This document shows positions 1 through 64,000 of a stretch of DNA of 64,000 nt, one piece after another. A program made the position numbers and the translations under genes. Each line of letters begins with the position of its first letter. Position 1 is the stretch's first letter. The stretch is from a virus. The DNA is taken from positions 4,968 through 68,967 of IMG/VR virus record IMGVR_UViG_3300021963_000106. One strand, 5' to 3'. Below the pieces are notes generated by a model. The model saw only the letters and a list, made by a program, of their open reading frames with translations, ran no database searches and was not told the DNA's origin.

Positions 1-456
1 ATCAGCAGCAGTCGCAAGCATAAAATCTTCACCAACTTCAGTGTAACCTTCGTTGTTTGGTTTTACTGAACCAATACCACGAGAGGAAACTCCAAGAGTT
101 ACTCCTTCTTTAAGAAGTGACTCTGCAATCTTACCCATTGGGGTAGAAAGAATCTGCGCTTTACCGATAAAGTTGTTTCCTTCACGGTGCAGTGAAATAA
201 TTTTATGAGAAACACGATCAAGATTTACAGTTGGTCCATCTGGGTGTCCAAGTTCTCCAAGAGCACGACCTTTATCAACATACTGTTCTGTGTAACGTTT
301 TACCTCTCTTTCCATAACAGGTAAACGATACATTCTACCGTTTCTGTTTACAACTTCAGTTTGAAGGAAAGGTCCCTGAATATAAAGTGTCTTCTTACCG
401 TTGACAGTTTCGGTAAGGACTTCTACTGATTCGATTTCTTCGGTAATGAGTTTCAT
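1..456 (-). CDS. gp21: Prohead core scaffold/protease (T4 gp21-like), runs off the window's left edge
   Basis: Not in ORF track; manual translation MKLITEEIESVEV...LYIQGPFLQ...NRNGRMY...ALGELGHPDGPTVNLDRVSH is the typical gp21 sequence; lies downstream of the portal. Confidence 0.95.
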   Translation of the reverse strand, partial: MKLITEEIESVEVLTETVNGKKTLYIQGPFLQTEVVNRNGRMYRLPVMEREVKRYTEQYVDKGRALGELGHPDGPTVNLDRVSHKIISLHREGNNFIGKAQILSTPMGKIAESLLKEGVTLGVSSRGIGSVKPNNEGYTEVGEDFMLATAAD

Positions 457-1010
457 CATGCCTGTCCTGAAATTTGTACTTGTTGTAGGTGAATAACACC
501 AGATCCGGAATCTGATCTTGCTGCGAGTTTGAGTGAGTTTGTTAATGAAGCATCCGCAGATGAGAATGCAGTTGTAATTCCACTTGTATCAGTACCAATT
601 GAACATCTTGTCTGATGATACCCATTAACTCCAACTGAAGTGTCAACAGAAATAACTGGTTGATGAGTGATTAGAGAATTATAGTAACTTTGTGCTCCTG
701 ATAAAGTTACATAATCACCAACTCCAAAAGGACATTGAGTTCCTTCTGGGAAAATAATAGTGGTTGTAGTTCCTGTAGTAATACCAACAACTCTGTTAGA
801 TGCTTTTGTCAAAGCGAGAGTTGTTGCTTGTCCACTTGGAACATAAAAATCGGAAGTTGTTGCAGTTGGATTAGTTCCTATCGCAACGTGAGCACCTGCA
901 CCAACTGGAACAACTCTCAATACATTTGACTGCACTGAAAAAGCAGAAGACTGGGCAGATGTTGCATTAATTGTAATCGAGGTTCCACCCCCAACTGGTC
1001 TAAGAGCCAT
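456..1010 (-). CDS. Hypothetical virion-associated protein (Thr/Ser/Gly-rich)
   Basis: 184-aa ORF, late promoter ATAAATA upstream (1034-1040), abuts gp21 start. Confidence 0.75.
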   Translation of the reverse strand: MALRPVGGGTSITINATSAQSSAFSVQSNVLRVVPVGAGAHVAIGTNPTATTSDFYVPSGQATTLALTKASNRVVGITTGTTTTIIFPEGTQCPFGVGDYVTLSGAQSYYNSLITHQPVISVDTSVGVNGYHQTRCSIGTDTSGITTAFSSADASLTNSLKLAARSDSGSGVIHLQQVQISGQA

Positions 1011-1063
1011 TATTTTTATAGTACACTTTTAGTTATTTATTATTTAATCAAATTAAGATAAAA

Positions 1064-2398
1064 TTATCTACTAATCTCTTCCCAATCCATAGAAGCAAAG
1101 ATATCAGCACCTGCAGTATCAGATGCAGCAACTAAAGTTAGTTCATATGGAGTTTTAGTTAATCCATTTCTTTCTAACTGGAATTTGAAGAGTGCTTCTT
1201 TAAGAATATCCACTGATTGTGATGATTGGTTTGCTGAAGTGAGGAACCCAGATGCCAAAACTCTTCCACCACTAACAGAACCACCATCTATTTTATATTC
1301 AATCGCAGAGTCTGTGCCAGCACTCGTCCAAGTTCCACCTGATGTAGTTGCACTTGCTCTCACTTGCCAATTATATTGAGGACCATTTCCAGTTCCCATA
1401 ATTGATAGTGCTGTCATAATAACAATTGCATCCAATCTATCTGGTTGATTGTTGATTGGTGCTTTAAGTCTAATAGAAATGACAGGATAATATGTTCCAG
1501 CAGGAGTTGGTAAATCTACTGGTGCTGTAATTGGAGTAGATACTGCTTGCTGTAATCCTCTCAATTCGTAACCACCTTCGGAAATTACTGTGGAGCAAAC
1601 TTGTTTGAGAGTACTTGCACTGGTTGTAATTCCTGTGTTGCTAATTTCATATCTCAAAGGAAGTGATGCTGTTGTAATATAGGTTGATTGAATTATATTT
1701 GCGTGTTGGAAAGTATGTGCGTGAATAAAATTTCCATTAATTATAAATCCGAGTCTTACATTTCCAAGTCCTAACCACTCAATATCCATCCAAAAAATTT
1801 GTGCCTTAGTTACATCTAATGTAATTCCAGAAACACCAGTTCCATCCAACTTGTCAATATTCCAATTTGATTGATCAATTCTTGTTTCTGTCCCCAATGA
1901 CAAACTTCTTTCCACAAAATATGCAGTAGTTCCATCAACCTCAAAATATATTCCATTATCAGCACCAAAATACCCAACTCTTTGCCTTAGATTTTGTTTT
2001 GGTGGGTTCATTATAAAAGTATTCAAAGTCAGCAAAGACTTTCCTGGTTGATATGAAAATACTTTTGTAGTTTCTCTAATAATAGAATCAGTGCTTCCAA
2101 CACCTACAGTCATATTGACTAAACCTGCTGTAGTTGCAAATCCAACAGTAGAACCAGTTCCAACTATTAAACTATCCCACAGGTTATTATCTCTGTACCT
2201 ATGAGATGAGTCGAAAAGTGTTAATGGATTTGATACTCTTGTTCTTCCAAAAGCATCTGCATTTGCTGGAAGAACATCTACTGGAAACCGATTAAATCTA
2301 TCTACAATTTTACCGTCTCTGGTTGCAACGCCATTAACTTCAAAAAGACTTCTTTCTTGATTTAAGTAGTCTTGTGTTGTTATATTCCACTGAGCCAT
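1064..2398 (-). CDS. Hypothetical beta-rich structural/accessory protein, 444 aa
   Basis: Long ORF in head module, virion-like composition. Confidence 0.75.
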   Translation of the reverse strand: MAQWNITTQDYLNQERSLFEVNGVATRDGKIVDRFNRFPVDVLPANADAFGRTRVSNPLTLFDSSHRYRDNNLWDSLIVGTGSTVGFATTAGLVNMTVGVGSTDSIIRETTKVFSYQPGKSLLTLNTFIMNPPKQNLRQRVGYFGADNGIYFEVDGTTAYFVERSLSLGTETRIDQSNWNIDKLDGTGVSGITLDVTKAQIFWMDIEWLGLGNVRLGFIINGNFIHAHTFQHANIIQSTYITTASLPLRYEISNTGITTSASTLKQVCSTVISEGGYELRGLQQAVSTPITAPVDLPTPAGTYYPVISIRLKAPINNQPDRLDAIVIMTALSIMGTGNGPQYNWQVRASATTSGGTWTSAGTDSAIEYKIDGGSVSGGRVLASGFLTSANQSSQSVDILKEALFKFQLERNGLTKTPYELTLVAASDTAGADIFASMDWEEISR

Positions 2399-2400
2399 TA

Positions 2401-2718
2401 TTAATCAATCCACTCAAGTTTTGATGGGTGATACCTTTGTTTATTTTTAATATTAATATTTTTTTCCATTACTGGATAGATTTGGTGAACAATTGCACCT
2501 GGATACTCATTTTGCAACTGTTCGCCCAATTCTTGTTTGGATGGGATACCGGTATTTGTAGTTAATTTCATTCTATAAATTCCACCATTCCACAAAACAT
2601 CTGCAGCATATTCTTCTCCAACCTGTTGAGGTTCTGGTTGGGAATTAATGTAAAGATTCCCGTTAAAATCTCCAGAAATGTTTACTGATTCTGAGATGAA
2701 TTGTTTGAATGATTTCAT
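2401..2718 (-). CDS. Candidate internal head protein (N-terminus MKSFKQFISE)
   Basis: N-terminus resembles T4 capsid-targeting sequence MKTYQEFIAE. Confidence 0.65.
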   Translation of the reverse strand: MKSFKQFISESVNISGDFNGNLYINSQPEPQQVGEEYAADVLWNGGIYRMKLTTNTGIPSKQELGEQLQNEYPGAIVHQIYPVMEKNINIKNKQRYHPSKLEWID

Positions 2719-2873
2719 TCTTCCTCTACTTGACCGTTAAACATACTATTTGCAACTGCAGGCCTAAATTGATCGATTTTTTCTGCAGATTTTGTAAATA
2801 AAAGTTCTTTAATCTTATCACTGATCTGTGAGGGTGACTCGTCAGCAGCAATCATATCTAAAAGATCATCCAT
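2715..2873 (-). CDS. Small acidic prohead-core-like protein (gp67 position), 52 aa
   Basis: Manual translation MDDLLDMIAADESPSQISDKIKELLF...VEEE; TATAAATA upstream at 2899-2906; follows the portal gene. Confidence 0.7.
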   Translation of the reverse strand: MDDLLDMIAADESPSQISDKIKELLFTKSAEKIDQFRPAVANSMFNGQVEEE

Positions 2874-2901
2874 TTTTAATACCTAATAATATTTTCTTTA
2901 T

Positions 2902-4581
2902 TTATATCTCGCCACCCTTGGGCATTTCTGCAATCTTACCACTTGCTTCGGTTGCTTTTCCTTGTGAATCAAGATTTGGTTCCATCACTGGTTGACCAAG
3001 ATCCATTTGTGATGTTTGATCTAGTGGCATACCAGTCATTGGATCGACAGGTGCATTTGGATCTGGAATTAGTCCATCTTCAATTTCTTTCTTCATGATC
3101 TTATCTTGTTCAATAATTTCTTCATCAGTTTGACGAAGAATTTTTCTTCTTAGATAATCTTGAGAAAAATATCTTCCTACGTAAGGTTCTGCAATTTGAA
3201 CCATATTCAATCTTTCATTGAGAAGTTCTGCATCCTTAAGTTCTGCAAAGTGATTGTCATAAAGGAAGTCATATTGAATATGTTCTTCCATAATATCCCA
3301 GTCTTGTGGGGTGATTATATTCTTTAGAATCAATTGAGTTCTCAACATATCGTGGAACATATATGAGAATCTCTTTCTCAGACGGGCAACAAACTTGCTA
3401 AACTTAACTTCATCACGAAGAATCTCTGATGAACGACCAAGATTGAATCCACCTTCTCCATCCATTCTTGATGGAGGAACATTCAGTGAACGATATAATT
3501 TTTTCTTAAAATACTCAATATCAGTAATTTCTCCAAGATTTTGTCCACCTGGGAGAGTTGAAATTTCAGTTCCTCTACCACCTTCACGTCTTGGAAGCCA
3601 GAAATCCTCAAGCATTGCCATAAATTTCTTGTCGTCACGAATTTCTCCGGTGTTTGCGTCATAAACAAGTTTGTTGCGATAACGCATCATAACATCGCGG
3701 AGATATTGTTCTGCCTTAACTTTAGGTAGATTGCCTACATCAATATAGAAAATTCTACGTTCTGGCGCACGAGACAATCTGTAAATAACAAGAGAGTCCT
3801 CAATCATGCGAAGTTGATTGAGAGACTTAATTGCTTTGTGGAGATATGAAAGTGTTGATCCTTTATTTCTATCTACAAGTCCAGAGGTGCAGTATGTAAT
3901 AGAATCCTTTGACATTTTGATGCCAGCAGTTCCTCCAAGAGAAGATGGATTACTTGCTGGATACGTCATTTTTGGATTATAAACAAAGTATTCCTCAATT
4001 TGAGGAAATTCAAAATCCATTGGATTATCCGAATTAATATTCGATAATCTGTACTTGTCCTTTTCACTTTTCTTTTGTTGCCTTACATACCTCATTTTCA
4101 TTGGGTCTATGTAACGCAACTCTTGAATCCCTTCATGGGGATTTTTTAAATCAATTACTTTGTGGTAATATAATCTACCATCAACATACCAGTTTCTATA
4201 GATTTCGTGAGATTTTTTATCGAAATCTAAAAGAGAAAGAATATATTTAAACTCTTGTCTTATCTTCTTCTTAATACCATCACTGGCATTTAAATTGGAA
4301 AGTTCAATTTCTACGGGAGTATCATTTGTGTCAGATACAATTGCTTCGTTCACAATATCTTCGATAGCACTGTCACACTCTGGATGAAGTGCCATTTCAC
4401 GATATCTTTTAATTAGATCAAACTCAGTTCTATAAACACCCTCAATATCTACATAAGATCCAAAAAAACCACTACTCAAGTAATGATCAGTCCCGTCCTC
4501 ATTATTTTGAGGAACGGGACTGACTACACCTGGAGATAATGGTTCGTTATCCTCTATAGAGAATCCAAACAATCTTGCCAT
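2902..4581 (-). CDS. gp20: Portal vertex protein
   Basis: Motifs YREMALHPECDSAIEDIVNEAI, IYRLSRAPERRIFYIDVGNLPK, EDFWLPRREGGRGTEI. Confidence 0.98.
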   Translation of the reverse strand: MARLFGFSIEDNEPLSPGVVSPVPQNNEDGTDHYLSSGFFGSYVDIEGVYRTEFDLIKRYREMALHPECDSAIEDIVNEAIVSDTNDTPVEIELSNLNASDGIKKKIRQEFKYILSLLDFDKKSHEIYRNWYVDGRLYYHKVIDLKNPHEGIQELRYIDPMKMRYVRQQKKSEKDKYRLSNINSDNPMDFEFPQIEEYFVYNPKMTYPASNPSSLGGTAGIKMSKDSITYCTSGLVDRNKGSTLSYLHKAIKSLNQLRMIEDSLVIYRLSRAPERRIFYIDVGNLPKVKAEQYLRDVMMRYRNKLVYDANTGEIRDDKKFMAMLEDFWLPRREGGRGTEISTLPGGQNLGEITDIEYFKKKLYRSLNVPPSRMDGEGGFNLGRSSEILRDEVKFSKFVARLRKRFSYMFHDMLRTQLILKNIITPQDWDIMEEHIQYDFLYDNHFAELKDAELLNERLNMVQIAEPYVGRYFSQDYLRRKILRQTDEEIIEQDKIMKKEIEDGLIPDPNAPVDPMTGMPLDQTSQMDLGQPVMEPNLDSQGKATEASGKIAEMPKGGEI

Positions 4582-4617
4582 AATTTATTTGTTTAAGTTT
4601 AGTCCTATAGATATTTA

Positions 4618-5199
4618 TTACTGTTCCCCAGTCACTGGTGTCCAGTATTGAACTTGGAATTCAACAGTAAATTCCTCAATAGTATCTGAAGTATCATATG
4701 AAAGATCAATTGCAGAAACGTTTGTTGGGAAAACACTGTAGAACTTGTAAGTGGCTGCGGTGTTTTGTGTCAATCCGGTACCCTCTCCATTACCATTTCT
4801 AGTAACTGTTGAAGGTCCTCTCTTTAGTTGTTTTACGTATGCGTCAACCATGTAAGTTGCAGGATCTGTAGCACCACTTGCATCACCATACTGACCAATA
4901 AAGTTCATCCAATTTTCCATTACCTGTCTGATTTCAAAACTTTCATCATTAATGATAGTAACAGTCCAGGTATCGAATGTGCGATCTCCCGCTACTTTAA
5001 AGATTCTTCCTCTAAAAGGAACATCGATCGATGCAATGTTTGATGCTGGTAACTGCGCTGCCTTACAAAGAATAGAGAATGACTCTCCCAAAGAACCACC
5101 ACCAGGAATAGTTCCTGGGATGGTCACTTCGAACAGATTGGGTCTTGCGCCACCGCCAATGAGAGTGGATTTAAATTTTGAAATTGTTGACTCTGCCAT
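4618..5199 (-). CDS. gp19: Tail tube protein
   Basis: GGARPNLFEV, FRGR..KVAGDRTFDTWTVT, IEEFTVEFQ motifs; between sheath and portal. Confidence 0.96.
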   Translation of the reverse strand: MAESTISKFKSTLIGGGARPNLFEVTIPGTIPGGGSLGESFSILCKAAQLPASNIASIDVPFRGRIFKVAGDRTFDTWTVTIINDESFEIRQVMENWMNFIGQYGDASGATDPATYMVDAYVKQLKRGPSTVTRNGNGEGTGLTQNTAATYKFYSVFPTNVSAIDLSYDTSDTIEEFTVEFQVQYWTPVTGEQ

Positions 5200-5231
5200 T
5201 TTTAGGTCCTCCTTTTTAGGTTAAATTAAAA

Positions 5232-7406
5232 TCAAACAGTACCAGCAACTTCTTCAAAACTTACTCCCGTTCTGGTAGCAACAAAAGTAAGAGTTACATA
5301 ATTAATAGACTTGGCAGGCTTCAGATAAATGTCTGCCCTAAATTCATTATTATCAATCACATCTGGAGTGTTGTTTGAGGTATCGCAAACCACTAAGAAA
5401 CCATATAGTCCTCTCTTCGCTTGAACATCACGTAGATATGGTTCAACGATATTTCTAAAGTTTGCTCTTGTAATTTCATCGTTTAGTTCAAAGAGTTGAG
5501 CTTGAGCCGCTCTTTGAAGTGATTGTTCAATTGTTAAGAAGAGACGACGAACGTTGATGCGATCAAATGCCGATGCATATCCTAGAGCGGTTTTGTCTCC
5601 AAATAGAAGAATACCAATTCCAGGTTGATTGACAATCGAATTAATTCTCAATGGATAAAGTTGGTCTCTTTGTGCCTTGTTGGGGTTGTATGCAAGTTTA
5701 ATTGCATTATTTAAAATTCCTCTTTGTTGTCCAGCAGGAGAGAACCATGGATATGCAACAATATTTGTTCTTACCATCAATCCAGCAACATCTGGGTTAC
5801 ATGGAATGTATCTGAACTTATTGTTGAATCTATCATATGTGTACTTGTATCCACTATCAAAAACTGCATATGATGAAGAAGCTAGTGGAGAGAAGAACTG
5901 AATTATGTTATTTGTCTGTGTATCGGTGTTGGTAATTGGTCCATCAGATACAGTTCCTGTTAATACATCTGCCTTGTGTGGAGAAATAACAGCAACACAA
6001 TCCTTTCTAGATTCTGCAATAGAAATTAGATGGTTCGCTTTAGCTTGAGATTCTGATTTATTTGAAAGACTTGGACCACAGATTAGGAAATCAACTTCAA
6101 TCTCATCTCTATTTGAGAATAGATTGTATGAAGTAATTAAATCTCCAAGAGTAGCACTCATTCCATTTGATGATGAGTAATCAACACCACCATTTAAGGT
6201 ATATGTGGTATTTCCAATAACGTTGAAAACTACTCCTTGAGCAGATTGATTCCACAATCCACTTGCAGTTGTGATTCCAGTAAATCCAGAACTAAATCCA
6301 GATGGAGAAACAAAACCGTCTGATCCATCAGATGGATTGTCTCCAGCATAAACGTATGATGAGTTAGTTGCTAGATAATCTTTCCAGTATGATTTTTGTG
6401 GAGAATTTTCTGCTGAAACAGCGTCAGAAGCTTTAGAAAGGAATAGATGCTTTTCTAGTAAGTTTCCTTGGATTCCAGTTACAGATCCTAAATCATCTAC
6501 AACTACAACGTGTATTGCATCATTTTTACCCTGTCTAGAAACAGAATAATTACTTGAAGTTGGTTTAGGTGCAATTGATTTCCAGTAAATTGTGGAATTT
6601 GTCAACCCTAAAGTTTGTTGATCATACCAATCAAGAACCGTAGTATCACCAGATCCTAAGGTTGTTGTTGTAACTGCTGCTCCTGAAGAGTTAATAACAG
6701 AAACTGAATTACCTGGTCTAAAGGAGTATGCCTGATCTCTTTGTGAATAAGTAACCGATGTTTCTACACCAGCGGAACTTACTCTAGAAACAATTTTAAC
6801 GTCAACTGTGGTTAGTCCAATTCCAGTGACAATGCCCTTCAAATAACCAGTGAATGTTGTTGTTGTTCCTAATCCAGCAATAACTTGATTAGTCAATGCT
6901 GTTGTAACACCCATACCAACAGAAACTCCGGATGTTGATCCGATAGTTAAAACTTGGTCTGCTTTGTCATCAATTAAACAAACTTTCAGTTTATTTGACC
7001 ATGACCCTGGATTTTTTGCAGCAAATCCCCAGGTTACACTATCACTAGAATAGTTTGCATTGTAATCATCAAAATTTTTGATTTTTAGTGATGTGGAAAT
7101 GCCAGATCTTGTGGCATTTGCGTTATTTAAAGTAGAACCATTAGTTCTTGCTACTTTAAGAACGCCACCGTATGAAAGGAAAGAAGATGCACTCATCCAG
7201 TACTCATACTGAGCGTCTGTGGAAAGAGGCTTTCCAAAAGTGTTGATTAATTCTTGTTCTGTTGTAATATCAATAGCTTCATCTACTGGTCCAATTGCAA
7301 AAGGGCCCGCAATTGCTCCAATATTATCAAGTACATTATCAGCTCTTCCTACAGTTAAATCAACTTCCCTGACGAGTACGCCTGGAGATAATTGAGGAGT
7401 CGCCAT
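5232..7406 (-). CDS. gp18: Tail sheath protein
   Basis: SPGVLVREVDLT, PWFSPAG, FDRINVRRLF, PAKSINYVTLTF motifs. Confidence 0.98.
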   Translation of the reverse strand: MATPQLSPGVLVREVDLTVGRADNVLDNIGAIAGPFAIGPVDEAIDITTEQELINTFGKPLSTDAQYEYWMSASSFLSYGGVLKVARTNGSTLNNANATRSGISTSLKIKNFDDYNANYSSDSVTWGFAAKNPGSWSNKLKVCLIDDKADQVLTIGSTSGVSVGMGVTTALTNQVIAGLGTTTTFTGYLKGIVTGIGLTTVDVKIVSRVSSAGVETSVTYSQRDQAYSFRPGNSVSVINSSGAAVTTTTLGSGDTTVLDWYDQQTLGLTNSTIYWKSIAPKPTSSNYSVSRQGKNDAIHVVVVDDLGSVTGIQGNLLEKHLFLSKASDAVSAENSPQKSYWKDYLATNSSYVYAGDNPSDGSDGFVSPSGFSSGFTGITTASGLWNQSAQGVVFNVIGNTTYTLNGGVDYSSSNGMSATLGDLITSYNLFSNRDEIEVDFLICGPSLSNKSESQAKANHLISIAESRKDCVAVISPHKADVLTGTVSDGPITNTDTQTNNIIQFFSPLASSSYAVFDSGYKYTYDRFNNKFRYIPCNPDVAGLMVRTNIVAYPWFSPAGQQRGILNNAIKLAYNPNKAQRDQLYPLRINSIVNQPGIGILLFGDKTALGYASAFDRINVRRLFLTIEQSLQRAAQAQLFELNDEITRANFRNIVEPYLRDVQAKRGLYGFLVVCDTSNNTPDVIDNNEFRADIYLKPAKSINYVTLTFVATRTGVSFEEVAGTV

Positions 7407-7441
7407 GTTTTTCTCCGTAAAATCTCAGTTTATCTAAAAAA

Positions 7442-7448
7442 TATTTAT
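7442..7448 (-). promoter_or_regulatory. T4-type late promoter (ATAAATA) upstream of gp18; similar sites at 1034, 2899, 4612, 12745, 17931, 25155, 40002
   Basis: TATAAATA-like motif 25-50 nt upstream of structural gene starts, often overlapping the previous stop codon. Confidence 0.75.
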
Positions 7449-7490
7449 TAAAAAATTACTTTTCGTGAGGGAAATGTGACGTGAACGTAT

Positions 7491-7721
7491 TTACCAGTCT
7501 GGATATCTTTCTTCTATGATTCCACCATTACTTTTTCTGGAAGTTAAAATTCTTTTTACCGTACAGTCTTTGCATTCATAAGAATATGAAGATGCCACAG
7601 GGCCTCTATCTTTTCGTGTTCTGTAAAAACCATCTATTAAATTTTTAATTTCTCCACAAACTCTACATTTTCTATCTACAAGTAATAAATGTCCAAGTTT
7701 TATTTGACTATCTAGTTCCAT
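7491..7721 (-). CDS. Small CxxC...CxxC zinc-binding protein
   Basis: CRVC...CKDC; tightly coupled to gp17 stop. Confidence 0.8.
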   Translation of the reverse strand: MELDSQIKLGHLLLVDRKCRVCGEIKNLIDGFYRTRKDRGPVASSYSYECKDCTVKRILTSRKSNGGIIEERYPDW

Positions 7722-9365
7722 TTACATATATTCCCACATATAAGATCTATCACCATATTCATCTACAAACCATCTATCTCCATCTTGATCTACAAAACTT
7801 GTACTATCTAAACCATCTGAAATAAATCCAAATGGTGACATATCTTGTTCAATCTGATTTTTTTGTTCCTCATATAATCTTTTTCTTACGTCTTGGTCAG
7901 TTAATTCTTTAAAATAATCTTGAGCGACTAACCAAGCGTAAATTACAAGACACATCGCTAAGTCATCATTACAACCTTCTTCAGCTTCAAATGAATTATG
8001 TTTTTGAATAAAAGTTGTTAGTTCACTTATAATCTCATAATCATTTAAAAGTAATTTGTTTTCCTCAATCATTGTTTTGAGGTTAAGACATCCAACCTTC
8101 TTCACAGTTTTTGACATCTTAACTCCAAGTTGTGTTTTTTTTCCAGAAAAACCTTGACCAACTATTTGTCCAGCTCTACCTCTCATGGAACACATCAAAA
8201 GATTATTATATTCCAAATCATATTGAAGAATACTTGCTACTTGATCTCCAACATCATTTACTTCACATAGAATATAGGCATTATTATATGCAGTTGCTGC
8301 CTCATGAACTATGCTTGGAAAAAGCATAGGTTTAATTTCATTGTTTCTATACTTTGCAACAACTTGATGTGGAAATTGAGTTATATCTACAACAGTAAAT
8401 GCGGAATAATCATTACCCACACCTCTGGCAACGTCCACAGTGATAAGATAATCGTGATTCTCTTTCGGGTCCACATAAACATCTAAACCTGCACTACGAG
8501 TCTTAGGAGCGTCGTAGACGAGTGTTCTGAGTTTAGATGGTGCAATAAGAGTATCGACGGATCCAAGGAATTCACACTCAAATTCAACCTTGAACTGTTG
8601 TTCACTGGTGTTAGCAATAGTCTGTTTTTTCCACTCCTCATCTCTTCCTGGTACTTCACTCCAATGAACATCGGTAAAAACATATTCATTCTTGCCCTTT
8701 TCAGCATCATGCCACATTCGGTAGAAATGATTCATACCATGAGGCGTTGATACAATTATGACTTTCGTTTGTTTACCGGAAGTAATAGTAGGATAAACAG
8801 ATGCAAAGAAGGAATCTGCGATATGGTTTGGAACGAAAGCGAACTCATCGAGAAAGAGGATATTGAACGACATGCCTCGGACAGCACTTGCAGACGTAGA
8901 AGCAGCCAGAATCTTTGATCCATTTTCTAACTCCAGAGAACCTTTATTCCAAGATATGATACCTTGTTGCATCCACTTGGGTAGGTTCTCATACGCAGTT
9001 TGCAATCTGTCCAAAAGTTCTCTTGCAGTTGCTGCTTTGTTTGCAAGAATACCGATATTTACATTATCATTAAAAACTGCATAATGTAATAGAAAAGATA
9101 CCACAGTGGTAGATTTACCAGTCTGTCTAGGCATCTTACAGATATTAAATCTGTGATTATGGAAATTATTAATTAACTTTTCTTGGAAATGATATGGTTT
9201 AAAAGTTTGAAGACCATGATCCAAGGTCACGATCTTCACATAATTATTTGCAAAGTAAACTGGATCATCCTTACATCTCATAAACTCAAGAATTTGTTCT
9301 TGAGTAAATTCAATCGGAGTATTTGCTTTTTTTAATAACGGGTTACCAAGATATACATCACTCAT
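7722..9365 (-). CDS. gp17: Terminase large subunit
   Basis: PRQTGKST Walker A, ILFLDEFAF Walker B, DVARG and NDDLAM nuclease motifs; no intein evident. Confidence 0.98.
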   Translation of the reverse strand: MSDVYLGNPLLKKANTPIEFTQEQILEFMRCKDDPVYFANNYVKIVTLDHGLQTFKPYHFQEKLINNFHNHRFNICKMPRQTGKSTTVVSFLLHYAVFNDNVNIGILANKAATARELLDRLQTAYENLPKWMQQGIISWNKGSLELENGSKILAASTSASAVRGMSFNILFLDEFAFVPNHIADSFFASVYPTITSGKQTKVIIVSTPHGMNHFYRMWHDAEKGKNEYVFTDVHWSEVPGRDEEWKKQTIANTSEQQFKVEFECEFLGSVDTLIAPSKLRTLVYDAPKTRSAGLDVYVDPKENHDYLITVDVARGVGNDYSAFTVVDITQFPHQVVAKYRNNEIKPMLFPSIVHEAATAYNNAYILCEVNDVGDQVASILQYDLEYNNLLMCSMRGRAGQIVGQGFSGKKTQLGVKMSKTVKKVGCLNLKTMIEENKLLLNDYEIISELTTFIQKHNSFEAEEGCNDDLAMCLVIYAWLVAQDYFKELTDQDVRKRLYEEQKNQIEQDMSPFGFISDGLDSTSFVDQDGDRWFVDEYGDRSYMWEYM

Positions 9366-9381
9366 AATAAAAACCTACTTA

Positions 9382-11118
9382 TTAGTTACAATTCCAACGA
9401 CGAAGTGCTTTGTTAATGTTGCTATCTGGATCTCTTGCAGTTTCTGCAGAAGTTAATTTAGACTTCATACCTTTCATTCTGCGGCAAAATGAAGCACGAC
9501 GTTTTGCTCTTTTACCCTCTGGATTTTTTTCAGTTACTGCAGTTTGAAGTTTTGATCCTGGATTTTCTCTACGATATGCATCAACTGCTTTTTGACTTAA
9601 TCCAGCAGTTCTATCTTTTCTATTCACTGATTGCCAATCCTCATCAAACTCAACCTGTTCTCCATATGGTTTTACATACTTTTTTGATGGTCCAGGAAAT
9701 CCAAAGGATCCTCCTTGAGGACCAAAAGCTTGGATTAGTGGTTGTCCAGGTTGAATTTCTGAAACCGAATGATAAAGAACCACTGATCCAGGATATACCT
9801 TTTGAAGTTCATCATTTATTTCTTTTTTAGTTGGTGTTTTGACCTGAGGGAAAAACATTTTTAATGAATAATATTTTCCTCTCCAAGATAGAGTAACAGC
9901 AATGACGTTACCAGTTTGTGATTGAAGTCTTGTTGCTTCTTCTACTTGTGATTTGAAACCTTTAATTGGATCTGATTGGATTAAATCAATTACTTCTGCA
10001 AAGGTGTTTCCATCAACATCTTCAATGGTTACGTCCTCGGCTTTAACACAACGATTGTATTTTTTCCCAAATAAAATTTGAGTTCCTTTTTTCTTATATC
10101 CAGGCCAACATTTCATTTCATCAATTATTTTATCAACTAATTTTTGTTCCTCCATCTCTCCACTTGCGATATAATCTGCGGCTGTATCAATATAATCTGC
10201 TGCTTTGGTGATTTTTGACTGGACCCAAGCTTCTAATGATCCTTCACCTTTACCTACTTTTTTTTCAATCCTCTTAGCCGCATCAATAATAGTTTTAATT
10301 TCAGATCTTGCCATTGAATACTCTTCGTCTCTAACAGAGACTTTATCCCATGCCTTACCACCATAAGAACACTCCGATCTTGTCTCTCTTTTGTCACATA
10401 AAGGACAATATCTTTGTTCTTCCACTGATTCGGATTTTGTTCCCCAATTATCTGCACCTACCTTACGACATTTTACCAATGCACCAGATGCATATGCAGA
10501 TGGCCAAACACTATAACGTGACTTTACTTTATGATAACATGCATCTTTTTTTCCACTACCTTTACCTGGTTTATCTTTTGCTTCTTGAACTTCCATTTCT
10601 TCTTTCATTTTCTTTCTTGGTGAGTCTGTAGAAACATAAGTTGGTTTTGCGGCACCTGTCTTCTGTTGTTGTCCAGGGTCTGCTGCTTTTTTTCTTCTTG
10701 CTGCTGAAAGTCTTTCTGATGGAGTCATACTTGCTCTTTTTGCTGAAGACACACACTTAGGTGTTCCTTCTCCAGGTTCGTCACTTGCACATGTTCCACC
10801 AGTTACAACATTAACCCAACCAGATTTTCCATCCTTTGATTTGGACTTACCAAACCAATCACGAAGACCTTCTTCTTTGATATCTTTAAACTTTTTATGA
10901 TGCTTTTTAGCATCTGCTTCCATTTTTTTCAAACGAGTATAATAATCTGGAATTTCATCAAGATGTTGAAGTGCAATATCTTTAGCAAGATCATGATCTT
11001 TTGTATGTTCATGTTCAATAGGTTCGCCCATATCAAGTTGCTTTTGTATGAAAGAAACATCAAGACGATGCTTCTTTGCAATTTGTTCAACTGTTTTGTG
11101 TGACTTGATCTTGGACAT
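9382..11118 (-). CDS. Large basic mosaic protein of short modules, possibly head-packaged
   Basis: 578-aa ORF with discrete modules (EHEHTKD..PDYYTRL; WPSAYASG; KCWPGY; RRASFCRRM..ALRRWNC) separated by Glu-rich linkers. Confidence 0.75.
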   Translation of the reverse strand: MSKIKSHKTVEQIAKKHRLDVSFIQKQLDMGEPIEHEHTKDHDLAKDIALQHLDEIPDYYTRLKKMEADAKKHHKKFKDIKEEGLRDWFGKSKSKDGKSGWVNVVTGGTCASDEPGEGTPKCVSSAKRASMTPSERLSAARRKKAADPGQQQKTGAAKPTYVSTDSPRKKMKEEMEVQEAKDKPGKGSGKKDACYHKVKSRYSVWPSAYASGALVKCRKVGADNWGTKSESVEEQRYCPLCDKRETRSECSYGGKAWDKVSVRDEEYSMARSEIKTIIDAAKRIEKKVGKGEGSLEAWVQSKITKAADYIDTAADYIASGEMEEQKLVDKIIDEMKCWPGYKKKGTQILFGKKYNRCVKAEDVTIEDVDGNTFAEVIDLIQSDPIKGFKSQVEEATRLQSQTGNVIAVTLSWRGKYYSLKMFFPQVKTPTKKEINDELQKVYPGSVVLYHSVSEIQPGQPLIQAFGPQGGSFGFPGPSKKYVKPYGEQVEFDEDWQSVNRKDRTAGLSQKAVDAYRRENPGSKLQTAVTEKNPEGKRAKRRASFCRRMKGMKSKLTSAETARDPDSNINKALRRWNCN

Positions 11119-11273
11119 TACTCAACTGGTTTTGATTTAGTATGTTCACCCTTTGCTCTTTTTTTTCTCCCCGCACAGTGAGCACGTTGGGAGAATCCTT
11201 TTGGATTTGAGCAATCAATACTCTTTTTATATTTATTAGTCCAATCTTCTTGAAACTGTTTAAACGTTTTCAT
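11118..11273 (-). CDS. Small basic protein, candidate internal head protein, 51 aa
   Basis: Manual translation MKTFKQFQEDWTNKYKKSIDCSNPKGFSQRAHCAGRKKR... Confidence 0.7.
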   Translation of the reverse strand: MKTFKQFQEDWTNKYKKSIDCSNPKGFSQRAHCAGRKKRAKGEHTKSKPVE

Positions 11274-11703
11274 TTTCCGTTTGTTGTTTTAAGAGTTTTG
11301 CTAGTTCAGCTGTAGAACCAACAAAAAGTGCATTGTTAACTGTTGTTGGGCCCTTACTGACTCTTTCTTCTTCAATGTCCTTCAATTTCTTTTGAAGATC
11401 CATTAATTTATCTGTTGCATCTGCAACATTTTTTATAAGTTGACCCGCAACTTCATAGGCACGAGGCATTTCACTTTCTTGAGCAAGTTCAAGAATTCCA
11501 TTAATTGCTTCCTGTCCTTTTTCTATAAGTGAATATAAATTTCCTCTTGTGTAGTCATAATCTTTTTTTATGTCATCAACTGTAGATGCAATTTTTTCAA
11601 TTTCACCAGAAACTTCTTTTGTCTCGACTGGAACAATATCTGCATCAACATTAAAGGTTTTATTTAATTCATCAAATTTTTTTGTCATTTTCATGTTTTT
11701 CAA
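11260..11703 (-). CDS. gp16: Terminase small subunit (real start probably ATG 11694 or 11688)
   Basis: DYDYTRGNLY, PRAYEVAGQLIK, NNALFVGSTAEL motifs. Confidence 0.93.
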   Translation of the reverse strand: MKNMKMTKKFDELNKTFNVDADIVPVETKEVSGEIEKIASTVDDIKKDYDYTRGNLYSLIEKGQEAINGILELAQESEMPRAYEVAGQLIKNVADATDKLMDLQKKLKDIEEERVSKGPTTVNNALFVGSTAELAKLLKQQTENENV

Positions 11704-12701
11704 ATAGTAGATCCACTAAATCCAAAATCATCACCCTCTTCTATTAAGAGATTATCTGAAGAAGTTATTGATTTAACAGGTGATCCAGATAGGTGTGAAG
11801 TAACTGTTGTTCCATCTTTACCTCTTTCTACAGTAAGAACATTTCCTGATTTTGAAGTAACAAAAATCTCTTCACCTTCAAGATCTAGATATGTTTTCGC
11901 CGAAATGGAACTCGCATCATTTACAGTTATTAATGTTGAATTGTCATCAATATCTGTGGTTAAATTAGTTAAGATAGTGCCTGTATAATTTTTTATAGCT
12001 CTTGGTTGTGCAGAATATACTACTTCTCTTGTTGGAGTATTTGTAGTATCTCCTGCAATATAACTGACAGTAGTTTTTTTGATAATGTCTTTGGTTGCAG
12101 AAGAAACAGGACCAAAGAGATATGTTTTGACCGTAAATCTTAAGGTATAAATTAAAACACGTCTAGTTGTAAAGTTGCCTTCATAATCATCTTGCATGGT
12201 GATGTTCTCTAAGACAACAGGAACATCTCTTTTTTCATTAATATCATCAACTAACTCAACGGTCATCGTATATGCTGGTTGAAAATATGGTAAAATTTGT
12301 TCAATAATTTGAAGAGCATCGTCATTTAACTTTGACATTATGCTAAGTTCAAATTGCATATTATATGGAACTGGAAGATATACTTTTTTAACTTCAGTTC
12401 CACCAGAGGCTAATTTTGTGGTGAACGTTTGTGTTGTCGTTGATTTTCTAGAAGAGTCATATGTTAAACCAGTAAACTCAAATGACATTCTTGGCAATGT
12501 TATCTGAACTGGTTTATTTAAATCTGGGGATTGTTCTAATCTTGCTAAAAATTTCTGAGTGGGCCCATAAGCAAGAGGAACTTTTAATACACTTGTAACT
12601 GCTCCACTATTATTAGTATGTTTAATACTAATATCATTGAACAGAGAACCAAAAGAGATAACTGTTCTTCTTAAAATTTGGTGATAAAAATATTCAAACA
12701 T
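11700..12701 (-). CDS. gp15: Tail sheath stabilizer/terminator with C-terminal extension
   Basis: VPLAYGP, LPRMSFE, QIIEQILPYFQP motifs. Confidence 0.95.
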   Translation of the reverse strand: MFEYFYHQILRRTVISFGSLFNDISIKHTNNSGAVTSVLKVPLAYGPTQKFLARLEQSPDLNKPVQITLPRMSFEFTGLTYDSSRKSTTTQTFTTKLASGGTEVKKVYLPVPYNMQFELSIMSKLNDDALQIIEQILPYFQPAYTMTVELVDDINEKRDVPVVLENITMQDDYEGNFTTRRVLIYTLRFTVKTYLFGPVSSATKDIIKKTTVSYIAGDTTNTPTREVVYSAQPRAIKNYTGTILTNLTTDIDDNSTLITVNDASSISAKTYLDLEGEEIFVTSKSGNVLTVERGKDGTTVTSHLSGSPVKSITSSDNLLIEEGDDFGFSGSTI

Positions 12702-12747
12702 ACCTTAACCTTATCCTCTACAACTTTTTGTACATAATAAACTTTAT

Positions 12748-14154
12748 TTATGGCATTCCAAATGGGTTTCTTTCACTAAAATCTACTATATTATCAGCTT
12801 CTGATTCTATTTCATCATTATTTGCAAATCCATCTTTAACGATGAATGTATCAATTCTTCTTAGAGAATATGATGCACTTGAGGCTGAACCCACAATATC
12901 TTCACCAACAATAAATTGTCCGTTTACATTTGACACCTCAAGAGAATTGGTCACAGAACTCCACGATCTTACTCTTCCTTTTACTCCACTTTGAGATCCT
13001 GTGATTACTTCATTAAATACAAATGTTCCTATTCCTCCAACATTTGGAGGTGATATGGTTATAGTGGGTGCAACTGTATAACCAAGACCAGCATTTGTTA
13101 TTCTGATTGAAGTTATAGTTCCTGCGGAAGAAACAACGGCAGTTGCAGCTGCTGATACTGAAGAAATGCCTGTAAAGGTAATATTTGGTGGATTAACATA
13201 TCCAGATCCTGAATTTGTAATTGTAATTATCCCTACAATGCCATTTCCTATTGATGCAATTCCTGTTGCACCATTTCCACCTCCTCCAATAAATCTTACT
13301 CTTGGAGATGTAGTATATCCATAACCAGCATTAATTAACTCCACACTTTGTACAGATTGTGCAGATGGGTTGGTATTATCAGTACATACGACTATCCCAC
13401 CAATCATCTTTGCAATAGCAGAAGCAGTTTTACCACCAATAGGTGCAGATGATATTCCAACAGTAGGTGTACTAGTATATCCTCCACCACGATTTGTTAC
13501 TGTTATTGATGTAACTCCACCATTTACTATTTGACTATCCGCTGTTGCATTTACTCCAGGCCCAACCATTATGAGTTTTTGTACAACCCCAATTGGTTTA
13601 GTATCTTCACCAATACTTCCACTGATATTATCATCAATTTCATCGATACTAGTATCGATTACTTCATCTTCATATCTGAACAGTTCACATCTTAATTCAT
13701 AAGTATAGAGACCTTGTAATTGATAAAAAGGTTTTTCGTGTTCTACATATTTAATTTCAAATAGACGATCACCTAAAGGAAAATAAACTAAATCTCCCTC
13801 CTTTGGTCTTGATGATAACTTTATATTAGACTGATCTTTTATTAATGGTGTTATATAATTTTTGAATCTTTCTCTAGATATTGTCAAAGTTATTTCATTT
13901 AAAGCTTGAATTCCAAACTTTGACAATATAGTTGGATTATCTCCATATCCATCATATGTATTGACATATGCTTCTATTGGATATGCACTATTAAAACTAG
14001 ATTCTATTAACTCTTTTATTACAGTTTTTTCGGTTATATATTTTCTAGGCAAATAATAAACTTCAACTCCATACATTCGAAGTTGTTCGTTAATTAAGTC
14101 TTGAATAAGACCTTGTTCTGATTTTGATCCTTGAAGAAAAAACGGATTTAACAT
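12748..14154 (-). CDS. gp14: Neck protein with inserted Gly/Thr repeat region
   Basis: VYYLPR, RPKEGDLVYFP, FEIKYVEHEKPFYQL, C-terminal DFSERNPFG. Confidence 0.95.
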   Translation of the reverse strand: MLNPFFLQGSKSEQGLIQDLINEQLRMYGVEVYYLPRKYITEKTVIKELIESSFNSAYPIEAYVNTYDGYGDNPTILSKFGIQALNEITLTISRERFKNYITPLIKDQSNIKLSSRPKEGDLVYFPLGDRLFEIKYVEHEKPFYQLQGLYTYELRCELFRYEDEVIDTSIDEIDDNISGSIGEDTKPIGVVQKLIMVGPGVNATADSQIVNGGVTSITVTNRGGGYTSTPTVGISSAPIGGKTASAIAKMIGGIVVCTDNTNPSAQSVQSVELINAGYGYTTSPRVRFIGGGGNGATGIASIGNGIVGIITITNSGSGYVNPPNITFTGISSVSAAATAVVSSAGTITSIRITNAGLGYTVAPTITISPPNVGGIGTFVFNEVITGSQSGVKGRVRSWSSVTNSLEVSNVNGQFIVGEDIVGSASSASYSLRRIDTFIVKDGFANNDEIESEADNIVDFSERNPFGMP

Positions 14155-14158
14155 AAAC

Positions 14159-15010
14159 TTATCCGATCATATCTAGAGGAGGAAGTTCATAAGTATTAGA
14201 CATTTTTTCCATTAAAATATCTATTTCTCTTTGAGCATCATCATACATTTGTCTCCCATTTAGTTCCACTCCACCTGGCAATTTAACCCCAGTAAATTTC
14301 ATCATATTTTGTCCCCATTGTCTTTTAATTAGGGCTGTTAAATATGGTTTAATAAAAGAGTCATTCCATACTCTAGAATAATCATTAGGATCTAGAGTGG
14401 AATAACAATCAATGATAAAGTAATGATTTTCTGTAACTGTTCCCCAGTCAATATCAAGATATAGTCTGTCCTGTCTTTTATTAAATCTAATTTGTTTTTG
14501 TGTATTTAAAAGAAAATCTAAATCTTCTAAGTATGTCTTAACCATAGCATAACTTAAAAGTTCAGTTGTTCCCCAATAGTAAATATCGTTTAAGAATAAC
14601 TGATATTTAACACTAAACATATTATGTGTGATAGTATTAGCACTATCAAAAGTGAAAATTTTATTTACACCAATTACATTGGGAGGAACTTGCAGATAGT
14701 TGCTATTTTCAAAATATGTAAATGTTGTTGCAGTTCCAACTATGTTTGTAGAGACGGTTGTAGTTGCAATTCCAACATTACTATTTTCGTCTAACCCTCT
14801 TGCTCTACCACGAGCAATGTCATCCGCAGTTACTTTGTATTTGTAAAAAGTAGGATAGACACCATCAAAGTGTCTTTCTTGGAAAAACTGAACCGCATCA
14901 TCTACTAAATCTTCAATTTGTTCATCAGCAACATTAATTTCTAAAACTGGTGCGCCCAATTTTCTTTTACAATAATCAATTAATTCTTGTCTAGTAGATG
15001 GTTGTGCCAT
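14159..15010 (-). CDS. gp13: Neck protein
   Basis: LGAPVLEINV, KRQWGQN..KF.GVKLPGGVELNG motifs. Confidence 0.96.
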   Translation of the reverse strand: MAQPSTRQELIDYCKRKLGAPVLEINVADEQIEDLVDDAVQFFQERHFDGVYPTFYKYKVTADDIARGRARGLDENSNVGIATTTVSTNIVGTATTFTYFENSNYLQVPPNVIGVNKIFTFDSANTITHNMFSVKYQLFLNDIYYWGTTELLSYAMVKTYLEDLDFLLNTQKQIRFNKRQDRLYLDIDWGTVTENHYFIIDCYSTLDPNDYSRVWNDSFIKPYLTALIKRQWGQNMMKFTGVKLPGGVELNGRQMYDDAQREIDILMEKMSNTYELPPLDMIG

Positions 15011-15174
15011 TAGAATTTAGATATGACTTCTTGTTGTTTTAAATATAATTTAATGTAAGACTTTGCATAATTACGTAAAACTTCAATATCATCTATACTA
15101 TCTATATCTCTAGAAAGTTTTTCATATTCAAACAATTTAGTCATGTTTTCTAGAGATACTTTGTCAGGATCCAT
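15010..15174 (-). CDS. NblA-like (phycobilisome degradation adaptor-like) small helical protein, 54 aa
   Basis: Manual translation MDPDKVSLENMTKLFEYEKLSRDIDSIDDIEVLRNYAKSYIKLYLKQQEVISKF; size and FExE..R.ID...D...LR..AK pattern resemble picocyanobacterial NblA. Confidence 0.55.
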   Translation of the reverse strand: MDPDKVSLENMTKLFEYEKLSRDIDSIDDIEVLRNYAKSYIKLYLKQQEVISKF

Positions 15175-15390
15175 TTGTTAAATTCCTCAATAGATTTTTA
15201 ATTTCATTAATGTCATTTTTTAAATCATATAAATCATTTTCCAATTTTGTTATTTTTTCTCCTTCTTTTTCTTTTTGTTTTCTTAGGGTCAAATAATTCT
15301 GATATTCTGTTTTGTTCACATTCAATATGGCATTTGTAGAATTATCTCTTACTAAATTTTTATGACCCTCTACTTTTGAATAGTTCATAT
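15164..15390 (-). CDS. Small coiled-coil hypothetical protein
   Basis: MNYSKVEGHKNLVRD..TNAILN; ATG 15390 overlaps upstream stop. Confidence 0.75.
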
Positions 15391-17891
15391 TATGCAAGTG
15401 CAATTACTCTCAAATCCTTTAATCTTGGTGGATACGCTTGATTTGTTGACGATCCAACTAATTTAATACTAAAGTATCTAAAGGAAGGTAAATTATCAAT
15501 AGTAAACTCATAATCTTTGAATAGAGCTTCATTGTTTCCTTGATCTAAAATATCAACTTTTTGTACAAATTTATCAGATGTCCCATCATTATTAGATGGA
15601 TCAATTACTTCACCGGAAAGAGTCAAATTGGAATATCCTGGGAATGGATAGTAAACAAAATCATCTAAAGGATCATTTTGAATAGAGAAGAATGCCCTAA
15701 GATCATTATAGATGTTAACATGAGATGCAACTAGAATTTTAATAGAAGTTGCAGGTGCTTCAAGTGAGATTGAGTTAGTTGCATAAACAAAAGCTGATGG
15801 ATCATCTGATAATGTAGAAACCCTATTGTCAGTAACATAATTTTGAACTGGGTTGTTAATTCTGTTGGAAACAAAAACCATACCCAATCTATCCAAGTCA
15901 ATAATTGGAGACAAATATGGATTTGATGATGTAAGATTTAGATTAACTGTAAATGATTTGTTTCCAGGAAGAGTCGTAAGATTATTAGTTTCATTAACCT
16001 TTGATCCAACCATTCTTGGATTTTCAAAATAATTATTAGAATTTAAATTAATATCTTGGAATCCTTTATCCACGAATGAAGCTTCATTTCCATCTACACT
16101 AGTAGCAGAAACTGTTCTTACTTTCGCAGAAATATTAGTACCACCCAAAGTTAAAGTTTGAATATTTGGTTTAATTAATTCAAACTGAATATTTTGAGTT
16201 GCTCTAATTGACGGTCCACCAGTAGATTTTGTTTTATTAATAAACAGTTTTGGATGACCTTCAACAGATCTATTAACTTGTCCCAATGGAAGAGCTTCAG
16301 TTTTTCCATCTTGTGTTGTATCTACTTTAATAGTGTAGAAATCTAAATCTATGGGATCAGATACAGTAGAATCTTGAAGAGTATGACTTGTATTGATTCT
16401 TCTAAGAGATATTCCGTTTAATTCATACTTAAACACATCCGTTCCTTGTGGATACGTAAATGATTTTGTCTGATCAATTTGTCTGGTAATACCTGTAAGA
16501 GTGTTTCCACTAACACCTTCATATGCAATAATTTCTTCTCCAATTAAAGCATATCCTGGATTTGTCGTTCCAACTCCAACATTTTCAAAAGATGAAAATG
16601 AAGTTGCATCGTCTAAGTTAATATCTGAGGTGGAACTTTGTTCGTATGTCGATGACAATTTAGTTGGTTTTGTATCAGATCTGATATTTGATATTACAAC
16701 CAAATTTGTCCCAGAATGCATACAATGATTTTTGTGATTTACTTTTATATTCAATCCATCGTCAATTACTTGAATTCCATTTGTAACTATATTGACATTT
16801 CCGGAATAGGAAGAATTCAAGTCAGTTGTAATTCCTGAATTATTAACATAAAGAATAGTATTTCCTACACCGGTGATAAATTCTCCCTGAACTTCATCTA
16901 AAATAATTTCGTTGAATCCGTTTAGTTCTGAAACAGATACTCTTAAATTTCTACCTAAAGTTTCACTTCCAATTTGTGTAACAGAAAGAAGATCGCCAAT
17001 TTGATATCCTACACCTCCATTACTAATAGTCGCTGCAACTGCAATACCATTATTAATGGTAAAGTTTGCTGTGGCGTTTCTTCCACTACCAGTTATGCTA
17101 GTTAAAGCAATACCACTAAAAGTTTGAGAACCTGATGATGGTGTATAACCAATTCCTGCATTAATAATTTTTAAAGTACCTTTTGCAGTTCCCGCGACTC
17201 CTACATATTTTCCTCTTCCTGTTGAATTTCTTTGAAGAACTGTATTTCCTAAAGTAAATCCACTATCTTGAACTGTTGTTCCTAATCCTACTCTGATTTT
17301 TCTAGAAGTCATTTCTAGAGAATCTGGCAGAAGGTTTGATATTTGGCCGTTTCCTACATCTAAATCTGAGTTATATAAGTTAAGATTTCCACTAGATGAT
17401 GTAAAGTTTGCTCTGTATAAGGTAAATTTTAAATCTTCATATGGACTTTCATTCCAAGTAGATGCATTTTGTGACTTAAATAATCCACCAGAAAGAGGTT
17501 GTTTTAAAACTAAAAGCTGATTTGATTCTGGTCCAAATCTTGTTTTTACATCAATCTCACCTAATTTTGAAACCCATACATTATACTGATCTGAGTTTGA
17601 TAATATCACTAAAGAATGAAAAACTCCCCCAGTCAAATATACTGGAGATGGAAAGGTTATACGAGTTGGAATTGAAGCATCACTTGAGATATTAACTTTA
17701 TCTGGATCTAAGACAACTTCACTGAATGGATACACAACTTGAGTCGGAAGACCCAACTGCATTGATCTTAATTGAACTGTTACTGGTAACTGGTTGTCTT
17801 TCGATTGAAAGTACAAATCAACAGATGTTACAAAAATTCCACTTTCTGGTTCAACATAAAAAGATTGAGCTAAAGGATCTACTACTTTCAT
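15390..17891 (-). CDS. Virion structural protein, C-terminal part of DUF4815/VrlC-like protein
   Basis: Starts MKVVDPLAQSF; LFKSQNASTW, EDLKFTLYRANF, terminal PRLKDLRVIALA. Confidence 0.85.
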   Translation of the reverse strand: MKVVDPLAQSFYVEPESGIFVTSVDLYFQSKDNQLPVTVQLRSMQLGLPTQVVYPFSEVVLDPDKVNISSDASIPTRITFPSPVYLTGGVFHSLVILSNSDQYNVWVSKLGEIDVKTRFGPESNQLLVLKQPLSGGLFKSQNASTWNESPYEDLKFTLYRANFTSSSGNLNLYNSDLDVGNGQISNLLPDSLEMTSRKIRVGLGTTVQDSGFTLGNTVLQRNSTGRGKYVGVAGTAKGTLKIINAGIGYTPSSGSQTFSGIALTSITGSGRNATANFTINNGIAVAATISNGGVGYQIGDLLSVTQIGSETLGRNLRVSVSELNGFNEIILDEVQGEFITGVGNTILYVNNSGITTDLNSSYSGNVNIVTNGIQVIDDGLNIKVNHKNHCMHSGTNLVVISNIRSDTKPTKLSSTYEQSSTSDINLDDATSFSSFENVGVGTTNPGYALIGEEIIAYEGVSGNTLTGITRQIDQTKSFTYPQGTDVFKYELNGISLRRINTSHTLQDSTVSDPIDLDFYTIKVDTTQDGKTEALPLGQVNRSVEGHPKLFINKTKSTGGPSIRATQNIQFELIKPNIQTLTLGGTNISAKVRTVSATSVDGNEASFVDKGFQDINLNSNNYFENPRMVGSKVNETNNLTTLPGNKSFTVNLNLTSSNPYLSPIIDLDRLGMVFVSNRINNPVQNYVTDNRVSTLSDDPSAFVYATNSISLEAPATSIKILVASHVNIYNDLRAFFSIQNDPLDDFVYYPFPGYSNLTLSGEVIDPSNNDGTSDKFVQKVDILDQGNNEALFKDYEFTIDNLPSFRYFSIKLVGSSTNQAYPPRLKDLRVIALA

Positions 17892-17929
17892 TTTTTTATC
17901 TGATGATTTTCCTTTCTATATCTAATACT

Positions 17930-18178
17930 TTATTTATTTGATTTTAATAAATCTATTTCAAATTTTAATTCTCTTATTGCTTCTATCATAACGGGAATAA
18001 GTTGAATATAATCGACCATCAGATATCCATCGTTCCCAGTGGAAACCATTTCTGGAAATTCTTTTTTAACCTCTTGAGCTATTACTCCATAATCAAATCC
18101 CTGAATTCCAGTTAGTCTTTGCATTTCTCCATTCCATTCATATTTTTTTCCACTGATATTTAATAATTTATCTAACAT
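17930..18178 (-). CDS. Stand-alone C-terminal part of an intramolecular chaperone (peptidase S74) domain
   Basis: LDKLLNISGKKYEW...YGVIAQEV...FPEMV...YLMVDY..LIPVMIEAIREL is the S74 core lacking its N-terminal SD.xLK. Confidence 0.85.
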   Translation of the reverse strand: MLDKLLNISGKKYEWNGEMQRLTGIQGFDYGVIAQEVKKEFPEMVSTGNDGYLMVDYIQLIPVMIEAIRELKFEIDLLKSNK

Positions 18179-18180
18179 AA

Positions 18181-21100
18181 TCAAATTTTTATATTTAACA
18201 ACCTATTTAGTGCATTGTCAATAGGTTGAATATTTTTCTTCAATTTAATATCACTCTTTTTTCCGCCACCGCCTGATGGTGGTGATGATCTTGGTGCTGG
18301 AGCTGGTGCTGGTCTTGGTGCAGGTGCAGGAGCAGGTGCAGGAGCACGGATTCCAAGCATTTGTGCAGCAACTGGACCAACAGTAGCACCAGTTCTTTGT
18401 GCCCATGCTACAATTTCTGATTTAGGATAACCTTGAGCAATAGCTCTTTGAACTCCACCCTCACCAATTGCTGGTGAAGACAATACTGTATTGCCAAATG
18501 GACTGTAGTTACCTGCGTTTTGATTAACCGTTCCATATCCACCGGTAGCAACAATATAACCGGTAGCAACTCCATTATATGGTTGTCTTCCTCCACCACC
18601 ATCACCACTTCCATAGTAATCATAAGCTTGAGGAATTGGGATAGAACCAATTAAAGTGCTCTTAACGATAACTTCTGGTCCAGTTTCACTTGCAGTTTGA
18701 GATTCTACTGGAGTTTGAGTTTCAACCCTTGCATTACGAACAACAATAATATTTTCTTGTACGGTGTTAACTCTACCCTCCGCAAAATATTTTTCTTCTG
18801 CAGTTGTAAAAGAAACTCCCATAATCTGCGAGTTAACATCACTGTTTGTAAGTCTTAATAATTTAGTTCCACATTGGAATTTTGGATTCAAGTCTATATT
18901 TGGATTTGGAATATAGAGAGATCCAATAAGAGTACCTACATTATCTGTAACAAGTCTCTTTGCAGTTACAATTGCTTCAGCACCACTTGTTTGACCTTTC
19001 AGTCTCATATTTTCTGACAAATATCCGTAAAAAGATCCTTGAGGTTGATTGGATAGACTATATGTGTCAATATTTAAAATTGTAGAAGTTGATGAATAAA
19101 GACTAGGAATAGTTTGATTTATACCATATGGATTTAGAGTGAAAATATCAGTTGGATTGTTGTAGGGACCATACTTATGATTTTGGTTGGCAACTCTAAA
19201 TTTGATATATGGTGAATTTGGAGATGAAACATTAAATGTTCCTATAACAGTTTCTCCAACTTCAAATATACCATTAACCATACTTATCTCAATTAATTTT
19301 GGTATAACATATGGATTCACATTAACACCATCAAAAAATGCATACATTCTTGTAGATGGTTTTAATCTCTTTGCAGTAAATTCAATATTTCTTGATCTTA
19401 CAAAAGGTATTAACTGACTATTTAAAACTTGATCACCAAAGGAAGTATTATCAAATTGTTCTTTTAATACTTGTCTTGTTCCTTTTCTAGATGAAGTACC
19501 TGTTTTTGTAGTTACTTTTATTTCGTCAGCGTATATGTCATAACCACGAACAACTTCTCTAGTTGAGTTTGCTACACTTTCTCCAGTCCATACAGTTTCC
19601 CAAGAACCCCAAGTAACTGGACCAAATCCAGTTTGAGCATCAAATCCTTGTGCTGTTAATTGAATTTTTGTTTGAGCATAATTACCTTCTGCATTGACTG
19701 TTTTTGGTTGTAAACGAACTTGATCGACCCAAACATCAGAAGATGGGAATATTTCAATTGTTCCTCCAAAGAAGTCTGCAGCATATGGATTTACATTTAC
19801 AACTCTTGTTGAGTATGGTTGATTAATTTCAACAACTTCTTCATAATTTAGTGTTACTAATTGTCCAGTCTTCTTAACACCAGATCCGATGATATCATCA
19901 GAAAATCTAGAGTCTGCAGATGGATCTGCTGAAGTACCTATACCTATTACAGAATTAGTTCCTAAAATAAGATCTAATTGAGTTGTATAGTGTGTTGGTC
20001 TTAGTTCAGAATCTTTAATGTTTATTGAGTTTTTGACTATTGTAACTTTTTTCTGAGACTCTGTAGTTGAAAAATCATCTACAAAGAAACCGGATTTAAA
20101 TCTGTTTAAACCATTAGCATCCGTGATTAGAAGACTTGAAGTATCAACTTCAAGTAAGGTTAATGCTGTATAAAATTCTAGATTTTTAATTCTTGTTTCT
20201 AAACTTTGGATATCGATCATTCGATATCTCTTATGTTCAGAAATATTAATGTCAATACCTTCCATATCACAAAGATATGGAGGTAAGTAAACTGTAGAAA
20301 TTTCTAAGGAATCTTGAATAGGTTGAGGTGGTTGTGGAGTTTCTGATGATGTTCCTGATGCTATTTGGAAAATACCATCTTTTGATAGGTATATTTTATC
20401 AATTCTTGGTAAATAGAATGAATAATTTATAACAGATGATTCATCAGAGGCTAAAATATTTGGTGCGGAGTTATTAAAATTGTTAAAATCTCTACCTAAA
20501 AATTCAAATGGAGATCTAGATCCCTCAGATATTGAAAAGTTGGAAACCTTAGGTCTTATATCAATCAAGTCTGAATTTTTAATTCCATTAATATTTGGAA
20601 TATCACAATAGTCAAACTGCTCATAAGAATTTACAGTTGTGATATCTCCATTGTCTGAAGATAAAAATTCTGCGTATTCAAAAACGATTTTCAGTTTTGA
20701 AGTTGGTTCTTTTGTATTTTTATTTCTTGTTAATTTTGAGTAATCATATATTGTATTTTTTTGTCCATTTATAAAGGTGAAGTTTGATGTGATATTATTA
20801 TCACCATTATTAACTGACGTAACTATTGCTTTAATACCAGACTCTTTAAATGTAACTTCTTCTCCTTCAATAAAGGTGGAAGAATTTAAATATATAAAAC
20901 CAACTTGCAAATCATTGATTTTTTCAGAATATATTGCAACTGTTTGACTCAAATTTCCTACTAACTCTTCACCAAGAATCAAGTCACCAGTTTTTGATGT
21001 TGGTCCGGTGAAAGAAGTTAATTGTAAACTAGGTAGATTTGGAGAATTAGTATCATCAGATTCAAAAACTCCATATATTTTTGTTACATCTGGATATAGT

Positions 21101-23580
21101 AGACAGATATCTTCGTCTTGAACTCTGGTTCCATATGGATAGTTTCCATAAACCAATCCATCATTAATTGTTGTAGTTCCTGTTCCTGAGAATTCATATT
21201 TTGACTTATCAACAACAATCGTCTTTACTTTGTTCTTGAATTTTATTTTTGATTTGACTTTTATTTTTCGGAGAGTAGCAATTAATTTTGCTTCTCCCGA
21301 AGATGATAGACCTTTTATTGTTAAACTTCTTGATCCATTGGTAAAGACAAATTTGTCTGGAGTTAATTCTTCTACAACACCATTTTTGTTTACCAGAACA
21401 TATCTTTCTTCATCAAATGGTAAGAAAGTTTCTGTTTCTAAAGCAGTTATTGTATTTGTAGAATTTCCTGAGATTGAAACATCAAATTGTTTTCTAATAG
21501 TTAATTCTGAATTTGTCAGATCAACATCTGATACATTCTGTTTAGGTAATACAGTGTATAAAGTATTATCTACTGAAGATTGTAATTTTGAATTTAAAAT
21601 AGTAAAATCTGATGGATTAATAGTTACGGTGGGCAATCCACCATCACAAACTCCAGCTACTGTTGTGACTCCACTAATAGTAAGAGTGTTCTGACCTAAT
21701 CCAGTAATTTTGGCGTAAGTGGGTAAAGAAAGTCCTGGATTACTAAATGATACTAAGTTACCTAAACTTGCAATTCCAACTAATACTGAATTTGTTGAAG
21801 TAACAGTACTGACACCACCACTTGCAGCTGATATATTTGCTAAACCAATTTGATATCCGGAATATTGTTTTAAATCTGCGGTAAAAGTATATGCTGTTCC
21901 AACTACACCATACAAAGATTTAACATCATTTTCTGAGAACGATGTTAACGCAGTAGAAACCCTAGTATTTTCTATTCCATCAAAAATAAGTCTTTCTCCT
22001 ATTAGGAAAGATCCTTGAGTATTATAAGCAGTAAGTATTCCAGAATTAGTTGTAGAATATCTTAGGTATGCAGTTGCTCCACTAGACTTTCCTTTAATAT
22101 GAGTAGGAACTGTTAAAGATATTGGTTCATTTACAGAAATTTCTGTATAAGTTTGTAAATCAAATAAAGTTATATCCCATTCATTGGAATATGGTAGTGC
22201 AGAACTGTATGATCCAGATTCTAAAGCAAAGTCATAAACTCTAGCCAATCCAATTTCTTTTCCTGGAGCTGCAGTTGAAGCAAGACCAACTCTACTATCT
22301 CTTAAGGAAACTGTATAATTTGTTGTCAGTCCAATAATAGGAGATCCATGAACTCTATTTAATGTGAAAGTTGGACCTGTTACATAATTAAAACTTTGAT
22401 TCTCTAAAAGTTTAGTATCCCTTGGTTTTTTGAAGTCAAGGTAAGTTGGGGATATAGTTTCTACCTCATAACCTCTTATATAAGCCTTGATTGGAGATAC
22501 TACATAAGTTCCTAATTCATCAGAAGGTGCATTATTGTTATATGTTAAAGAATTTTCTTGGAATATACCACCATTTCCTTTTAAATCATTTAAGGTTTCT
22601 GCAACTTTGATAGTTGGTTTTTTTACATAATAATCTCCAGATTCATCAAAGGTTCTTCTTGCAAATTCTTGAGATAGAATATTATATTGTGGAGAATTTC
22701 TTGATGTAATTTCAACACCATTTCTAATTTCCTTTAGTTGAATAAAATCACCAGTGTCTGTAGAGTCTATTGGTAATGATGTTAAAGATAGAGTTATCCT
22801 TAAACGATCAGCTCCAGGAGCAGCATAATTTGAAAATCCTTGAGCATTATCATTTAAGGTTTCATCTTCATAAGAATTGACAATTCCTTCAACTACTTTA
22901 AATCCTATTTTAACGCTAGGAATATTAGAGTATTGTGAAATTACAAGAAAATCGTCGTATACGTTTACAAAATTTCCTCTTACAAAATATACACCTTTTG
23001 TTAAGTATACTGCTGATCCTACGGCGGAACTATTGTTACTTATTGTTTTTGCAAGTAAATCTCCACCTCTTAAAAGAATAGTTGGAGAACTACCATCTTC
23101 TTCTTGCTGAAAAATATCTTCTTCTACAATTAAGTTTTCTGAATTTGAAAAAACTTTTTGTGAATTTGTTACCGAATCTGAATTTAAATATGTAACATAT
23201 ATTGTTGTATTCCCAGTTTCAGTTACTGTTGAACTTAGATAAGAATCTATTCTAGCTCTAATACCTGTCGATTGTCCTCTTACAACCTTCCCAATACAAT
23301 AAGGTAAATATGATTCAATATTAATACTTAATATATTATTTTCAAGAATTACTGCATTTAAATCGTTTCTATATGTTAGTGCGCCTGGTATTACAACTGA
23401 CCCTTCGGTAAAAGTATGAGTTCCAAATTGTTCGATTTGGTTTTGTAGTATGCTTTGGAGAGTTGTTAGTTCTCTAGCTTGAACTGGATATCCTGGTTTA
23501 AATAAAACTTTATGATATGACGAGTTAGAATCATAATCATCAAAATATGGAGAAACATTAAGGTTTGTTTTCTGTGGCAT
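18181..23580 (-). CDS. Large virion structural protein, N-terminal part of DUF4815/VrlC-like protein, ending in a Pro-rich linker and S74 N-terminal stub
   Basis: PYFDDY..VLFKPGYPVQARELTTLQSILQNQ, APGADRL, NRFKSGFFVDDF; C-terminus (AP)n...SDIKLKKNIQPIDNAL. Confidence 0.9.
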   Translation of the reverse strand: MPQKTNLNVSPYFDDYDSNSSYHKVLFKPGYPVQARELTTLQSILQNQIEQFGTHTFTEGSVVIPGALTYRNDLNAVILENNILSINIESYLPYCIGKVVRGQSTGIRARIDSYLSSTVTETGNTTIYVTYLNSDSVTNSQKVFSNSENLIVEEDIFQQEEDGSSPTILLRGGDLLAKTISNNSSAVGSAVYLTKGVYFVRGNFVNVYDDFLVISQYSNIPSVKIGFKVVEGIVNSYEDETLNDNAQGFSNYAAPGADRLRITLSLTSLPIDSTDTGDFIQLKEIRNGVEITSRNSPQYNILSQEFARRTFDESGDYYVKKPTIKVAETLNDLKGNGGIFQENSLTYNNNAPSDELGTYVVSPIKAYIRGYEVETISPTYLDFKKPRDTKLLENQSFNYVTGPTFTLNRVHGSPIIGLTTNYTVSLRDSRVGLASTAAPGKEIGLARVYDFALESGSYSSALPYSNEWDITLFDLQTYTEISVNEPISLTVPTHIKGKSSGATAYLRYSTTNSGILTAYNTQGSFLIGERLIFDGIENTRVSTALTSFSENDVKSLYGVVGTAYTFTADLKQYSGYQIGLANISAASGGVSTVTSTNSVLVGIASLGNLVSFSNPGLSLPTYAKITGLGQNTLTISGVTTVAGVCDGGLPTVTINPSDFTILNSKLQSSVDNTLYTVLPKQNVSDVDLTNSELTIRKQFDVSISGNSTNTITALETETFLPFDEERYVLVNKNGVVEELTPDKFVFTNGSRSLTIKGLSSSGEAKLIATLRKIKVKSKIKFKNKVKTIVVDKSKYEFSGTGTTTINDGLVYGNYPYGTRVQDEDICLLYPDVTKIYGVFESDDTNSPNLPSLQLTSFTGPTSKTGDLILGEELVGNLSQTVAIYSEKINDLQVGFIYLNSSTFIEGEEVTFKESGIKAIVTSVNNGDNNITSNFTFINGQKNTIYDYSKLTRNKNTKEPTSKLKIVFEYAEFLSSDNGDITTVNSYEQFDYCDIPNINGIKNSDLIDIRPKVSNFSISEGSRSPFEFLGRDFNNFNNSAPNILASDESSVINYSFYLPRIDKIYLSKDGIFQIASGTSSETPQPPQPIQDSLEISTVYLPPYLCDMEGIDINISEHKRYRMIDIQSLETRIKNLEFYTALTLLEVDTSSLLITDANGLNRFKSGFFVDDFSTTESQKKVTIVKNSINIKDSELRPTHYTTQLDLILGTNSVIGIGTSADPSADSRFSDDIIGSGVKKTGQLVTLNYEEVVEINQPYSTRVVNVNPYAADFFGGTIEIFPSSDVWVDQVRLQPKTVNAEGNYAQTKIQLTAQGFDAQTGFGPVTWGSWETVWTGESVANSTREVVRGYDIYADEIKVTTKTGTSSRKGTRQVLKEQFDNTSFGDQVLNSQLIPFVRSRNIEFTAKRLKPSTRMYAFFDGVNVNPYVIPKLIEISMVNGIFEVGETVIGTFNVSSPNSPYIKFRVANQNHKYGPYNNPTDIFTLNPYGINQTIPSLYSSTSTILNIDTYSLSNQPQGSFYGYLSENMRLKGQTSGAEAIVTAKRLVTDNVGTLIGSLYIPNPNIDLNPKFQCGTKLLRLTNSDVNSQIMGVSFTTAEEKYFAEGRVNTVQENIIVVRNARVETQTPVESQTASETGPEVIVKSTLIGSIPIPQAYDYYGSGDGGGGRQPYNGVATGYIVATGGYGTVNQNAGNYSPFGNTVLSSPAIGEGGVQRAIAQGYPKSEIVAWAQRTGATVGPVAAQMLGIRAPAPAPAPAPRPAPAPAPRSSPPSGGGGKKSDIKLKKNIQPIDNALNRLLNIKI

Positions 23581-23586
23581 GATTCT

Positions 23587-25140
23587 TTAGAATTGCAAAA
23601 TAACTTTGATATCTTCTTTTTGATTTATAGACCTTGTGATTGATGGTCTGTTGTCAACGTAAATTATATTTCCAGAATACTTTTTAACTTCAGGATTTGA
23701 AACTCCATTAGTAAAAGTTTGACCAAGATAGTATGTTCTACTATTTATTGATGTAGATACACCACTAAAATTAGTGTCTATTCCTAATGTTACACTTCCT
23801 CCTATGATATTAAATGAACCACCATTACCAATATTTGAAGTAAATCTGTTTAGATTAAATCCATATGTGGGGGAGGTATTTTGAGTTCCGTTTGTATTAA
23901 AACCAACCAAACTTCTGTCTTGCCAATATTTCAAGACTCCTGTGTTTTGGTCATAAGAAACAACCCTACCCACAGCAGTAGATCCTACTCCTATAGTTTG
24001 GGTTATTCTTGAATCTGAAGTAAAAGTTGCACTACTATAACCAACACCAGTTAGTTTTAATGCATAAACTGCACTTGCTTTTTCTTGAGTTAAAAGAGTT
24101 GATGTATTAAAGGATTCTGGATTTTCTATAATTCCAACTCTTGCAATTTGATTTCCAGTAATAAAATCGGGATTTTCTATATCATTTTCAATCCTAGAAT
24201 ATACCAAAACATTATAAGCACCTAGTTCACGATAAATGTCTGCCCCATGTCCTCCTTGAGGTGGAACTATTACATTAAAAACTGGAGAAGTTGAACCAGT
24301 TGGAACACCTCCAGCAACTAAATCTACTGTTCCATAAGTGTAACCAGATCCACCTCTGGAAATTGTAATATTACTAACCTTAGATTCATTATTAATTGAA
24401 ATAGTTGCTTCAGCTCCAGAACCATCTCCTCTAATAGGAACTCTTGTATAAGTTCTATTTGCAGTCCCTAAACCAACACCTCTACTTGCAATAGTAACAA
24501 CTTTTAGTTGACCACTTGTTGCAGCATTGTTTCTAACCGATGAATTTTCTGAACTAGATTCCCAATCCCTAGGAACTGGCATATAGTTTGTAGAATCAAA
24601 CTTGACAATATCACTTGGTTTTATGGTGTAAAGATATTTCCAAATATAACCATCACCACTACTTCCAGCAGATCTTGGTTCAAGATCTGTAAAGGTTGGT
24701 TGATCTAATGATGGTTTTCCATTTGGATTTTCTGGGTCAATTCCATTATGCAGACAAATATAAACCTTATAATCTTCGTTTACGACATAATAATTTGCAG
24801 AATATAGACTAGTTGCTCCAGATGGTTTAGAGGTATTTGTTCTACTTATATCATGACGATACATATCATAAGTTGTTCCTGATGACCAAGTAATTTTTCT
24901 AATTACTTGTCTTACATCACCACTTAATATTTTTTTTACTGCTATTATATTATCCCAATAATTATTCTCTTCGTCGAAGTTATCTTTAGGAGCAGGAGGT
25001 AAAGAATCCCAATTAGACTGATAATCCGAAGCATTTGGAAGGCCAACAAAAGCATAAAAAGAATTTGTGTCTGTTGTGGCAGCAGACACAAAACTTTTTG
25101 CATTCAATATTCTTAATTGATCAGTTATAATTGCTGACAT
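23587..25140 (-). CDS. gp8: Baseplate wedge subunit
   Basis: WSSGTTYDMYRHD, VYICL, DGYIWKYLYTI, YVDNRPSITRS..QKEDIKVILQF. Confidence 0.93.
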   Translation of the reverse strand: MSAIITDQLRILNAKSFVSAATTDTNSFYAFVGLPNASDYQSNWDSLPPAPKDNFDEENNYWDNIIAVKKILSGDVRQVIRKITWSSGTTYDMYRHDISRTNTSKPSGATSLYSANYYVVNEDYKVYICLHNGIDPENPNGKPSLDQPTFTDLEPRSAGSSGDGYIWKYLYTIKPSDIVKFDSTNYMPVPRDWESSSENSSVRNNAATSGQLKVVTIASRGVGLGTANRTYTRVPIRGDGSGAEATISINNESKVSNITISRGGSGYTYGTVDLVAGGVPTGSTSPVFNVIVPPQGGHGADIYRELGAYNVLVYSRIENDIENPDFITGNQIARVGIIENPESFNTSTLLTQEKASAVYALKLTGVGYSSATFTSDSRITQTIGVGSTAVGRVVSYDQNTGVLKYWQDRSLVGFNTNGTQNTSPTYGFNLNRFTSNIGNGGSFNIIGGSVTLGIDTNFSGVSTSINSRTYYLGQTFTNGVSNPEVKKYSGNIIYVDNRPSITRSINQKEDIKVILQF

Positions 25141-25164
25141 TTTATACGGTTTTTTATTTATTTA

Positions 25165-28100
25165 TTAGTTATAATTTAAGTATCTCAATGGATTTACTCT
25201 TTCGATAAGTGGGGAAGTTGAAATTCCCAATAGAGCATTGTTATAGACATTAAATGATTTTGCACCAATTCTATTTGAAGCTTCTATTCTTCCCCAACTA
25301 TATTCGCCGTAGAAATTGCTATAACCTATTCCAGAAAGACCATTATAACCTTTTACACTCACTGTAACTTTTGCAACTGCTGTTATACCCACACCAGGAA
25401 CAGCAGTTTGTGCAATAGAAACAGAAGCAACTTCGTAAACATTATCTATGAATGAGGTCCCAAATCCAATAACAGAACCATTCTGATATAGAGAAGTAAG
25501 TCCATTACCAACATTAGATCTATTAACAACAAAGTAATAACCTGTTTGAATTCCACTTACAGTAATAGCAGATCCAACTATGGAAGAATCTCTTAGATAA
25601 GAATTTGTAGGTATGAAAAGATCAAACACAATTCCAGTTGAAGCCACACCAACAGAAACAGTATTAATTCCAGAAATTATTCCAAAATCTCCAGTGTATG
25701 AAACATTTTCAATATCTTCATAATAACCAGAAGCACCTGGTTGTTCAATTAAAACTGAAGGAGGATTTGTATTTGTATATCCGCTGCCTGGATTTGTTAA
25801 TGTAATCGAAGTTACGATACCAGATGATATAGAAGCAGAAGCAATTGCATTATTTCTATATTGATTTAGAGAGAATGATGAAGTATAGAATCTATAGGAG
25901 TTTTCAGATGCAGATCTAAATTGACTTATATACTGAGTTTGTCTTCCGTCAGTTATTCCTCCAATAACGTTAGAAGATATTTGAACAAGGTTAATTTCAA
26001 TATAATTTTGTCCACTAGTGAATATGATTTCATATTTAAATGGAGTTGATGATGGGGAAGAAGAATAATTATATCCCTCAACTCTTATTCTGTAATTTGA
26101 ACCATATGATAATGTATAGATGTTAGTAACTCTTCTATCTCCTGGATTAATATGAATTCCTGGTAGTGATGGAGAGTTTGGTAAAATTCCACTATATTGT
26201 GCAGATCCTCCACCAAAAGTTATATATCCATTAGATCCCAAATACACGTTAGAATAACGAGATCCTAAAAAGTCAATTTCAAATGGAAGAGTAATATTCC
26301 AAGAAGTATCATCAACATCTCCACTAAAATATGTCGTCATTCCCACAGTTCCATTATTTGAATATGATATAGATTCAATAGATCCTGTAGCGGGAATAAA
26401 GGTATTTGTGGGATTGGAAATTGATACGCTAGGAGATGTTGTGTATCCAACTCCACCTTCAGAAATCACAATGGAAGAAATTGTACCTGCAGAGGAAACA
26501 ACAGCAGTCGCTGAAGCACCAACAATAAGATCTTGAGAGATTATTCTTATTTTTGATCTAAATTGGTTAGTGGTATTTTCTTTATTGTTATCAAAGAAAG
26601 TTTTGACATTTTCTACAAAAAATACTGTAGAACCAACACCAACACTTTGAATTAGATTTGTCACTGGTTGAACTAAAGGTTCATATTGAACTCTATCCTT
26701 TGCAACAAATTTTCCTTCAATAAATTTGTCCTCTGTTTGTCTACACCATATGAGAGGTCTAGGATATGTTTCGTTTAAAGAAATTCCTGGACCAAGATAT
26801 GGATTTGTAAACACACTGTCAGTTGAGTTTACATTTGTTACAATTCTGGAATTTTCTTTAAAGGAAATATTATCATCATTTAGTCTAATAGTATCTCCTG
26901 GTTTAACAGTTTCTAAAATATCAACGTTTAGGGTATCTACATCACCAGTTCCTCTGTAGAAGATGATGTTTGATTTATCTCCTGATTTTGGAGCAGATAA
27001 GAACGTAATATAACTTCCACCAGCAAATGTGTAACTGTCTCCAGGTACTTGTAGAATATCATTTATAAAGACTAATAGAGTATCTTCAACACTGATATTA
27101 GATCCAAATTTAGTTCTTATTGATGTTTGCTGACCATTAATTTTTATTGGGAATGATCTGGTGACACCATCAAATAGTTCATCTAAACTATCAATTACTT
27201 GCAAATCTCCAATTGACCAAGCAGAAAACTCATCATTTTGAACTTTATCAACAAAAATTTGGAATTCATTAAATGGAATAGAAGTATTTGTTGGTATGCC
27301 TACAGTGCCACCAATTGAAACTGTAAGAATTTCTCCCTGACCATAACCATAACCAAGATTTTTGATTTCAAAATCAATTACACTTGATCCTTGACCAACT
27401 ACAATATCAACTGTTGCATTTGATCCAGATCCCTGAACCGAAGATGAACTATAAACTACTGGTAGATTAGTGTATGATAATGGATAATCAAAGTATACTA
27501 GTGGTGGATTTGTTGTTGTATATCCTGTTCCAGGATTTGTTATTGATACTCCAGTCACATGACCATTAACAACAGTTGCCACCCCAACATAATGAACATC
27601 AACTATTCCTAAACCTCCAGTATAAACACCAACATTTACTGTTTGTATTCCAGATCTATAACCAGATCCACTGTTTCCTATGCTAATTGAAGAAATAGTT
27701 CCAAGTCCAGAAACTACAGCAGTACCGCCAGCAGATACTAAAGGTTGATAACCAAATCCTGCCGATGAACCTACGGAAACAATAATACCACCAGTTGGAA
27801 CATTTGAGGTGTTAATATCACTTGAAGTTGATGTTATTGAACCAGTGAACTGAATGCTTGTTATTCCAACACTTTCTCTTAGTGTGTAGTTACCTTCAAT
27901 GTTAATTAATCCGCCGGGTCTTTGTGGTTGTTGGAATATTTGATTGATCAAAACTATGGCATTACTTGTGGATATTCCACCAACATTATTTCCTGATGAA
28001 GTGAGTCTAAATTCTGTGGTTATTCCAGTAAATTTAGATGAAATATCATCATAGACGTAATTCTTAGAATAAGGTTCTATAGAACTATTTTTAATTGAAG

Positions 28101-31100
28101 ACCTTAGGAAAGATCTGCCACTAAAACTAGAACTCGTGGTTATTCCAGAATAGTCTCTTTCACTTGGAGGATTAGTTACTGTTCCTATAGGAATAGCACC
28201 ATACGGAGGTGATGCAAAATTAATGGTGTTTTCTACAATATTATAATTTCCATAAATCTTAGTCACTAAAGATCCTGATGCATGAGTTGATAGTCCTGTT
28301 CCCATCCATTCTCTGTCAACAAGGAAGGAATTGGTGCTTCCAAATCCAACACTTCTTATTTTCATTATTTCATTGTTAACCTTAACCAAATCTCCACCAA
28401 AAATAGATGTAATTCCGGCAAATTTAACAACGTCGTCTATCGATGAAATATTCTGAACTACAGTTGTAGTTACTGAGGTAGAAACAATAGGAGATTGGAT
28501 AACATTATCAATTCCAACAATAACTCTTGAATTCTGATTTTTAGCTAAAAATGTATGAGTTGTGCCTATTCCTACTGATGTAAAATCGTATACAATTGGA
28601 GTTGATTTTAATGCATTTTGTGCAGATGAAGCCAACTTAATTTTTAGATCATCAACTTTGACAATATATACTGTTGATGGTAGTTTATCAGTTGTTCCTA
28701 TACCAACAATTCCAGTGTCAACTGTAGATATGCCAATTGCTTGAGAAGATCCATAACCAGGATTTACATAAGTTACTTCTTCTCCACTCACATAGAAATG
28801 ATTTGGAATAGTTATAGTGTTTTGGTCAACTTCAACAATATTTGAATCACTACCATCAAATACCTTTTTGAATATTGGAGATAAATTATGAGTTAAATCA
28901 AAGGACCTCTTAATATCATTAAAAGTTCCTCTATAATTACCACTTCCACTGTTAATAGTTGCATTATTTAAATCTATTAAAGTTAAGGTATTTGTATCAT
29001 CAACAGTTCTGAGTGAATTTTGGAATACTCTGACTTGTGTATTAATATTTGGTATTGGAGTAAAGTATAATTCAGTTGTTCCATTAGTAACTCCAGCACC
29101 AATTGTTCCTAGAGTATTACTGGTTAAGATTTCTCCAAATTCTGTTATAGATGCAGTAGATCCATCATCAACAACAATTACTTCAGAAACTTGATATTCA
29201 TTGTTGGTAGTATCCTCAACACAAACAACGTAATATGCACAACTATGTGGATCACTATATGATGAAATAACATTAGAAGTTGGTGATGAAGTTGATCCAA
29301 TTGCAGTGTAGAATGAATTTAATGAGGTTGAATTCATTCTAACTGTGCCAACTCCAGTAGATTGTGTAGAAGCTATAGAAATCCTTACAGAATCAACAGT
29401 TATAGTTGACGCTAAAGAAGTATTTGGAGTGAAATCTAAAATTAAATTAGAACCAGAAAGACTTGCTCCAAAAGTTCCAATTCCATAACCAGTTCCCGTG
29501 TTTAATCTTCCATACTCAAGAAGTTCTACATTAGTTCCATCATGAAGGACAGTAAACTCATTAAATTCGCAATATGAATTATTTGCATTACTTAATTCAA
29601 CTAAAAGTTTAGAAGCTCTATAAGTAGAAGCTATACCAACTATAGTTGTAGTCGATGAAGTTCCAGAAGGTATGGTTAGATTTGAAGTCTTAATTTGAAC
29701 AGTACTTCCAAGATCCAGAGTTCCTATTCCAGAAGCAATATCTTTTATATTGTATGAAGCATGACTAATATCAAAGTTATTGACTGTATAATCTACTGGA
29801 TAGAATTTAATTACTCCTTCTGTACCAGATACTTCATAGTCAAAAGATCCCATATCTGCCACAGTTTCAACTCTTCCATATTGATTGATGTAGGCATTAG
29901 AATTATCTGCAAATAATGTAACTAGTAAGATTTGTCTTTCAGAAGTAAACCTTTTATCTCTTACGTAAGTAATAACCTTTAGTGATCTCGCATCTTCTAA
30001 ATTAAAACTATCAATTACACTAAATGGAGTGCTTCTTGGATTACTATTAAAATCCTTACTTATGTCATCTATTTTTAAAACTCTATTTCCAATAGATTCA
30101 ATATAATCCTGAAGTATTTTTGTTCTAAAAATAACTTCTTTAGAAATAGAAGGTGTCACATTAAGAGTTTTTTCTGTAGCAAGGTCAAAATCATTGACAC
30201 AATTTACATCTATAACAGAAATAATATCTGCAAGACCTGTAAAATCACCTTTATTTTGTTCTGTATTAATACCCGTATTTGCATCATCTTTTGAATCTAT
30301 TATCAGATCGCTGAATTTTTTAAATCCTGCGGTGTGATTTAAGCTACTAACAGTATCATTCCATTTCTCATACTCTACTTTTGACTTAATAGAATATGAG
30401 AAATATTGATAATAGTCATTATCATGCAATCTTTGTAATCCATTATTCAAGAACCCACTTTCGAGATTCCATCCTTTTCTAACTATTGATGATGAAGATA
30501 CGACATAATCACATTCAAAAGTTTCAATTGATGATATTGTTGATTGAGAATCTGATGTACTTCCTATAATAAAATCTCCAACTTCAAAATTTTGAGATGA
30601 TGATATTGTTAAAATATCATTTCTGCTATCCCAATTTTCAACCACACCTGAAGAATTTTGAGATCTTACTGTTTCTCCAAGTAAAAATTCATTCTTTTGT
30701 AAAACGGGATTAAATATTGGGAAATATTTCTCTGGAACAATTATTCCAGCAGAATTGGTTGCATTGAAAATACCTGGATTTTCGTTTGATCTTAAGTAAT
30801 CCTTTAAACTATAAGTTATTGTTCCGTTTGCACCACCAATGTTTGGATCAATAGATGTTATTGTAAATAAAGAATAATTGTAAGCAACAGAATTGTAACC
30901 TCTAGAAGTTGAACCAACACCTACACTAGTATTCTCAACTAAAACTTTATCACCTACTGCAAATGGGTAATCTGAAGAAGAACTATAACTGACAGCTAAA
31001 CCAACCGTAACATCTTTAGTGACATTATCAAAAATAATAGAACTAATACCAACCCCATTTGAATTATTAATAGGAACAATCCTTGGTTTGGAGTTGCTTA

Positions 31101-34100
31101 TTCCCTTTGTATTTTTGATAATTCTGATTTCATTGTTGTTTATATCATAAGACAATAAAATATCATTTACCACTTTTGAAGTAGTTCCATCAATAACAAC
31201 CAAATCTGGTGCAATTGAATAATTCTTACCAACCGAACTAATTCCAATCTCTTTAAAAGATGCTAGATTATTCAGTTTTAATAGTTGTGGTAGAAGAGCA
31301 ACGGGTCTTACAGAGGAATCAATTGAATAGTCAAATCCAATATCTTCTATTTCATAAGAAGAAATATTTCCAATGTCCTCACTGACAGGATAAACAATCG
31401 CATTTGATCCATAAGTGGAAAATACGGAAGTTATGCCAGGAAGAGATTTGTAATTTGAACCTAAATTCTTAACAGAAAACTCATTAATCTCACCTAAAGC
31501 ACTCAGTGATTTTGTTGTATATTCAATTTTAGCTTCTGTTGGAAGGTAAGAATTTTTTTCTGGTTTGTTTAGAATGTTAAATGTGAATGATGTAGTTCCT
31601 ATTCCAACTATTCTATGAGTCCCTGAATAAGAACTATTTTGAACAATCAAAGAGTTGGAGTCAATAACTTCAAAGTCATCTACTATTTCCTTCTTAGTAG
31701 AAGGAGTATTATCAATATCAACGACCGCCAATTTATAATAAAGATTATCGGTAATATTATCGGATAGATTAAGAGTTAATTTTGCTGTAGAATCAACTCC
31801 CACAATACCTTCTCTTACAACTTCAAAACTATTTTGTTTTAATGTAGATTTGAATTCATTAATAAAGTTTCTATCATAGTATAATTTTAAATCAAACGCT
31901 GGAATTTTTGTGGAATTTTTTGTATAAGATAAAGAAGAATCTGACAAGTCAAAAATTACAGGTTGATTCCTAATAATAGTAATAGGGGGATTTACTGAAT
32001 ATAAAGTGCCAGAAGAAGAACTAATAATATTAATTTCTCTGGGATTACTTAATGTTGCATTATAGTAACTTGATGATAATTTAATATTATTTTCATCTAC
32101 AACAACCACATAGTAAATTTTTTCATTTTCAAGACCTCCCGAAGGAGATGTGGATGTATGTATTACTTTTTGTCCATCAATATATCCATGACTATCGATA
32201 CGAATAGTGTTGTTTAAAATATTAACGTTTCCGGAAGCAAAAGTTTTGGGATTTGCTACAAGTCTTCTATTTGTATCATTATATGATATTGCATATGTTG
32301 TAGAAATTCCAGAAACACACTTAATGTTTACTGTGTCATTTAAAGACAATCCATGGGTAGTTGCAGTTGATACTACTACTTTATTTTTGAGAACGTTTCC
32401 AGTTAAAACATTACTATAAATTGTTTTAAATGAGTGATTATTTCCGGATCCAATACCAGTAAAATAAAGTGTACTAACATTTACACTACTATTAATTCCA
32501 ACAAAGGTTCCAGTTGATCCCAATCCAACTTGTTGAGTCGAAATTCCAATAAGATCATTTGAAATTCTTGCAGCGTATACAACTTGACCTTCAGATAACT
32601 GAGTTGAATTAATTCCATCAGTAGAAATTGATACTGATGTTCCTCCATTTGTGGAGTAGATTAATTGAACTCCCGTTTGTAAATTGTGATCTTTTAAATA
32701 AATTGACTTAGTTGGAACAAATAGAGAAGTTACTCCCACTCCAGGATTCGAGAAATAAATTGTATTTCCAATACCAACTCCAGATATTGTTCCAATCCCT
32801 AAAGATTCTGATGGATCAAAGTAAATGGTTTTATTCAGTGAGTATGAAGAACTTGAAGTTGTAACACCAACATCAACTGTAAACTTCCTTGTTTTCTCAT
32901 ACAACACAGTTGATGCACTATGAGAAGTTCCAACAGTATTATTATATGATCTTAAAACTTTAATTCTAGAAGATATTGAATCAATGGATAAAACCTTTAC
33001 AAGTTCGGAATCTATTTGGAAAATATCATTAACATTAATGTATGGATAAGTTAGGGTTCCATATACATTGAAATATGTGACTATACCAGTAGATACTGAA
33101 GAACCTATTGATGATTGTAAAACAAAATTATTAGTACTAACGCCAATTGTAAAATTACCATCGAGACCACTATTATCTGTACTTAATCCACTAATTCTTA
33201 CAAAATCTCTATTTGATAAATTATGTGGAGAAGTTGCAAAACCAATAAATTTATTATTAGATGTAAATGGAACGAATTCAACTTCGTTCGCAGTTGTAGT
33301 TTCTGTGATTAAAGAATTTATCTTTTTGCCTTTTATACTAGAAACAACTGCAGCTGCGTTAAATCCTTCTGTTCCTGTATTGTCAAATATTATTGGATTG
33401 TTTACACTATAGTTGTTACCTCCAGAAGAAATCCCAATGGATGAGATTTTTCCTGATTTTGCGTATCTAACTTTAGTGTTTTGATTTTTAATTTTATTGG
33501 GATAATTTAAAAATCTATAATCACTATTAGATGAATTTATATTATATGGTGAAGTATTTCTTAACCAACCTGTTTTAATTAAATCAACTTCATCTTGGTT
33601 TGAAGAAACATTATAGTTGTAATCAATTGGTTTAGACTTATATTCATTTCCTATAAAATATGGAAATACTGGTCTCTTATAATTTTTAAATGGACCACTT
33701 GATTGGACATTTGTATCAATAGTGGAAAAATATGCATAAACTCCATTTGGAAATTCTGGAGTTATACAGAATCTGCCATTAAATTCATCAAGATCTCCTG
33801 TTGATTTATATTCATAATCCTCTACAAAAAATCCAGATGGATAGATTGAAGAACTTGGTCTTGAATTTAAATTGGAAAGTCCATAACCAGTAGATAACTG
33901 TTTTATTACTCCTCCAGTTTCCGATGAATAACCATATGGTCCATAAATTGGATTTCCATCATAAGCCCATCCAATAATTGGAGAGTGTGATGTGGAATTG
34001 ATTTCTCTATTATTTTGTATGATAAGATCAGGAATATATGTCTTTACTCCATTGACTAGTCTAGTTGTTGTAACAGACTGTCTTAACTTTCTTGGAGAGT

Positions 34101-37100
34101 ATGAATGTCCATACTCTAATCCATAGGAACTATTAATACTGGTATCAACAATTCCATCATCATCTGTTATTTGATTTGATTGAATACATCTTTCAACTAA
34201 ATTGACTGTCCATTGTTTTGGTTGGAAGTTTAAATTTGCTCCAGATCCTGGAGAAATTACTTCAATTTTAACACTGTCGGTTCCATATCCTACACCACCA
34301 TAAACAACTTTAACTTCCGTTAGTACACCATCTTGTACTACTGGTGTTAAAATAGCACCAACCCCCATTCCTTGGACTATAAGTTGCAAGTCGGGTGGAG
34401 CATTATAATTACTACCTCCATCAAGAACAACAACTTCTGTAATTTTTCCATCATTTATTACAGGAACTGCGGAAGCACCAGAACCAGAATTTAAAGTGTA
34501 TGAAGGTTGTCTATTGTAATTCAGAATTTCTTCTGATCCATAGTTTTTTCCACCATCAGAGACAAAAACAGATTTTATTGGCCCTCTGAAGATCGGTTGA
34601 AGAACAGCATCAAATTTTTGTCCTGTTCTAGTTGAAACTCCAATCTCACCAGATACTGTGACAACTATTGGTTGATGATTGAATATATGAGTTCCTACTC
34701 CAACGGAAGTCAATGAAACATACTGAGAAGTGTCAAAGTAGAAATATTTTGAAATTGATCCAACACCAATGTTTGATAACTTAAATGAGTTATCATCAAC
34801 TTTAGTCAAGTAGTATAACTCATTATTTGTTAGGCCACCAACTGGTGTACCCTCACTTTGATATTGAATTACTTCACCATCAATATATCCGTGATTTTCA
34901 ATTCTTATTAAACTATTAAAAGTATCAATTCCAACAGCTGTTGTAGTTGTTTTTCTATTCTTATACGCAATACCTCTATCAACTACACTAACACTTCCAA
35001 TTTTATTTTTTAAATTTACACATTTAAATTGATGTACACCGTTTCCATGCAAATTAATATCAATTGTATTAATTCCTACTATAGCATCATCATAATTTTT
35101 ATGTAATTTGATTGTATATTGGTCTTGAACAGATGCATAATAAGTCGAATTTGTGGAAAGACCACCAATTCCTTTTTGTCCAAATGTTTCATATACTATT
35201 TTTTCACCATCTCTAAATTTATGATAACTAGAAAATCCTACAGTATTATTTGTAAGATTGACTAATCCAGAACTAGAATCTGCATTTAAATCTACAGAAT
35301 ATTCAAATGTAAGTAAATTTGCTTTAGCTTTGGCTTCAAATCCGTTACCACCAATAATATTGATGATAGGTTCAGTCACATAATCAAATCCACCATCAAT
35401 AACATCTACTCTGTCTAAAATTCCATGTACTTCACAGAATCCTTTAGCACTAGATCCAGTAGAATCTTCAATTGATAGTGTTGGGGGATTAATCGCATCA
35501 TATCCATCTCCTTCTGCGATTACATCTATAGATTCTATAGGTCCATAATATACAGCGTCTTTTGACTTGTAATTTAAAATTTCAACACCATTTATCAAAA
35601 TGCCAACTGGACCAGGTTCAGTTGAATAAATTAGAGAGTCACTTACTGGGTTTGAGACTTTTCTTAAAAGTTTTTGTGGTTGTATTTTCTTTGAATAGAA
35701 ATTGTATAATTCAATTTTATTATTTAAAACTGTACCACTAAGATTAATAAACTTACCATTATGAATATTTGCTCTACTGTATGCAAGTTTAATGGTTGTA
35801 TTGTTTATTTTTTTAACAAAATATATTCCAGATTCAATATTTAAAGAATTTGTTTCACTTCCTGCAGAGTAAAATACTGCATCTCCGGTATAAAATCCAT
35901 GAGATCCTATATTTAATTCTTCTCCAGTAAAAGATCCAGAGAAAGTTATAGATCTATCCGTTACTGATAAATCTTGACCAAGATAATTTGGTAATGAGTT
36001 AGATGTTACAATTAAATCATTATTATTATCTACATAAACGTTTTGAACGTTTGAAGTATAAACGTTCAACTCTGGATAATTTTTAAATTTAACTTTCGAT
36101 ATTAACTTCTCTACCGTATATAAGATAGATGGATTTAGAATACGACCTGCATTAACTATAAATGTATTCTTGGAAATTATATTTGATACTGTTAAAGTTA
36201 AATCAATCTCATTAGAAACTAATTTAACATTATCGCCGATTAATATATTTGAATTATCTACGGTTGTAATGCTATAAGAATAATTTGAAATATCAAGTAA
36301 AGAAATATTTTTAACGTTGTATTTTACTGGAATATTGAAAAACCAGTTATTTTCTTTAAGATTTGTTGTTTCTTTTCCTAGTGTTTTAATTCTGATGATA
36401 GAATCTTCAGAATAATATCTATTTGTTTGTGGAATATTGAGTTGAGATAAAACTCCAGTTACTTTAACTTTTACTGGATTATTTGTTGTTAGTCCAACAT
36501 AACCATATGCGTATGAATCATCAGAAATCTCTTGGCCTGCCAATAAATCTTGAGATATTCCTGAACAATTAAAAAATTGTGTCAGTGACTTTGATTCATA
36601 GGTTATTGTATTGGATGTTCCATTTGGTAAATATGCAATTAAAGAACCACTAGTACCAAAACCAACTGTTGAATCTACATCTAAAACATTATTTCCAATA
36701 ATAGCATTTGAAGTTAATTTAGTTTTGGGATGTATTGAAAAATCACCAAAAATAGATCCAGAAACACTGATATCTTTATTATAATCATAATCTAAACTTA
36801 AAACATAATATTCTTTATCTCCTCTGACAAGTTTTTCAACTTTAGTTACTGATCCGTAAGCTTTTTTGATAAAATCCGTTTCATCCTGAAATAAAGTTCT
36901 ATTTTCAAGATCTAATGGGTTTCCTTCAATTGATTCTACAACAATATCTTTAGTTACGCGATATTGTGCGTCTGATGGTTTGAAGAGATAATCTCTTGGT
37001 TTGATTACCTCTACATTTTCACCATATAATGCTCCAAATAAAATCTTAAAGGAATTATCTGTACCCTTTGATGAATAAAAATCTTTTGTTTGTTTTAAGA

Positions 37101-37659
37101 ATAATCTTTCATTTAAATCAGAATCAAATTCTCTATCTTCAAATCCTGGAGCAATTTGATATTTGATCTTTTTGAAAAATTCTTTTAAGAAAAGAACACT
37201 TAAATTTTCTACGACAGATTCATTAGAATGTTCAGAAACTTCTGATTCCGAAAATACAAGATGATCTGTCTGTAAATTGGATCTATATGAGGTTATACCA
37301 CTAAATCCTCTAATACACCCATTAAAAGATGTTGGAGTTTTTGATGTGTAAGTAATAATCTCAGAGTCTATTTTAATTAGACCATAAGACTCCGGAAATC
37401 CATCAGTATTAGTTACTGGGATTACATCATCAAAAAAAGATATTGAATTCGTTGTAGTTGTAGATTCAACAAGATTAGTTAATTCATCTAATTTTGAATA
37501 TATGTCAATATTTTGTAAAATATCAAGAGATCCGCTTTGAAATTCTAGTCCTTCATAATATTGAGTTAAAAATTCTTCAACTAAAGGAAATTCTTCCTTT
37601 ACAAATAAAGGAAGTTGATTTTTTACAACTGAACTAATCTTAATTCTTGTATCTACCAT
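25165..37659 (-). CDS. gp7: Giant baseplate wedge protein (4164 aa)
   Basis: N-terminal QLP.FV..E, FYSSKGT..SFKILF; HSPIIGWAYDGNPIYGPYG; H.AGFKKF; located between gp6 and gp8. Confidence 0.85.
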   Translation of the reverse strand: MVDTRIKISSVVKNQLPLFVKEEFPLVEEFLTQYYEGLEFQSGSLDILQNIDIYSKLDELTNLVESTTTTNSISFFDDVIPVTNTDGFPESYGLIKIDSEIITYTSKTPTSFNGCIRGFSGITSYRSNLQTDHLVFSESEVSEHSNESVVENLSVLFLKEFFKKIKYQIAPGFEDREFDSDLNERLFLKQTKDFYSSKGTDNSFKILFGALYGENVEVIKPRDYLFKPSDAQYRVTKDIVVESIEGNPLDLENRTLFQDETDFIKKAYGSVTKVEKLVRGDKEYYVLSLDYDYNKDISVSGSIFGDFSIHPKTKLTSNAIIGNNVLDVDSTVGFGTSGSLIAYLPNGTSNTITYESKSLTQFFNCSGISQDLLAGQEISDDSYAYGYVGLTTNNPVKVKVTGVLSQLNIPQTNRYYSEDSIIRIKTLGKETTNLKENNWFFNIPVKYNVKNISLLDISNYSYSITTVDNSNILIGDNVKLVSNEIDLTLTVSNIISKNTFIVNAGRILNPSILYTVEKLISKVKFKNYPELNVYTSNVQNVYVDNNNDLIVTSNSLPNYLGQDLSVTDRSITFSGSFTGEELNIGSHGFYTGDAVFYSAGSETNSLNIESGIYFVKKINNTTIKLAYSRANIHNGKFINLSGTVLNNKIELYNFYSKKIQPQKLLRKVSNPVSDSLIYSTEPGPVGILINGVEILNYKSKDAVYYGPIESIDVIAEGDGYDAINPPTLSIEDSTGSSAKGFCEVHGILDRVDVIDGGFDYVTEPIINIIGGNGFEAKAKANLLTFEYSVDLNADSSSGLVNLTNNTVGFSSYHKFRDGEKIVYETFGQKGIGGLSTNSTYYASVQDQYTIKLHKNYDDAIVGINTIDINLHGNGVHQFKCVNLKNKIGSVSVVDRGIAYKNRKTTTTAVGIDTFNSLIRIENHGYIDGEVIQYQSEGTPVGGLTNNELYYLTKVDDNSFKLSNIGVGSISKYFYFDTSQYVSLTSVGVGTHIFNHQPIVVTVSGEIGVSTRTGQKFDAVLQPIFRGPIKSVFVSDGGKNYGSEEILNYNRQPSYTLNSGSGASAVPVINDGKITEVVVLDGGSNYNAPPDLQLIVQGMGVGAILTPVVQDGVLTEVKVVYGGVGYGTDSVKIEVISPGSGANLNFQPKQWTVNLVERCIQSNQITDDDGIVDTSINSSYGLEYGHSYSPRKLRQSVTTTRLVNGVKTYIPDLIIQNNREINSTSHSPIIGWAYDGNPIYGPYGYSSETGGVIKQLSTGYGLSNLNSRPSSSIYPSGFFVEDYEYKSTGDLDEFNGRFCITPEFPNGVYAYFSTIDTNVQSSGPFKNYKRPVFPYFIGNEYKSKPIDYNYNVSSNQDEVDLIKTGWLRNTSPYNINSSNSDYRFLNYPNKIKNQNTKVRYAKSGKISSIGISSGGNNYSVNNPIIFDNTGTEGFNAAAVVSSIKGKKINSLITETTTANEVEFVPFTSNNKFIGFATSPHNLSNRDFVRISGLSTDNSGLDGNFTIGVSTNNFVLQSSIGSSVSTGIVTYFNVYGTLTYPYINVNDIFQIDSELVKVLSIDSISSRIKVLRSYNNTVGTSHSASTVLYEKTRKFTVDVGVTTSSSSYSLNKTIYFDPSESLGIGTISGVGIGNTIYFSNPGVGVTSLFVPTKSIYLKDHNLQTGVQLIYSTNGGTSVSISTDGINSTQLSEGQVVYAARISNDLIGISTQQVGLGSTGTFVGINSSVNVSTLYFTGIGSGNNHSFKTIYSNVLTGNVLKNKVVVSTATTHGLSLNDTVNIKCVSGISTTYAISYNDTNRRLVANPKTFASGNVNILNNTIRIDSHGYIDGQKVIHTSTSPSGGLENEKIYYVVVVDENNIKLSSSYYNATLSNPREINIISSSSGTLYSVNPPITIIRNQPVIFDLSDSSLSYTKNSTKIPAFDLKLYYDRNFINEFKSTLKQNSFEVVREGIVGVDSTAKLTLNLSDNITDNLYYKLAVVDIDNTPSTKKEIVDDFEVIDSNSLIVQNSSYSGTHRIVGIGTTSFTFNILNKPEKNSYLPTEAKIEYTTKSLSALGEINEFSVKNLGSNYKSLPGITSVFSTYGSNAIVYPVSEDIGNISSYEIEDIGFDYSIDSSVRPVALLPQLLKLNNLASFKEIGISSVGKNYSIAPDLVVIDGTTSKVVNDILLSYDINNNEIRIIKNTKGISNSKPRIVPINNSNGVGISSIIFDNVTKDVTVGLAVSYSSSSDYPFAVGDKVLVENTSVGVGSTSRGYNSVAYNYSLFTITSIDPNIGGANGTITYSLKDYLRSNENPGIFNATNSAGIIVPEKYFPIFNPVLQKNEFLLGETVRSQNSSGVVENWDSRNDILTISSSQNFEVGDFIIGSTSDSQSTISSIETFECDYVVSSSSIVRKGWNLESGFLNNGLQRLHDNDYYQYFSYSIKSKVEYEKWNDTVSSLNHTAGFKKFSDLIIDSKDDANTGINTEQNKGDFTGLADIISVIDVNCVNDFDLATEKTLNVTPSISKEVIFRTKILQDYIESIGNRVLKIDDISKDFNSNPRSTPFSVIDSFNLEDARSLKVITYVRDKRFTSERQILLVTLFADNSNAYINQYGRVETVADMGSFDYEVSGTEGVIKFYPVDYTVNNFDISHASYNIKDIASGIGTLDLGSTVQIKTSNLTIPSGTSSTTTIVGIASTYRASKLLVELSNANNSYCEFNEFTVLHDGTNVELLEYGRLNTGTGYGIGTFGASLSGSNLILDFTPNTSLASTITVDSVRISIASTQSTGVGTVRMNSTSLNSFYTAIGSTSSPTSNVISSYSDPHSCAYYVVCVEDTTNNEYQVSEVIVVDDGSTASITEFGEILTSNTLGTIGAGVTNGTTELYFTPIPNINTQVRVFQNSLRTVDDTNTLTLIDLNNATINSGSGNYRGTFNDIKRSFDLTHNLSPIFKKVFDGSDSNIVEVDQNTITIPNHFYVSGEEVTYVNPGYGSSQAIGISTVDTGIVGIGTTDKLPSTVYIVKVDDLKIKLASSAQNALKSTPIVYDFTSVGIGTTHTFLAKNQNSRVIVGIDNVIQSPIVSTSVTTTVVQNISSIDDVVKFAGITSIFGGDLVKVNNEIMKIRSVGFGSTNSFLVDREWMGTGLSTHASGSLVTKIYGNYNIVENTINFASPPYGAIPIGTVTNPPSERDYSGITTSSSFSGRSFLRSSIKNSSIEPYSKNYVYDDISSKFTGITTEFRLTSSGNNVGGISTSNAIVLINQIFQQPQRPGGLINIEGNYTLRESVGITSIQFTGSITSTSSDINTSNVPTGGIIVSVGSSAGFGYQPLVSAGGTAVVSGLGTISSISIGNSGSGYRSGIQTVNVGVYTGGLGIVDVHYVGVATVVNGHVTGVSITNPGTGYTTTNPPLVYFDYPLSYTNLPVVYSSSSVQGSGSNATVDIVVGQGSSVIDFEIKNLGYGYGQGEILTVSIGGTVGIPTNTSIPFNEFQIFVDKVQNDEFSAWSIGDLQVIDSLDELFDGVTRSFPIKINGQQTSIRTKFGSNISVEDTLLVFINDILQVPGDSYTFAGGSYITFLSAPKSGDKSNIIFYRGTGDVDTLNVDILETVKPGDTIRLNDDNISFKENSRIVTNVNSTDSVFTNPYLGPGISLNETYPRPLIWCRQTEDKFIEGKFVAKDRVQYEPLVQPVTNLIQSVGVGSTVFFVENVKTFFDNNKENTTNQFRSKIRIISQDLIVGASATAVVSSAGTISSIVISEGGVGYTTSPSVSISNPTNTFIPATGSIESISYSNNGTVGMTTYFSGDVDDTSWNITLPFEIDFLGSRYSNVYLGSNGYITFGGGSAQYSGILPNSPSLPGIHINPGDRRVTNIYTLSYGSNYRIRVEGYNYSSSPSSTPFKYEIIFTSGQNYIEINLVQISSNVIGGITDGRQTQYISQFRSASENSYRFYTSSFSLNQYRNNAIASASISSGIVTSITLTNPGSGYTNTNPPSVLIEQPGASGYYEDIENVSYTGDFGIISGINTVSVGVASTGIVFDLFIPTNSYLRDSSIVGSAITVSGIQTGYYFVVNRSNVGNGLTSLYQNGSVIGFGTSFIDNVYEVASVSIAQTAVPGVGITAVAKVTVSVKGYNGLSGIGYSNFYGEYSWGRIEASNRIGAKSFNVYNNALLGISTSPLIERVNPLRYLNYN

Positions 37660-37663
37660 ATCT

Positions 37664-39580
37664 TTATGATCTTACTAAAATCCCGTTTGAGTAACTTGAT
37701 GTAGTTTGATATGTTGAACCAGAAATATCTGATCCAGATGCAATATCATCTGATAACATATTCAAAACACTGTTATTAATATCTAGTTGCAAATAAAGAT
37801 CCTGTAATCCAATGACATCATTGGACTTTGGAATCGCTGAAATTTGAATAATCGACTCTGATCCAGATTTTTTAGATGTATTTGTGAATATTACTGGATT
37901 TAGTAATATTTCTCCCTTTTCATAATCAATAGTTCCAGCAGATTTTACAACAACTTCACCCTGAGTATCTGATATCTTTTTAAAGAAGAAAATAACTCCA
38001 GTAGTACCTCCCACATTTGGAGTATCAGACATGTATAACGTATCTGATACTCCAGAAACATTAAATCCTGAAGATTTAATGTTGTATCCATTAGAATCTT
38101 TCACATGAAATGGATTTCCATAACAAATTTCATATTCTGCTAAAGTATTTAATCTAGCAGAAAGATCTCTTCGTATAATTACCTTTGTAATATTAGAAGT
38201 GACTGATTCGTGACTGTCATCAATTATTTTTTGGAACTTACTATACTTGAATCTAGCACCATATTTGTTTAACTCTGACGAATTTGCATATTTTGTAATA
38301 TTATCCGAAATTATTGATTTTACAAAATCTGGACCAGTAGCAAGATTTTGATTATAATATGCAGTTGTGTTTACTTCTACAAATAAGTACTTTAAATCTA
38401 TAATTTCTGGTACAATTCCAGCAACACTATACTTTCTTAGAATTCTTTTTAAGTTATCTTTAATGGAGTTTGGAATGAATTGTCCATAAAATGGTTTTAT
38501 GGAAATAAAGACTTTTCCATACTGTGGTGGATTTAAATCTTCTCCGCCATATACGGATATTGATTGAGTTTCTGGATAAATCTTTGGAATCAATGTTTCA
38601 TAGTCAGTTGAAGTTACTGCTCTGTTTTGAGAAGCATAAATTCTTGGAGCATAATTTTTGACTGATTGAACAGATTCAATTTCCTTTCCTCCTTGGGAAG
38701 GTGACGTTGTAGTAATAAGAGAAATTCCGTTACTTACCAAATTTCCGTTATTATCTAATATTCTTCCATTAAATGTAAAGGAGGAAACACCATTACCAGA
38801 TTCACCATTAGTTGTAATATATGAAACTTCAATGAAATTTAAACTTTGAAGTTTTTCTCCAAATATTCCATCACCAAATATCAATTCATATCTTTGATCT
38901 TCAATTTCTTGTAAAAAGAAAACTCTAGATGTTGAAGTTACCTCAAATAAATTATCAGATAAAATAAATTTCTTTAATATACTACTTGATTGAGTATTTC
39001 TAACCGATACTGAAATTGTTGAAGTATCAATATTTGCGTTATCTAGAATATATCTTTGTGGTGGAGCAGGATTTTCTGACTCTACAGTAAAATTAGAAGT
39101 TAAAAACGTTCCTTCATAAACCTGAATATCATTAAAAAATGCGATTCCATTTACAACAGGTACAGTTGTATCTTCAGGAATCGCAAAGGTATAACTTTCT
39201 CCACCAAAAGCTGCAGATGAAGTACAAACAATACCTTTTTTGAGTGTTAGTGTTAGTGGTTTAGTGGAAAGAGTTGAAGTATCAACAAAGAATGAAATTA
39301 GTGCTTTTGCAGAAGTTCTTGATCTTGGAACGTAACCAATACTTCTTGCTAAAGAAACAACGTTTTCCCTTAAAGTAGCACTATCAATAAAAACCTCATT
39401 GCTAATCATATTAGCATTATATGAGGAAATATATGTATTATAAGCTAAAACGTCTATTAAAGTTGAAAGATTAGATCCTTCGAAGTCATAGTCACTAAAA
39501 TTCGAATTCGATCTTAGATAATCTCTGATCGAAGTCTTAATTTGATCAAAATCTAGATTTGTGAAATTTACTAATGCCAT
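37664..39580 (-). CDS. gp6: Baseplate wedge subunit
   Basis: LDFDQIK, DYDFEGS, QNRAVTSTDY, PPQYGKVFISIKP. Confidence 0.96.
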   Translation of the reverse strand: MALVNFTNLDFDQIKTSIRDYLRSNSNFSDYDFEGSNLSTLIDVLAYNTYISSYNANMISNEVFIDSATLRENVVSLARSIGYVPRSRTSAKALISFFVDTSTLSTKPLTLTLKKGIVCTSSAAFGGESYTFAIPEDTTVPVVNGIAFFNDIQVYEGTFLTSNFTVESENPAPPQRYILDNANIDTSTISVSVRNTQSSSILKKFILSDNLFEVTSTSRVFFLQEIEDQRYELIFGDGIFGEKLQSLNFIEVSYITTNGESGNGVSSFTFNGRILDNNGNLVSNGISLITTTSPSQGGKEIESVQSVKNYAPRIYASQNRAVTSTDYETLIPKIYPETQSISVYGGEDLNPPQYGKVFISIKPFYGQFIPNSIKDNLKRILRKYSVAGIVPEIIDLKYLFVEVNTTAYYNQNLATGPDFVKSIISDNITKYANSSELNKYGARFKYSKFQKIIDDSHESVTSNITKVIIRRDLSARLNTLAEYEICYGNPFHVKDSNGYNIKSSGFNVSGVSDTLYMSDTPNVGGTTGVIFFFKKISDTQGEVVVKSAGTIDYEKGEILLNPVIFTNTSKKSGSESIIQISAIPKSNDVIGLQDLYLQLDINNSVLNMLSDDIASGSDISGSTYQTTSSYSNGILVRS

Positions 39581-39981
39581 TATCGTGTTGGCTGTAGTGC
39601 AAATGATAACTGTTGAGGAAGAACATCAATTCCAACAATATTATAATTAACGGTAACATTAAAATTATTGTTATCATAATCTGGGTCAACGATTACCTCG
39701 ATTAAATTGACCCTAGGTTCATAGTTATTGATAGTGTTTTCTATTTCATCCTTAATGATCGATGCGGAAATATCATCAATGTTTTCAAAAAGAGAACGAC
39801 TTACTTTTGAACCCAAGTTTTGATTAAAAAATCTCTCTCCTGGGTAAGTAAGTACCAAATTTCGAATAGAACGGGCAATTGCAGTCTCATTCTTAATGGC
39901 AATCAAATCATAATTGATCGGATTGATCTGAAATGACATGCTGAGGTCTTTAAACCCCTTACTTACCCGTTCTACAGGCAT
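39580..39981 (-). CDS. gp25: Baseplate wedge subunit
   Basis: AIARSIRNLVLT.PGERFF, I.NYEPRV motifs. Confidence 0.95.
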   Translation of the reverse strand: MPVERVSKGFKDLSMSFQINPINYDLIAIKNETAIARSIRNLVLTYPGERFFNQNLGSKVSRSLFENIDDISASIIKDEIENTINNYEPRVNLIEVIVDPDYDNNNFNVTVNYNIVGIDVLPQQLSFALQPTR

Positions 39982-40007
39982 AAAAAATACAAAATCTGTA
40001 TTATTTA

Positions 40008-40262
40008 TTAGGGATTTTTCGATTCGTAAAGAGGTTCAGTGCCATATTCCCAATCATCATAGTCTTCATCATTCCTAATTTTTTGATGAATTTCATTTTG
40101 ATGATAAAAATCATGTTTTTTGGGAGTCAATTCGTCGTTTGCGATCTCACGAAGCATCTTTTGCTTCTGAATTTGTGTTTCCCAGCCATATTCACTTGAC
40201 AAATACTGAGTTCCCCACTCATTTTTCATAAAATTTTGGTCTTTATCGACTTTTTTGGTCAT
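40008..40262 (-). CDS. Hypothetical protein
   Basis: 84-aa ORF coupled to upstream gene. Confidence 0.7.
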   Translation of the reverse strand: MTKKVDKDQNFMKNEWGTQYLSSEYGWETQIQKQKMLREIANDELTPKKHDFYHQNEIHQKIRNDEDYDDWEYGTEPLYESKNP

Positions 40263-40938
40263 TGTTTGCTCCTGATTCGTTAAAATCAGAACTTTTTACG
40301 GGGTTGCTATCCCGAATTTTTGTAATTTCGTACATAAAATCATCCGAGGTCTCAATTTTACGACGATTTTCGACTGAATATTCTGTTAAATCAATTTCAT
40401 ATCCTGGATTTTTGGTAATTCTATTCTTTGTCCACGCATCATCATACCATAATATCTTATTATTAGGATATGCGTAGAAATTTCCATTGTCCATCTTAAA
40501 AAAGTGAGCACATTTGTGTTCTGGAGTCTCACTGAAATTGGTGTTCAGGGTAGATTTTGATTCCCATGACCAATCAAGAGTGAACATATAAGTTCCTTCG
40601 TTCTTTTCTCCGCGATAATTAATCAATTCAGCACGTAAGTTAGCAAGTCTTGAACGAACTTGAACATCAATATAAGGAGAAAAACAATCCCACCACATAC
40701 ACTCCTCTAACTCAGGAACAGGTGCATCAGGTTTCCAACAAAATGCATGAATAGGTCTTCTTGTCCAATTCACCCCATTCTCAAGAAACGCCTCAAAGAG
40801 GGGTACGTGTTTCTCTAAGGACGCTACAGAGTGTACATCGCATAAAGTTACCTCACCATGGCCTTTTTTGTGATTATACAAAAACTCATTGCGAATGTAA
40901 CAAGTAATAGTTGGAAGATTGTGATTTAAGTATGCCAT
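40243..40938 (-). CDS. Hypothetical protein, 231 aa
   Basis: Long ORF, WDCFS and GNFYAYPNN motifs. Confidence 0.8.
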   Translation of the reverse strand: MAYLNHNLPTITCYIRNEFLYNHKKGHGEVTLCDVHSVASLEKHVPLFEAFLENGVNWTRRPIHAFCWKPDAPVPELEECMWWDCFSPYIDVQVRSRLANLRAELINYRGEKNEGTYMFTLDWSWESKSTLNTNFSETPEHKCAHFFKMDNGNFYAYPNNKILWYDDAWTKNRITKNPGYEIDLTEYSVENRRKIETSDDFMYEITKIRDSNPVKSSDFNESGANNDQKSR

Positions 40939-40948
40939 AAGTAGATAA

Positions 40949-40974
40949 TAAAAAAGCAGGAATTTCTTCCTGCT
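40949..40974 (-). terminator. Intrinsic terminator
   Basis: AGCAGGAA-GAAA-TTCCTGCT followed by T run on minus strand. Confidence 0.75.
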
Positions 40975-40983
40975 CTATCTATA

Positions 40984-41124
40984 TTATTTTCCTTGACCTC
41001 TATACCTTTTCTTACGTCCATTGCGAGAGGTTGCACTCAGTAATGTACGAGCAGAACGTCCTTGACGAGTTTTCTTAGGCGCCCCTGGTTCAAAAATAGT
41101 CTTATTAGATCCACCTTTAGCCAT
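40984..41124 (-). CDS. Small basic protein, 46 aa
   Basis: Manual translation MAKGGSNKTIFEPGAPKKTRQG...RKKRYRGQGK. Confidence 0.7.
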   Translation of the reverse strand: MAKGGSNKTIFEPGAPKKTRQGRSARTLLSATSRNGRKKRYRGQGK

Positions 41125-41278
41125 TTAAGATTTCCTCCATTTCAATTAAGTTTGGATCAATGTCTTCTCCCGAGAAATAACGTTCGGAGAAGTCTTCAAG
41201 AATCTCACTACAGTCTTCTATAGTGAGATTTGTATAAATTTTACGACCTTTGTATAAAAGATTGTAAGTTTTATTCAT
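41117..41278 (-). CDS. Hypothetical protein, 53 aa
   Basis: ATG at 41278 overlaps upstream stop; MNKTYNLLYKGRKIY. Confidence 0.7.
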   Translation of the reverse strand: MNKTYNLLYKGRKIYTNLTIEDCSEILEDFSERYFSGEDIDPNLIEMEEILNG

Positions 41279-42045
41279 CAGATAATACGAGTCTTTTCGT
41301 GTCCAACACGGATACGAGGATCGCACCAGATCTCAAATCCTTGTTCTTTTGCATCAAGACAGAACGAGACATCTTCGCCGCACATATCTTGAACTGCTCC
41401 GGACTCAAAGACTTGCATCTTAGGAGCAAACCAAGGATATTCGAGATTTTCAAAGACACCTTTCTTGATGAGTACCCAACCAAAACCTGTGTAGTCTACA
41501 GTGAAAGGCTTACGACGCTTGCTGATTGATTCCACAGTTTCATGATTCATCACTCCACCATTCTTACGGAAATCATCCTCTTCCAACCAGTGTGCGACAG
41601 AAGTTGTGTGACCATCCTCAGTTGCATACCAACCTGCGACAATCTCCTTCTCTTCGCCTTGTTCATTGAGAGCAACATCACAAAGTTGCCAGAATTTGTT
41701 AGAATCAAAAACAATATCACTATCAATCCAGAGTTGATAATCATATTGTAGTTTTCCATCCCAAGGTACTTGTTTTGGTCCACGAAGAACATTTGCTCCA
41801 AGAACCTTACAACGTGCAAAGTTAACCATGGATGAATAATCTTGAGAGATTTGAATACTCATTCCATTTTGCACAAGATCAAAACAAAGTTGTACAAATG
41901 CTTTTAAGAAAATAAAAGAACATCCACGACCAGGAAGACAGAATACAATACTCTTCCCTTTCATTCGTTCTTTAATTGCATCATAATCCCAGTCCTCTGC
42001 CGATTTCTGGGGTGCTGCCGCTTTAACAGTAAATCCTTTTGCCAT
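41278..42045 (-). CDS. Glycosyltransferase-like (GT-A fold) protein
   Basis: LWIDSDIVF DxD motif, GFGWVLI and GEDVSFC motifs. Confidence 0.75.
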   Translation of the reverse strand: MAKGFTVKAAAPQKSAEDWDYDAIKERMKGKSIVFCLPGRGCSFIFLKAFVQLCFDLVQNGMSIQISQDYSSMVNFARCKVLGANVLRGPKQVPWDGKLQYDYQLWIDSDIVFDSNKFWQLCDVALNEQGEEKEIVAGWYATEDGHTTSVAHWLEEDDFRKNGGVMNHETVESISKRRKPFTVDYTGFGWVLIKKGVFENLEYPWFAPKMQVFESGAVQDMCGEDVSFCLDAKEQGFEIWCDPRIRVGHEKTRII

Positions 42046-42068
42046 AAGTTAAAATAACCTTCAGATCA

Positions 42069-42097
42069 ATTTTATCCGTCTATTTATGATTTGTCAA
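42069..42097 (-). promoter_or_regulatory. Sigma70-type promoter with a nested late promoter
   Basis: TTGACA-17-TAAAAT; spacer contains ATAAATA. Confidence 0.75.
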
Positions 42098-42294
42098 TAT
42101 GATGAGTTTTGTGTAACCAGTTTATTTAAAATTACTTCCTCATACTGTAAATCATTACTATCAATATTCAAATCAAGTAAATCAACCATTCTGTGTAACA
42201 TATCCCATGTCTCAGTGAATTTGCCCTCTGAGAGATTGTGATATATGCACTTGTCCTTTGCGTAGATGTGATATAATTTTTCGTTGGCTTCCAT
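42094..42294 (-). CDS. Hypothetical protein
   Basis: 66-aa ORF. Confidence 0.65.
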   Translation of the reverse strand: MEANEKLYHIYAKDKCIYHNLSEGKFTETWDMLHRMVDLLDLNIDSNDLQYEEVILNKLVTQNSSY

Positions 42295-42315
42295 AAAAAA
42301 TCTTCCGGAATTTTT

Positions 42316-42444
42316 TTATCTTGTCAATGCATTATATATCACTGCAATTACAAATCCAAGTGGTATAAACACCACCTTCGGATATCGTATTAACCACCCA
42401 GCAAATACAACCTTCCAAAAACTCCAATATGGGGTTCTTCTCAT
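42316..42444 (-). CDS. Small membrane protein, 42 aa
   Basis: Manual translation MRRTPYWSFWKVVFAGWLIRYPKVVFIPLGFVIAVIYNALTR; ATGA overlap with upstream ORF. Confidence 0.65.
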   Translation of the reverse strand: MRRTPYWSFWKVVFAGWLIRYPKVVFIPLGFVIAVIYNALTR

Positions 42445-42578
42445 CTTTTCTTTCTTTTTGAAGATGCTCTCTTCTGTGCAGGAGTTCTAAAGATCCCCGT
42501 CGCGCAACTCTTATTCTTTTTATGTTTTCCTCCGAAGATTCCCCATCCATAACAATTTGCTTTCTTCTTAGGCGCCAT
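42441..42578 (-). CDS. Small basic protein, 45 aa
   Basis: GGAGG RBS; MAPKKKANCYGWGIFGGKHKK...KRKKR. Confidence 0.6.
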   Translation of the reverse strand: MAPKKKANCYGWGIFGGKHKKNKSCATGIFRTPAQKRASSKRKKR

Positions 42579-42731
42579 TTTTTACCTCCGGAAAATTTTT
42601 ATGAGATTGATATTTATCGGTCGATTTGTCACCTCTGTAGGTTAGGGTAGTGAGCGTTTTTTATTTTAGGGGGTTAATACAACGCAACCGCGACGCTATA
42701 ACAACGCCACGGCCATAACTGCTCAATCACC

Positions 42732-42760
42732 ATCATAACATAAGGGTGCCACAGTGTCAA
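42732..42760 (-). promoter_or_regulatory. Strong sigma70-type early promoter
   Basis: TTGACA-17-TATGAT with extended -10 TG. Confidence 0.8.
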
Positions 42761-42784
42761 CCACCGAAGCACCCTCAGTATACA

Positions 42785-42955
42785 TCAGAACGCGATTTCC
42801 TCCAGAGTAGGAATACCAAGGGCACTCTCAATCTGTTGCCCTTCGATAACATCAAACCCACTCACATTATCAGTGGTGAGTGCATCGAGAATCGAAAGAA
42901 TCTCGTTGCCAGTGTTACCTTGTGCCAGCATCGAAAGCATCACGGTCTTAGACAT
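42785..42955 (-). CDS. Hypothetical protein, 56 aa
   Basis: Manual translation MSKTVMLSMLAQGNTGNEILSILDAL...LEEIAF. Confidence 0.6.
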   Translation of the reverse strand: MSKTVMLSMLAQGNTGNEILSILDALTTDNVSGFDVIEGQQIESALGIPTLEEIAF

Positions 42956-43026
42956 AATAAAGAAGAAAAGTGTTGTGAACTGTGTGGTGCCTAGTTTATA
43001 CTCATGCGACAGGAGTTGGTATAAGA

Positions 43027-43212
43027 CTAACGGACGATTGCTGCTTGAGGAGTAGACTGTCCTTGACGGTTAGTGTTAGTCCTCACGCCTTTCGTACTAG
43101 TCAACCACAGATCAGACTTACGTGGTTTCACTGATGGTAACCGTGTGACTGTTACCTTACCTTGTGCTTCAGCGATTGCAAGGTCCAGGTTACTCATCTT
43201 GGTAATGTTCAT
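43027..43212 (-). CDS. Hypothetical protein
   Basis: 61-aa ORF. Confidence 0.55.
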   Translation of the reverse strand: MNITKMSNLDLAIAEAQGKVTVTRLPSVKPRKSDLWLTSTKGVRTNTNRQGQSTPQAAIVR

Positions 43213-43254
43213 AACAGAGTGTTGGTAACTGTGTGAGACTAAGTGATAACGAAC

Positions 43255-43503
43255 TCAGAGATCTTCAATCAGTTCGTTGAGTTCATTCCAGTTCAACTTG
43301 TCACTGGTAAATGATACTCCATCACGGGTCTTGGTGATAAAGTTCTCGGTGGAATCTACGAAGTCCTGATAATCATCACAAAGACGGGCGATGTCATAAA
43401 GACCCTCATTATTACCGATCCACAGAGCAACATTCCAGGTCTCATAATTCGTCCAACCGTTATAGGTCTCGTCTTGAATGTTGGTCTGATAAGTGGTGCT
43501 CAT
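43255..43503 (-). CDS. Phage hypothetical protein (YNGWTNYETWNVALW motif)
   Basis: Recognisable phage motif; follows repeat copy 1. Confidence 0.8.
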   Translation of the reverse strand: MSTTYQTNIQDETYNGWTNYETWNVALWIGNNEGLYDIARLCDDYQDFVDSTENFITKTRDGVSFTSDKLNWNELNELIEDL

Positions 43504-43574
43504 TGAATCGTGGTTGTCCTTACACTATAGGGACACTCTCAGGGGCCCAGATAGTCTTACTCAGTCTGTATGAG

Positions 43575-43748
43575 TTACCACTTATCAGGACGACTGAGAT
43601 CTTCCACATAAGCCGAAACCTTCTCAGCTGGTTCCAATTTGAATACCTTCTCCCAGTCAAGTTGATGTGGGTCGAAGTCCTCAAAAACCTCAAACTCTAG
43701 AGTGACCCTATAACGTTGCTTCTGAGCTTGACGATACGCAACTGACAT
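43575..43748 (-). CDS. Hypothetical protein (MSVAYRQAQKQRYRVTLEFEV)
   Basis: GGAGA RBS before ATG 43748; promoter just upstream. Confidence 0.7.
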   Translation of the reverse strand: MSVAYRQAQKQRYRVTLEFEVFEDFDPHQLDWEKVFKLEPAEKVSAYVEDLSRPDKW

Positions 43749-43776
43749 GAGCTTTCTCCGTTGGTGTTCTTGTGTA

Positions 43777-43805
43777 AGTCTAAGATACCTGGGAATTATT
43801 GTCAA
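43777..43805 (-). promoter_or_regulatory. Sigma70-type promoter
   Basis: TTGACA-17-TAGACT. Confidence 0.7.
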
Positions 43806-43876
43806 CGTCCTGGGGAGTATTTATCAGGGGTCGGTGGATTTTTATGCGGGGATTGTGGGGATTTTATGACGGGGGG

Positions 43877-43905
43877 TTGCCATATTCTGAGTGTTCGTGT
43901 AAGCT
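43877..43905 (+). promoter_or_regulatory. Plus-strand sigma70-like promoter facing a non-coding AT-rich tract
   Basis: TTGCCA-17-TAAGCT. Confidence 0.5.
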
Positions 43906-44098
43906 CATGCACGGTAAGATCACAAGACTCTGAGCACATTAAAAGGGTATAATAAGGTCTTTAATTGATACGAATTCATATCATTATCACCTTTTGATAA
44001 CAATACTGATCACACAAATAAATCTCCCAGCTATAATTAAAAAAGGCTTTTTTAATCGTTTTAATACATTTTTGACTATAAATTGGTAAAAAAGACAT

Positions 44099-44124
44099 AA
44101 AAAAAGACCCTGGAAGTAGGGTCT
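44099..44124 (-). terminator. Intrinsic terminator
   Basis: AGACCCT/AGGGTCT stem followed by T run on minus strand, just after 44135 stop. Confidence 0.7.
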
Positions 44125-44134
44125 CTATGTTATA

Positions 44135-44371
44135 TCAATCAATCGCTAATCTGTACCTTGCATAATCTTCTGCATCAGATCTTTTCTTGAATCTTGCTTC
44201 TTCACCTTCAAACCTGAGTGGCAAGTATCGGTATTTCTTTCCTTCCTTAGTCATAACGATTCGGGAGAATAGATGAAGAGAGTAACAACCTTCTTCTGTA
44301 TATTCACTCTCTTTCTTTACTATGAATGGCAGAACTTGTTGATCGTTGAATGACTGTTTAGAGAGTAACAT
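44135..44371 (-). CDS. Hypothetical protein
   Basis: 78-aa ORF. Confidence 0.65.
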   Translation of the reverse strand: MLLSKQSFNDQQVLPFIVKKESEYTEEGCYSLHLFSRIVMTKEGKKYRYLPLRFEGEEARFKKRSDAEDYARYRLAID

Positions 44372-44381
44372 TGTGAAAGAC

Positions 44382-44840
44382 TCAGTTAGGAACTTCTTGA
44401 ATTGTTTCGGTGATAGTGATAACTTCTTGTGTATCAGTTAGATAGTCTGTCTTGATAACATTCGGACCAATGATAACTTGACCAACGATGATTGATGCTA
44501 GGAGAGTTTCAATCATTTTGATTTCAGTTGTTAATCAGTTCGGCAGGACTTCCACAAGAGAGATAGAATTGCACCATCCTTTGTGCTTCATCTAATGTAG
44601 AGAATGATTGCGTTCTCCATTGTTGTCGATAAGGCGTAAAGTAACGGATGGTGAACATCATTTTGTAGGATAAAGACAGGAACTAACTTTACCAGGAGTT
44701 GCTATAACTTGTCCTCCTTTCTCTATACATTGTGCCTCTACTTGTGTGTTTCTAACGTTAATAATACCAAGAAGAAGTACAGCAAAAATAATACCTCCAA
44801 GAATGATAATTACGTTCATTTGGAGTTGCTCTCTGTTCAT
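44382..44840 (-). CDS. Three tandem tiny ORFs (44382-44516, 44524-44658, 44658-44840), two with hydrophobic N-termini
   Basis: Manual translation; tightly packed. Confidence 0.55.
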
Positions 44841-44844
44841 AAGA

Positions 44845-45162
44845 TCAGTTCAGACGCATACCAGAGAAGAAAGGAATTGTAGTTCCATCAGACATACGGA
44901 ACTGCCAAACATAGTTCTTTTGAAATACACTTTCATTGCCAATTCCATGTGCTTGGAGAAGTGCATTAAGACGTGACTTTGTGGTGTTAGATTGCCAACC
45001 ACCATCAAACAGTTGCATCCAAGTGTCGCCAATCTTAGCAATCAGATTGTTGTGCAGATACACTTCGGAAACATCATCAACAGTGATAACTTCAGTGTTA
45101 GCAAGTTTCCAGTCTTTCGATGCAGTGATAGCATCATTCATCAGTTTTTCGATCTTACGCAT
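44845..45162 (-). CDS. Phage hypothetical protein (MRKIE...TTKSRLNA)
   Basis: 105-aa ORF following repeat copy 2. Confidence 0.8.
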   Translation of the reverse strand: MRKIEKLMNDAITASKDWKLANTEVITVDDVSEVYLHNNLIAKIGDTWMQLFDGGWQSNTTKSRLNALLQAHGIGNESVFQKNYVWQFRMSDGTTIPFFSGMRLN

Positions 45163-45364
45163 GGTTGGAAGTGTTGTGGTTATACTACAGGGACAATGTG
45201 ACGGGCCCAGTTTCAGTTACTGACTGGAGAGATAATATCAGCAACTGTGTGTAATGTGTTTGCAGTGATGTTACGAACTCCAGGTGAGAGTATCATCGCA
45301 ACAATAAAGATCAGTAGGATTGTTTTCATCTTACTGGGTGACTTGAATGTAAGACTTTTTGACA

Positions 45365-45595
45365 TCAATCGAAACGGGAAGATACATCAGGACCAGGATT
45401 CTCAAGATGTGCTACACTATCTGCAATGCGATCTTGTGACAATGCAAACTGTACTTTCTGACCTTCATAATAAATGTCAAAGACAGATTGCACATAAGGT
45501 GTTAGATTACCTTGTGCATCCCATGCGTTTCGTGTGTGTGAAGTCTCAACGATTTGATAGACTTTAGAAGTCAGAGGAGAGGTGTAAGTGATCAT
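45365..45595 (-). CDS. Hypothetical protein; ATG lies inside repeat copy 3
   Basis: 76-aa ORF. Confidence 0.7.
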   Translation of the reverse strand: MITYTSPLTSKVYQIVETSHTRNAWDAQGNLTPYVQSVFDIYYEGQKVQFALSQDRIADSVAHLENPGPDVSSRFD

Positions 45596-45786
45596 ACTAT
45601 AGAGACAATCTCAGGGGCCCAGTTAATCTCACCAGTTGATGAGTGTAGCAATGTTGCCAAGCTTGTTTTGTTCGTCTACAATCTCCATGGCATGATTGTA
45701 TGTTTTGACGGAAATGTAACGTGATTTTCCTCTAGTCTCAGGAAACAATCCTAGTTTGTCAATGATGCGAACTGTGTTGGAATGTT

Positions 45787-45987
45787 TCATTTCAGAAAGT
45801 GACGATAATCAATGGATTTGATGCACCAACCAGTTGCAGCTGTGATTTCTTCGATTAGATCTTCTTCATCATCAGCTTCCCAAATCATACCGATAGTTTC
45901 ATCGGTAATGTTACTAAACTCATGTTCAGGAAAGTCATCATCTTCATCAAAATCAAACTCGATTGCAGTAACTTGGAATTGCATCAA
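45787..45987 (-). CDS. Acidic hypothetical protein
   Basis: 66-aa ORF, WEADDEEDLIEEIT..TGWCI. Confidence 0.75.
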   Translation of the reverse strand: MMQFQVTAIEFDFDEDDDFPEHEFSNITDETIGMIWEADDEEDLIEEITAATGWCIKSIDYRHFLK

Positions 45988-46247
45988 ACTGCACCTGCCA
46001 TAAAGTTGTAATCTTGCACCAGGTTAATGTTATCGCCAGTGATCACATAATCCATTGCAAGACGCTCATTGATCTCACGTTGTGCATCTTTTTTGGTCAG
46101 ACACTTTTGAGAGATGGTATCAATACCCTTCCAAGAAAGAACCTTGAGAGTATAGTTGGAACAATCCTCAATGGGATAGAAACCAACAATCATTGTGCCA
46201 TCTTTAGACTGGAGAGTAGGAAACTCGATCATGGTAGTGTTGCTCAT
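45984..46247 (-). CDS. Hypothetical protein (start at 46247 or 46232, not 46421)
   Basis: Track ORF reads through repeat copy 4; true start lies in or after the repeat. Confidence 0.7.
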   Translation of the reverse strand: MSNTTMIEFPTLQSKDGTMIVGFYPIEDCSNYTLKVLSWKGIDTISQKCLTKKDAQREINERLAMDYVITGDNINLVQDYNFMAGAV

Positions 46248-46284
46248 ACTATAGGGACAATCCCAGGGGCCCAGTTTCAGTAAC

Positions 46285-46467
46285 TCAAAGACCGTTGATG
46301 TAATCAGCGACTGCATCTTTGTATTCTTTTTCAGTCTCAAAGATGCGACCGTGAATGTTACGCGGATAAGTTGGATTCGATTCACCAACTGCAGCAACCA
46401 TGTAACAATCTTGGGCATCATAGCCCATCTCGATGAGGTTTTGAACGTAAGGGTTGTAATGTGTCAT
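46285..46467 (-). CDS. Hypothetical protein; ATG lies inside repeat copy 5
   Basis: 60-aa ORF flanked by copies 4 and 5 (single-gene cassette). Confidence 0.7.
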   Translation of the reverse strand: MTHYNPYVQNLIEMGYDAQDCYMVAAVGESNPTYPRNIHGRIFETEKEYKDAVADYINGL

Positions 46468-46497
46468 ACTATAGGGACAATCTCAAGGGCCCAGTTA

Positions 46498-47239
46498 TTA
46501 TCGGAAACTGACATTGACACCAACAACTTTTGCTTTAGGATTGCGAGCGAGAGCTGTTTCCCGCGCATCTTTTGGGTTGGTTGCTTGTACTTCTTCTTTG
46601 AAGACTTTACCACCAACGTATAGATCAACAATGTACTTCATAGTGTTTGGAAAGGTTGGGCTTCTTTGATGTTAGAATTGAAAAACTTTTGAAAGATAGA
46701 ATCAATCACAGGATACCATTCTTCGTTTGCACTTGGGAATCCACATTCTCGTGCTTGATTGAGAAACTTCAGGATGCAAGTTTCCTCATTAGCAGTGAAA
46801 TCAACGCGATTGAAAGTGTAACCGTCAGTCATAATCAAACAGGGGTAACTTCAACGGAACGGATAAGATTTGTGCGATCTTGTGCTAGGTAATCATCAGC
46901 GATTTTACCACAAGATGAACGAGACTGAATGAACTTTTCTTCATAACAAATCCCTGCACTGTTGGGGGCTTTGTACTCAATCAACAGGCGATAGTTCTTC
47001 ATAATCAATCAGGCAGGAAGAATACAGAAAGTGCCACACCAGTTGCGAACCCATTGTAGAGTTTCGTAGTAAGATGTGCGGGGGTTGCTCATCTCCATTG
47101 TGGAACCATTGTGAGGATTGTGTGCAACAGCGACATAAAGATTGTCACACTCTTTATCAGTAATCTGTTCAATCCACATTTGATTGACTTTGCCTTCCTT
47201 CCAATTTGTGTGGTAGGAGTAGACTTCGGAGACGATCAT
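46498..47239 (-). CDS. Cassette of four small ORFs (including 46638-46838 and 47009-47239) between copies 5 and 6
   Basis: Track ORFs plus manual MKYIVDLYVGGKVF... and MKNYRLLIEYK... Confidence 0.6.
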
Positions 47240-47293
47240 GGTAGGAGTGTTGTGCTTATACTATAGGGACAATCCCAGGGGCCCAGTTACTAT

Positions 47294-48123
47294 TCACCAC
47301 TTCCCTTGTTGTATGAGAATCTTTTTGATCTCTTGATAAATGAACTGGCGAAGTTTAGGGTCGGTAGTGTTATCAAAAGCATAATAAAGACGATTCAAAT
47401 ACTCATTCTGTGTCGCACCTATGTTACCATCGCCACCAATGTCATTGAGTGAAGAACCAGCTTGCACACGATTCTTTCCAAAGTTACCAGACACACGCCC
47501 AGTTGTACGAAGTTTGGGGCGAATCTTTGAGAGGTTAGAGTAAGTCATCGTGCTACAATGTCAAGAGTTTCCAACAGCATCATCGAAAGTTCCATCTGGT
47601 TCTCATCATCAACCACGGGAATGTTTGTCTCTACAAACTCACTAATCAGTTGAGCAAAGAGTTCAGTTGTGCGCTCATCTGCGAATAGAGCAGTGGCAAG
47701 TTCATTCTTGAATCCATCACGCAGAAGTTTGAGAGACTTTGTAACAGTCGTTTCTTTAATTTGTTCTTCATAAGTCATTTCGGTGTCATAGGTCATTTGT
47801 TTTCCACCCAGATTTCAAGGATTTAATCATTTTAGACAAAGTTTGTTCGTTACCCTTTAGTCTGGGATTGCAACGACGTTTCTCAACTAGAGGTGGATTG
47901 TAGAGTTTGATTGTTGATGCTAAACGCAAATCATTCATTCCTCATCCTCTTCATAAGGGAACATTTCATCATACTCTTCATCAGTCAGAGTAAGATATTG
48001 AACATTGGCATTTTTATGCTCTTCAGCATACATCAACTGATAATGTGCGAAAGAAGATGGGTCGCTGCTAGCATACTCTAACAGGCCATCAACAAAACAA
48101 AGGTAGTTCATTGGAGTGCTCAT
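47294..48123 (-). CDS. Cassette of small ORFs (47294-47548, 47545-47796, ~47786-47938, 47935-48123) between copies 6 and 7
   Basis: Overlapping start/stop junctions. Confidence 0.65.
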
Positions 48124-48156
48124 ACTACTAGGACACTTTGAAGGGCCCAGTTACAA

Positions 48157-48825
48157 TCATTCAATTCTTACTCTTTGTGATGTATCAATTCCTCTTTTTC
48201 TTTGATACTTTGTAAGATTGCCAGCATTTGTTATAAATCCCGTCTCCAAACATTTCCATTTCTGATAACCAGATTTTTCTCTTATTTTTTGCCTAATTTC
48301 TTCACTATGTTTTCTATTTTTTCCTGCTTCACTTAATTTTTTCCTTTGCTCTTCACTTACAATTTTTCCCCTATTTCCATCTCCTATTTTTCTCCGTGTT
48401 TCCTCACTTGGAGATTGACCTTTATTCCAAGGTGTTTTACCTTTTGCTGCTTCACTTAATTTTTTTCTATGTTCTTCACTAAATCCTTTGCCTTTTTGAG
48501 AATTGCTAATTTTTCTTCTCCACTCTTCACTACACTTTCCACCTTTATTCCAAGCAATAGCACCAGAAGTTCCATCACCACCATTAGTTAAGTTCCTCAA
48601 GATGCCAGTCCCTAAATCTTTTCTACCAAACACAGCAATCATATACTTTTCGTGCTTAAATGCTTCTTCCTCTGTTAGATTTTGTTTAAGAAAGATTATT
48701 CTATCTTTTGGCGGAACATTCAGTTTTCTATTAACTTTAGAATATGCTCTCCTATCTTTACCCTTCCCAATGTAGTAGGGAGTTTTATCCTCACGCAAAT
48801 AAGCGTAGGTATAGTAATTATTCAT
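48157..48825 (-). CDS. Free-standing GIY-YIG-type homing endonuclease with NUMOD3 repeats (A)
   Basis: YYTYAY...YYIGKG, R, E (AFKHE), N (LRNLTNGGDG); repeated S-EE-x-RxK-I/L-S motifs. Confidence 0.85.
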   Translation of the reverse strand: MNNYYTYAYLREDKTPYYIGKGKDRRAYSKVNRKLNVPPKDRIIFLKQNLTEEEAFKHEKYMIAVFGRKDLGTGILRNLTNGGDGTSGAIAWNKGGKCSEEWRRKISNSQKGKGFSEEHRKKLSEAAKGKTPWNKGQSPSEETRRKIGDGNRGKIVSEEQRKKLSEAGKNRKHSEEIRQKIREKSGYQKWKCLETGFITNAGNLTKYQRKRGIDTSQRVRIE

Positions 48826-48924
48826 ACTGCTTTGTTTGTGGTTATACTTATTTATACAAGAAAAGAGGCATTTCTGCCTCTAATCTCTTCGCTTGAATAA
48901 CCACAAACAAGCAACTTTATTTAT
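48826..48924 (-). ncRNA. Structured leader/candidate antisense sRNA unit of endonuclease A
   Basis: 14-nt perfect inverted repeat 48832-48845/48897-48910, two hairpins, two late-promoter motifs. Confidence 0.6.
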
Positions 48925-49352
48925 CGTCGGTAGAGCCAACCGCCGCTCCAATCCGCATTTTCCAGAGCCCACTCCCTCTCTTTAATGATTAGGAGATTGC
49001 ACCTTTCGCCCTTTGCAGGACTACGCCACGATGCTGACTTGAAAACGCCTCCGTTTTGCTTATCTACAAAGAAAGCAACACTACGCGATCCACCACCATT
49101 CACCATAATAACTTTGTGATACTTTTTACCAGTTTCTACAGTATAATCAATGTCGCACTTACCAGACTTGAGTTCATCAATCTTCCGCTGATGATACTCC
49201 TGAGTGTCAGCATCATTCACGAACTTTTGATGACCGCGAATAGAATACTGCACATAATTCTGCTTGAGTGCTTCAATCAGCAGAAGAGTGTTCTTATACA
49301 CATTCTCTGCAATAATTTGTTTTGCTTGTGCTTGCATGGTAGTGTTGCTCAT
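48921..49352 (-). CDS. Phage hypothetical protein (FKSASW..PAKG motif)
   Basis: 143-aa ORF starting in repeat copy 8. Confidence 0.8.
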   Translation of the reverse strand: MSNTTMQAQAKQIIAENVYKNTLLLIEALKQNYVQYSIRGHQKFVNDADTQEYHQRKIDELKSGKCDIDYTVETGKKYHKVIMVNGGGSRSVAFFVDKQNGGVFKSASWRSPAKGERCNLLIIKEREWALENADWSGGWLYRR

Positions 49353-49385
49353 ACTATTGGGACAATCTCAGGGGCCCAGTTACAT

Positions 49386-50288
49386 TCACCAGTTTTTTGC
49401 AAGAGTGAAGTTTAGACGGCTGAATTGCATACGATCAACAATCTTGTATGATCCAAACTTGTTGTGCATTACGAATCCTTCATGATCAGACTCGTTACCA
49501 TCAATCTCACACAGAATGTCATCGTCAGTATCAATGAAGAAGAACAAATCCATCTTGATTGATGCAACAAGTTTCCAAAGTCGCATCAGGTTGATGTCAA
49601 CATCATAATTTTCTGCAATTTCATGTTCATCCACCATCTTACCCTCACGGATGTAAGAATTGATGATTTTTTTGAGTTCTGCAGATTGTTTTACATTCAC
49701 GAACTCACAAAGAGTGCTCATTTGCTTAGCAAACTTACACACGTCTTCAATGTCCTCACGATAAGGACAAATAGACACCTTAGGTTGCACAAATAGACAG
49801 TCTTTTGTACTTGCAAACTTACTGGTAATAGGATGAGCTACCATCTCAGGCAGACGATCACCAGTGTAATATGTGTGAGGAGCAATGATAATCTCCTGAC
49901 GTACAATCTCAGAGAAACGATAGGTAATCGTGTTGGGTTTGAATGTATCAAGACCCTTACCGAAACCAATCCAATCTCCCTGATACACGTTGTTAGTGCG
50001 AGGCAGGAAATCCAGACAATAAATGAGAATCTGTGCTACGCGAGGTTTACCACCAAAGTGATCAAACACATCATCTTCATTGTAGCAAAGACGAATCTTT
50101 TGTTTATTGAACGCTGCCTTTGTGCAGACAAAAAACTTACCATTCTCAGGATTTGTACCCCACACAATAGCAGGAGCTCCATCCATCTTGACACTAATCT
50201 TACTGTTGGATTCATACATCCAATCCAGTACAGATAGATCACCTGTAAGGATGAGATCTTCGGGATGTTCTAGATGTTTGTTTTGCAT
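49386..50288 (-). CDS. Ligase/nucleotidyltransferase-fold protein (DUF6267-like)
   Basis: KHLEHPED start; KMDG (motif I KxDG), QGD, HEGFV, YKIV motifs. Confidence 0.65.
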   Translation of the reverse strand: MQNKHLEHPEDLILTGDLSVLDWMYESNSKISVKMDGAPAIVWGTNPENGKFFVCTKAAFNKQKIRLCYNEDDVFDHFGGKPRVAQILIYCLDFLPRTNNVYQGDWIGFGKGLDTFKPNTITYRFSEIVRQEIIIAPHTYYTGDRLPEMVAHPITSKFASTKDCLFVQPKVSICPYREDIEDVCKFAKQMSTLCEFVNVKQSAELKKIINSYIREGKMVDEHEIAENYDVDINLMRLWKLVASIKMDLFFFIDTDDDILCEIDGNESDHEGFVMHNKFGSYKIVDRMQFSRLNFTLAKNW

Positions 50289-50294
50289 GGCTCT

Positions 50295-50329
50295 ACAATG
50301 ACATAAAAAAGGGGACAATGCAAGTCCCC
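50295..50329 (-). promoter_or_regulatory. Overlapping terminator and promoter
   Basis: GGGGAC/GTCCCC stem + T6; TTGCAT-17-CATTGT. Confidence 0.6.
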
Positions 50330-50342
50330 TTGTGACACTTAA

Positions 50343-50630
50343 TCAAGCGGCCTTGCGCTTGCTGGTTTTGGTAACTTTTACCTCTTGAATTGGTAGAGCA
50401 TTTGCATTGACCAATTCATACATGGTAGCAGTAGAACGATTCACCAAGAAAAGAGTTTGATTAATAAACTTGCGAACTTTATTCACACCATCGTTCTCAT
50501 TAAATGCACGAATCAGAAACTGACTGACTCCAACAAAAATTGCAGCGATGGTAGCAATGTTCTTCACAAGAGTATCAACGAACTTCCAGTAGAATGTCAT
50601 AGTTTGTGTTAGAAACTTCTGTGAGAACAC
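50343..50630 (-). CDS. Hypothetical membrane-associated protein
   Basis: Hydrophobic segment IATIAAIFVGVSQFLI; follows copy 9. Confidence 0.65.
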   Translation of the reverse strand: MFSQKFLTQTMTFYWKFVDTLVKNIATIAAIFVGVSQFLIRAFNENDGVNKVRKFINQTLFLVNRSTATMYELVNANALPIQEVKVTKTSKRKAA

Positions 50631-50842
50631 GTCCTCACACTAGAGAGACAATCTCAGGGGCCCAGTTCAATCAACTGGGAGTTTTGCTACACTCTTACCT
50701 TTCTTATGATCTGTGATATACTTTCGTGCAGATGATTCAGTCCTGCAAAGTTTATCTAACTGTTGACCATTATGAATGATAAGATACTGGTTCCCGTAAG
50801 GAATTGCAGCATAGGTATCCTTAAACATTGTAAATCCTTCTT

Positions 50843-51388
50843 TCATACTAGAAACCTCTTCTCATAATCTAACAGTTCTTCGGGAACATCCAATACATTG
50901 TTGTTGATTGGACGTGCATATTTCCACTCTTTCTTACCACTTTCTCTCTCATACAGTTTGATGCCCAAGTGGTTATACTTCATGTTGGTTGCTACAAGAA
51001 CCTTGTAACCATCGTCTTTGTTTTGTGTCAAGAATGAGAGTGATTCGTTCTCCTTCGATGTAACAATGATCGTCCTACATGAGTACCAGAAAACTGACTT
51101 GAACTTCTCATAATCGTTCAGGTAAGTATCCTGATTATCCAGAATCATTCGACCAACAAATTGTGGCGAAAGACAGTGATCTTGAGTTGTCTTACCTCTG
51201 TTCATCTTGTTGACATAGGCATTCTCACTGATCAGACCAGTTGGGTTAGGATTGCCAGAGTCAAATACACCAAGATAGAAGTCACGGGCAAGAGCAATGT
51301 TCCACTCTGGAGATTCATTCCATTTGTGAGCATTAGCCCTCATGTTGTTGAATGTTTTCTCGCAGAAGATTTGCCAGTTGCGTTTCAT
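50843..51388 (-). CDS. Hypothetical protein, possible His-Me/HNH-like nuclease
   Basis: DHCLSP...IVTSKEN spacing reminiscent of beta-beta-alpha-Me nucleases. Confidence 0.55.
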   Translation of the reverse strand: MKRNWQIFCEKTFNNMRANAHKWNESPEWNIALARDFYLGVFDSGNPNPTGLISENAYVNKMNRGKTTQDHCLSPQFVGRMILDNQDTYLNDYEKFKSVFWYSCRTIIVTSKENESLSFLTQNKDDGYKVLVATNMKYNHLGIKLYERESGKKEWKYARPINNNVLDVPEELLDYEKRFLV

Positions 51389-51509
51389 TTTAAGAAAAAT
51401 CGGTGATTTTGTTGCGGTGGATGGGTTCTAGGTCGGTTGCAGTGAAATTGCAGAAAAATCAGGGTTTGACCCCTGATGGCCACTTGAGTCTTGGGTGAGA
51501 CTCACCGCC

Positions 51510-52010
51510 TCACATATAAGGTTGACCCTTCTCTGCCCGTTTCCTTCTCCATTCTCTCATATAAAGAGCGTGAGATGATACACTCTCTTCTGGTTCATAT
51601 TTTCCCTTGTTTGGAGGTATCCTACCTTTGAGACTTTCCTTCATTTTTACTATACTTTCTTGAGTGTGTTTTCTTCCGTAGAAATGATTTTTACTTCCCA
51701 TTCTACTTTGAGACATTCTACTCCTTGTTGTTTCTGTGAGAGTTGCTCCAGAAGTTCCATCGCCACCATTAGTTCTATTCCAAAGAATACCAGTTCCCAA
51801 ATCTTTTCTACCTAATACACTGATTAGATAGATTTCATGATTAAATGCGTCCTCTTCATTATCGAAATGTTTAAGAATTAAAACTCTATCTACTGGAGGA
51901 ACAAAAACATATCCTCTGTGGTCTCTATATGCTCTGTTACCTTTCCCCTTACCAATGTAGTAAGGTGTTCCATCTTCACGCAGATATGCGTAAGTATAGT
52001 ATTCTTTCAT
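51510..52010 (-). CDS. Free-standing GIY-YIG-type homing endonuclease with NUMOD3 (B), paralog of A
   Basis: YYTYAYLREDGTPYYIGKGK, GRKDLGTGIL.N.TNGGDGTSGA shared with A; HFYGRKHTQE. Confidence 0.85.
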   Translation of the reverse strand: MKEYYTYAYLREDGTPYYIGKGKGNRAYRDHRGYVFVPPVDRVLILKHFDNEEDAFNHEIYLISVLGRKDLGTGILWNRTNGGDGTSGATLTETTRSRMSQSRMGSKNHFYGRKHTQESIVKMKESLKGRIPPNKGKYEPEESVSSHALYMREWRRKRAEKGQPYM

Positions 52011-52113
52011 TGTAAGTCTGGGGATGACTGTATCTATTTATTCTATCATAAAAGTGGGACTTACGCAACCTTTGTCTCCCCAGACTTACAGATTGCTGCC
52101 CACATTCTATTTA
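52011..52113 (-). ncRNA. Structured leader/candidate antisense sRNA unit of endonuclease B
   Basis: 14-nt perfect inverted repeat 52011-52024/52077-52090; upstream arm sits in loop of a larger stem; two TAAATA motifs. Confidence 0.6.
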
Positions 52114-53295
52114 CCGACGTACTACACTATCAACCATCTCACCTTTCTCAAAGACAGCATCAACAACTCGTTGAAGTGCTCGTTCTGTAGATACTCCAAC
52201 TTTAGAATATACAGGCACCACACACAACCCCCAGACTTTCTCTTTGCCACCAAGGCGAAGAACACGACCGATAGTTTGAGTCATTTCGATCACATCCATG
52301 TTGCGAAGAAAGACTACTGCCTCTAGTTCGCTGACGTTGATTCCCTCACTCAAGATAGAACGATGGAGACAAACAAACTTCTTATTAGGGTCACGACCCC
52401 AAGAATTGAGAGTGTCGAAAAACACTTCACGATTTACCTTCTTGCCATCAATAATAGCCCCAGTCTTGGAGGTAATGTAGAGGTAGGAATAACCATATTG
52501 ATGTAGTTTTTCAGCACAGTCAGTGTGAGACATCAGGTTGATAAGTTGTTTCGCAGACTTAACACAAACCAGGATTTTCTTACAATCAATATCCCCCAGA
52601 GTTTCCATCAGATTGCTACTGTCACACTCAGCAGTTACCTGCTTTGGTGCAAGCACATCGAACTTCTTTGCTACAATCTTAGGAGCGATAATGTATCCAC
52701 CATCAACAAGTTCGGGAGCAGAAACGCGGCAGATGATGTCACCATAGACATCACGATCGTTCATTCCAGGTTTAGAAGGAGTGAGAGAAGTCTTCCTGGT
52801 TGCAGTGAAGAAGTAACAACGACGTGCGTTAGCAGCAAAGTGTTCAGTTGCAGGGAAAAAGTGACGTTGAACAGAATTATGTGCCTCATCAAAGTAGATC
52901 GTATCCACATCAATTCCTGCAACTTGCAGACGCGACAGAGAGTTGTAGGTAGTGAAGATCAGTTGGTGACGATTAGAAGCGGCACACATACCAGCGTGAA
53001 CAAGAATGTCACGAGGTTTGGTAGTGCTAACGTGATGAGTTTCTCCACTGTGAACGTGCAGAACTTCAGCGTTAGTGATAAACTCCAGAAACTCAGCAGA
53101 GAGTTGTTCCGCAAGAAGAATACGCGGTGCAACAACAACAATCGTCTGGGGAGTTTCAGACTGCAACTCGCGCAGACAATCATAGATCATCTTCAGAGTC
53201 TTGCCACCACCAGTAGGAACAATGATCTGACCTTTATCATGTTGTTGCATAGCAGCAACACCACGTTCTTGATGCGGACGGAGTTGGATTTGCAT
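52111..53295 (-). CDS. SF2 DExH helicase
   Basis: LRPHQ, PTGGGKT, DEAH, TAT, LSEGIN, QTIGRVLR motifs. Confidence 0.92.
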   Translation of the reverse strand: MQIQLRPHQERGVAAMQQHDKGQIIVPTGGGKTLKMIYDCLRELQSETPQTIVVVAPRILLAEQLSAEFLEFITNAEVLHVHSGETHHVSTTKPRDILVHAGMCAASNRHQLIFTTYNSLSRLQVAGIDVDTIYFDEAHNSVQRHFFPATEHFAANARRCYFFTATRKTSLTPSKPGMNDRDVYGDIICRVSAPELVDGGYIIAPKIVAKKFDVLAPKQVTAECDSSNLMETLGDIDCKKILVCVKSAKQLINLMSHTDCAEKLHQYGYSYLYITSKTGAIIDGKKVNREVFFDTLNSWGRDPNKKFVCLHRSILSEGINVSELEAVVFLRNMDVIEMTQTIGRVLRLGGKEKVWGLCVVPVYSKVGVSTERALQRVVDAVFEKGEMVDSVVRR

Positions 53296-53359
53296 TGGAA
53301 TCGGTATCTATTACAAGGACATTCTAAAGGGCCCAGTTTCATCAACTGGACCCCAACAA

Positions 53360-54460
53360 TCAAACTAGAGAGAGTTCGATTTCAGATTCGGGATGGAAGT
53401 CTAGGAGAACTTGATCCACTGGGTTTCCATCAATCAGACAAGAATGAATGAAGTGAAGTGTTTCATCGTTCATAGTTTCAATGAAGGGACCAAACATATC
53501 AAATGTTACCACATTTTCATTGAACCTTGCCCGAGACCATTCGTTGAAGCATAGTGCGAGTCGGATAGTTGCAGTTTCCATACCTGCACCATGTTGACAC
53601 TTTGCAGTCCACCAATCCTTATGTCGTTTCAGATACTGTTCACTCTTCAGATACTTCTTAAAGTTGACAGATTCATCACCCAACATGTCACAGACATTTG
53701 CAATCGCACCATCAAGTTGAGTTCGACCAGTGTTAAGTTGTTTCAGGAGAGGAATGTATTTGATGAACTTATCCACACCAAGATATACAGAACTCTTCAT
53801 ATTAGTGAGGAGATTAGTCATGTTTCCGTGACCGTCTTTGTAGACAAGTTCTGCAGAATCTACACTCACACCATAATCATTTACATGGATTCCTGCTTCA
53901 GCACAAGCGTTATCAAGTTCCTGTTGTTCTTTGGTCATACTTCCTGAGAGTTTTGCTACTCGCATCTTGGAAGTTGTTTTGACTTTTGCATTGAGTTCAT
54001 TCTTTGCATAGAAGAAGTCACGTTCTGCAGCAATCATCTCATCTTCAGTACAATTCATATCATGTTTTCCTTGACGTTGAATAGCAATCTCTTCAACACC
54101 ACAGATATAAGCCATGATTGCACGGTGCATACCATCGGGACTTGAATCTCCATACAATTCAGATACAAATGTATCAATAGTTCCTGCAGTTTTGTGAGAG
54201 AAACCACCAAACCTCTTCAGGTTATCTTGAATGTTTCCATGTTCAATCGCATCAACACGTTGAGTCAAAGTATTGATGAAGAGATCCTTAACGTTGATCG
54301 TTCGTTTTTCATCACGCAGAGGAATCTCATCCATTGCACCATCACTTTTCACACCTTTAGTTTTTTGTGCCCATGCAACAAGTTGCGGACAATACTTGTC
54401 AACAATTTGGGGAATGGTGAGAAGATACTGAGGAACTTGAGTGGTCATAATGTAGTTCAA
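53360..54460 (-). CDS. ParB-N/DGQHR-like domain protein
   Basis: N-terminal TQR...PDGMHR motif. Confidence 0.55.
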   Translation of the reverse strand: MNYIMTTQVPQYLLTIPQIVDKYCPQLVAWAQKTKGVKSDGAMDEIPLRDEKRTINVKDLFINTLTQRVDAIEHGNIQDNLKRFGGFSHKTAGTIDTFVSELYGDSSPDGMHRAIMAYICGVEEIAIQRQGKHDMNCTEDEMIAAERDFFYAKNELNAKVKTTSKMRVAKLSGSMTKEQQELDNACAEAGIHVNDYGVSVDSAELVYKDGHGNMTNLLTNMKSSVYLGVDKFIKYIPLLKQLNTGRTQLDGAIANVCDMLGDESVNFKKYLKSEQYLKRHKDWWTAKCQHGAGMETATIRLALCFNEWSRARFNENVVTFDMFGPFIETMNDETLHFIHSCLIDGNPVDQVLLDFHPESEIELSLV

Positions 54461-54502
54461 TTAAGAATTAAAGTGTTTCGGGTGGTTTCATATCTAAAAG
54501 AC

Positions 54503-54548
54503 ATTATACCACCCTTCCTGACGTTTGTGGAGGGGTCTTGTGACAGTT
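54503..54548 (-). promoter_or_regulatory. Promoter (TCCACA-17-TATAAT) preceded by AACTGTCACA box
   Basis: Perfect -10 with extended TG. Confidence 0.6.
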
Positions 54549-54550
54549 AA

Positions 54551-54706
54551 TCAACCACCGAACATTTCATCAAAAAGCCAATCACCAGAACGCTCTTTTT
54601 CTTCCCAGACTTTGTTAGCGTTCTCAATGATCATTGCCTGTTCGATCTTCACATCAATGGCAGATTTGGTCATGAACCAGTTGCCGTTGCGATCTTGCCA
54701 GAGCAT
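54551..54706 (-). CDS. Hypothetical protein (MLWQDRNGNW...DWLFDEMFGG)
   Basis: Start after repeat copy 11. Confidence 0.65.
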   Translation of the reverse strand: MLWQDRNGNWFMTKSAIDVKIEQAMIIENANKVWEEKERSGDWLFDEMFGG

Positions 54707-54760
54707 TGTGTTGAGTGTCGTTGTTATACTACTGGGACAATCCCAGGGGCCCAATAACTA

Positions 54761-55360
54761 TCAGGGTTGATAGTGTGATGCTGGTTTATCAACTCCCTTC
54801 TGAATGTCACGATGCAGTCTCTTACCAGCTCTCACAAGTTTCTTCTTCTCATCTTTAGTATATTTACCCTTGATCATATGATCTTCAGGTTTTCTTGAAC
54901 TAGAGAATCTTGAATCTTTTGCTTGTGATGTTGGTTTAGGTGTTGCCTTCTTTCTTAGAAGTTCAGTTGCTTTTGATGCTAACTCCTTACCCTTTGGTTT
55001 TTCTGTTGTTGCAGCAGCACCTTTCTTTTTAGCAGCAATTCTTGCCTGTGCAGCCTTTCTTCTTTCTTCTTTTGCTGCAGCTAATTGTGCCTCTCTAGCC
55101 GATCCACGTTCTTGTTTTGGTGCTTCAATCGTTGATTCACGTTTCTTACCAATGTCTTTGCGGGGTTTCTGAACTACAGGCGCAGTCTTTCCACCACCAA
55201 CTCTCTTTGTTCTGCGAATCTCGGGAGTTGTCTTTCTGCGAAGCCTTCCAGTTCTTCCACCCTCTCCAGTCTTAATGACTTGAGCACCAGAGCGAAACTC
55301 TGCATCATAGGTATCACCAGTTGCTTCGCAAAGAGACATAAACTCCGTGAATGTACGCAT
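54761..55360 (-). CDS. Highly basic protein, candidate internal head protein (MRTFTEF)
   Basis: Lys/Arg-rich; TAAATA upstream. Confidence 0.7.
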   Translation of the reverse strand: MRTFTEFMSLCEATGDTYDAEFRSGAQVIKTGEGGRTGRLRRKTTPEIRRTKRVGGGKTAPVVQKPRKDIGKKRESTIEAPKQERGSAREAQLAAAKEERRKAAQARIAAKKKGAAATTEKPKGKELASKATELLRKKATPKPTSQAKDSRFSSSRKPEDHMIKGKYTKDEKKKLVRAGKRLHRDIQKGVDKPASHYQP

Positions 55361-55389
55361 TTGACTATCTAAAATACTCTTTTTAGTAT

Positions 55390-55593
55390 TTAGATGTCTT
55401 CATCCTTAGGTCGCAGTCCACCTTTACTCACAAGGCCGTTATCATAGAAATACTTTACACGTTCACGACGAGCAACCATCAAGAGATCATATTCTTCTTG
55501 TTGTTGTTTAGTGAACTTGAAATCTTGACGACGCCAAGCATCTTTCAGTTCTTTGATGTGAGGCAGAACGTTCACAGTGTCAGTCATAATCAA
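55390..55593 (-). CDS. Hypothetical protein
   Basis: 67-aa ORF. Confidence 0.7.
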   Translation of the reverse strand: MIMTDTVNVLPHIKELKDAWRRQDFKFTKQQQEEYDLLMVARRERVKYFYDNGLVSKGGLRPKDEDI

Positions 55594-55775
55594 TAATCGT
55601 AGTTGGAGTTGAGATATTCGTTAATGTTGAAACTGTTAGATTCTTCAATCAGTTCCGTTAGATCTTTTTCAATGAAATCAAATCCTGGAGTTTCTTCAAT
55701 TTGAATGTCATCAAAGCAGTCCATAGTTTGTTTCGTGCTTACATTATAGGGACAATCTCAAGGGCCCAGTTTGGA

Positions 55776-55967
55776 TCAACGACTCAAGATTGCTTTCATT
55801 CTTCTTTCTTTTGCTACTTGTTGTGATCTTGCTTCTGCACCAATCTCTTGATGAACGTGTTTTCTATGTGCAACTCCACCTCTTGCCTGAGCTTGCGCTT
55901 TCATTACATTAAATGGTGTAGGATTCATGTGTGGAGTTTGTTCCATGAATTGTTTGAACGTTTTCAT
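55776..55967 (-). CDS. Candidate internal head protein (MKTFKQFMEQ)
   Basis: Capsid-targeting-like N-terminus; TAAATA upstream. Confidence 0.65.
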   Translation of the reverse strand: MKTFKQFMEQTPHMNPTPFNVMKAQAQARGGVAHRKHVHQEIGAEARSQQVAKERRMKAILSR

Positions 55968-55995
55968 CTAACCAACACTTTTTGAGTATTTAGTT

Positions 55996-57165
55996 TTATT
56001 CAAACTCGAAAGACTTGTTTGATGTTTTCATTAGTGGAGTTCGATATTCTTCATCTGTAGAAGTTTGCACAAAAACTTCTATTTTAGTCTCATCATTCCA
56101 GTGACGAATCACACCAGCAACAATAAAGGCATTAGTAATCAAATAAGTCGCAAAAATAAAAGTTCGGATAAGTGCTACCTTATCCGATTCACGATCACAT
56201 TTACTTGCTTTTTCTCCCAATGCTTTAGCCCACCATCGCCAAGCAGTCTTGTTCTTCTTCATACTTTGATTGTCTTGACTTAACATACTTCAATTCTTTC
56301 CAATCTTCTTTGTAACAAACCACTAGCAATCTTTCATTTGCATGAATGGGACAAGCGTTATAGTTTTCTGTATCTTTGGGACGAACAACATATTCAATCG
56401 TTATGTATTCGTCATCCCTAAAATAAACCCAACCTTCAACATCTTTTGTCCATTCAACATAATCATTGACTTGTGGTTTGTATGTCATACAAAGAACGCA
56501 TCTAATGGGGACTGTTTAATAGGCATCGCGGTGTAATTCCGCGTATCCTTGATATTTACACAAGCACCGATGGTTTTACTATTGATGGGGGCGAAGTATT
56601 CTCTGGTCTTGGATTTATAGAATCCCCAGATTGTCCTTGTGGGAGCACCGTTATTGTAATCAAACTTGCGATTGCAATACAACCATATAGCAACAACTCC
56701 ACGCTTGAATTCTTCAAACTCATAATAATAACCTTTTGGTGCTTTGTGAGGAAACTCAGCAATCATAGAACTTATCACGCGACATATACTCAATTTGCTT
56801 CTGCAGTTGTGAGATTTCGTGTTCTTGTTCTGCAATTTTATTTTGCAGTTGTTCAATACGTTCTTGATACTGTTTCTTCAAATCAGACACCATTTGATTG
56901 GTGTGAGTAACGTGGTTAGTCATCAGGTGGTAAAAGATTCTACAACTTCGGATTCTACATTTTCTGAAAGAGCAAATGTTACAGCATTAAGGATGTTTTC
57001 TCTCAAGTCACTGTAGTGTTTTTCATAGAAATTGCCATTGTCTTCAGCGGAGATAAGATCAAAACACTCATCATCATCCTTTGCGACTACATTCCAAACT
57101 CCACCATACTCAGAAATAGGAAAGGGAACGTAATGTTGAACAATGTAAAGAAACTTTTGTGCCAT
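55996..57165 (-). CDS. Operon of small hypothetical ORFs (55996-~56262, 56225-56488, 56485-~56766, 56923-57165)
   Basis: Overlapping ORFs downstream of the promoter at 57189-57217. Confidence 0.7.
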
Positions 57166-57188
57166 TTGTTTGTGTAGATTACCTCTTA

Positions 57189-57217
57189 ATTTTAATTGTT
57201 ATCGTACTCTTTGTCAA
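57189..57217 (-). promoter_or_regulatory. Sigma70-type promoter
   Basis: TTGACA-17-TAAAAT. Confidence 0.75.
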
Positions 57218-57801
57218 TCAAATCATCCCCATCAGATGCAACTGAAAGAAATGCAAATCCCATCGTTGCAAGAATACCCAATGCAAATCCAGCAATAAAC
57301 TCCATTAGTAAAAATTCGATCTAGACAAGTATTTTTTATAAAGATAAAGGTTAAATGCAGTTCCTCCAAAGAGGACTGCAAATGCAGTTCCAATGATAGC
57401 AATCATCAATAAAACTCCGCAAGATAATAGTCAACAGGTACTTCAAGTTTTGCTGCCTCGCGTTCAACTTCTTTCCAGAACTCTTCTGCTACTTTATTCA
57501 TTTCTGCTTGTTTAATAAGATCACGGAGTCGTTTTGAAATCATTTAGAGTTCTCCTTAAGTTGATATTCTTCGCGTGGATACATTACCTTGAGGTAATAT
57601 ACCATAATGGATGATACAAATGCAACCAGAGTAGTATAGATTGTTATAGCAAATCCAATACTCATTTCATTTGTTGAATTGCTTGATGACGATAGTATGC
57701 TTTATACATTGCATCATCACGCTGAATTAGAAAGACATTCCAACCAAGAATGACTGCAAAACCAATCAATCCAGAGAAAACATACTTGCGGTTTGTGTTA
57801 T

Positions 57802-58218
57802 TCATACGGCAAGAGCAGCAGAGGGGATTTCAACAACTTCAGGAAGTTTTTGTTCATAACAGTTCATATCATAACATATCCATTCACCATTGCGGAACAC
57901 ATAAGCATACTCTTCATCTGAGTTGTTCTTTTTCAGATACTCACAGAGGTCAGAATCAAGACGAGGAGGGCAATCTTCACCACGTTGGGAATAGTATTCG
58001 GGTCCATAAACACCCTTCACACCACTATCATCCCAACGAGAATCAGTCCAACAGGAACTCATATCACCACCATCAATTAGTTCTTCAACAAGAGAACGTG
58101 AATTGTAGTGAGTCTTCAGGATGCGACCCAACCATTCGGGATAACCATCCCAGTGGTGATACACAGAGAGAATGGAACCATCCTTAAGTTCAAGACCAAT
58201 GCGAGAGCGGGTTGACAT
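57802..58218 (-). CDS. Phage hypothetical protein (MSTRSRIG...YHHWDGYP)
   Basis: 138-aa ORF following repeat copy 13. Confidence 0.8.
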   Translation of the reverse strand: MSTRSRIGLELKDGSILSVYHHWDGYPEWLGRILKTHYNSRSLVEELIDGGDMSSCWTDSRWDDSGVKGVYGPEYYSQRGEDCPPRLDSDLCEYLKKNNSDEEYAYVFRNGEWICYDMNCYEQKLPEVVEIPSAALAV

Positions 58219-58522
58219 TTGAAAATTGTCCTTACACTATAGGGACAATCTCAGGGGCCCAATAACTATCAACCTCCCTTTTCCCTCAAACTCCTTACAA
58301 GATATTCAGTAAACTCTTCCATTTTTTCAGGCACAACTGCTTGAGGACGTTGGTTAATTGCATTTTTAAGTGCCGTCATTTCTTTCCATTCATCATCGGT
58401 CAGTTTTTCTTGTTTTCCAGATGAAAGGGTCATAATTTTTCTCCCGAATACTCTCTTATGTTATCATATCCTAATAAATTATCTAGACATTTAACAATCT
58501 CTTCGGGATTGATTAACACTTC

Positions 58523-59707
58523 TTAATCATCAAAGAAAGAACCAAAAGATCCACGACTTCCTGGTTTTCGTTCTTCCAACATATCCATCAACTCTTCAAT
58601 TTTCTTACAGTTCTCCATATCAAGGAGAAGTTGGGAAAGTTGCTTTACGACCAAAGGTTTTTCAGAAGTCGATGCAACACGAATGGCAGCACGAAGATGA
58701 GATTCTGCTTCTAAAATATGTTCTAAAGTTTGTTTACTTAAGGCCATTAAGTCTATCCTCACATTTAGTATAAAAAGTCCCATTAACATAACAGGACTTG
58801 CCAGGTTCATAATATTTTACCACAGAAGGTTTTGGTTGGTCAAGAGTGCAATATCCACGATTGGACAATGCACTTTCAACACACAACATTAAAGCAGCAG
58901 GAGCTAGAAGTTTAATTGTGTACATTACACTTTTCTCATTTCAAAACTACCATCACCACGATCAATCCACTGCACAATATCCCCTTCTTTAAGATTTGCC
59001 GCTTCTAAAAGATCATCGGGAAAAGTAACTAGATATTCATCTTCTCCTGGATATTTTTCTACAGGAAGTTGCCACTTTACAACTTTATCTTTGTAGTGTT
59101 TTAGATATTCTTGATGACTCGATTCCCAAAAATCATTCCAAGCACCTTGACACTCTGGTGATGTGTCATCTTTATCACAACTCAAGATTTCATTTAGATG
59201 ATTCTGATATTTGTTATTGTCAACACCACTATTCAAAAGTCCAAGAAGTTCATATGCTTCAGATGCTTTTTGTTTATATGTGTAATAATTATCCTTTACT
59301 ACACCAACAATAACATCATAGATTTCTTGCGGTGTTGCTTCACCTGCAGACATTGCATCATGCAACCAATTCTCAAGATTTTCAAGAGAATACTTTTTAT
59401 AGTCCATAATCAATCTCTTGGTTTGGGTTTAGAGCAATCGTGGCAATAGTATGAGAAACCATCGCGGAAGTATTTTACCACCTGATAGTGGTCTTTGTCA
59501 AGTGGTTTTTCCACTCCACATTTATCACAAATCCTTGTCTTTTTTGATAGACTTTCGGATTCGTTTGAGTTCTTTGAGTTCCATTTTAATATTTTTGTAA
59601 GCAGCGTCAGCATCTAGTTTGCCTCCCATTTCCATTGCAATAATTACATCGACTCTTGTGCCAAAGTGCGCTAGTGCTCGTTCAAAATCGCTATCCAATT
59701 CATACAC
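58523..59707 (-). CDS. Run of hypothetical ORFs (58523-~58747, 58734-58925, 58925-59413 with AbrB-like C-terminus, 59410-~59540 CxxC, 59525-59707)
   Basis: Coupled ORFs; LVTFPDDLLEAANLKEGDIVQW resembles an AbrB/MazE fold. Confidence 0.65.
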
Positions 59708-59709
59708 GA

Positions 59710-60291
59710 TTATTTCCTCCTATTATATGGTTTTAATTCCAATCTTCCAGGTTTCCATTCATCACCAGGACATTTTACACTTCTTTTACTTGTTTGTCCA
59801 TTATTCCACCACTTTGTATTTTTATGTGATGGTGGTAGGTGTCCAATTTCTTTTAATGCTTTACTTATGTTTTTCTTATTTTCTTCACTCAGTGGTTTAT
59901 TTTTATGTGTATCACTTAATAATTTTCTTTGTTCAAGAGAGCGTTTTTTACCTAAATTAGATTTTCTAATTTTTTCTTTAGTCTCTTCACTATGAGTCCA
60001 TCCCAATTTACCATCTCCACCTAATGTACTATTATATCCATACTCAAAAGTGTTGAACTCTTTTATGTAAGAAATTTCTTTTTGAGATAGAGATTCAATC
60101 TCACATTCTTCAATTATACCATAAATGAAATTTTCCCATCCATACTTTCTTACTGCATTGTAAAATTTTCTCTTACAACCCTTGTTGGACATATAGCGAT
60201 GATATTCTTTTCTTCTTCTTTCGTATTTTGTTTGCCCAATGTACTTCTTACCTGTAGGAATACAATGGTAGCAATAAATTACTCCTTTCAT
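59710..60291 (-). CDS. Free-standing GIY-YIG (Seg-like) homing endonuclease with NUMOD3 repeats (C)
   Basis: GVIYCY...KKYIGQT, GYNSTLGGDG, HSEETKEKIR repeats. Confidence 0.88.
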   Translation of the reverse strand: MKGVIYCYHCIPTGKKYIGQTKYERRRKEYHRYMSNKGCKRKFYNAVRKYGWENFIYGIIEECEIESLSQKEISYIKEFNTFEYGYNSTLGGDGKLGWTHSEETKEKIRKSNLGKKRSLEQRKLLSDTHKNKPLSEENKKNISKALKEIGHLPPSHKNTKWWNNGQTSKRSVKCPGDEWKPGRLELKPYNRRK

Positions 60292-60396
60292 TTCTGCTCT
60301 TAAGTTGGTGGTTAAGACTATTTATACAGGAAAAGCACCCAAAGGTGCTTTATCCTAACCTGAAAAGAACCACCAACTCAGGCACTTATTATTTAT
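60292..60396 (-). ncRNA. Structured leader/candidate antisense sRNA unit of endonuclease C
   Basis: 11-nt perfect inverted repeat 60303-60313/60368-60378, two hairpins, two late-promoter motifs. Confidence 0.6.
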
Positions 60397-62097
60397 TCCA
60401 ACTTTCAAGAGTCAGAATATCTATGCGTGCATCAACTGCGTCAATAGAATTAGAGAGTTCATAGAAACAATTACTATTCTCTACATTCTCTGCTTCAAGT
60501 GCTTCAATACGTTCTTGCAATTCAATCAATTTGGAGTAAACATCATCTTCAACATCAAATTTCTCTGTAGATGCAAAAAACCATTCAATAAACTTTCTAA
60601 TCATTATCAAGTAGTCCAACTGATTTCAAATAACGTCTATATGACATAAAACGTCCCAAAGATGGTTGCCCTGGGACATTTAATTGATGGCAGATTTCAC
60701 AATAACTCAACCACTCATACCAAGGAGTAGTTTTATCAAGAACATGATAGGGATATTCTACAGTAGTTCTTTCCAAAATTGTTCTCCTTTTTGCAATGCT
60801 AATACCACAGTTGTATGTTCCCTTGCGTGTCTATCAAGATCTTTCTCTTGAAAGTAAATGTTAGACCTTTCCACAGCACATCGAAAGATATTTGACCAAA
60901 ACTGTTGATTAGGATTCAATCGTACTTTCATTTTTATTAAATCCAAACTTAATCTTCTCTTCTTCTGCACGAAGTTTGTGTGCAAGATTACAGACCGTTT
61001 CCATTACCTTGAGCGTGTCTTCTATTGTGGCATTTGTAGGCATACGACTATTAACAATGCGAAACAAAGGAAAGAATTGTTCTGCTGCTTGCTGTACTTC
61101 TTCGGGCGTCAGTGGTTTATTGTTCATTTTTCAAATCAGGGTGCGGAGCATAAAGAGGACCAGGATAATTACCAGCAAAGTTTGTAAGTTCATTAACTGC
61201 TTTTACAGTTTCTGCGGTCTCTTCCCATTCCCAGGAATTGCCATTCTTATCAACAAATGTACGTGTTGTCATAGTTTTCCTCCAACTACTGAATCATAGG
61301 TCTTTGTTTCTACTTTGTCAAATTCACCCTCTTGTTTTGCTTTCAAATACCAACGAGTAGCAGTCACACATTGATGCTCATTTAATGAAGTAATGATACC
61401 TGACCCGTCAGGATAATGGGACTGCCATAGTCCATACTTTTTTTGCTCCACATAGAAAGCATCGTCGTCATAAAATTGTTTATTCATAATGACTTAGTTG
61501 CCTCTGTAGTTCTACTTGTGTTGAAATCAGTTTACTGTATAAAAACTCTTGGTATTCATTACCTTCCAACAGTTTTGTAAGGTTATCAATCTGCATTAGA
61601 GCAAGAATAGTTTTAGTTTTATCATCCATTGTCTTTCAGATTTTGAAGATGTTCCATAATGGCCTTGGTGAAGTCGTCTTCAGTCCAGGTGTTGAAAATA
61701 CTTTCAGTAGGAGAAGTCTCATCCCAGGAGATAGTGAACGATCCGTCTTCATTTTCAGTTACCTGTATCATTTTTTAGACTTTGTAGTGCGAGTAGTGTT
61801 TCTAGTGGAATCCACGCGGGTGGTTCTTCTTTTACTTGTACCAGAACTTCCTTTACTTTTTGGTTTAGGCTTCTGCTCCACACTTCCCGTGTTCCTTTTA
61901 CATTTGACAGGGGGTTCATCACGATAATCAATTTTAAGAGTTCTCTTATCCAGTTTATACCTTTCTAGGTATTTGTCAAGGTGTTCCTGACACTCAAACC
62001 AACAGACTGTAGAGTTTTTCTTTTCACCAAACTCTAACCTAAACGAAAACTTTTCATAAGGAAACAGTTCGGTACTAATCACTCTGATGACCTCCAT
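60389..62097 (-). CDS. Run of small hypothetical ORFs (60389-~60604, 60758-~60931, 60909-61127, 61269-61487, 61768-62097 and several <60 aa)
   Basis: Densely packed minus-strand ORFs. Confidence 0.65.
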
Positions 62098-62540
62098 TCT
62101 TTACGCATTTGTTGATATACAGGATCATATGCTGCCTTATCTCTTACTTCTTTGAATACCTGTGCTGATTGTGCTTTTTCGTTTGTTTCCCAATCTACTT
62201 CTTGAGGACGTACCTTTCCAGACGAATTGTATTTTCGTCCACTCTTATGATTCGCATACCGTCTGGCGCGAGTGAATCCCATCTCAAGGAATTTCCTTGC
62301 CATATCCATTCCAATGAAATCCTTCTGTCGTTTATAATCTTGATACATTTCGTATATCTTAGCAGAAGATTTACGAGCAGTAACCACATCCTTAAACCTC
62401 CAATGAGCACAAATATCATCAGTATATGGTCTCACAAGGAGCACTCCCTGTTCCCCTCTTCCAATACGATAAAGTTTCCTGATATTTATGTCTGTGAAAT
62501 CTAAGTTTTTATAATCTAAAGAGTAATCAAACTCTTTCAT
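62079..62540 (-). CDS. DUF4385-like protein
   Basis: YRIGRGEQGVLLVRPY, GMDMARKFLEMGFTRARRYANH. Confidence 0.8.
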   Translation of the reverse strand: MKEFDYSLDYKNLDFTDINIRKLYRIGRGEQGVLLVRPYTDDICAHWRFKDVVTARKSSAKIYEMYQDYKRQKDFIGMDMARKFLEMGFTRARRYANHKSGRKYNSSGKVRPQEVDWETNEKAQSAQVFKEVRDKAAYDPVYQQMRKEWRSSE

Positions 62541-63803
62541 TGTCCAGTCACAAACTCATAGTCCATAAGTCTACCATACTTGAAGTGGATTTTGCAACGA
62601 GGCCAATCTTCCCACTGTCCATCCCAAGTTGAAGGATAAACTTCAACATATTTGGTAATAATACAGGGACTAATTTTTCCGCGATTACCATTAGGAATCC
62701 ACCTAAAGTTACACCACAAACGTACAGTATCATATCCTTCATCACCCTCTTTGAGTTCTACAAAGTCTGCAGTGTGGGAGAAATCAATGTGATACAAATA
62801 TCCGTGAGGGTCTAACCAATAGTGAGACATCGTGCCTCCTATTCCGTCTTCAATATCTTTGGTATGCAATTCTACATTTGTGAATTGTTCTCCAAGGTCA
62901 TAGGAAGACCTCAAATAGTCAAACATCCCCATCAGTCTAACTCCAATTCTTTTAAAACCTCATCAAGTCTATAAGTTTTAACCTGACGTTCTTCTACTTC
63001 TTTAGCAAGTTTTCGTATGTGTTCAAGAAAACCTTTATCTAAGGTATCATCATAACAAAGTGACTCCCAGAACCATTCATAACACTCTTCATATGGATCA
63101 TCATACCACATAAGAGCATAATCCTTATAGTTTCCATTCACCAAGTCACGCCAGATACGGAAGTTACCTCCAACCGTTTGAAACCAAGAAGGAATAAGAT
63201 ATGTGAAAATGTATTCTACCCAAGTCATTAGAGATAATGCGGTTTTTCTGTATCAAAAACGTACCACTTTGCGTCTTTCATATCAAGACACATACGCACA
63301 GTTTCGTGCTCTCTGTGTTCTCTATCAGTTCCTCTATATAGACTCCTGCGTTGATATGCACAGCACCAAACATGATAATAAATTTTAGATTTCTCGTTCA
63401 TTTGCAGTGCAGAAAGAAATAATATCTACCAGAATATTCAGGAAGATATTGTACTACATCACATCCTTGATAAGTATCAATCACTTCAAACCTTGTCTCT
63501 GGTGGTGTTGGTCGTGATTCTATGTGACTCATACCAACATTTAAACCAAACATAACTATTGAAATGCCAATAACAAAAATAAAAATACCTTTAGTCATTT
63601 TCTTCATCCCAAGGTGCTTTACGACTCATTAATTTCGCAAGATTTTCATTATATTCTGGTGGTTTGTTGATTGCTTCTACCAGTTTATCGTATGCTTCTT
63701 TACTTACATACATCTTTGTGGGTTTTATACCCAGATGTTTGAGACATTTTCTTTCATATCTCCACTCTTGAAACTTATACCATAATGACAGTAGAAAGTT
63801 CAT
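62537..63803 (-). CDS. Hypothetical ORFs (62537-62932 MGMFDY family, 62932-63228, 63398-~63598, 63591-63803)
   Basis: Coupled ORFs downstream of the promoter at 63826-63854. Confidence 0.65.
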
Positions 63804-63825
63804 TTTTGTTTTTATCTATGAAAGT

Positions 63826-63854
63826 ATCATAACACAGGCAGAACACATAATCAA
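63826..63854 (-). promoter_or_regulatory. Sigma70-type promoter
   Basis: TTGATT-17-TATGAT with extended TG. Confidence 0.65.
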
Positions 63855-64000
63855 GTGATATGTTCCAGTATGCAAACCGTCCACCCCACTACATTAGGAA
63901 CTCTATCTTTTCTTTTTGGAGTGTGTGATTTTTGTTTTCCATAACAAACTCTCTGCATCGCAGCAGTATCAAGTCCATTCATTTTACAGAAATAATTGAG

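Follow-up and report, generated by a model that had tools for sequence, protein, structure and literature searches.

What is signalled by a repeat of ~36 bp that heads gene after gene, always in one orientation, and in places runs straight into the start codon? The stretch of DNA analysed here (the window, 64,000 nucleotides) represents part of a T4-like cyanomyovirus genome, on a contig which is ~32% complete. The part that carries the elements shows synteny with a block of small genes in cyanophage Syn9, which likewise precedes the baseplate genes and holds a helicase, and it contains small ORFs of unknown function. The repeat could mark the start of transcription, a seam for gene exchange or a signal on the RNA, and these readings are weighed below.

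Anatomy of the repeat in the window

The pattern TGGGCCC-N7-TGTCY-N3-TART, described in an earlier note as occurring 13 times with fixed spacing, was recovered as 13 exact matches out of 13, from 43524 to 58261 and all on the minus strand (Table 1). Shuffled controls gave no match (100 dinucleotide shuffles), a tolerance of three mismatches brought up no further copy in the window, and the full 68,967-bp contig holds 13 copies, identical to the set of the window. The element had been drawn too short, since the conserved unit extends from 3 nt 5' of TGGGCCC through 8 nt 3' of TART. It consists of a 5' box, TGGGCCC or (AAC)TGGGCCC with its flank, and a 3' core, AAAG-YGTCC-N3-TAGT-RTRAGCAC (also AAAG/GAGAT-TGTCC-N3-TAGT-RTRAGCAC). 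All 12 strict matches to the core on the gene strand of the window carry TGGGCCC, while the N7 and N3 positions are variable. The hexamer varies among copies, as had been claimed (TGTAGT, AGTAGT, AATAGT, TCTAGT and TGTAAT), and copy 4 is the most divergent, with a PWM score of 26.9 vs 44.8-58.2 in the other copies.

Each copy was said to head one to five small genes, which is roughly so; the first cassette (58235 to 55769), however, holds nine ORFs of at least 40 aa, and some headed genes are not small (a helicase of 394 aa, as well as two ORFs of 362 and 300 aa). The five abutting ATGs listed earlier are all present (copies 6, 7, 9, 10 and 11), each opening the downstream ORF, and that of copy 11 is indeed without an in-frame substitute. 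The gene of copy 13 has orthologues elsewhere with an ATG at the abutting position.

Table 1. The 13 copies of the repeat and two context sites (positions in the window)
Feature	Position	Strand	Pattern match	Hexamer variant or tail	Start codon and leader	Gene or remark
Copy 1	58228..58264	-	58236-58261	tail GTAAGGAC	ATG 58218 after 17 nt	138-aa ORF; ~9 ORFs headed
Copy 2	55735..55771	-	55743-55768	TATAAT, tail GTAAGCAC	ATG 55724 after 18 nt	
Copy 3	54720..54756	-	54728-54753	AGTAGT	ATG 54706 after 21 nt	
Copy 4	53302..53338	-	53310-53335	TGTAAT, tail AGATAC	ATG 53295 after 14 nt	394-aa helicase
Copy 5	50631..50667	-	50639-50664	TCTAGT	ATG 50600 after 38 nt; in-frame GTG at 50630	
Copy 6	49345..49381	-	49353-49378		abutting ATG 49352; second in-frame ATG +15 nt	DUF7717 (anchor gene)
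Copy 7	48116..48152	-	48124-48149		abutting ATG 48123; second in-frame ATG +12 nt	
Copy 8	47252..47288	-	47260-47285	tail ATAAGCAC	ATG 47239 after 20 nt, A/C-rich	
Copy 9	46460..46496	-	46468-46493		abutting ATG 46467; next in-frame ATG +13 codons	one 60-aa gene
Copy 10	46240..46276	-	46248-46273		abutting ATG 46247; second in-frame ATG +15 nt	
Copy 11	45588..45624	-	45596-45621		abutting ATG 45595, sole in-frame ATG	76-aa ORF 45365-45595
Copy 12	45176..45212	-	45184-45209	TGTAGT, tail ATAACCAC	ATG 45162 after 21 nt	Kyano_Gp96 family
Copy 13	43516..43552	-	43524-43549	tail GTAAGGAC	ATG 43503 after 20 nt	DUF7249
Intrinsic-terminator-like hairpin	44103..44126	-				context only; closes cassette 12; 3' of it an AT-rich gap, then a TTGACA-17-TAGACT match at 43805-43777
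Terminator-like hairpin AAGGGGAC..GTCCCCTT + T run	50309..50331	-				context only; directly before DUF6267 gene (ATG 50288); site looks like a decayed element

Shared core, private box and embedded start codons

A motif search in relatives, as the earlier note had proposed, found the core in cyanophage S-SM2 and in hundreds of IMG/VR contigs. S-SM2 carries 12 same-strand copies, with a core identical to that of the window and the box GGGGGGTCG. Among the matches listed, the box is uniform in all 17 contigs with at least two copies; in 37 non-redundant arrays, 230 of the 282 copies have the modal 8-mer of their array, 264 lie within one mismatch of it, and 15 distinct modal boxes occur. On these sequence comparisons, the 5' box is fixed inside a genome and different between genomes. 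Box type is loosely coupled to the tree of a cassette gene, with at least 17 changes where the minimum possible is 12, and one well-supported clade (eight rows) holds four box types. Three arrays (L676, L689 and L729) mix boxes block-wise, which fits awkwardly with a strictly private reader.

The IMG/VR instances were gathered with the exact pattern from metagenome assemblies, which are possibly chimeric at repeats. Among the matches listed, 189 of 194 unique instances have a purine immediately 3' of TART; T comes next in 183 and A at +4 in 172, followed by GCAC. ATG directly follows TART in 106 of 203 unique instances among the matches listed, and in 101 of these it begins a frame of 40 or more open codons (2 and 4 in the other two frames). 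These 101 ORFs represent only 28 protein families among the matches listed, so the instances are not independent; 12 of the families include members without an alternative ATG. An in-frame ATG within 15 codons is lacking in 35 of the 101 and any in the stretch read in 19 (again among the matches listed), and one family is found in all forms (MSTKPMQNKHLEHPED, MKNLHLEHPED and MQNKHIEHPED). Judged by its reading frames, the ATG after TART is a genuine start codon. Leaders in the 203 instances among the matches listed measure 0 nt in 101, 2-6 nt in three and 14-28 nt in 66; the longer ones peak at 17-18 nt, have a G content of 13.5% and contain no apparent Shine-Dalgarno sequence.

Placement of the element is equally regular. 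In 79 loci around the orthologues of one cassette gene, 344 core matches lie on the gene strand vs two on the other. Among the matches listed, the distance from the stop codon of the upstream gene to the box is most commonly 10 nt (in 66 instances) or 6 nt (in 35 instances), and the first long ORF starts at the element or shortly after it. Where sole-start instances have long flanks, 15 of 17 are preceded by a co-directional ORF.

The promoter reading and its rivals

The likeliest role of the 13 copies is that of transcription-start signals peculiar to this lineage. We infer the promoter role, the start site and the existence of a reader for the box. The earlier interpretation is partly supported: its distinct promoter class agrees with the gene-strand bias, the placement between stop codon and ATG, the genome-specific box, and the lack of a fold in the element or of an integrase among the 74 ORFs in 40-64 kb. 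That the element is a promoter of some geometry is, on this sequence evidence, highly probable, and the exact geometry of a phage-specific promoter starting at the purine after TAGT has about an even chance. The copies would then act as promoters of the cyanomyovirus small-gene region, their 3' core being read by transcription machinery common to related phages and their 5' box by a phage-specified factor co-evolving with it. Initiation would be favoured at the purine directly after TAGT, so that copies with an ATG there would yield leaderless mRNAs and the remaining copies 14-28-nt, G-poor leaders devoid of a Shine-Dalgarno sequence. Since they are long and nearly identical, the copies would double as points at which phages swap gene cassettes by homologous exchange.

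The earlier placement of +1 at the purine after TART draws real support, short of proof, from the purine in 189 of 194 instances, the open frame in 101 of 106 and leaders of 0 or at least 14 nt. A start 6-9 nt further 3' would shorten the leaders to ~7-10 nt and remove the ATG of half the cassettes. On the other side, a start right after TAGT leaves TGTCCC and not TAnnnT at -12..-7, so a sigma70-family holoenzyme alone could not be the reader, and neither a second sigma factor nor a T7-type RNA polymerase, MotA or AsiA was found in the complete genomes of S-SM2 and Syn9 or in the ~32% complete contig, the last three in searches that had no positive control. The claimed absence of a -35 box was borne out, as the 58 sigma70-like matches include not one of the 13 copies, and with either hexamer the -35 position reads AACTGG or TGGGCC. 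Separate TTGACA-type promoters had also been reported nearby: TTGACA-N16-18-TAnnnT matches do lie on the gene strand apart from the elements (starts 61979, 61321, 59501, 57217, 43805 and 42760). The 58 sigma70-like matches are no excess over shuffles (50.8 +/- 7.4).

A counterpoint to the favoured geometry is that a 2-nt shift, missed in the earlier note, turns TAGTRT into a perfect TAnnnT with TGGGCCC in the -35 region, an ordinary sigma70-family geometry. In such a T4-middle-like promoter, a possible but somewhat doubtful reading, TAGTRT would be the -10 for the host primary sigma factor, with the start 6-8 nt later near CAC; the private box at about -37..-26 would replace the -35 and be bound by a phage-specific activator, and the embedded start codons would serve only read-through transcripts from upstream copies. 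The first T, the A and the last T are the key positions of TAnnnT; in TAGTRT, the first two are set by the search pattern and the last occurs in 183 of the 194 instances among the matches listed. A conserved CA follows 5-8 nt 3' of the hexamer, its A occurring in 157 of the same 194. The repeated elements of Syn9 have the hexamers TATTCT, TATACT, CATACT or TATAGT. In S-SM2 and Syn9, whose genomes are complete, the only sigma-like gene is gp55-sized, which makes host holoenzyme the default polymerase. Read-through is plausible, given the few terminators in co-directional arrays and the co-directional ORF before 15 of 17 sole-start copies, and embedded-ATG genes could be expressed in this way. 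Nevertheless, under the TAGTRT geometry, 101 of the 203 instances would have transcription begin within the first gene, 35 of them left without a usable ATG (among the matches listed), and the other leaders would shrink to ~6-20 nt, most often 9-10 nt. The hexamer alignable to those of Syn9 is (T/A)(A/G)TAGT, not TAGTRT, and there the key A occurs in only 109 of 194 instances among the matches listed. GTGTCC, strongly conserved in the spacer, is left unaccounted for. Furthermore, MotA and AsiA (PF09158, PF09010) were found in none of three records (S-SM2 and Syn9, complete, and the contig, ~32% complete) in a search run without a positive control, and their domains had no Pfam match among the 74 ORFs in 40-64 kb.

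Apart from promoter readings, the element might be mainly a recombination seam and not an expression signal, through homologous exchange as at PeSL cassettes (discussed below) or as the site of a dedicated enzyme; this is improbable. Relatives with the same box do differ: among nine compared loci, on metagenome contigs which are possibly chimeric, cassette order and element presence vary, the gene families F11, F12 and F13 being permuted between the window and three relatives (L710, L723 and L674, box the same in all) and an element being present or absent between F1 and F5, depending on the relative. Homologous exchange at repeats, as at PeSLs, agrees with these differences, and the changes of box type on the cassette-gene tree, the block-wise mixed arrays and three GIY-YIG/NUMOD3 endonuclease genes in the region favour the same reading. 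The strand bias, the fixed start-codon register and a position-wise purifying pattern, however, point to an expression signal, as pure homology needs none of them; moreover, any long repeat allows exchange, so exchange need not be the function of the element. The site-specific recombination site offered as an alternative in the earlier note is unsupported, with no integrase or recombinase among the 74 ORFs in 40-64 kb and neither a fold nor an inverted-repeat architecture found in the element. A signal acting on polycistronic transcripts, as a processing site or as the translation-initiation region of the next gene, is more improbable still. It would suit an element lying between a stop codon (6-10 nt 5') and a start codon of fixed position, in a region less structured than shuffles, like initiation regions, and followed by G-poor leaders without an apparent Shine-Dalgarno sequence. 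Against it stand a genome-specific 8-12-nt box for which no RNA partner is evident (the window has no cluster of motifs complementary to it), the lack of any covarying structure or of a shared RNA fold or hairpin across the 13 copies (z-scores -1.0 to +2.4) and zero Rfam matches. A purine-rich tract is located 13-19 nt 5' of the embedded ATG and ~30 nt 5' of later ones, too great a distance for a Shine-Dalgarno role.

Comparison with known phage systems

The closest known systems are the early element of Syn9 and the PeSL cassettes. An early-gene regulatory element has reportedly been described in the T4-like cyanophages Syn9 and P-TIM40, upstream of mapped start sites of early-expressed genes. 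The Syn9 element likewise belongs to a T4-like cyanomyovirus and is repeated, non-sigma70-looking and placed before small genes. The repeats seen in Syn9 itself, in the syntenic block, have only short stretches in common with the element of the window (for example, TATAGT-ATG.GAGTC and GTGTCC); the pattern, PWM and core of the window are all absent from the Syn9 genome, and the Syn9 repeat has different upstream boxes (GTGACA, GTGTCCAC), lying ~30 nt further from the hexamer, and no abutting start codon.

T4 middle promoters are read by MotA and AsiA through sigma appropriation. If TAGTRT is the -10, the element would resemble them in having a phage-specific box at a fixed distance, centred near -31, in place of the -35 and specificity conferred by a phage factor; it differs in that searches of S-SM2, Syn9 and the contig gave no MotA or AsiA domain, the box varies between close relatives, and the embedded start codons favour a start site outside that geometry. 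Promoters of the single-subunit RNA polymerases of the T7 group are ~23 bp long and nearly invariant per genome. As in these, the upstream part varies between related phages and the start part is shared, and a TATA-like run ends directly at the favoured start purine; the element of the window is longer (~36 bp), and a T7-type polymerase gene (PF00940) was found in none of S-SM2, Syn9 and the contig, by a search without a positive control. For integron-like or other site-specific sites, neither a recombinase gene (74 ORFs, 40-64 kb) nor a structured site was found here.

The PeSL analogy drawn in the earlier note holds for the small-gene region and the cassette shuffling, and not for the sigma70 promoter and adjacent stem-loop. 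The window element has neither a -35 hexamer nor an attached hairpin (six terminator-like sites lie on the gene strand, none adjoining an element), its upstream flank is coding until 6-10 nt before the box, and its 5' part is genome-specific. PeSLs are promoter-early stem-loop cassettes of the T4-type phages RB49 and phi1, each joining a strong sigma70-consensus early promoter to a terminator stem-loop (Arbiol et al., 2010; PMC2839356). Like the element of the window, they are repeated regulatory units in hyperplastic small-gene regions of T4-type phages, and their copies mark the sites where cassettes are inserted, lost or permuted between relatives.

Extent and setting of the repeated element

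The window is a fragment of a T4-like cyanomyovirus (estimated as about 32% complete), with weak DNA matches to the Synechococcus phages S-CREM1, S-PM2 and S-RIM50. Structural and packaging genes occupy its first part, and from 43.5 kb onward it carries small minus-strand ORFs, mostly of unassigned function, together with a helicase gene. This layout, small genes and helicase followed by baseplate genes, is the same as that of Syn9, a cyanophage with a complete genome, at 43-54 kb. The features discussed here are collected in the table.

Features of the window, with positions in nucleotides
Feature	Position	Strand	Remark
Genes for portal, sheath, tube, terminase and baseplate proteins	1-40,000		
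4164-aa ORF	25165-37659	minus	phrog_2885 (PHROG baseplate-wedge/virion structural) over most of its length; 1799-aa and 833-aa ORFs follow, both phrog_358
Element copies (13)	43524 to 58261	minus	TGGGCCC-N7-TGTCY-N3-TART
Copies with possible 9-12/16-19 pairing	45596, 46248, 47260, 50639, 54728	minus	judged by eye
GGGCCC inside structural genes	7303, 11348, 12561		
ATG abutting the pattern	49352, 48123, 46467, 46247, 45595		
ORF with the abutting ATG as sole in-frame ATG	45365-45595		
GIY-YIG/NUMOD3 homing-endonuclease-like gene	48157-48825	minus	family F9
GIY-YIG/NUMOD3 homing-endonuclease-like gene	51510-52010	minus	family F9, paralogue of the preceding gene
GIY-YIG/NUMOD3 homing-endonuclease-like gene	59710-60291	minus	
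DUF7717 gene	48921-49352		anchor for the locus comparison
Start of DUF6267 gene with the hairpin before it	50288-50345	minus	gene ATG at 50288
71-aa ORF	60392-60604	minus	sub-threshold DUF1492 Pfam match (E 0.0017, 19 bits vs cut-off 21.5)
TTGACA-type promoter matches	61321, 59501		flank the 71-aa ORF

The 13 copies in one orientation described in the earlier note were recovered by a pattern search of the window; none of 100 shuffles of the window held a match, no further copy was gained at up to three mismatches, and the entire 68,967-bp contig contains the same 13. Searching IMG/VR with the exact pattern returned at least 228 stretches, and conservation was counted on 194 unique instances among the matches listed, with positions numbered from the initial T of TGGGCCC (0). 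Several positions that the pattern does not cover are conserved in these listed matches: position 26 is a purine in 189/194 (the pattern leaves it free), T is found at position 27 in 183 and A at position 29 in 172, and positions 30-33 are mainly GCAC (A32 in 157). Upstream of the box, 155 of the 194 have A at -2 and 119 have C at -1, and the stop codon of the preceding gene lies most commonly at -10 (66 instances) and next at -6 (35), again among the matches listed. The conservation beyond the pattern and the nearby stop codon thus define a unit of about 36 bp, squeezed in between the stop codon of one gene and the gene that follows. It is a genuine element, widespread and far from random.

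Base composition predicts about 1.8 occurrences of GGGCCC in the window, which has 16; 13 of these are elements and three lie in structural genes. By eye, positions 9-12 and 16-19 can pair over 4 bp (GAGA/TCTC or GGGA/TCCC) in 5/13 window copies. Among the window copies T18 is found solely with A10 (2/2) and G10 solely with C18 (3/3), five other copies have an A.C mismatch at positions 10/18, and the pairing is missing in relatives with an AAAGT-type core.

Start codon within the element

The earlier note had pointed to five copies abutted by an in-frame ATG and to one ORF with no other ATG available; all five were located, and the abutting ATG of that ORF is indeed its only in-frame one. An IMG/VR rescan with 450-bp flanks, together with the window, gave 203 unique instances among the matches listed, 106 of which read ATG at positions 26-28. 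Starting from this embedded ATG, the frame is open for at least 40 codons in 101/106 of those listed, the other two frames in 2 and 4; among listed instances with GTA (47) or ATA (31) at the same positions, open frames split 18/1/16 and 10/1/10, respectively. Since the 101 ORFs represent 28 protein families, the in-frame bias is not a single event copied repeatedly.

Among the same listed matches, the next in-frame ATG follows within 6 codons in 55/101 ORFs (mainly at codon 5), at 7-15 codons in 11 and beyond 15 codons in 16, and 19 have no further in-frame ATG in the stretch read. Members without an ATG inside 15 codons occur in 12 of the families listed, and six families include both kinds; a single family spans the whole series (MSTKPMQNKHLEHPED, MKNLHLEHPED, MQNKHIEHPED). 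The protein's own methionine can be 15 nt past the element or position 26 itself. Judged from these reading frames, the signal genuinely contains a start codon, at a fixed position.

ATG is lacking at position 26 in 97/203 instances among the matches listed. In these the first long ORF begins 2-6 nt past position 26 in only 3, at 14-28 nt in 66 (peak 17-18) and beyond 28 nt in 26, with none found in 2; their leaders are A/C-rich (G = 13.5%).

The DUF6267 gene of the window stands behind a terminator-like hairpin, AAGGGGAC-ttgcatt-GTCCCCTT-TTTT, which resembles a decayed element (GGG..ATTGTCCC..T-run..ATG). Its orthologues in other contigs lie directly behind an intact element, some with an embedded ATG.

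Shared core, private box and cassette histories

A motif search in relatives, suggested by the earlier note, recovered the 3' part of the element (the core) from the complete genome of cyanophage S-SM2 and from many IMG/VR contigs, behind a variety of boxes. S-SM2 carries 12 copies on one strand at 42.7-58.5 kb, AAGGGGGGTCG-N3-AAAG-YGTCC-N3-TAGTRT-RAGCAC; the 3' part is identical in kind to that of the window, whereas the 5' box differs, GGGGGGTCG being the counterpart of TGGGCCC. Scanning IMG/VR with the core only (GTCC-N3-TAGTRTRAGCAC) gave at least 171 stretches with many different boxes, and in 17/17 contigs with two or more copies among the matches listed, the box was constant inside the contig (at most two mismatches) and different between contigs. 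Neither pattern nor core was found in the isolates Syn9, S-CREM1, S-PM2, S-RIM50 and DSL-LC02, and a repeat search of S-CREM1 gave just one pair of sigma70-like intergenic repeats.

Around orthologues of the DUF7717 cassette gene 79 loci were gathered; core matches in them number 344 on the gene strand against two on the opposite strand. Three or more copies are present in each of 37 non-redundant arrays, where the array's modal 8-mer box is matched exactly by 230/282 copies and with at most one mismatch by 264/282, and 15 distinct modal boxes are present. The DUF7717 gene occurs without a core match in 31/79 loci, so the element family is not universal. In the window, all 12 strict-core matches on the gene strand carry TGGGCCC while the N7 and N3 positions differ among copies, which indicates that the box is held constant within the genome as neighbouring positions drift.

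On the tree of the DUF7717 protein (52 rows), the box type of the adjacent upstream element is known for 28 rows, in 13 states. Its 17 changes compare with a minimum of 12; shuffled labels required 17-23 changes, 17 being reached by 2/300 shuffles, and four box types occur within one well-supported eight-row clade. These changes imply that cassettes and boxes have partly separate histories. Some arrays are mixed block-wise (loci L676/L678, L687/L689/L690 and L729/L730), one block of elements having one box type and the following block, or the last copy, another; such arrays may be natural lineage recombinants or metagenome assembly chimeras joined at the shared core.

Cassette order was compared across nine loci with GGGCCC-type boxes. 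The backbone of protein families is kept as F15 / F16 F4 F6 F3 / F10 F0 / F1 / F5 F7 F2, where "/" denotes an element. The earlier note had counted a lack of cassette variation among relatives against its reading, and the nine loci do vary: the F11, F12 and F13 cassettes are permuted among the window, L710, L723 and L674, the same gene pair (e.g. F1-F5) occurs with or without an element between, and the F9 endonuclease gene is inserted twice in the window and L666 only. L666 is the closest relative of the window, and the same places in L692 and L714 are without these genes.

Probable promoter geometry and known systems

Strand bias, intergenic position, a start codon in fixed register, a box particular to each genome and the absence of an RNA fold together argue that the element is probably a promoter. 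No RNA fold is common to the 13 copies (z-scores against shuffles -1.0 to +2.4), Rfam gave no match for the element, no cluster of tail-complementary motifs was found within the window, and its terminator-like hairpins lie away from the elements. A recombination seam or an RNA-level signal is left with what probability the two promoter geometries below do not take; no integrase or recombinase was found among the 74 ORFs at 40-64 kb.

A sigma70 scan of the window calls none of the 13 copies. The geometry to which we give about an even chance places +1 at position 26, the purine right after TAGT, as the earlier note proposed. TGTCC would then occupy -12..-8, with the box at about -29..-17, copies with an embedded ATG would yield leaderless mRNAs, and the scarcity of 1-13-nt leaders and the 14-28-nt leaders elsewhere would be accounted for. 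This explanation of embedded ATGs and leader lengths stands in favour of the proposal; against it, the placement fits no known sigma70-family reading, and the searches described below gave no alternative polymerase or sigma gene. Alternatively, and rather less plausibly, TAGTRT (positions 22-27) could be a -10 element with the box near -31 in the -35 region, a geometry that the earlier note missed. TAGTRT is a perfect TAnnnT, and its geometry is like that of T4 middle promoters, which have an activator box in the -35 region; furthermore, 15/17 sole-start copies with long flanks lie behind a co-directional ORF, so that read-through is possible. However, RNA would start near position 34, which for half the cassettes lies within their first gene, and those genes would therefore depend on read-through, an odd design, while the other leaders would be merely about 6-20 nt.

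Because the box is constant within genomes and changes between them, we infer that a trans-acting reader of the box exists. In line with the scan for a sigma factor, activator or recombinase suggested in the earlier note, the 74 ORFs were compared with Pfam, which matched none of them to a sigma factor, MotA, AsiA or any further known DNA-binding family, and the sigma-region-2 matches in the complete S-SM2 and Syn9 genomes were confined to a gp55-sized ORF. In the same two genomes, searches for T7-type polymerase, AsiA and MotA, run without a positive control, gave no match. Within the small-gene region, only the 71-aa ORF upstream of the array hints at a regulator. An ECF-sigma promoter (AAC-N14-TGTC) was rejected, AAC being absent from other box types; the usual ECF spacing is N16, 2 nt longer than here. 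A sigma54 promoter (GG...TGT, about -24/-12) was likewise rejected, its spacing being off by 1-2 nt and other box types lacking GG; cyanobacteria are not known to carry rpoN.

Tentatively, the elements could form natural sets of orthogonal promoters, combining a lineage-private word, a fast-evolving phage protein, the shared core and leaderless mRNAs for about half of the accessory genes. The word of 8-12 bp would be read by this protein, possibly virion-delivered, which would direct host polymerase to the core, with the base next to TAGT as the exact start of the RNA; a newly arrived cassette would not be expressed until it had acquired the resident word. Such a co-evolving reader, if true, would explain the domestication of accessory cassettes after transfer, pose an expression barrier between co-infecting phages and make a natural collection of orthogonal promoters available. 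Should initiation turn out to be ordinary, what is left is an early promoter specific to the lineage and equipped with an activator box. In the ocean, T4-like cyanophages rank among the most abundant viruses; they are not known to have the MotA/AsiA switch of T4. The element family offers a sharply defined handle on their early-gene timing (shared core plus genome-specific word, hundreds of natural variants, S-SM2 as cultured carrier), and from the in-frame ATGs embedded in it one would predict that marine cyanobacteria translate leaderless mRNAs.

The nearest described counterpart is the "novel regulatory element" that Doron et al. 2016 reportedly found for early genes of the phages Syn9 and P-TIM40. 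Syn9 has its own repeat before the small genes at 43,100-53,200 (loci L248 and L745), in a block syntenic with that of the window: GTGACA-N9-GTGTCCAC, about 26-30 nt, then CGTGTATTCTATAAGAGTCAAAG; TATTCT or TATAGT follows the boxes, and then ATRRGAGTC, with two more copies ending in TATAGTATG.GAGTCCC. Short stretches are in common with the window's element, but the spacing is different, and the window's pattern, PWM and core are all absent from Syn9, where host-like TTGACA-N17-TGCTATAAT promoters occur elsewhere. PeSLs, the promoter-early stem-loops of T4-type phages (PMC2839356), are defined by a sigma70-consensus promoter and a terminator stem-loop; the window's element resembles them as repeated regulatory seams in hyperplastic regions, but has neither of these components. 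In the accessible parts of the papers, Sullivan 2010 (PMC3037559), which published S-SM2, mentions only BPROM sigma70, T4-late, Pho and NtcA promoter searches, and Thompson 2016 (PMC5082946) holds no discussion of motifs; full-text literature searches, which covered descriptions of the motif and leaderless mRNAs of cyanophages, returned nothing relevant. The element is probably a kind of phage early-type promoter cassette, in which the joining of a genome-private box to a shared core and the genuine start codon at a fixed position inside the signal are apparently new among the literature searched.

Follow-up and report, generated by a model that had tools for sequence, protein, structure and literature searches.

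Homing endonuclease cassettes of a T4-like cyanophage carry covarying self-complementary leaders and, in two of three units, a candidate co-mobile small RNA

The window, a 64,000-nt stretch of viral DNA whose positions serve as coordinates throughout, contains three homing endonuclease genes, each preceded by a structured leader, with all three units on the minus strand. The source of the nuclease cassettes is a T4-like cyanophage. Homing endonuclease A (48157..48825, 222 aa) matches NUMOD3 and PHROG 314 'homing endonuclease', homing endonuclease B (51510..52010, 166 aa) matches Pfam NUMOD3, and homing endonuclease C (59710..60291, 193 aa) carries NUMOD3 together with a GIY-YIG domain near the Pfam cut-off. 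The preliminary description assigned all three to the GIY-YIG family. For C this label draws on a Pfam GIY-YIG score of 22.0 bits, just below the 22.6 cut-off, and a match to the PHROG 'homing endonuclease with GIY-YIG motif' (4e-17), whereas for A and B, in which NUMOD3 is the sole Pfam domain matched, it is weakly supported by sequence; when the label was checked for these two, an N-terminal-domain profile matched a GIY-YIG structure with an E value of 0.0065. The elements first described ahead of the three genes, a TAAATA, a loop-bearing hairpin, a terminator-like stem, a second box and a complement of the loop, are all present on the minus strand at the three sites.

Unit A begins with P1 (48918..48924, minus strand), a late-promoter-like ATAAATA box with a predicted +1 at the G at 48912, whose TAA (48923-48921) is the stop codon of a DUF7717 gene. 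H1 (48890..48913), the predicted 5'-terminal hairpin, has the covarying stem (U)GCUUG/CAAGC(G) and a 12-nt loop, and it holds the 5' (antisense) arm (48913-48897). It is followed by terminator T (48857..48881), in which the covarying stem AGAGGCA-GAAA-UGCCUCU (48881-48864) precedes UUUCUUG and which was also recovered by an independent terminator scan. P2 (48849..48856) reads TATAAATA, lies 23 nt 5' of the ATG at 48825 and has a predicted +1 at the A at 48843. The 3' arm (48828..48845), complementary to the 5' arm and paired with it in the minimum free energy (MFE) fold, spans nearly the whole P2 leader and includes a 14-nt perfect complement at 48845-48832; the arms form a duplex of -22.6 kcal/mol, and a ddG of -12.7 was obtained when the predicted small RNA and the P2 messenger were cofolded. 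At the same site, the nuclease-free allele L089 reads ...cgtTGAttgtaactgggccc, while the window reads ...cgaTAAATAAAG...ATTGAA TGAttgtaactgggccc at the cassette borders, a comparison indicating that the insert begins with TAAATA and that the nuclease ORF ends at a resident TGA. The entire inserted mobile unit, P1-H1-T-P2-leader-nuclease ORF, covers 48160..48923 on the minus strand (764 nt, borders accurate to ~1 nt).

Unit C, also on the minus strand, follows the same layout. Its P1 (60390..60396), (A)ATAAATA, lies within the end of a 76-aa gene and has a predicted +1 at 60384. The TAAATA had been said to overlap the previous stop codon at every site, and the TAA is indeed the stop in A and B, whereas in C the stop is formed otherwise, from the last TA of the box plus an A rather than from its first TAA. 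H1 (60358..60383) consists of GCCUGA/UCAGGU closing a 12-14-nt loop and holds the 5' arm (60383-60368). Terminator T (60327..60357), with the core AAAGCACC-UUUG-GGUGCUUU (60351-60332), an outer extension and a U-rich tail, was missed by a simple terminator scan. P2 (60319..60326), again TATAAATA, lies 27 nt 5' of the ATG at 60291 with a predicted +1 at the A at 60313, and the P2 leader constitutes the 3' arm (60295..60313), in which an 11-nt Watson-Crick complement is extended by G-U pairs and bulges; the arms pair in the MFE fold, with a duplex energy of -23.1 and a cofold ddG of -14.3.

Unit B differs from both. On the minus strand, a TAAATA (52108..52113, GGTAAATA) whose TAA is the stop codon of a helicase gene precedes a bipartite hairpin (52054..52103) with an outer GUGGG/CCCAC stem, an internal loop CA/GUAAGU and an inner GCAAUC/GGUUGC stem, the 20-nt loop of which holds the 5' arm at 52090-52077. 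Directly 3' of it stands UUUUAU (52053-52048), followed by P2 (52035..52042, AATAAATA), 24 nt 5' of the ATG at 52010, and by the 3' arm (52011..52024, UCCCCAGACUUACA), a 14-nt perfect complement that adjoins the AUG. The large hairpin is kept across 38 unique B-type leaders, in which the U tract is often missing and a TAAATA 5' of the hairpin occurs in 8 and is absent from 30. In the window, GTAAATA is about equally frequent on both strands (7 plus, 6 minus), and the TAAATA of unit B was rejected as an upstream promoter on this ground and on its presence in only 8/38 leaders. The view that all three units are alike was therefore abandoned: without a credible or conserved P1 and with a U tract unconserved in relatives, unit B amounts to cis sequestration plus an extra conserved hairpin, and the B-type is a leader type distinct from A/C and likewise widespread among the leaders compared. 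Since 30 of the 38 leaders display the arm in a loop and lack TAAATA, a promoter is not required for display or silencing.

The MFE fold of all three leaders is a long-range stem around the terminator and P2, with z-scores of -5.7, -3.1 and -3.7 for A, B and C; 0, 2 and 0 of 200 shuffles, respectively, folded equally well. Among related units, the duplex energy of an arm with its own partner is -21.8 kcal/mol, compared with -10.0 (sd 4.05) with the partners of other units, and the own partner is best or tied in 24/35 units. The arm sequences vary widely, with at least 15 different cores, and sharing a genome does not make units more orthogonal to each other than random pairs are (cross energies averaging -9.2 vs -10.0). 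In a plain MAFFT alignment of 15 units, changes on both sides affect 8/15 stem pairs and 5/7 terminator pairs, values reached by 0/500 shuffles; in a model-fitted alignment of 48 distinct units, all 22 pairs show such changes and the share of paired cells is 97.6%, compared with 65.7% in shuffles. The long-range stem, the classical part of the architecture, is thus real as judged from strong covariation in 48 distinct related units. A chance resemblance of three AT-rich intergenic regions was rejected and retains next to no probability: a lone short hairpin or a TAAATA easily arises in DNA of 35% GC (TAAATA at ~2% per 50 nt, 799 sites in 1.07 Mb), but the fold z-scores, the covariation and the presence of P1 in 49/49 distinct units detected without using P1 refute such an origin, and the architecture recurs with compensatory changes in dozens of related loci.

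Pairing of this kind has precedents. In T4 I-TevI, I-TevII, I-TevIII and segB and in Aeh1 mobE, a late promoter is located inside a hairpin that sequesters the ribosome-binding site (PMC2988022, PMC3014915). As presented in these reports, T4-type control shares with the present units a TATAAATA-type late promoter 5' of the nuclease gene, the pairing of the initiation region in longer transcripts and the absence of the upstream strand from late ones, and terminators as an extra control layer. The present units depart from T4-type control in that ~50-60 nt, including an entire terminator, separate the two strands, that a covarying hairpin presents the upstream strand in its loop, that in A/C-type units another late-promoter box stands 5' of this strand, and that no strong Shine-Dalgarno sequence is found in the leaders. 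As the AUG, in addition, falls 3-6 nt outside the helix, occlusion of the ribosome is something we infer. Additionally, Dassa et al. (2009) described, at marine 'fractured gene' loci, hairpins in 15/16 free-standing endonuclease 5' regions, of which 10 include TATAAATA and in which two conserved motifs are complementary in the stem (PMC2677866); these probably belong to the same or a related leader family. They were interpreted there as the classical translational hairpin; the word 'terminator' is absent from the text of that article, and its account of these hairpins brings up neither a second upstream promoter nor a small RNA. On these published descriptions, the long-range classical stem is thus familiar both from homing endonucleases of the T4 type and from those of marine metagenomes.

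The upstream box is a different matter. All 20 copies of ATAAATA in the window are on the gene strand, 15 of them 12-60 nt before a start codon, and NATAAATA is the late-promoter motif published for cyanomyoviruses (PMC2984593). A TAAATA P1 was found in 48/48 distinct model hits, and the invariant columns of an alignment with 57% mean identity are two hexamers and one T. Of the 51 contexts compared around the stop codon of the DUF7717 gene, one contains the box, namely the window's own allele, the sole one with a nuclease, and P1 appears in 0 of 54 nuclease-free stop contexts of site C. With the box of T4 late promoters spanning -13 to -6 (PMC2988020), this geometry places the predicted P1 +1 on a purine in 47/48 units and on the first paired base of H1 in 44/48; the spacing from P1 to the H1 base is fixed at 5 nt, and the extended context box-ATAAT-GC is common to P1 and P2. 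The upstream late-promoter motif that had been proposed for every unit is therefore retained for A and C, where it is invariant and cassette-borne, and withdrawn for B, where it is not promoter-like; in A and C, these comparisons indicate that P1 is a new element beyond classical control. Counting against P1 activity, the box is the perfect T4 consensus TATAAATA in only 6/48 units and has a C at -12 in 14/48, and for T4 itself the literature leaves unsettled how active variant late promoters are in vivo (PMC2988020).

Purely classical cis control, in which the arms silence read-through, P2 releases expression and the upstream TAAATA is no promoter, is possible though on the doubtful side. The box would then be kept as a cassette border, a stop codon, an A/U-rich processing site or a relic of movement, and H1 and T would do no more than give the upstream messenger its end and stabilise it. 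Such control is well documented for T4-type nucleases (PMC2988022), TATAAATA-containing hairpins have been seen 5' of marine metagenomic nucleases (PMC2677866), B-type leaders function without P1, and in A and B the host gene takes its stop codon from the TAA of the box. However, this account leaves unexplained the six invariant box bases in 48-49 distinct units with varying neighbours, the constant 5-nt distance from box to H1 and the initiation context common to P1 and P2. The box is, moreover, retained where it is not a stop (S-SRM01, S-B68), and TAAATAA supplies a stop in only 2/3 frames; in S-SRM01, P1 lies ~65 nt past the upstream stop, which argues that it is more than a stop codon. The double use of the box TAA as the stop of the invaded gene in A and B could account for part of the box retention.

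A transcript initiated at P1 and ended at T would measure 49-65 nt, and the predicted RNA folds as H1 plus terminator in 35/35 units. Because a 5-bp stem anchored at the RNA start also appears in 36% of shuffled tails, the argument for H1 is one of covariation: among distinct hairpins, pair 3 occurs as U-A in 17 cases and as C-G in 14, pair 5 may be G-C, A-U or U-A, and the covariation values were reached by 0/1000 shuffles. The switch at pair 3 parallels two leader subfamilies and may be a single event. The display of the antisense arm in a conserved, covarying loop, as originally described, is thereby borne out, and the covariance analysis that had been suggested came out in favour of all three helices, the loop-closing one of H1, that of the terminator and the long-range one. 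Cofolding the predicted small RNA with its P2 messenger yields a ddG of -13.1 kcal/mol (n=49), compared with -2.9 for non-cognate pairs. P2 follows 27/27 strict P1-H1-T candidates, and a nuclease homologue follows 46/46 distinct units in a motif-pair scan; in S-SRM01 the module sits before both GIY-YIG and HNH/EndoVII-type nucleases. Besides S-SRM01, cultured phages that carry it include S-B68, which grows on Synechococcus WH7803, B23 and MA01.

These observations bear on two further explanations. P1 might be active while only the full-length molecules matter, the looped arm, displayed by H1 or by the large B hairpin, being quickly found by the 3' arm through a pseudoknot-like folding intermediate, and P1 read-through yielding translationally silent messengers that take late transcription to downstream host genes. 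Loop display in both leader types, including the promoterless B, and the mutual exclusivity of H1 and the long stem, both of which covary, are consistent with this kinetic switch in cis, but it is unlikely: strong covarying T4-style terminators lie directly 3' of H1 in A/C-type units, so that most P1 transcripts should stop there, and downstream genes are already reached by P2 transcripts. Alternatively, the P1-H1-T RNA might be directed at something else, for instance a protein or an RNA of the host or of a competing phage, with the leader complementarity serving cis control only. Nothing direct favours this proposal, whose sole basis is the compact two-hairpin form of the RNA, and it is very improbable, as the module is never found without P2 and a nuclease (27/27, 46/46) and the diversity of the arm cores argues against a common external target.

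The best explanation, to which we give about an even chance on the sequence evidence, is a mobile cassette with its own control, which would combine silencing in cis with a P1 small RNA acting in trans in A and C. Each nuclease gene would lie in a cassette bringing its own expression control. Comparative analysis shows pairing between the 5' arm, just past the cassette's left end, and the 3' arm, a leader of 17-24 nt before the ATG, so that transcripts of the upstream gene escaping the terminator would have their initiation region locked in a duplex of ~-22 kcal/mol. As P2 lies between the arms, late transcripts would have their 5' ends in the first bases of the 3' arm and, carrying no 5' arm, would be translatable, a release proposed after T4 I-TevI, segB and Aeh1 mobE. 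In A, C and 48 distinct relatives, a second late-promoter box, P1, would form the cassette's left end, and transcription from it is predicted to start exactly at the base of H1 and to stop at T, yielding a two-hairpin RNA whose H1 loop and 5' stem strand complement the entire P2 leader. This RNA would most likely act in trans by binding the P2 messenger, with pairing nucleated in the loop before H1 opens, and thereby dampen nuclease translation late in infection, while P1 transcripts reading through T would be silenced in cis. A co-mobile RNA of ~50-60 nt in units A and C is a well-founded hypothesis because P1 is invariant, cassette-borne and 5 nt before the base of a hairpin that a terminator follows; the RNA itself and its trans action are proposals. 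Unit B shows its arm in the loop of one big conserved hairpin and, having no promoter of its own, would act only in cis on read-through transcripts.

Several regulatory RNAs offer partial parallels. The c4 antisense RNA of phages P1 and P7 is small and structured, lies on the same strand upstream of its target with loops that expose complementary sequences, and keeps ribosomes from their binding region on the downstream gene, but it is cut from a longer transcript of an antirepressor operon in a temperate phage, whereas the RNA here would be made from a late promoter of its own, end at its own terminator and travel with the nuclease cassette. Type I antitoxin RNAs, to which the candidate RNA was initially likened, are co-inherited with a potentially harmful gene, pair with its messenger and limit its translation; they come from the opposite strand or a divergent repeat, their toxins are small membrane peptides, and their logic is post-segregational killing. 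None of the latter features applies here, and the likeness survives only as 'works like', since RNA and target would be encoded on one strand and the nuclease is no type I toxin. DapZ and MicL are small RNAs from messenger 3' ends, made from an internal promoter and sharing the terminator, and RNAs of this type, StxS included, act on unlinked host targets, mostly with Hfq. The present units resemble DapZ and MicL in that their promoter is situated where the upstream gene ends, or just within it, and that the RNA is predicted to end at that gene's terminator; they differ from all three in that no target is evident other than the next gene downstream. With StxS, described as a short RNA from a phage late promoter subject to early termination (PMC7547250), they would share the succession of late promoter, short RNA and terminator. 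Finally, the antisense non-coding RNA CfrI of cyanophage S-PM2, reported as ~225 nt long and as running on the opposite strand across a nuclease gene and psbA (PMC2984593, PMC5931967), is, as described there, unrelated in sequence and layout to the P1-H1-T unit, yet it is likewise a non-coding RNA tied to a homing endonuclease gene in a T4-like cyanophage.

The minus-strand leaders of the three homing endonuclease genes, units A, B and C (ATG at 48825, 52010 and 60291), contain, at the expected places, all the elements named in the preliminary description. These are an upstream late-promoter-like TAAATA box (P1), a hairpin displaying an antisense 5' arm in its loop (H1), a terminator-like stem (T), a proximal late-promoter box between the two arms (P2), and a 3' arm before the ATG. 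Folding roughly 120 nt of each leader as a single RNA gives, for all three units, a minimum-free-energy structure consisting of a long-range stem, which joins the segment after the upstream stop to the segment before the ATG and encloses the terminator-like hairpin and P2 (fold z-scores of -5.7, -3.1 and -3.7 for units A, B and C). P2 lies 23, 24 and 27 nt from the ATG, respectively, and as a Shine-Dalgarno sequence the leaders offer nothing stronger than a weak AAGAG or AGCAG element. The helix covers about -5 to -20 of the leader, stopping 3-6 nt short of the AUG. Rfam gave no match at gathering score in the whole window, and only sub-threshold chance hits or none at the three unit sites.

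The nucleases of the three units are 166-222 aa long, and each carries NUMOD3 and matches PHROG 314 'homing endonuclease'. Nuclease C falls just under the Pfam cut-off for GIY-YIG (22.0 vs 22.6 bits), matching PHROG 5123 at 4e-17 and the I-TevI catalytic domain at E 0.08. In nucleases A and B, Pfam gave no hit for a GIY-YIG domain, and a PDB sequence search with nuclease A alone returned chance hits only; a profile of the A/B N-terminal domain reached a GIY-YIG structure at E 0.0065. GenBank MW015081, MN695335 and PV340852 label homologues of the three nucleases 'translation initiation factor 2', probably a mis-annotation from the lysine/arginine-rich NUMOD3 repeats. The next host gene takes its ribosome-binding site, a strong AGGAGG, and its GTG start from the 3' end of nuclease C (window 59700-59745, minus), whereas in nuclease-free alleles it starts at an ATG overlapping the upstream stop, indicating that the cassette rebuilds the initiation region of the downstream gene.

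The source is a 69-kb IMG/VR virus record with an estimated completeness of 32%, most of which is covered by the window; GC content in the window is 35%, and the minus strand carries nearly all genes. The sole DNA match to the window in the phage collection is the helicase of Synechococcus phage S-CREM1 (76% identity), and the protein relatives of the nucleases belong mostly to Synechococcus phages of the Kyanoviridae, which together identify the record as a relative of the T4-like cyanomyoviruses. All 20 copies of ATAAATA are on the gene strand, 15 of them 12-60 nt upstream of a start codon. CTAAATA, in three copies, is likewise confined to the gene strand, 19-26 nt ahead of starts, and GTAAATA shows no strand bias (seven plus, six minus). 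The ATAAATA distribution fits the late-promoter motif published for cyanomyoviruses, NATAAATA (PMC2984593). A single ORF of about 12.5 kb (about 4160 aa) occupies window 25165-37659 (minus), and the tandem late-promoter-like motif ATAAATAAATA that precedes it belongs to the next gene downstream.

A search of IMG/VR with nuclease A returned 229 relatives, from which 80 loci were retained. For 77 of these, 170 nt could be taken from upstream of the gene (the other three had too little), giving 45 unique leaders. The full layout of units A and C is found in 33 of these, and the unit B layout in one, standing for four loci. The remaining 11 have neither layout: five are without the proximal box, and six have this box but no second box, terminator or arms. 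The two-box leader L022 was left out because the architecture is absent. The search with nuclease B produced 51 loci, 50 with enough upstream sequence, and 41 unique leaders, comprising 38 of B type and three of A/C type. The order in A/C-type leaders is P1 ([ACGT]ATAAATA or CTAAATA), 5 nt, H1, 0-5 nt, T, P2, about 5 nt, the 3' arm, a few nt and the ATG, with P2 reading TATAAATA in 45 of the 48 distinct units.

The arms of A/C-type units are very diverse in sequence, with at least 15 different cores. Duplexes between an arm and its own partner reach -21.8 kcal/mol (range -18.7 to -25.9), compared with -10.0 (sd 4.05) for the partners of other units; the own partner ranks first or ties for first in 24 of 35 units, and in the other 11 only one to four of the 34 foreign partners are better. 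RNAalifold, applied to a plain MAFFT alignment of the 35 units, predicted no pairs, the variable arms being misaligned. For the covariation counts, 15 units were aligned by plain MAFFT and given a hand-written structure; here changes on both sides occur in 8/15 long-stem pairs and 5/7 terminator pairs. In this alignment 94.5% of cells are paired, compared with 79% after shuffling and 38-56% with partners slid, and on each of the five measures all 500 shuffles fall short. The covariance model derived from this alignment found 49 matches (48 distinct) across 57 sources, and in the model-fitted alignment, which favours the structure by construction, both-side changes occur in 22/22 pairs and 97.6% of cells are paired. 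The terminator, which also covaries, consists of a GC-rich stem, a tetraloop and a U tract in 35/35 units. The covariance analysis that the preliminary description had proposed thus finds covariation of the long-range stem and the terminator in both the 15-unit and the model-fitted alignments, marking the two as conserved RNA structures.

The description of all three units as alike did not survive comparison with relatives, as the resemblance of unit B to A and C is superficial. The 38 unique B-type leaders share one common bipartite hairpin with an outer stem GUGGG/CCCAC and a covarying inner stem. Its internal loop is almost invariant, with GUAAGU on the 3' side, and the arms and inner stem covary around it (window 52054-52103, minus; loci L165-L215); this constancy suggests a putative binding site or tertiary contact. 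The apical loop and its flanks hold the B-type arm, after which come P2 and, directly before the AUG, the 3' arm; the own duplex has an energy of -26.6 vs -17.9 for other partners. TAAATA stands upstream of the hairpin in only 8/38 leaders, almost all of them alleles with the window's helicase gene, and in unit B what was taken for an 'upstream promoter' is the context of the helicase stop, where -13 and -12 are both G. The U tract is not conserved, being weak or missing in many leaders, and the hairpin abuts P2 in several. Immediately upstream of the B hairpin, the terminal part of the helicase gene contains a sigma-70-like TTGATA-18 nt-TAGAAT (10/12; window 52104-52133, minus), and such matches in the region are at chance level (53 found vs 50.9 expected). 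After nuclease B, a 120-nt spacer contains a terminator-like hairpin and T tract (window 51458-51477, minus), with which cassette B seems to end. The B nucleases of L165 and of L166-L168, L172 and L184 are 95% identical, and their arms differ by several compensated changes; the window's B arm is found again beside nucleases 55-66% identical. Leaders and ORFs seem, from such comparisons, to recombine independently of each other.

Late promoters combined with sequestering stems control T4 I-TevI, I-TevII, I-TevIII and segB and Aeh1 mobE (PMC2988022, PMC3014915). Two features of this control are present here: a P2-like late box about 20-30 nt before the nuclease start, and an initiation region paired, in longer transcripts only, with sequence upstream of the promoter, as indicated by folds, duplex energies and covariation. 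Judged by sequence, the long-range stem and terminator correspond to the classical T4 nuclease control. On the T4 precedent, transcripts arriving from upstream would mostly be halted at T, those reading through T would be translationally silent, and those begun at P2 would be open and translatable. This cis part of the mechanism is very probably correct.

The A/C-type units have a further constant part in P1. Within the 35-unit alignment (mean column identity 57%), the two TAAATA hexamers and one T are the only invariant columns, and P1 is present in 48/48 distinct covariance-model hits. Detection blind to P1, requiring a stable hairpin, a T-rich tail, P2 and arms pairing at -16 kcal/mol or better, yielded 49 distinct units, all 49 with TAAATA 45-95 nt upstream of P2; the chance of TAAATA in an interval of that size is about 2% (799 sites in 1.07 Mb, both strands). 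An earlier, stricter P1-blind filter retained five units only.

Comparison of alleles indicates that P1 is part of the cassette and not of the host genome. At site A, the end of the DUF7717 gene, 51 unique stop contexts of orthologues include a single one with a nuclease, the window's own allele; the nuclease-free alleles almost all end in TGA, and TAAATA is absent at the stop. Cassette A has exact borders relative to the nuclease-free allele L089, opening with the T of TAAATA (48923) and ending at 48160, and the stop of the nuclease A ORF is the resident TGA. At site C, the end of a 76-aa gene, a nuclease is present in 3/57 stop contexts, and TAAATA is found at the stop in 0/54 nuclease-free contexts and in two of the three that bear a nuclease. 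The third, L273, has a C-like nuclease with a simple leader containing one TATAAATA and lacking P1, H1 and terminator, and is a natural 'minus module' comparison to unit C at the identical insertion site. P1 lies about 65 nt past the upstream gene in S-SRM01 and after a TGA stop in S-B68, so it is not merely a stop codon.

The T4 late box spans -13 to -6 (PMC2988020), which places the predicted +1 at the sixth base after the box. For P1, this position is a purine in 47/48 units and the first paired base of H1 in 44/48; for P2, it is likewise a purine in 47/48 and falls 1-2 nt into the 3' arm in 34/48. Both boxes share an extended context (box, A-T-A/G-A-T, G(+1), C), and the 5-nt spacers after P1 and P2 are 82% and 85% A+T, T4 late promoters likewise being described with an A+T-rich spacer (PMC2988020). 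The geometry of P1 fits a predicted transcription start, and on balance P1 would seem to be active as a promoter. An upstream ORF acting by attenuation was considered and rejected: only 28/48 units have ATG as the NTG at the P1 start, and the length of the open frame ranges from 2 to more than 30 codons, its end not being conserved.

The RNA predicted to start at P1 is 49-65 nt long and folds into H1 and T in 35/35 units. MAFFT could not put the H1 hairpins in one register, and covariation was counted by an end-anchored script that favours the structure. Of the 31 distinct H1 sequences, 17 have U-A and 14 have C-G at pair 3, a switch that follows the two leader subfamilies; at pair 5, seven have G-C, eight A-U and eight U-A, and eight are unpaired. 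With the alignment anchored on the predicted stem, 88.7% of H1 cells are paired vs 75.3% after shuffling (0/1000 reach this value), and 36 cells are changed on both sides vs 13.9 (0/1000); a 5-bp anchored stem also appears in 36% of shuffled tails. The loop-closing stem, whose covariation in homologues had been left as a check on the small-RNA idea, therefore does covary by this stem-anchored count, and from this comparative evidence H1 is a real hairpin.

If P1 fires late, the resulting two-hairpin RNA would, from its anatomy, pair with the P2 leader and lower nuclease synthesis. When the predicted small RNA is cofolded with 60 nt from the 5' end of the predicted P2 messenger, cognate pairs reach a ddG of -13.1 kcal/mol (n=49; range -8.9 to -16.6) and T stays intact, compared with -2.9 for random non-cognate pairs; pairing in trans is thus predicted to be favourable. 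A P1-H1-T RNA acting on an unrelated target is a rival reading. Cross energies within genomes (-9.2, n=40) equal those between genomes (-10.0), so that co-resident units are no more orthogonal than random ones, a point against a trans-acting small RNA that is not decisive as a test of trans action. Three further points weigh in the same direction: B-type leaders do without P1, P1 is often off the T4 consensus, and the TAA of the box is also the stop codon in units A and B. Further rivals are control in cis only, with P1 retained for some other reason, and a kinetic switch in cis. Repression in trans by the P1 RNA is somewhat less likely than not. The comparison with a type I antitoxin goes no further than a likeness of action, since such systems combine a small hydrophobic toxin peptide with an antisense or divergent antitoxin RNA; here a nuclease of 166-222 aa takes the place of the peptide, with the RNA expected upstream on the same strand.

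The fuller proposal, which is somewhat doubtful as a whole, is that homing-endonuclease cassettes of T4-like cyanophages carry a late-promoter-driven, same-strand anti-leader RNA of about 55 nt, which would pair 5' end to 5' end with the nuclease leader from the next promoter and restrain the nuclease in trans. It would be a riboregulator borne by a mobile element, portable between GIY-YIG and HNH/EndoVII-like families, with many mutually orthogonal arm pairs. How selfish nuclease genes stay expressed at a level low enough for tolerance is a standing question; in T4, restraint has been attributed to promoter choice, sequestering hairpins, terminators, RNase E processing and autorepression (PMC2988022). 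According to a review from 2010, functional characterisation had not been achieved for any small trans-acting regulatory RNA of T4, and related genomes were hoped to supply candidates (PMC3014915). The P1-H1-T unit is such a candidate, sharply defined, with 48 distinct units and occurrence in the cultured phages S-SRM01, S-B68, B23 and MA01; if the proposal is true, T4-type phages would have in these RNAs their first family of trans-acting regulatory small RNAs. Upstream hairpins containing TATAAATA have previously been noted for marine metagenomic endonucleases (PMC2677866). Our literature search, which did not extend to the supplements of that paper, where the same leaders may appear, found no account of a second promoter, a loop-displaying hairpin or a small RNA for these leaders. 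Beyond a late promoter and a sequestering stem, the units add a well-conserved P1-H1-T layer, exact cassette borders and use across nuclease families.

The module is bound to nucleases, on present sequence comparisons, and not to a single nuclease family. A two-box scan of 716 kb found 46/46 distinct units preceding a homologue of A, B or C, in a sample enriched for such loci. In 1.07 Mb, also enriched for nuclease loci, all 27 strict P1-H1-T candidates are followed by P2, and none is an orphan without a nuclease. S-B68 (MK016664, 44326-44429, minus strand), B23 and MA01 have one unit each and S-N03 a putative covariance-model match; RN05-S, ACG-2014f and Sf-CH5 gave no match to the A/C-type model. 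The complete S-SRM01 genome (MW015081) has six model hits. Three precede nucleases of GIY-YIG/NUMOD3 type (two relatives of A and one PHROG 314), one an endonuclease VII/HNH-like protein (PHROG 1035, 7e-10), one a PHROG 655 homing endonuclease (4e-27), and one an unassigned 227-aa protein with a short match to nuclease A. The S-SRM01 loci L216, L219, L220 and L222, with EndoVII/HNH-like, PHROG 655, GIY-YIG and 227-aa genes, indicate that the control module has been shuffled between nuclease families. Irrespective of the small RNA, the mobile element thus comprises the control region together with the nuclease ORF, with exact borders, and one control module serves different nuclease families; the at least 15 orthogonal leader/anti-leader pairs could supply riboregulator parts.
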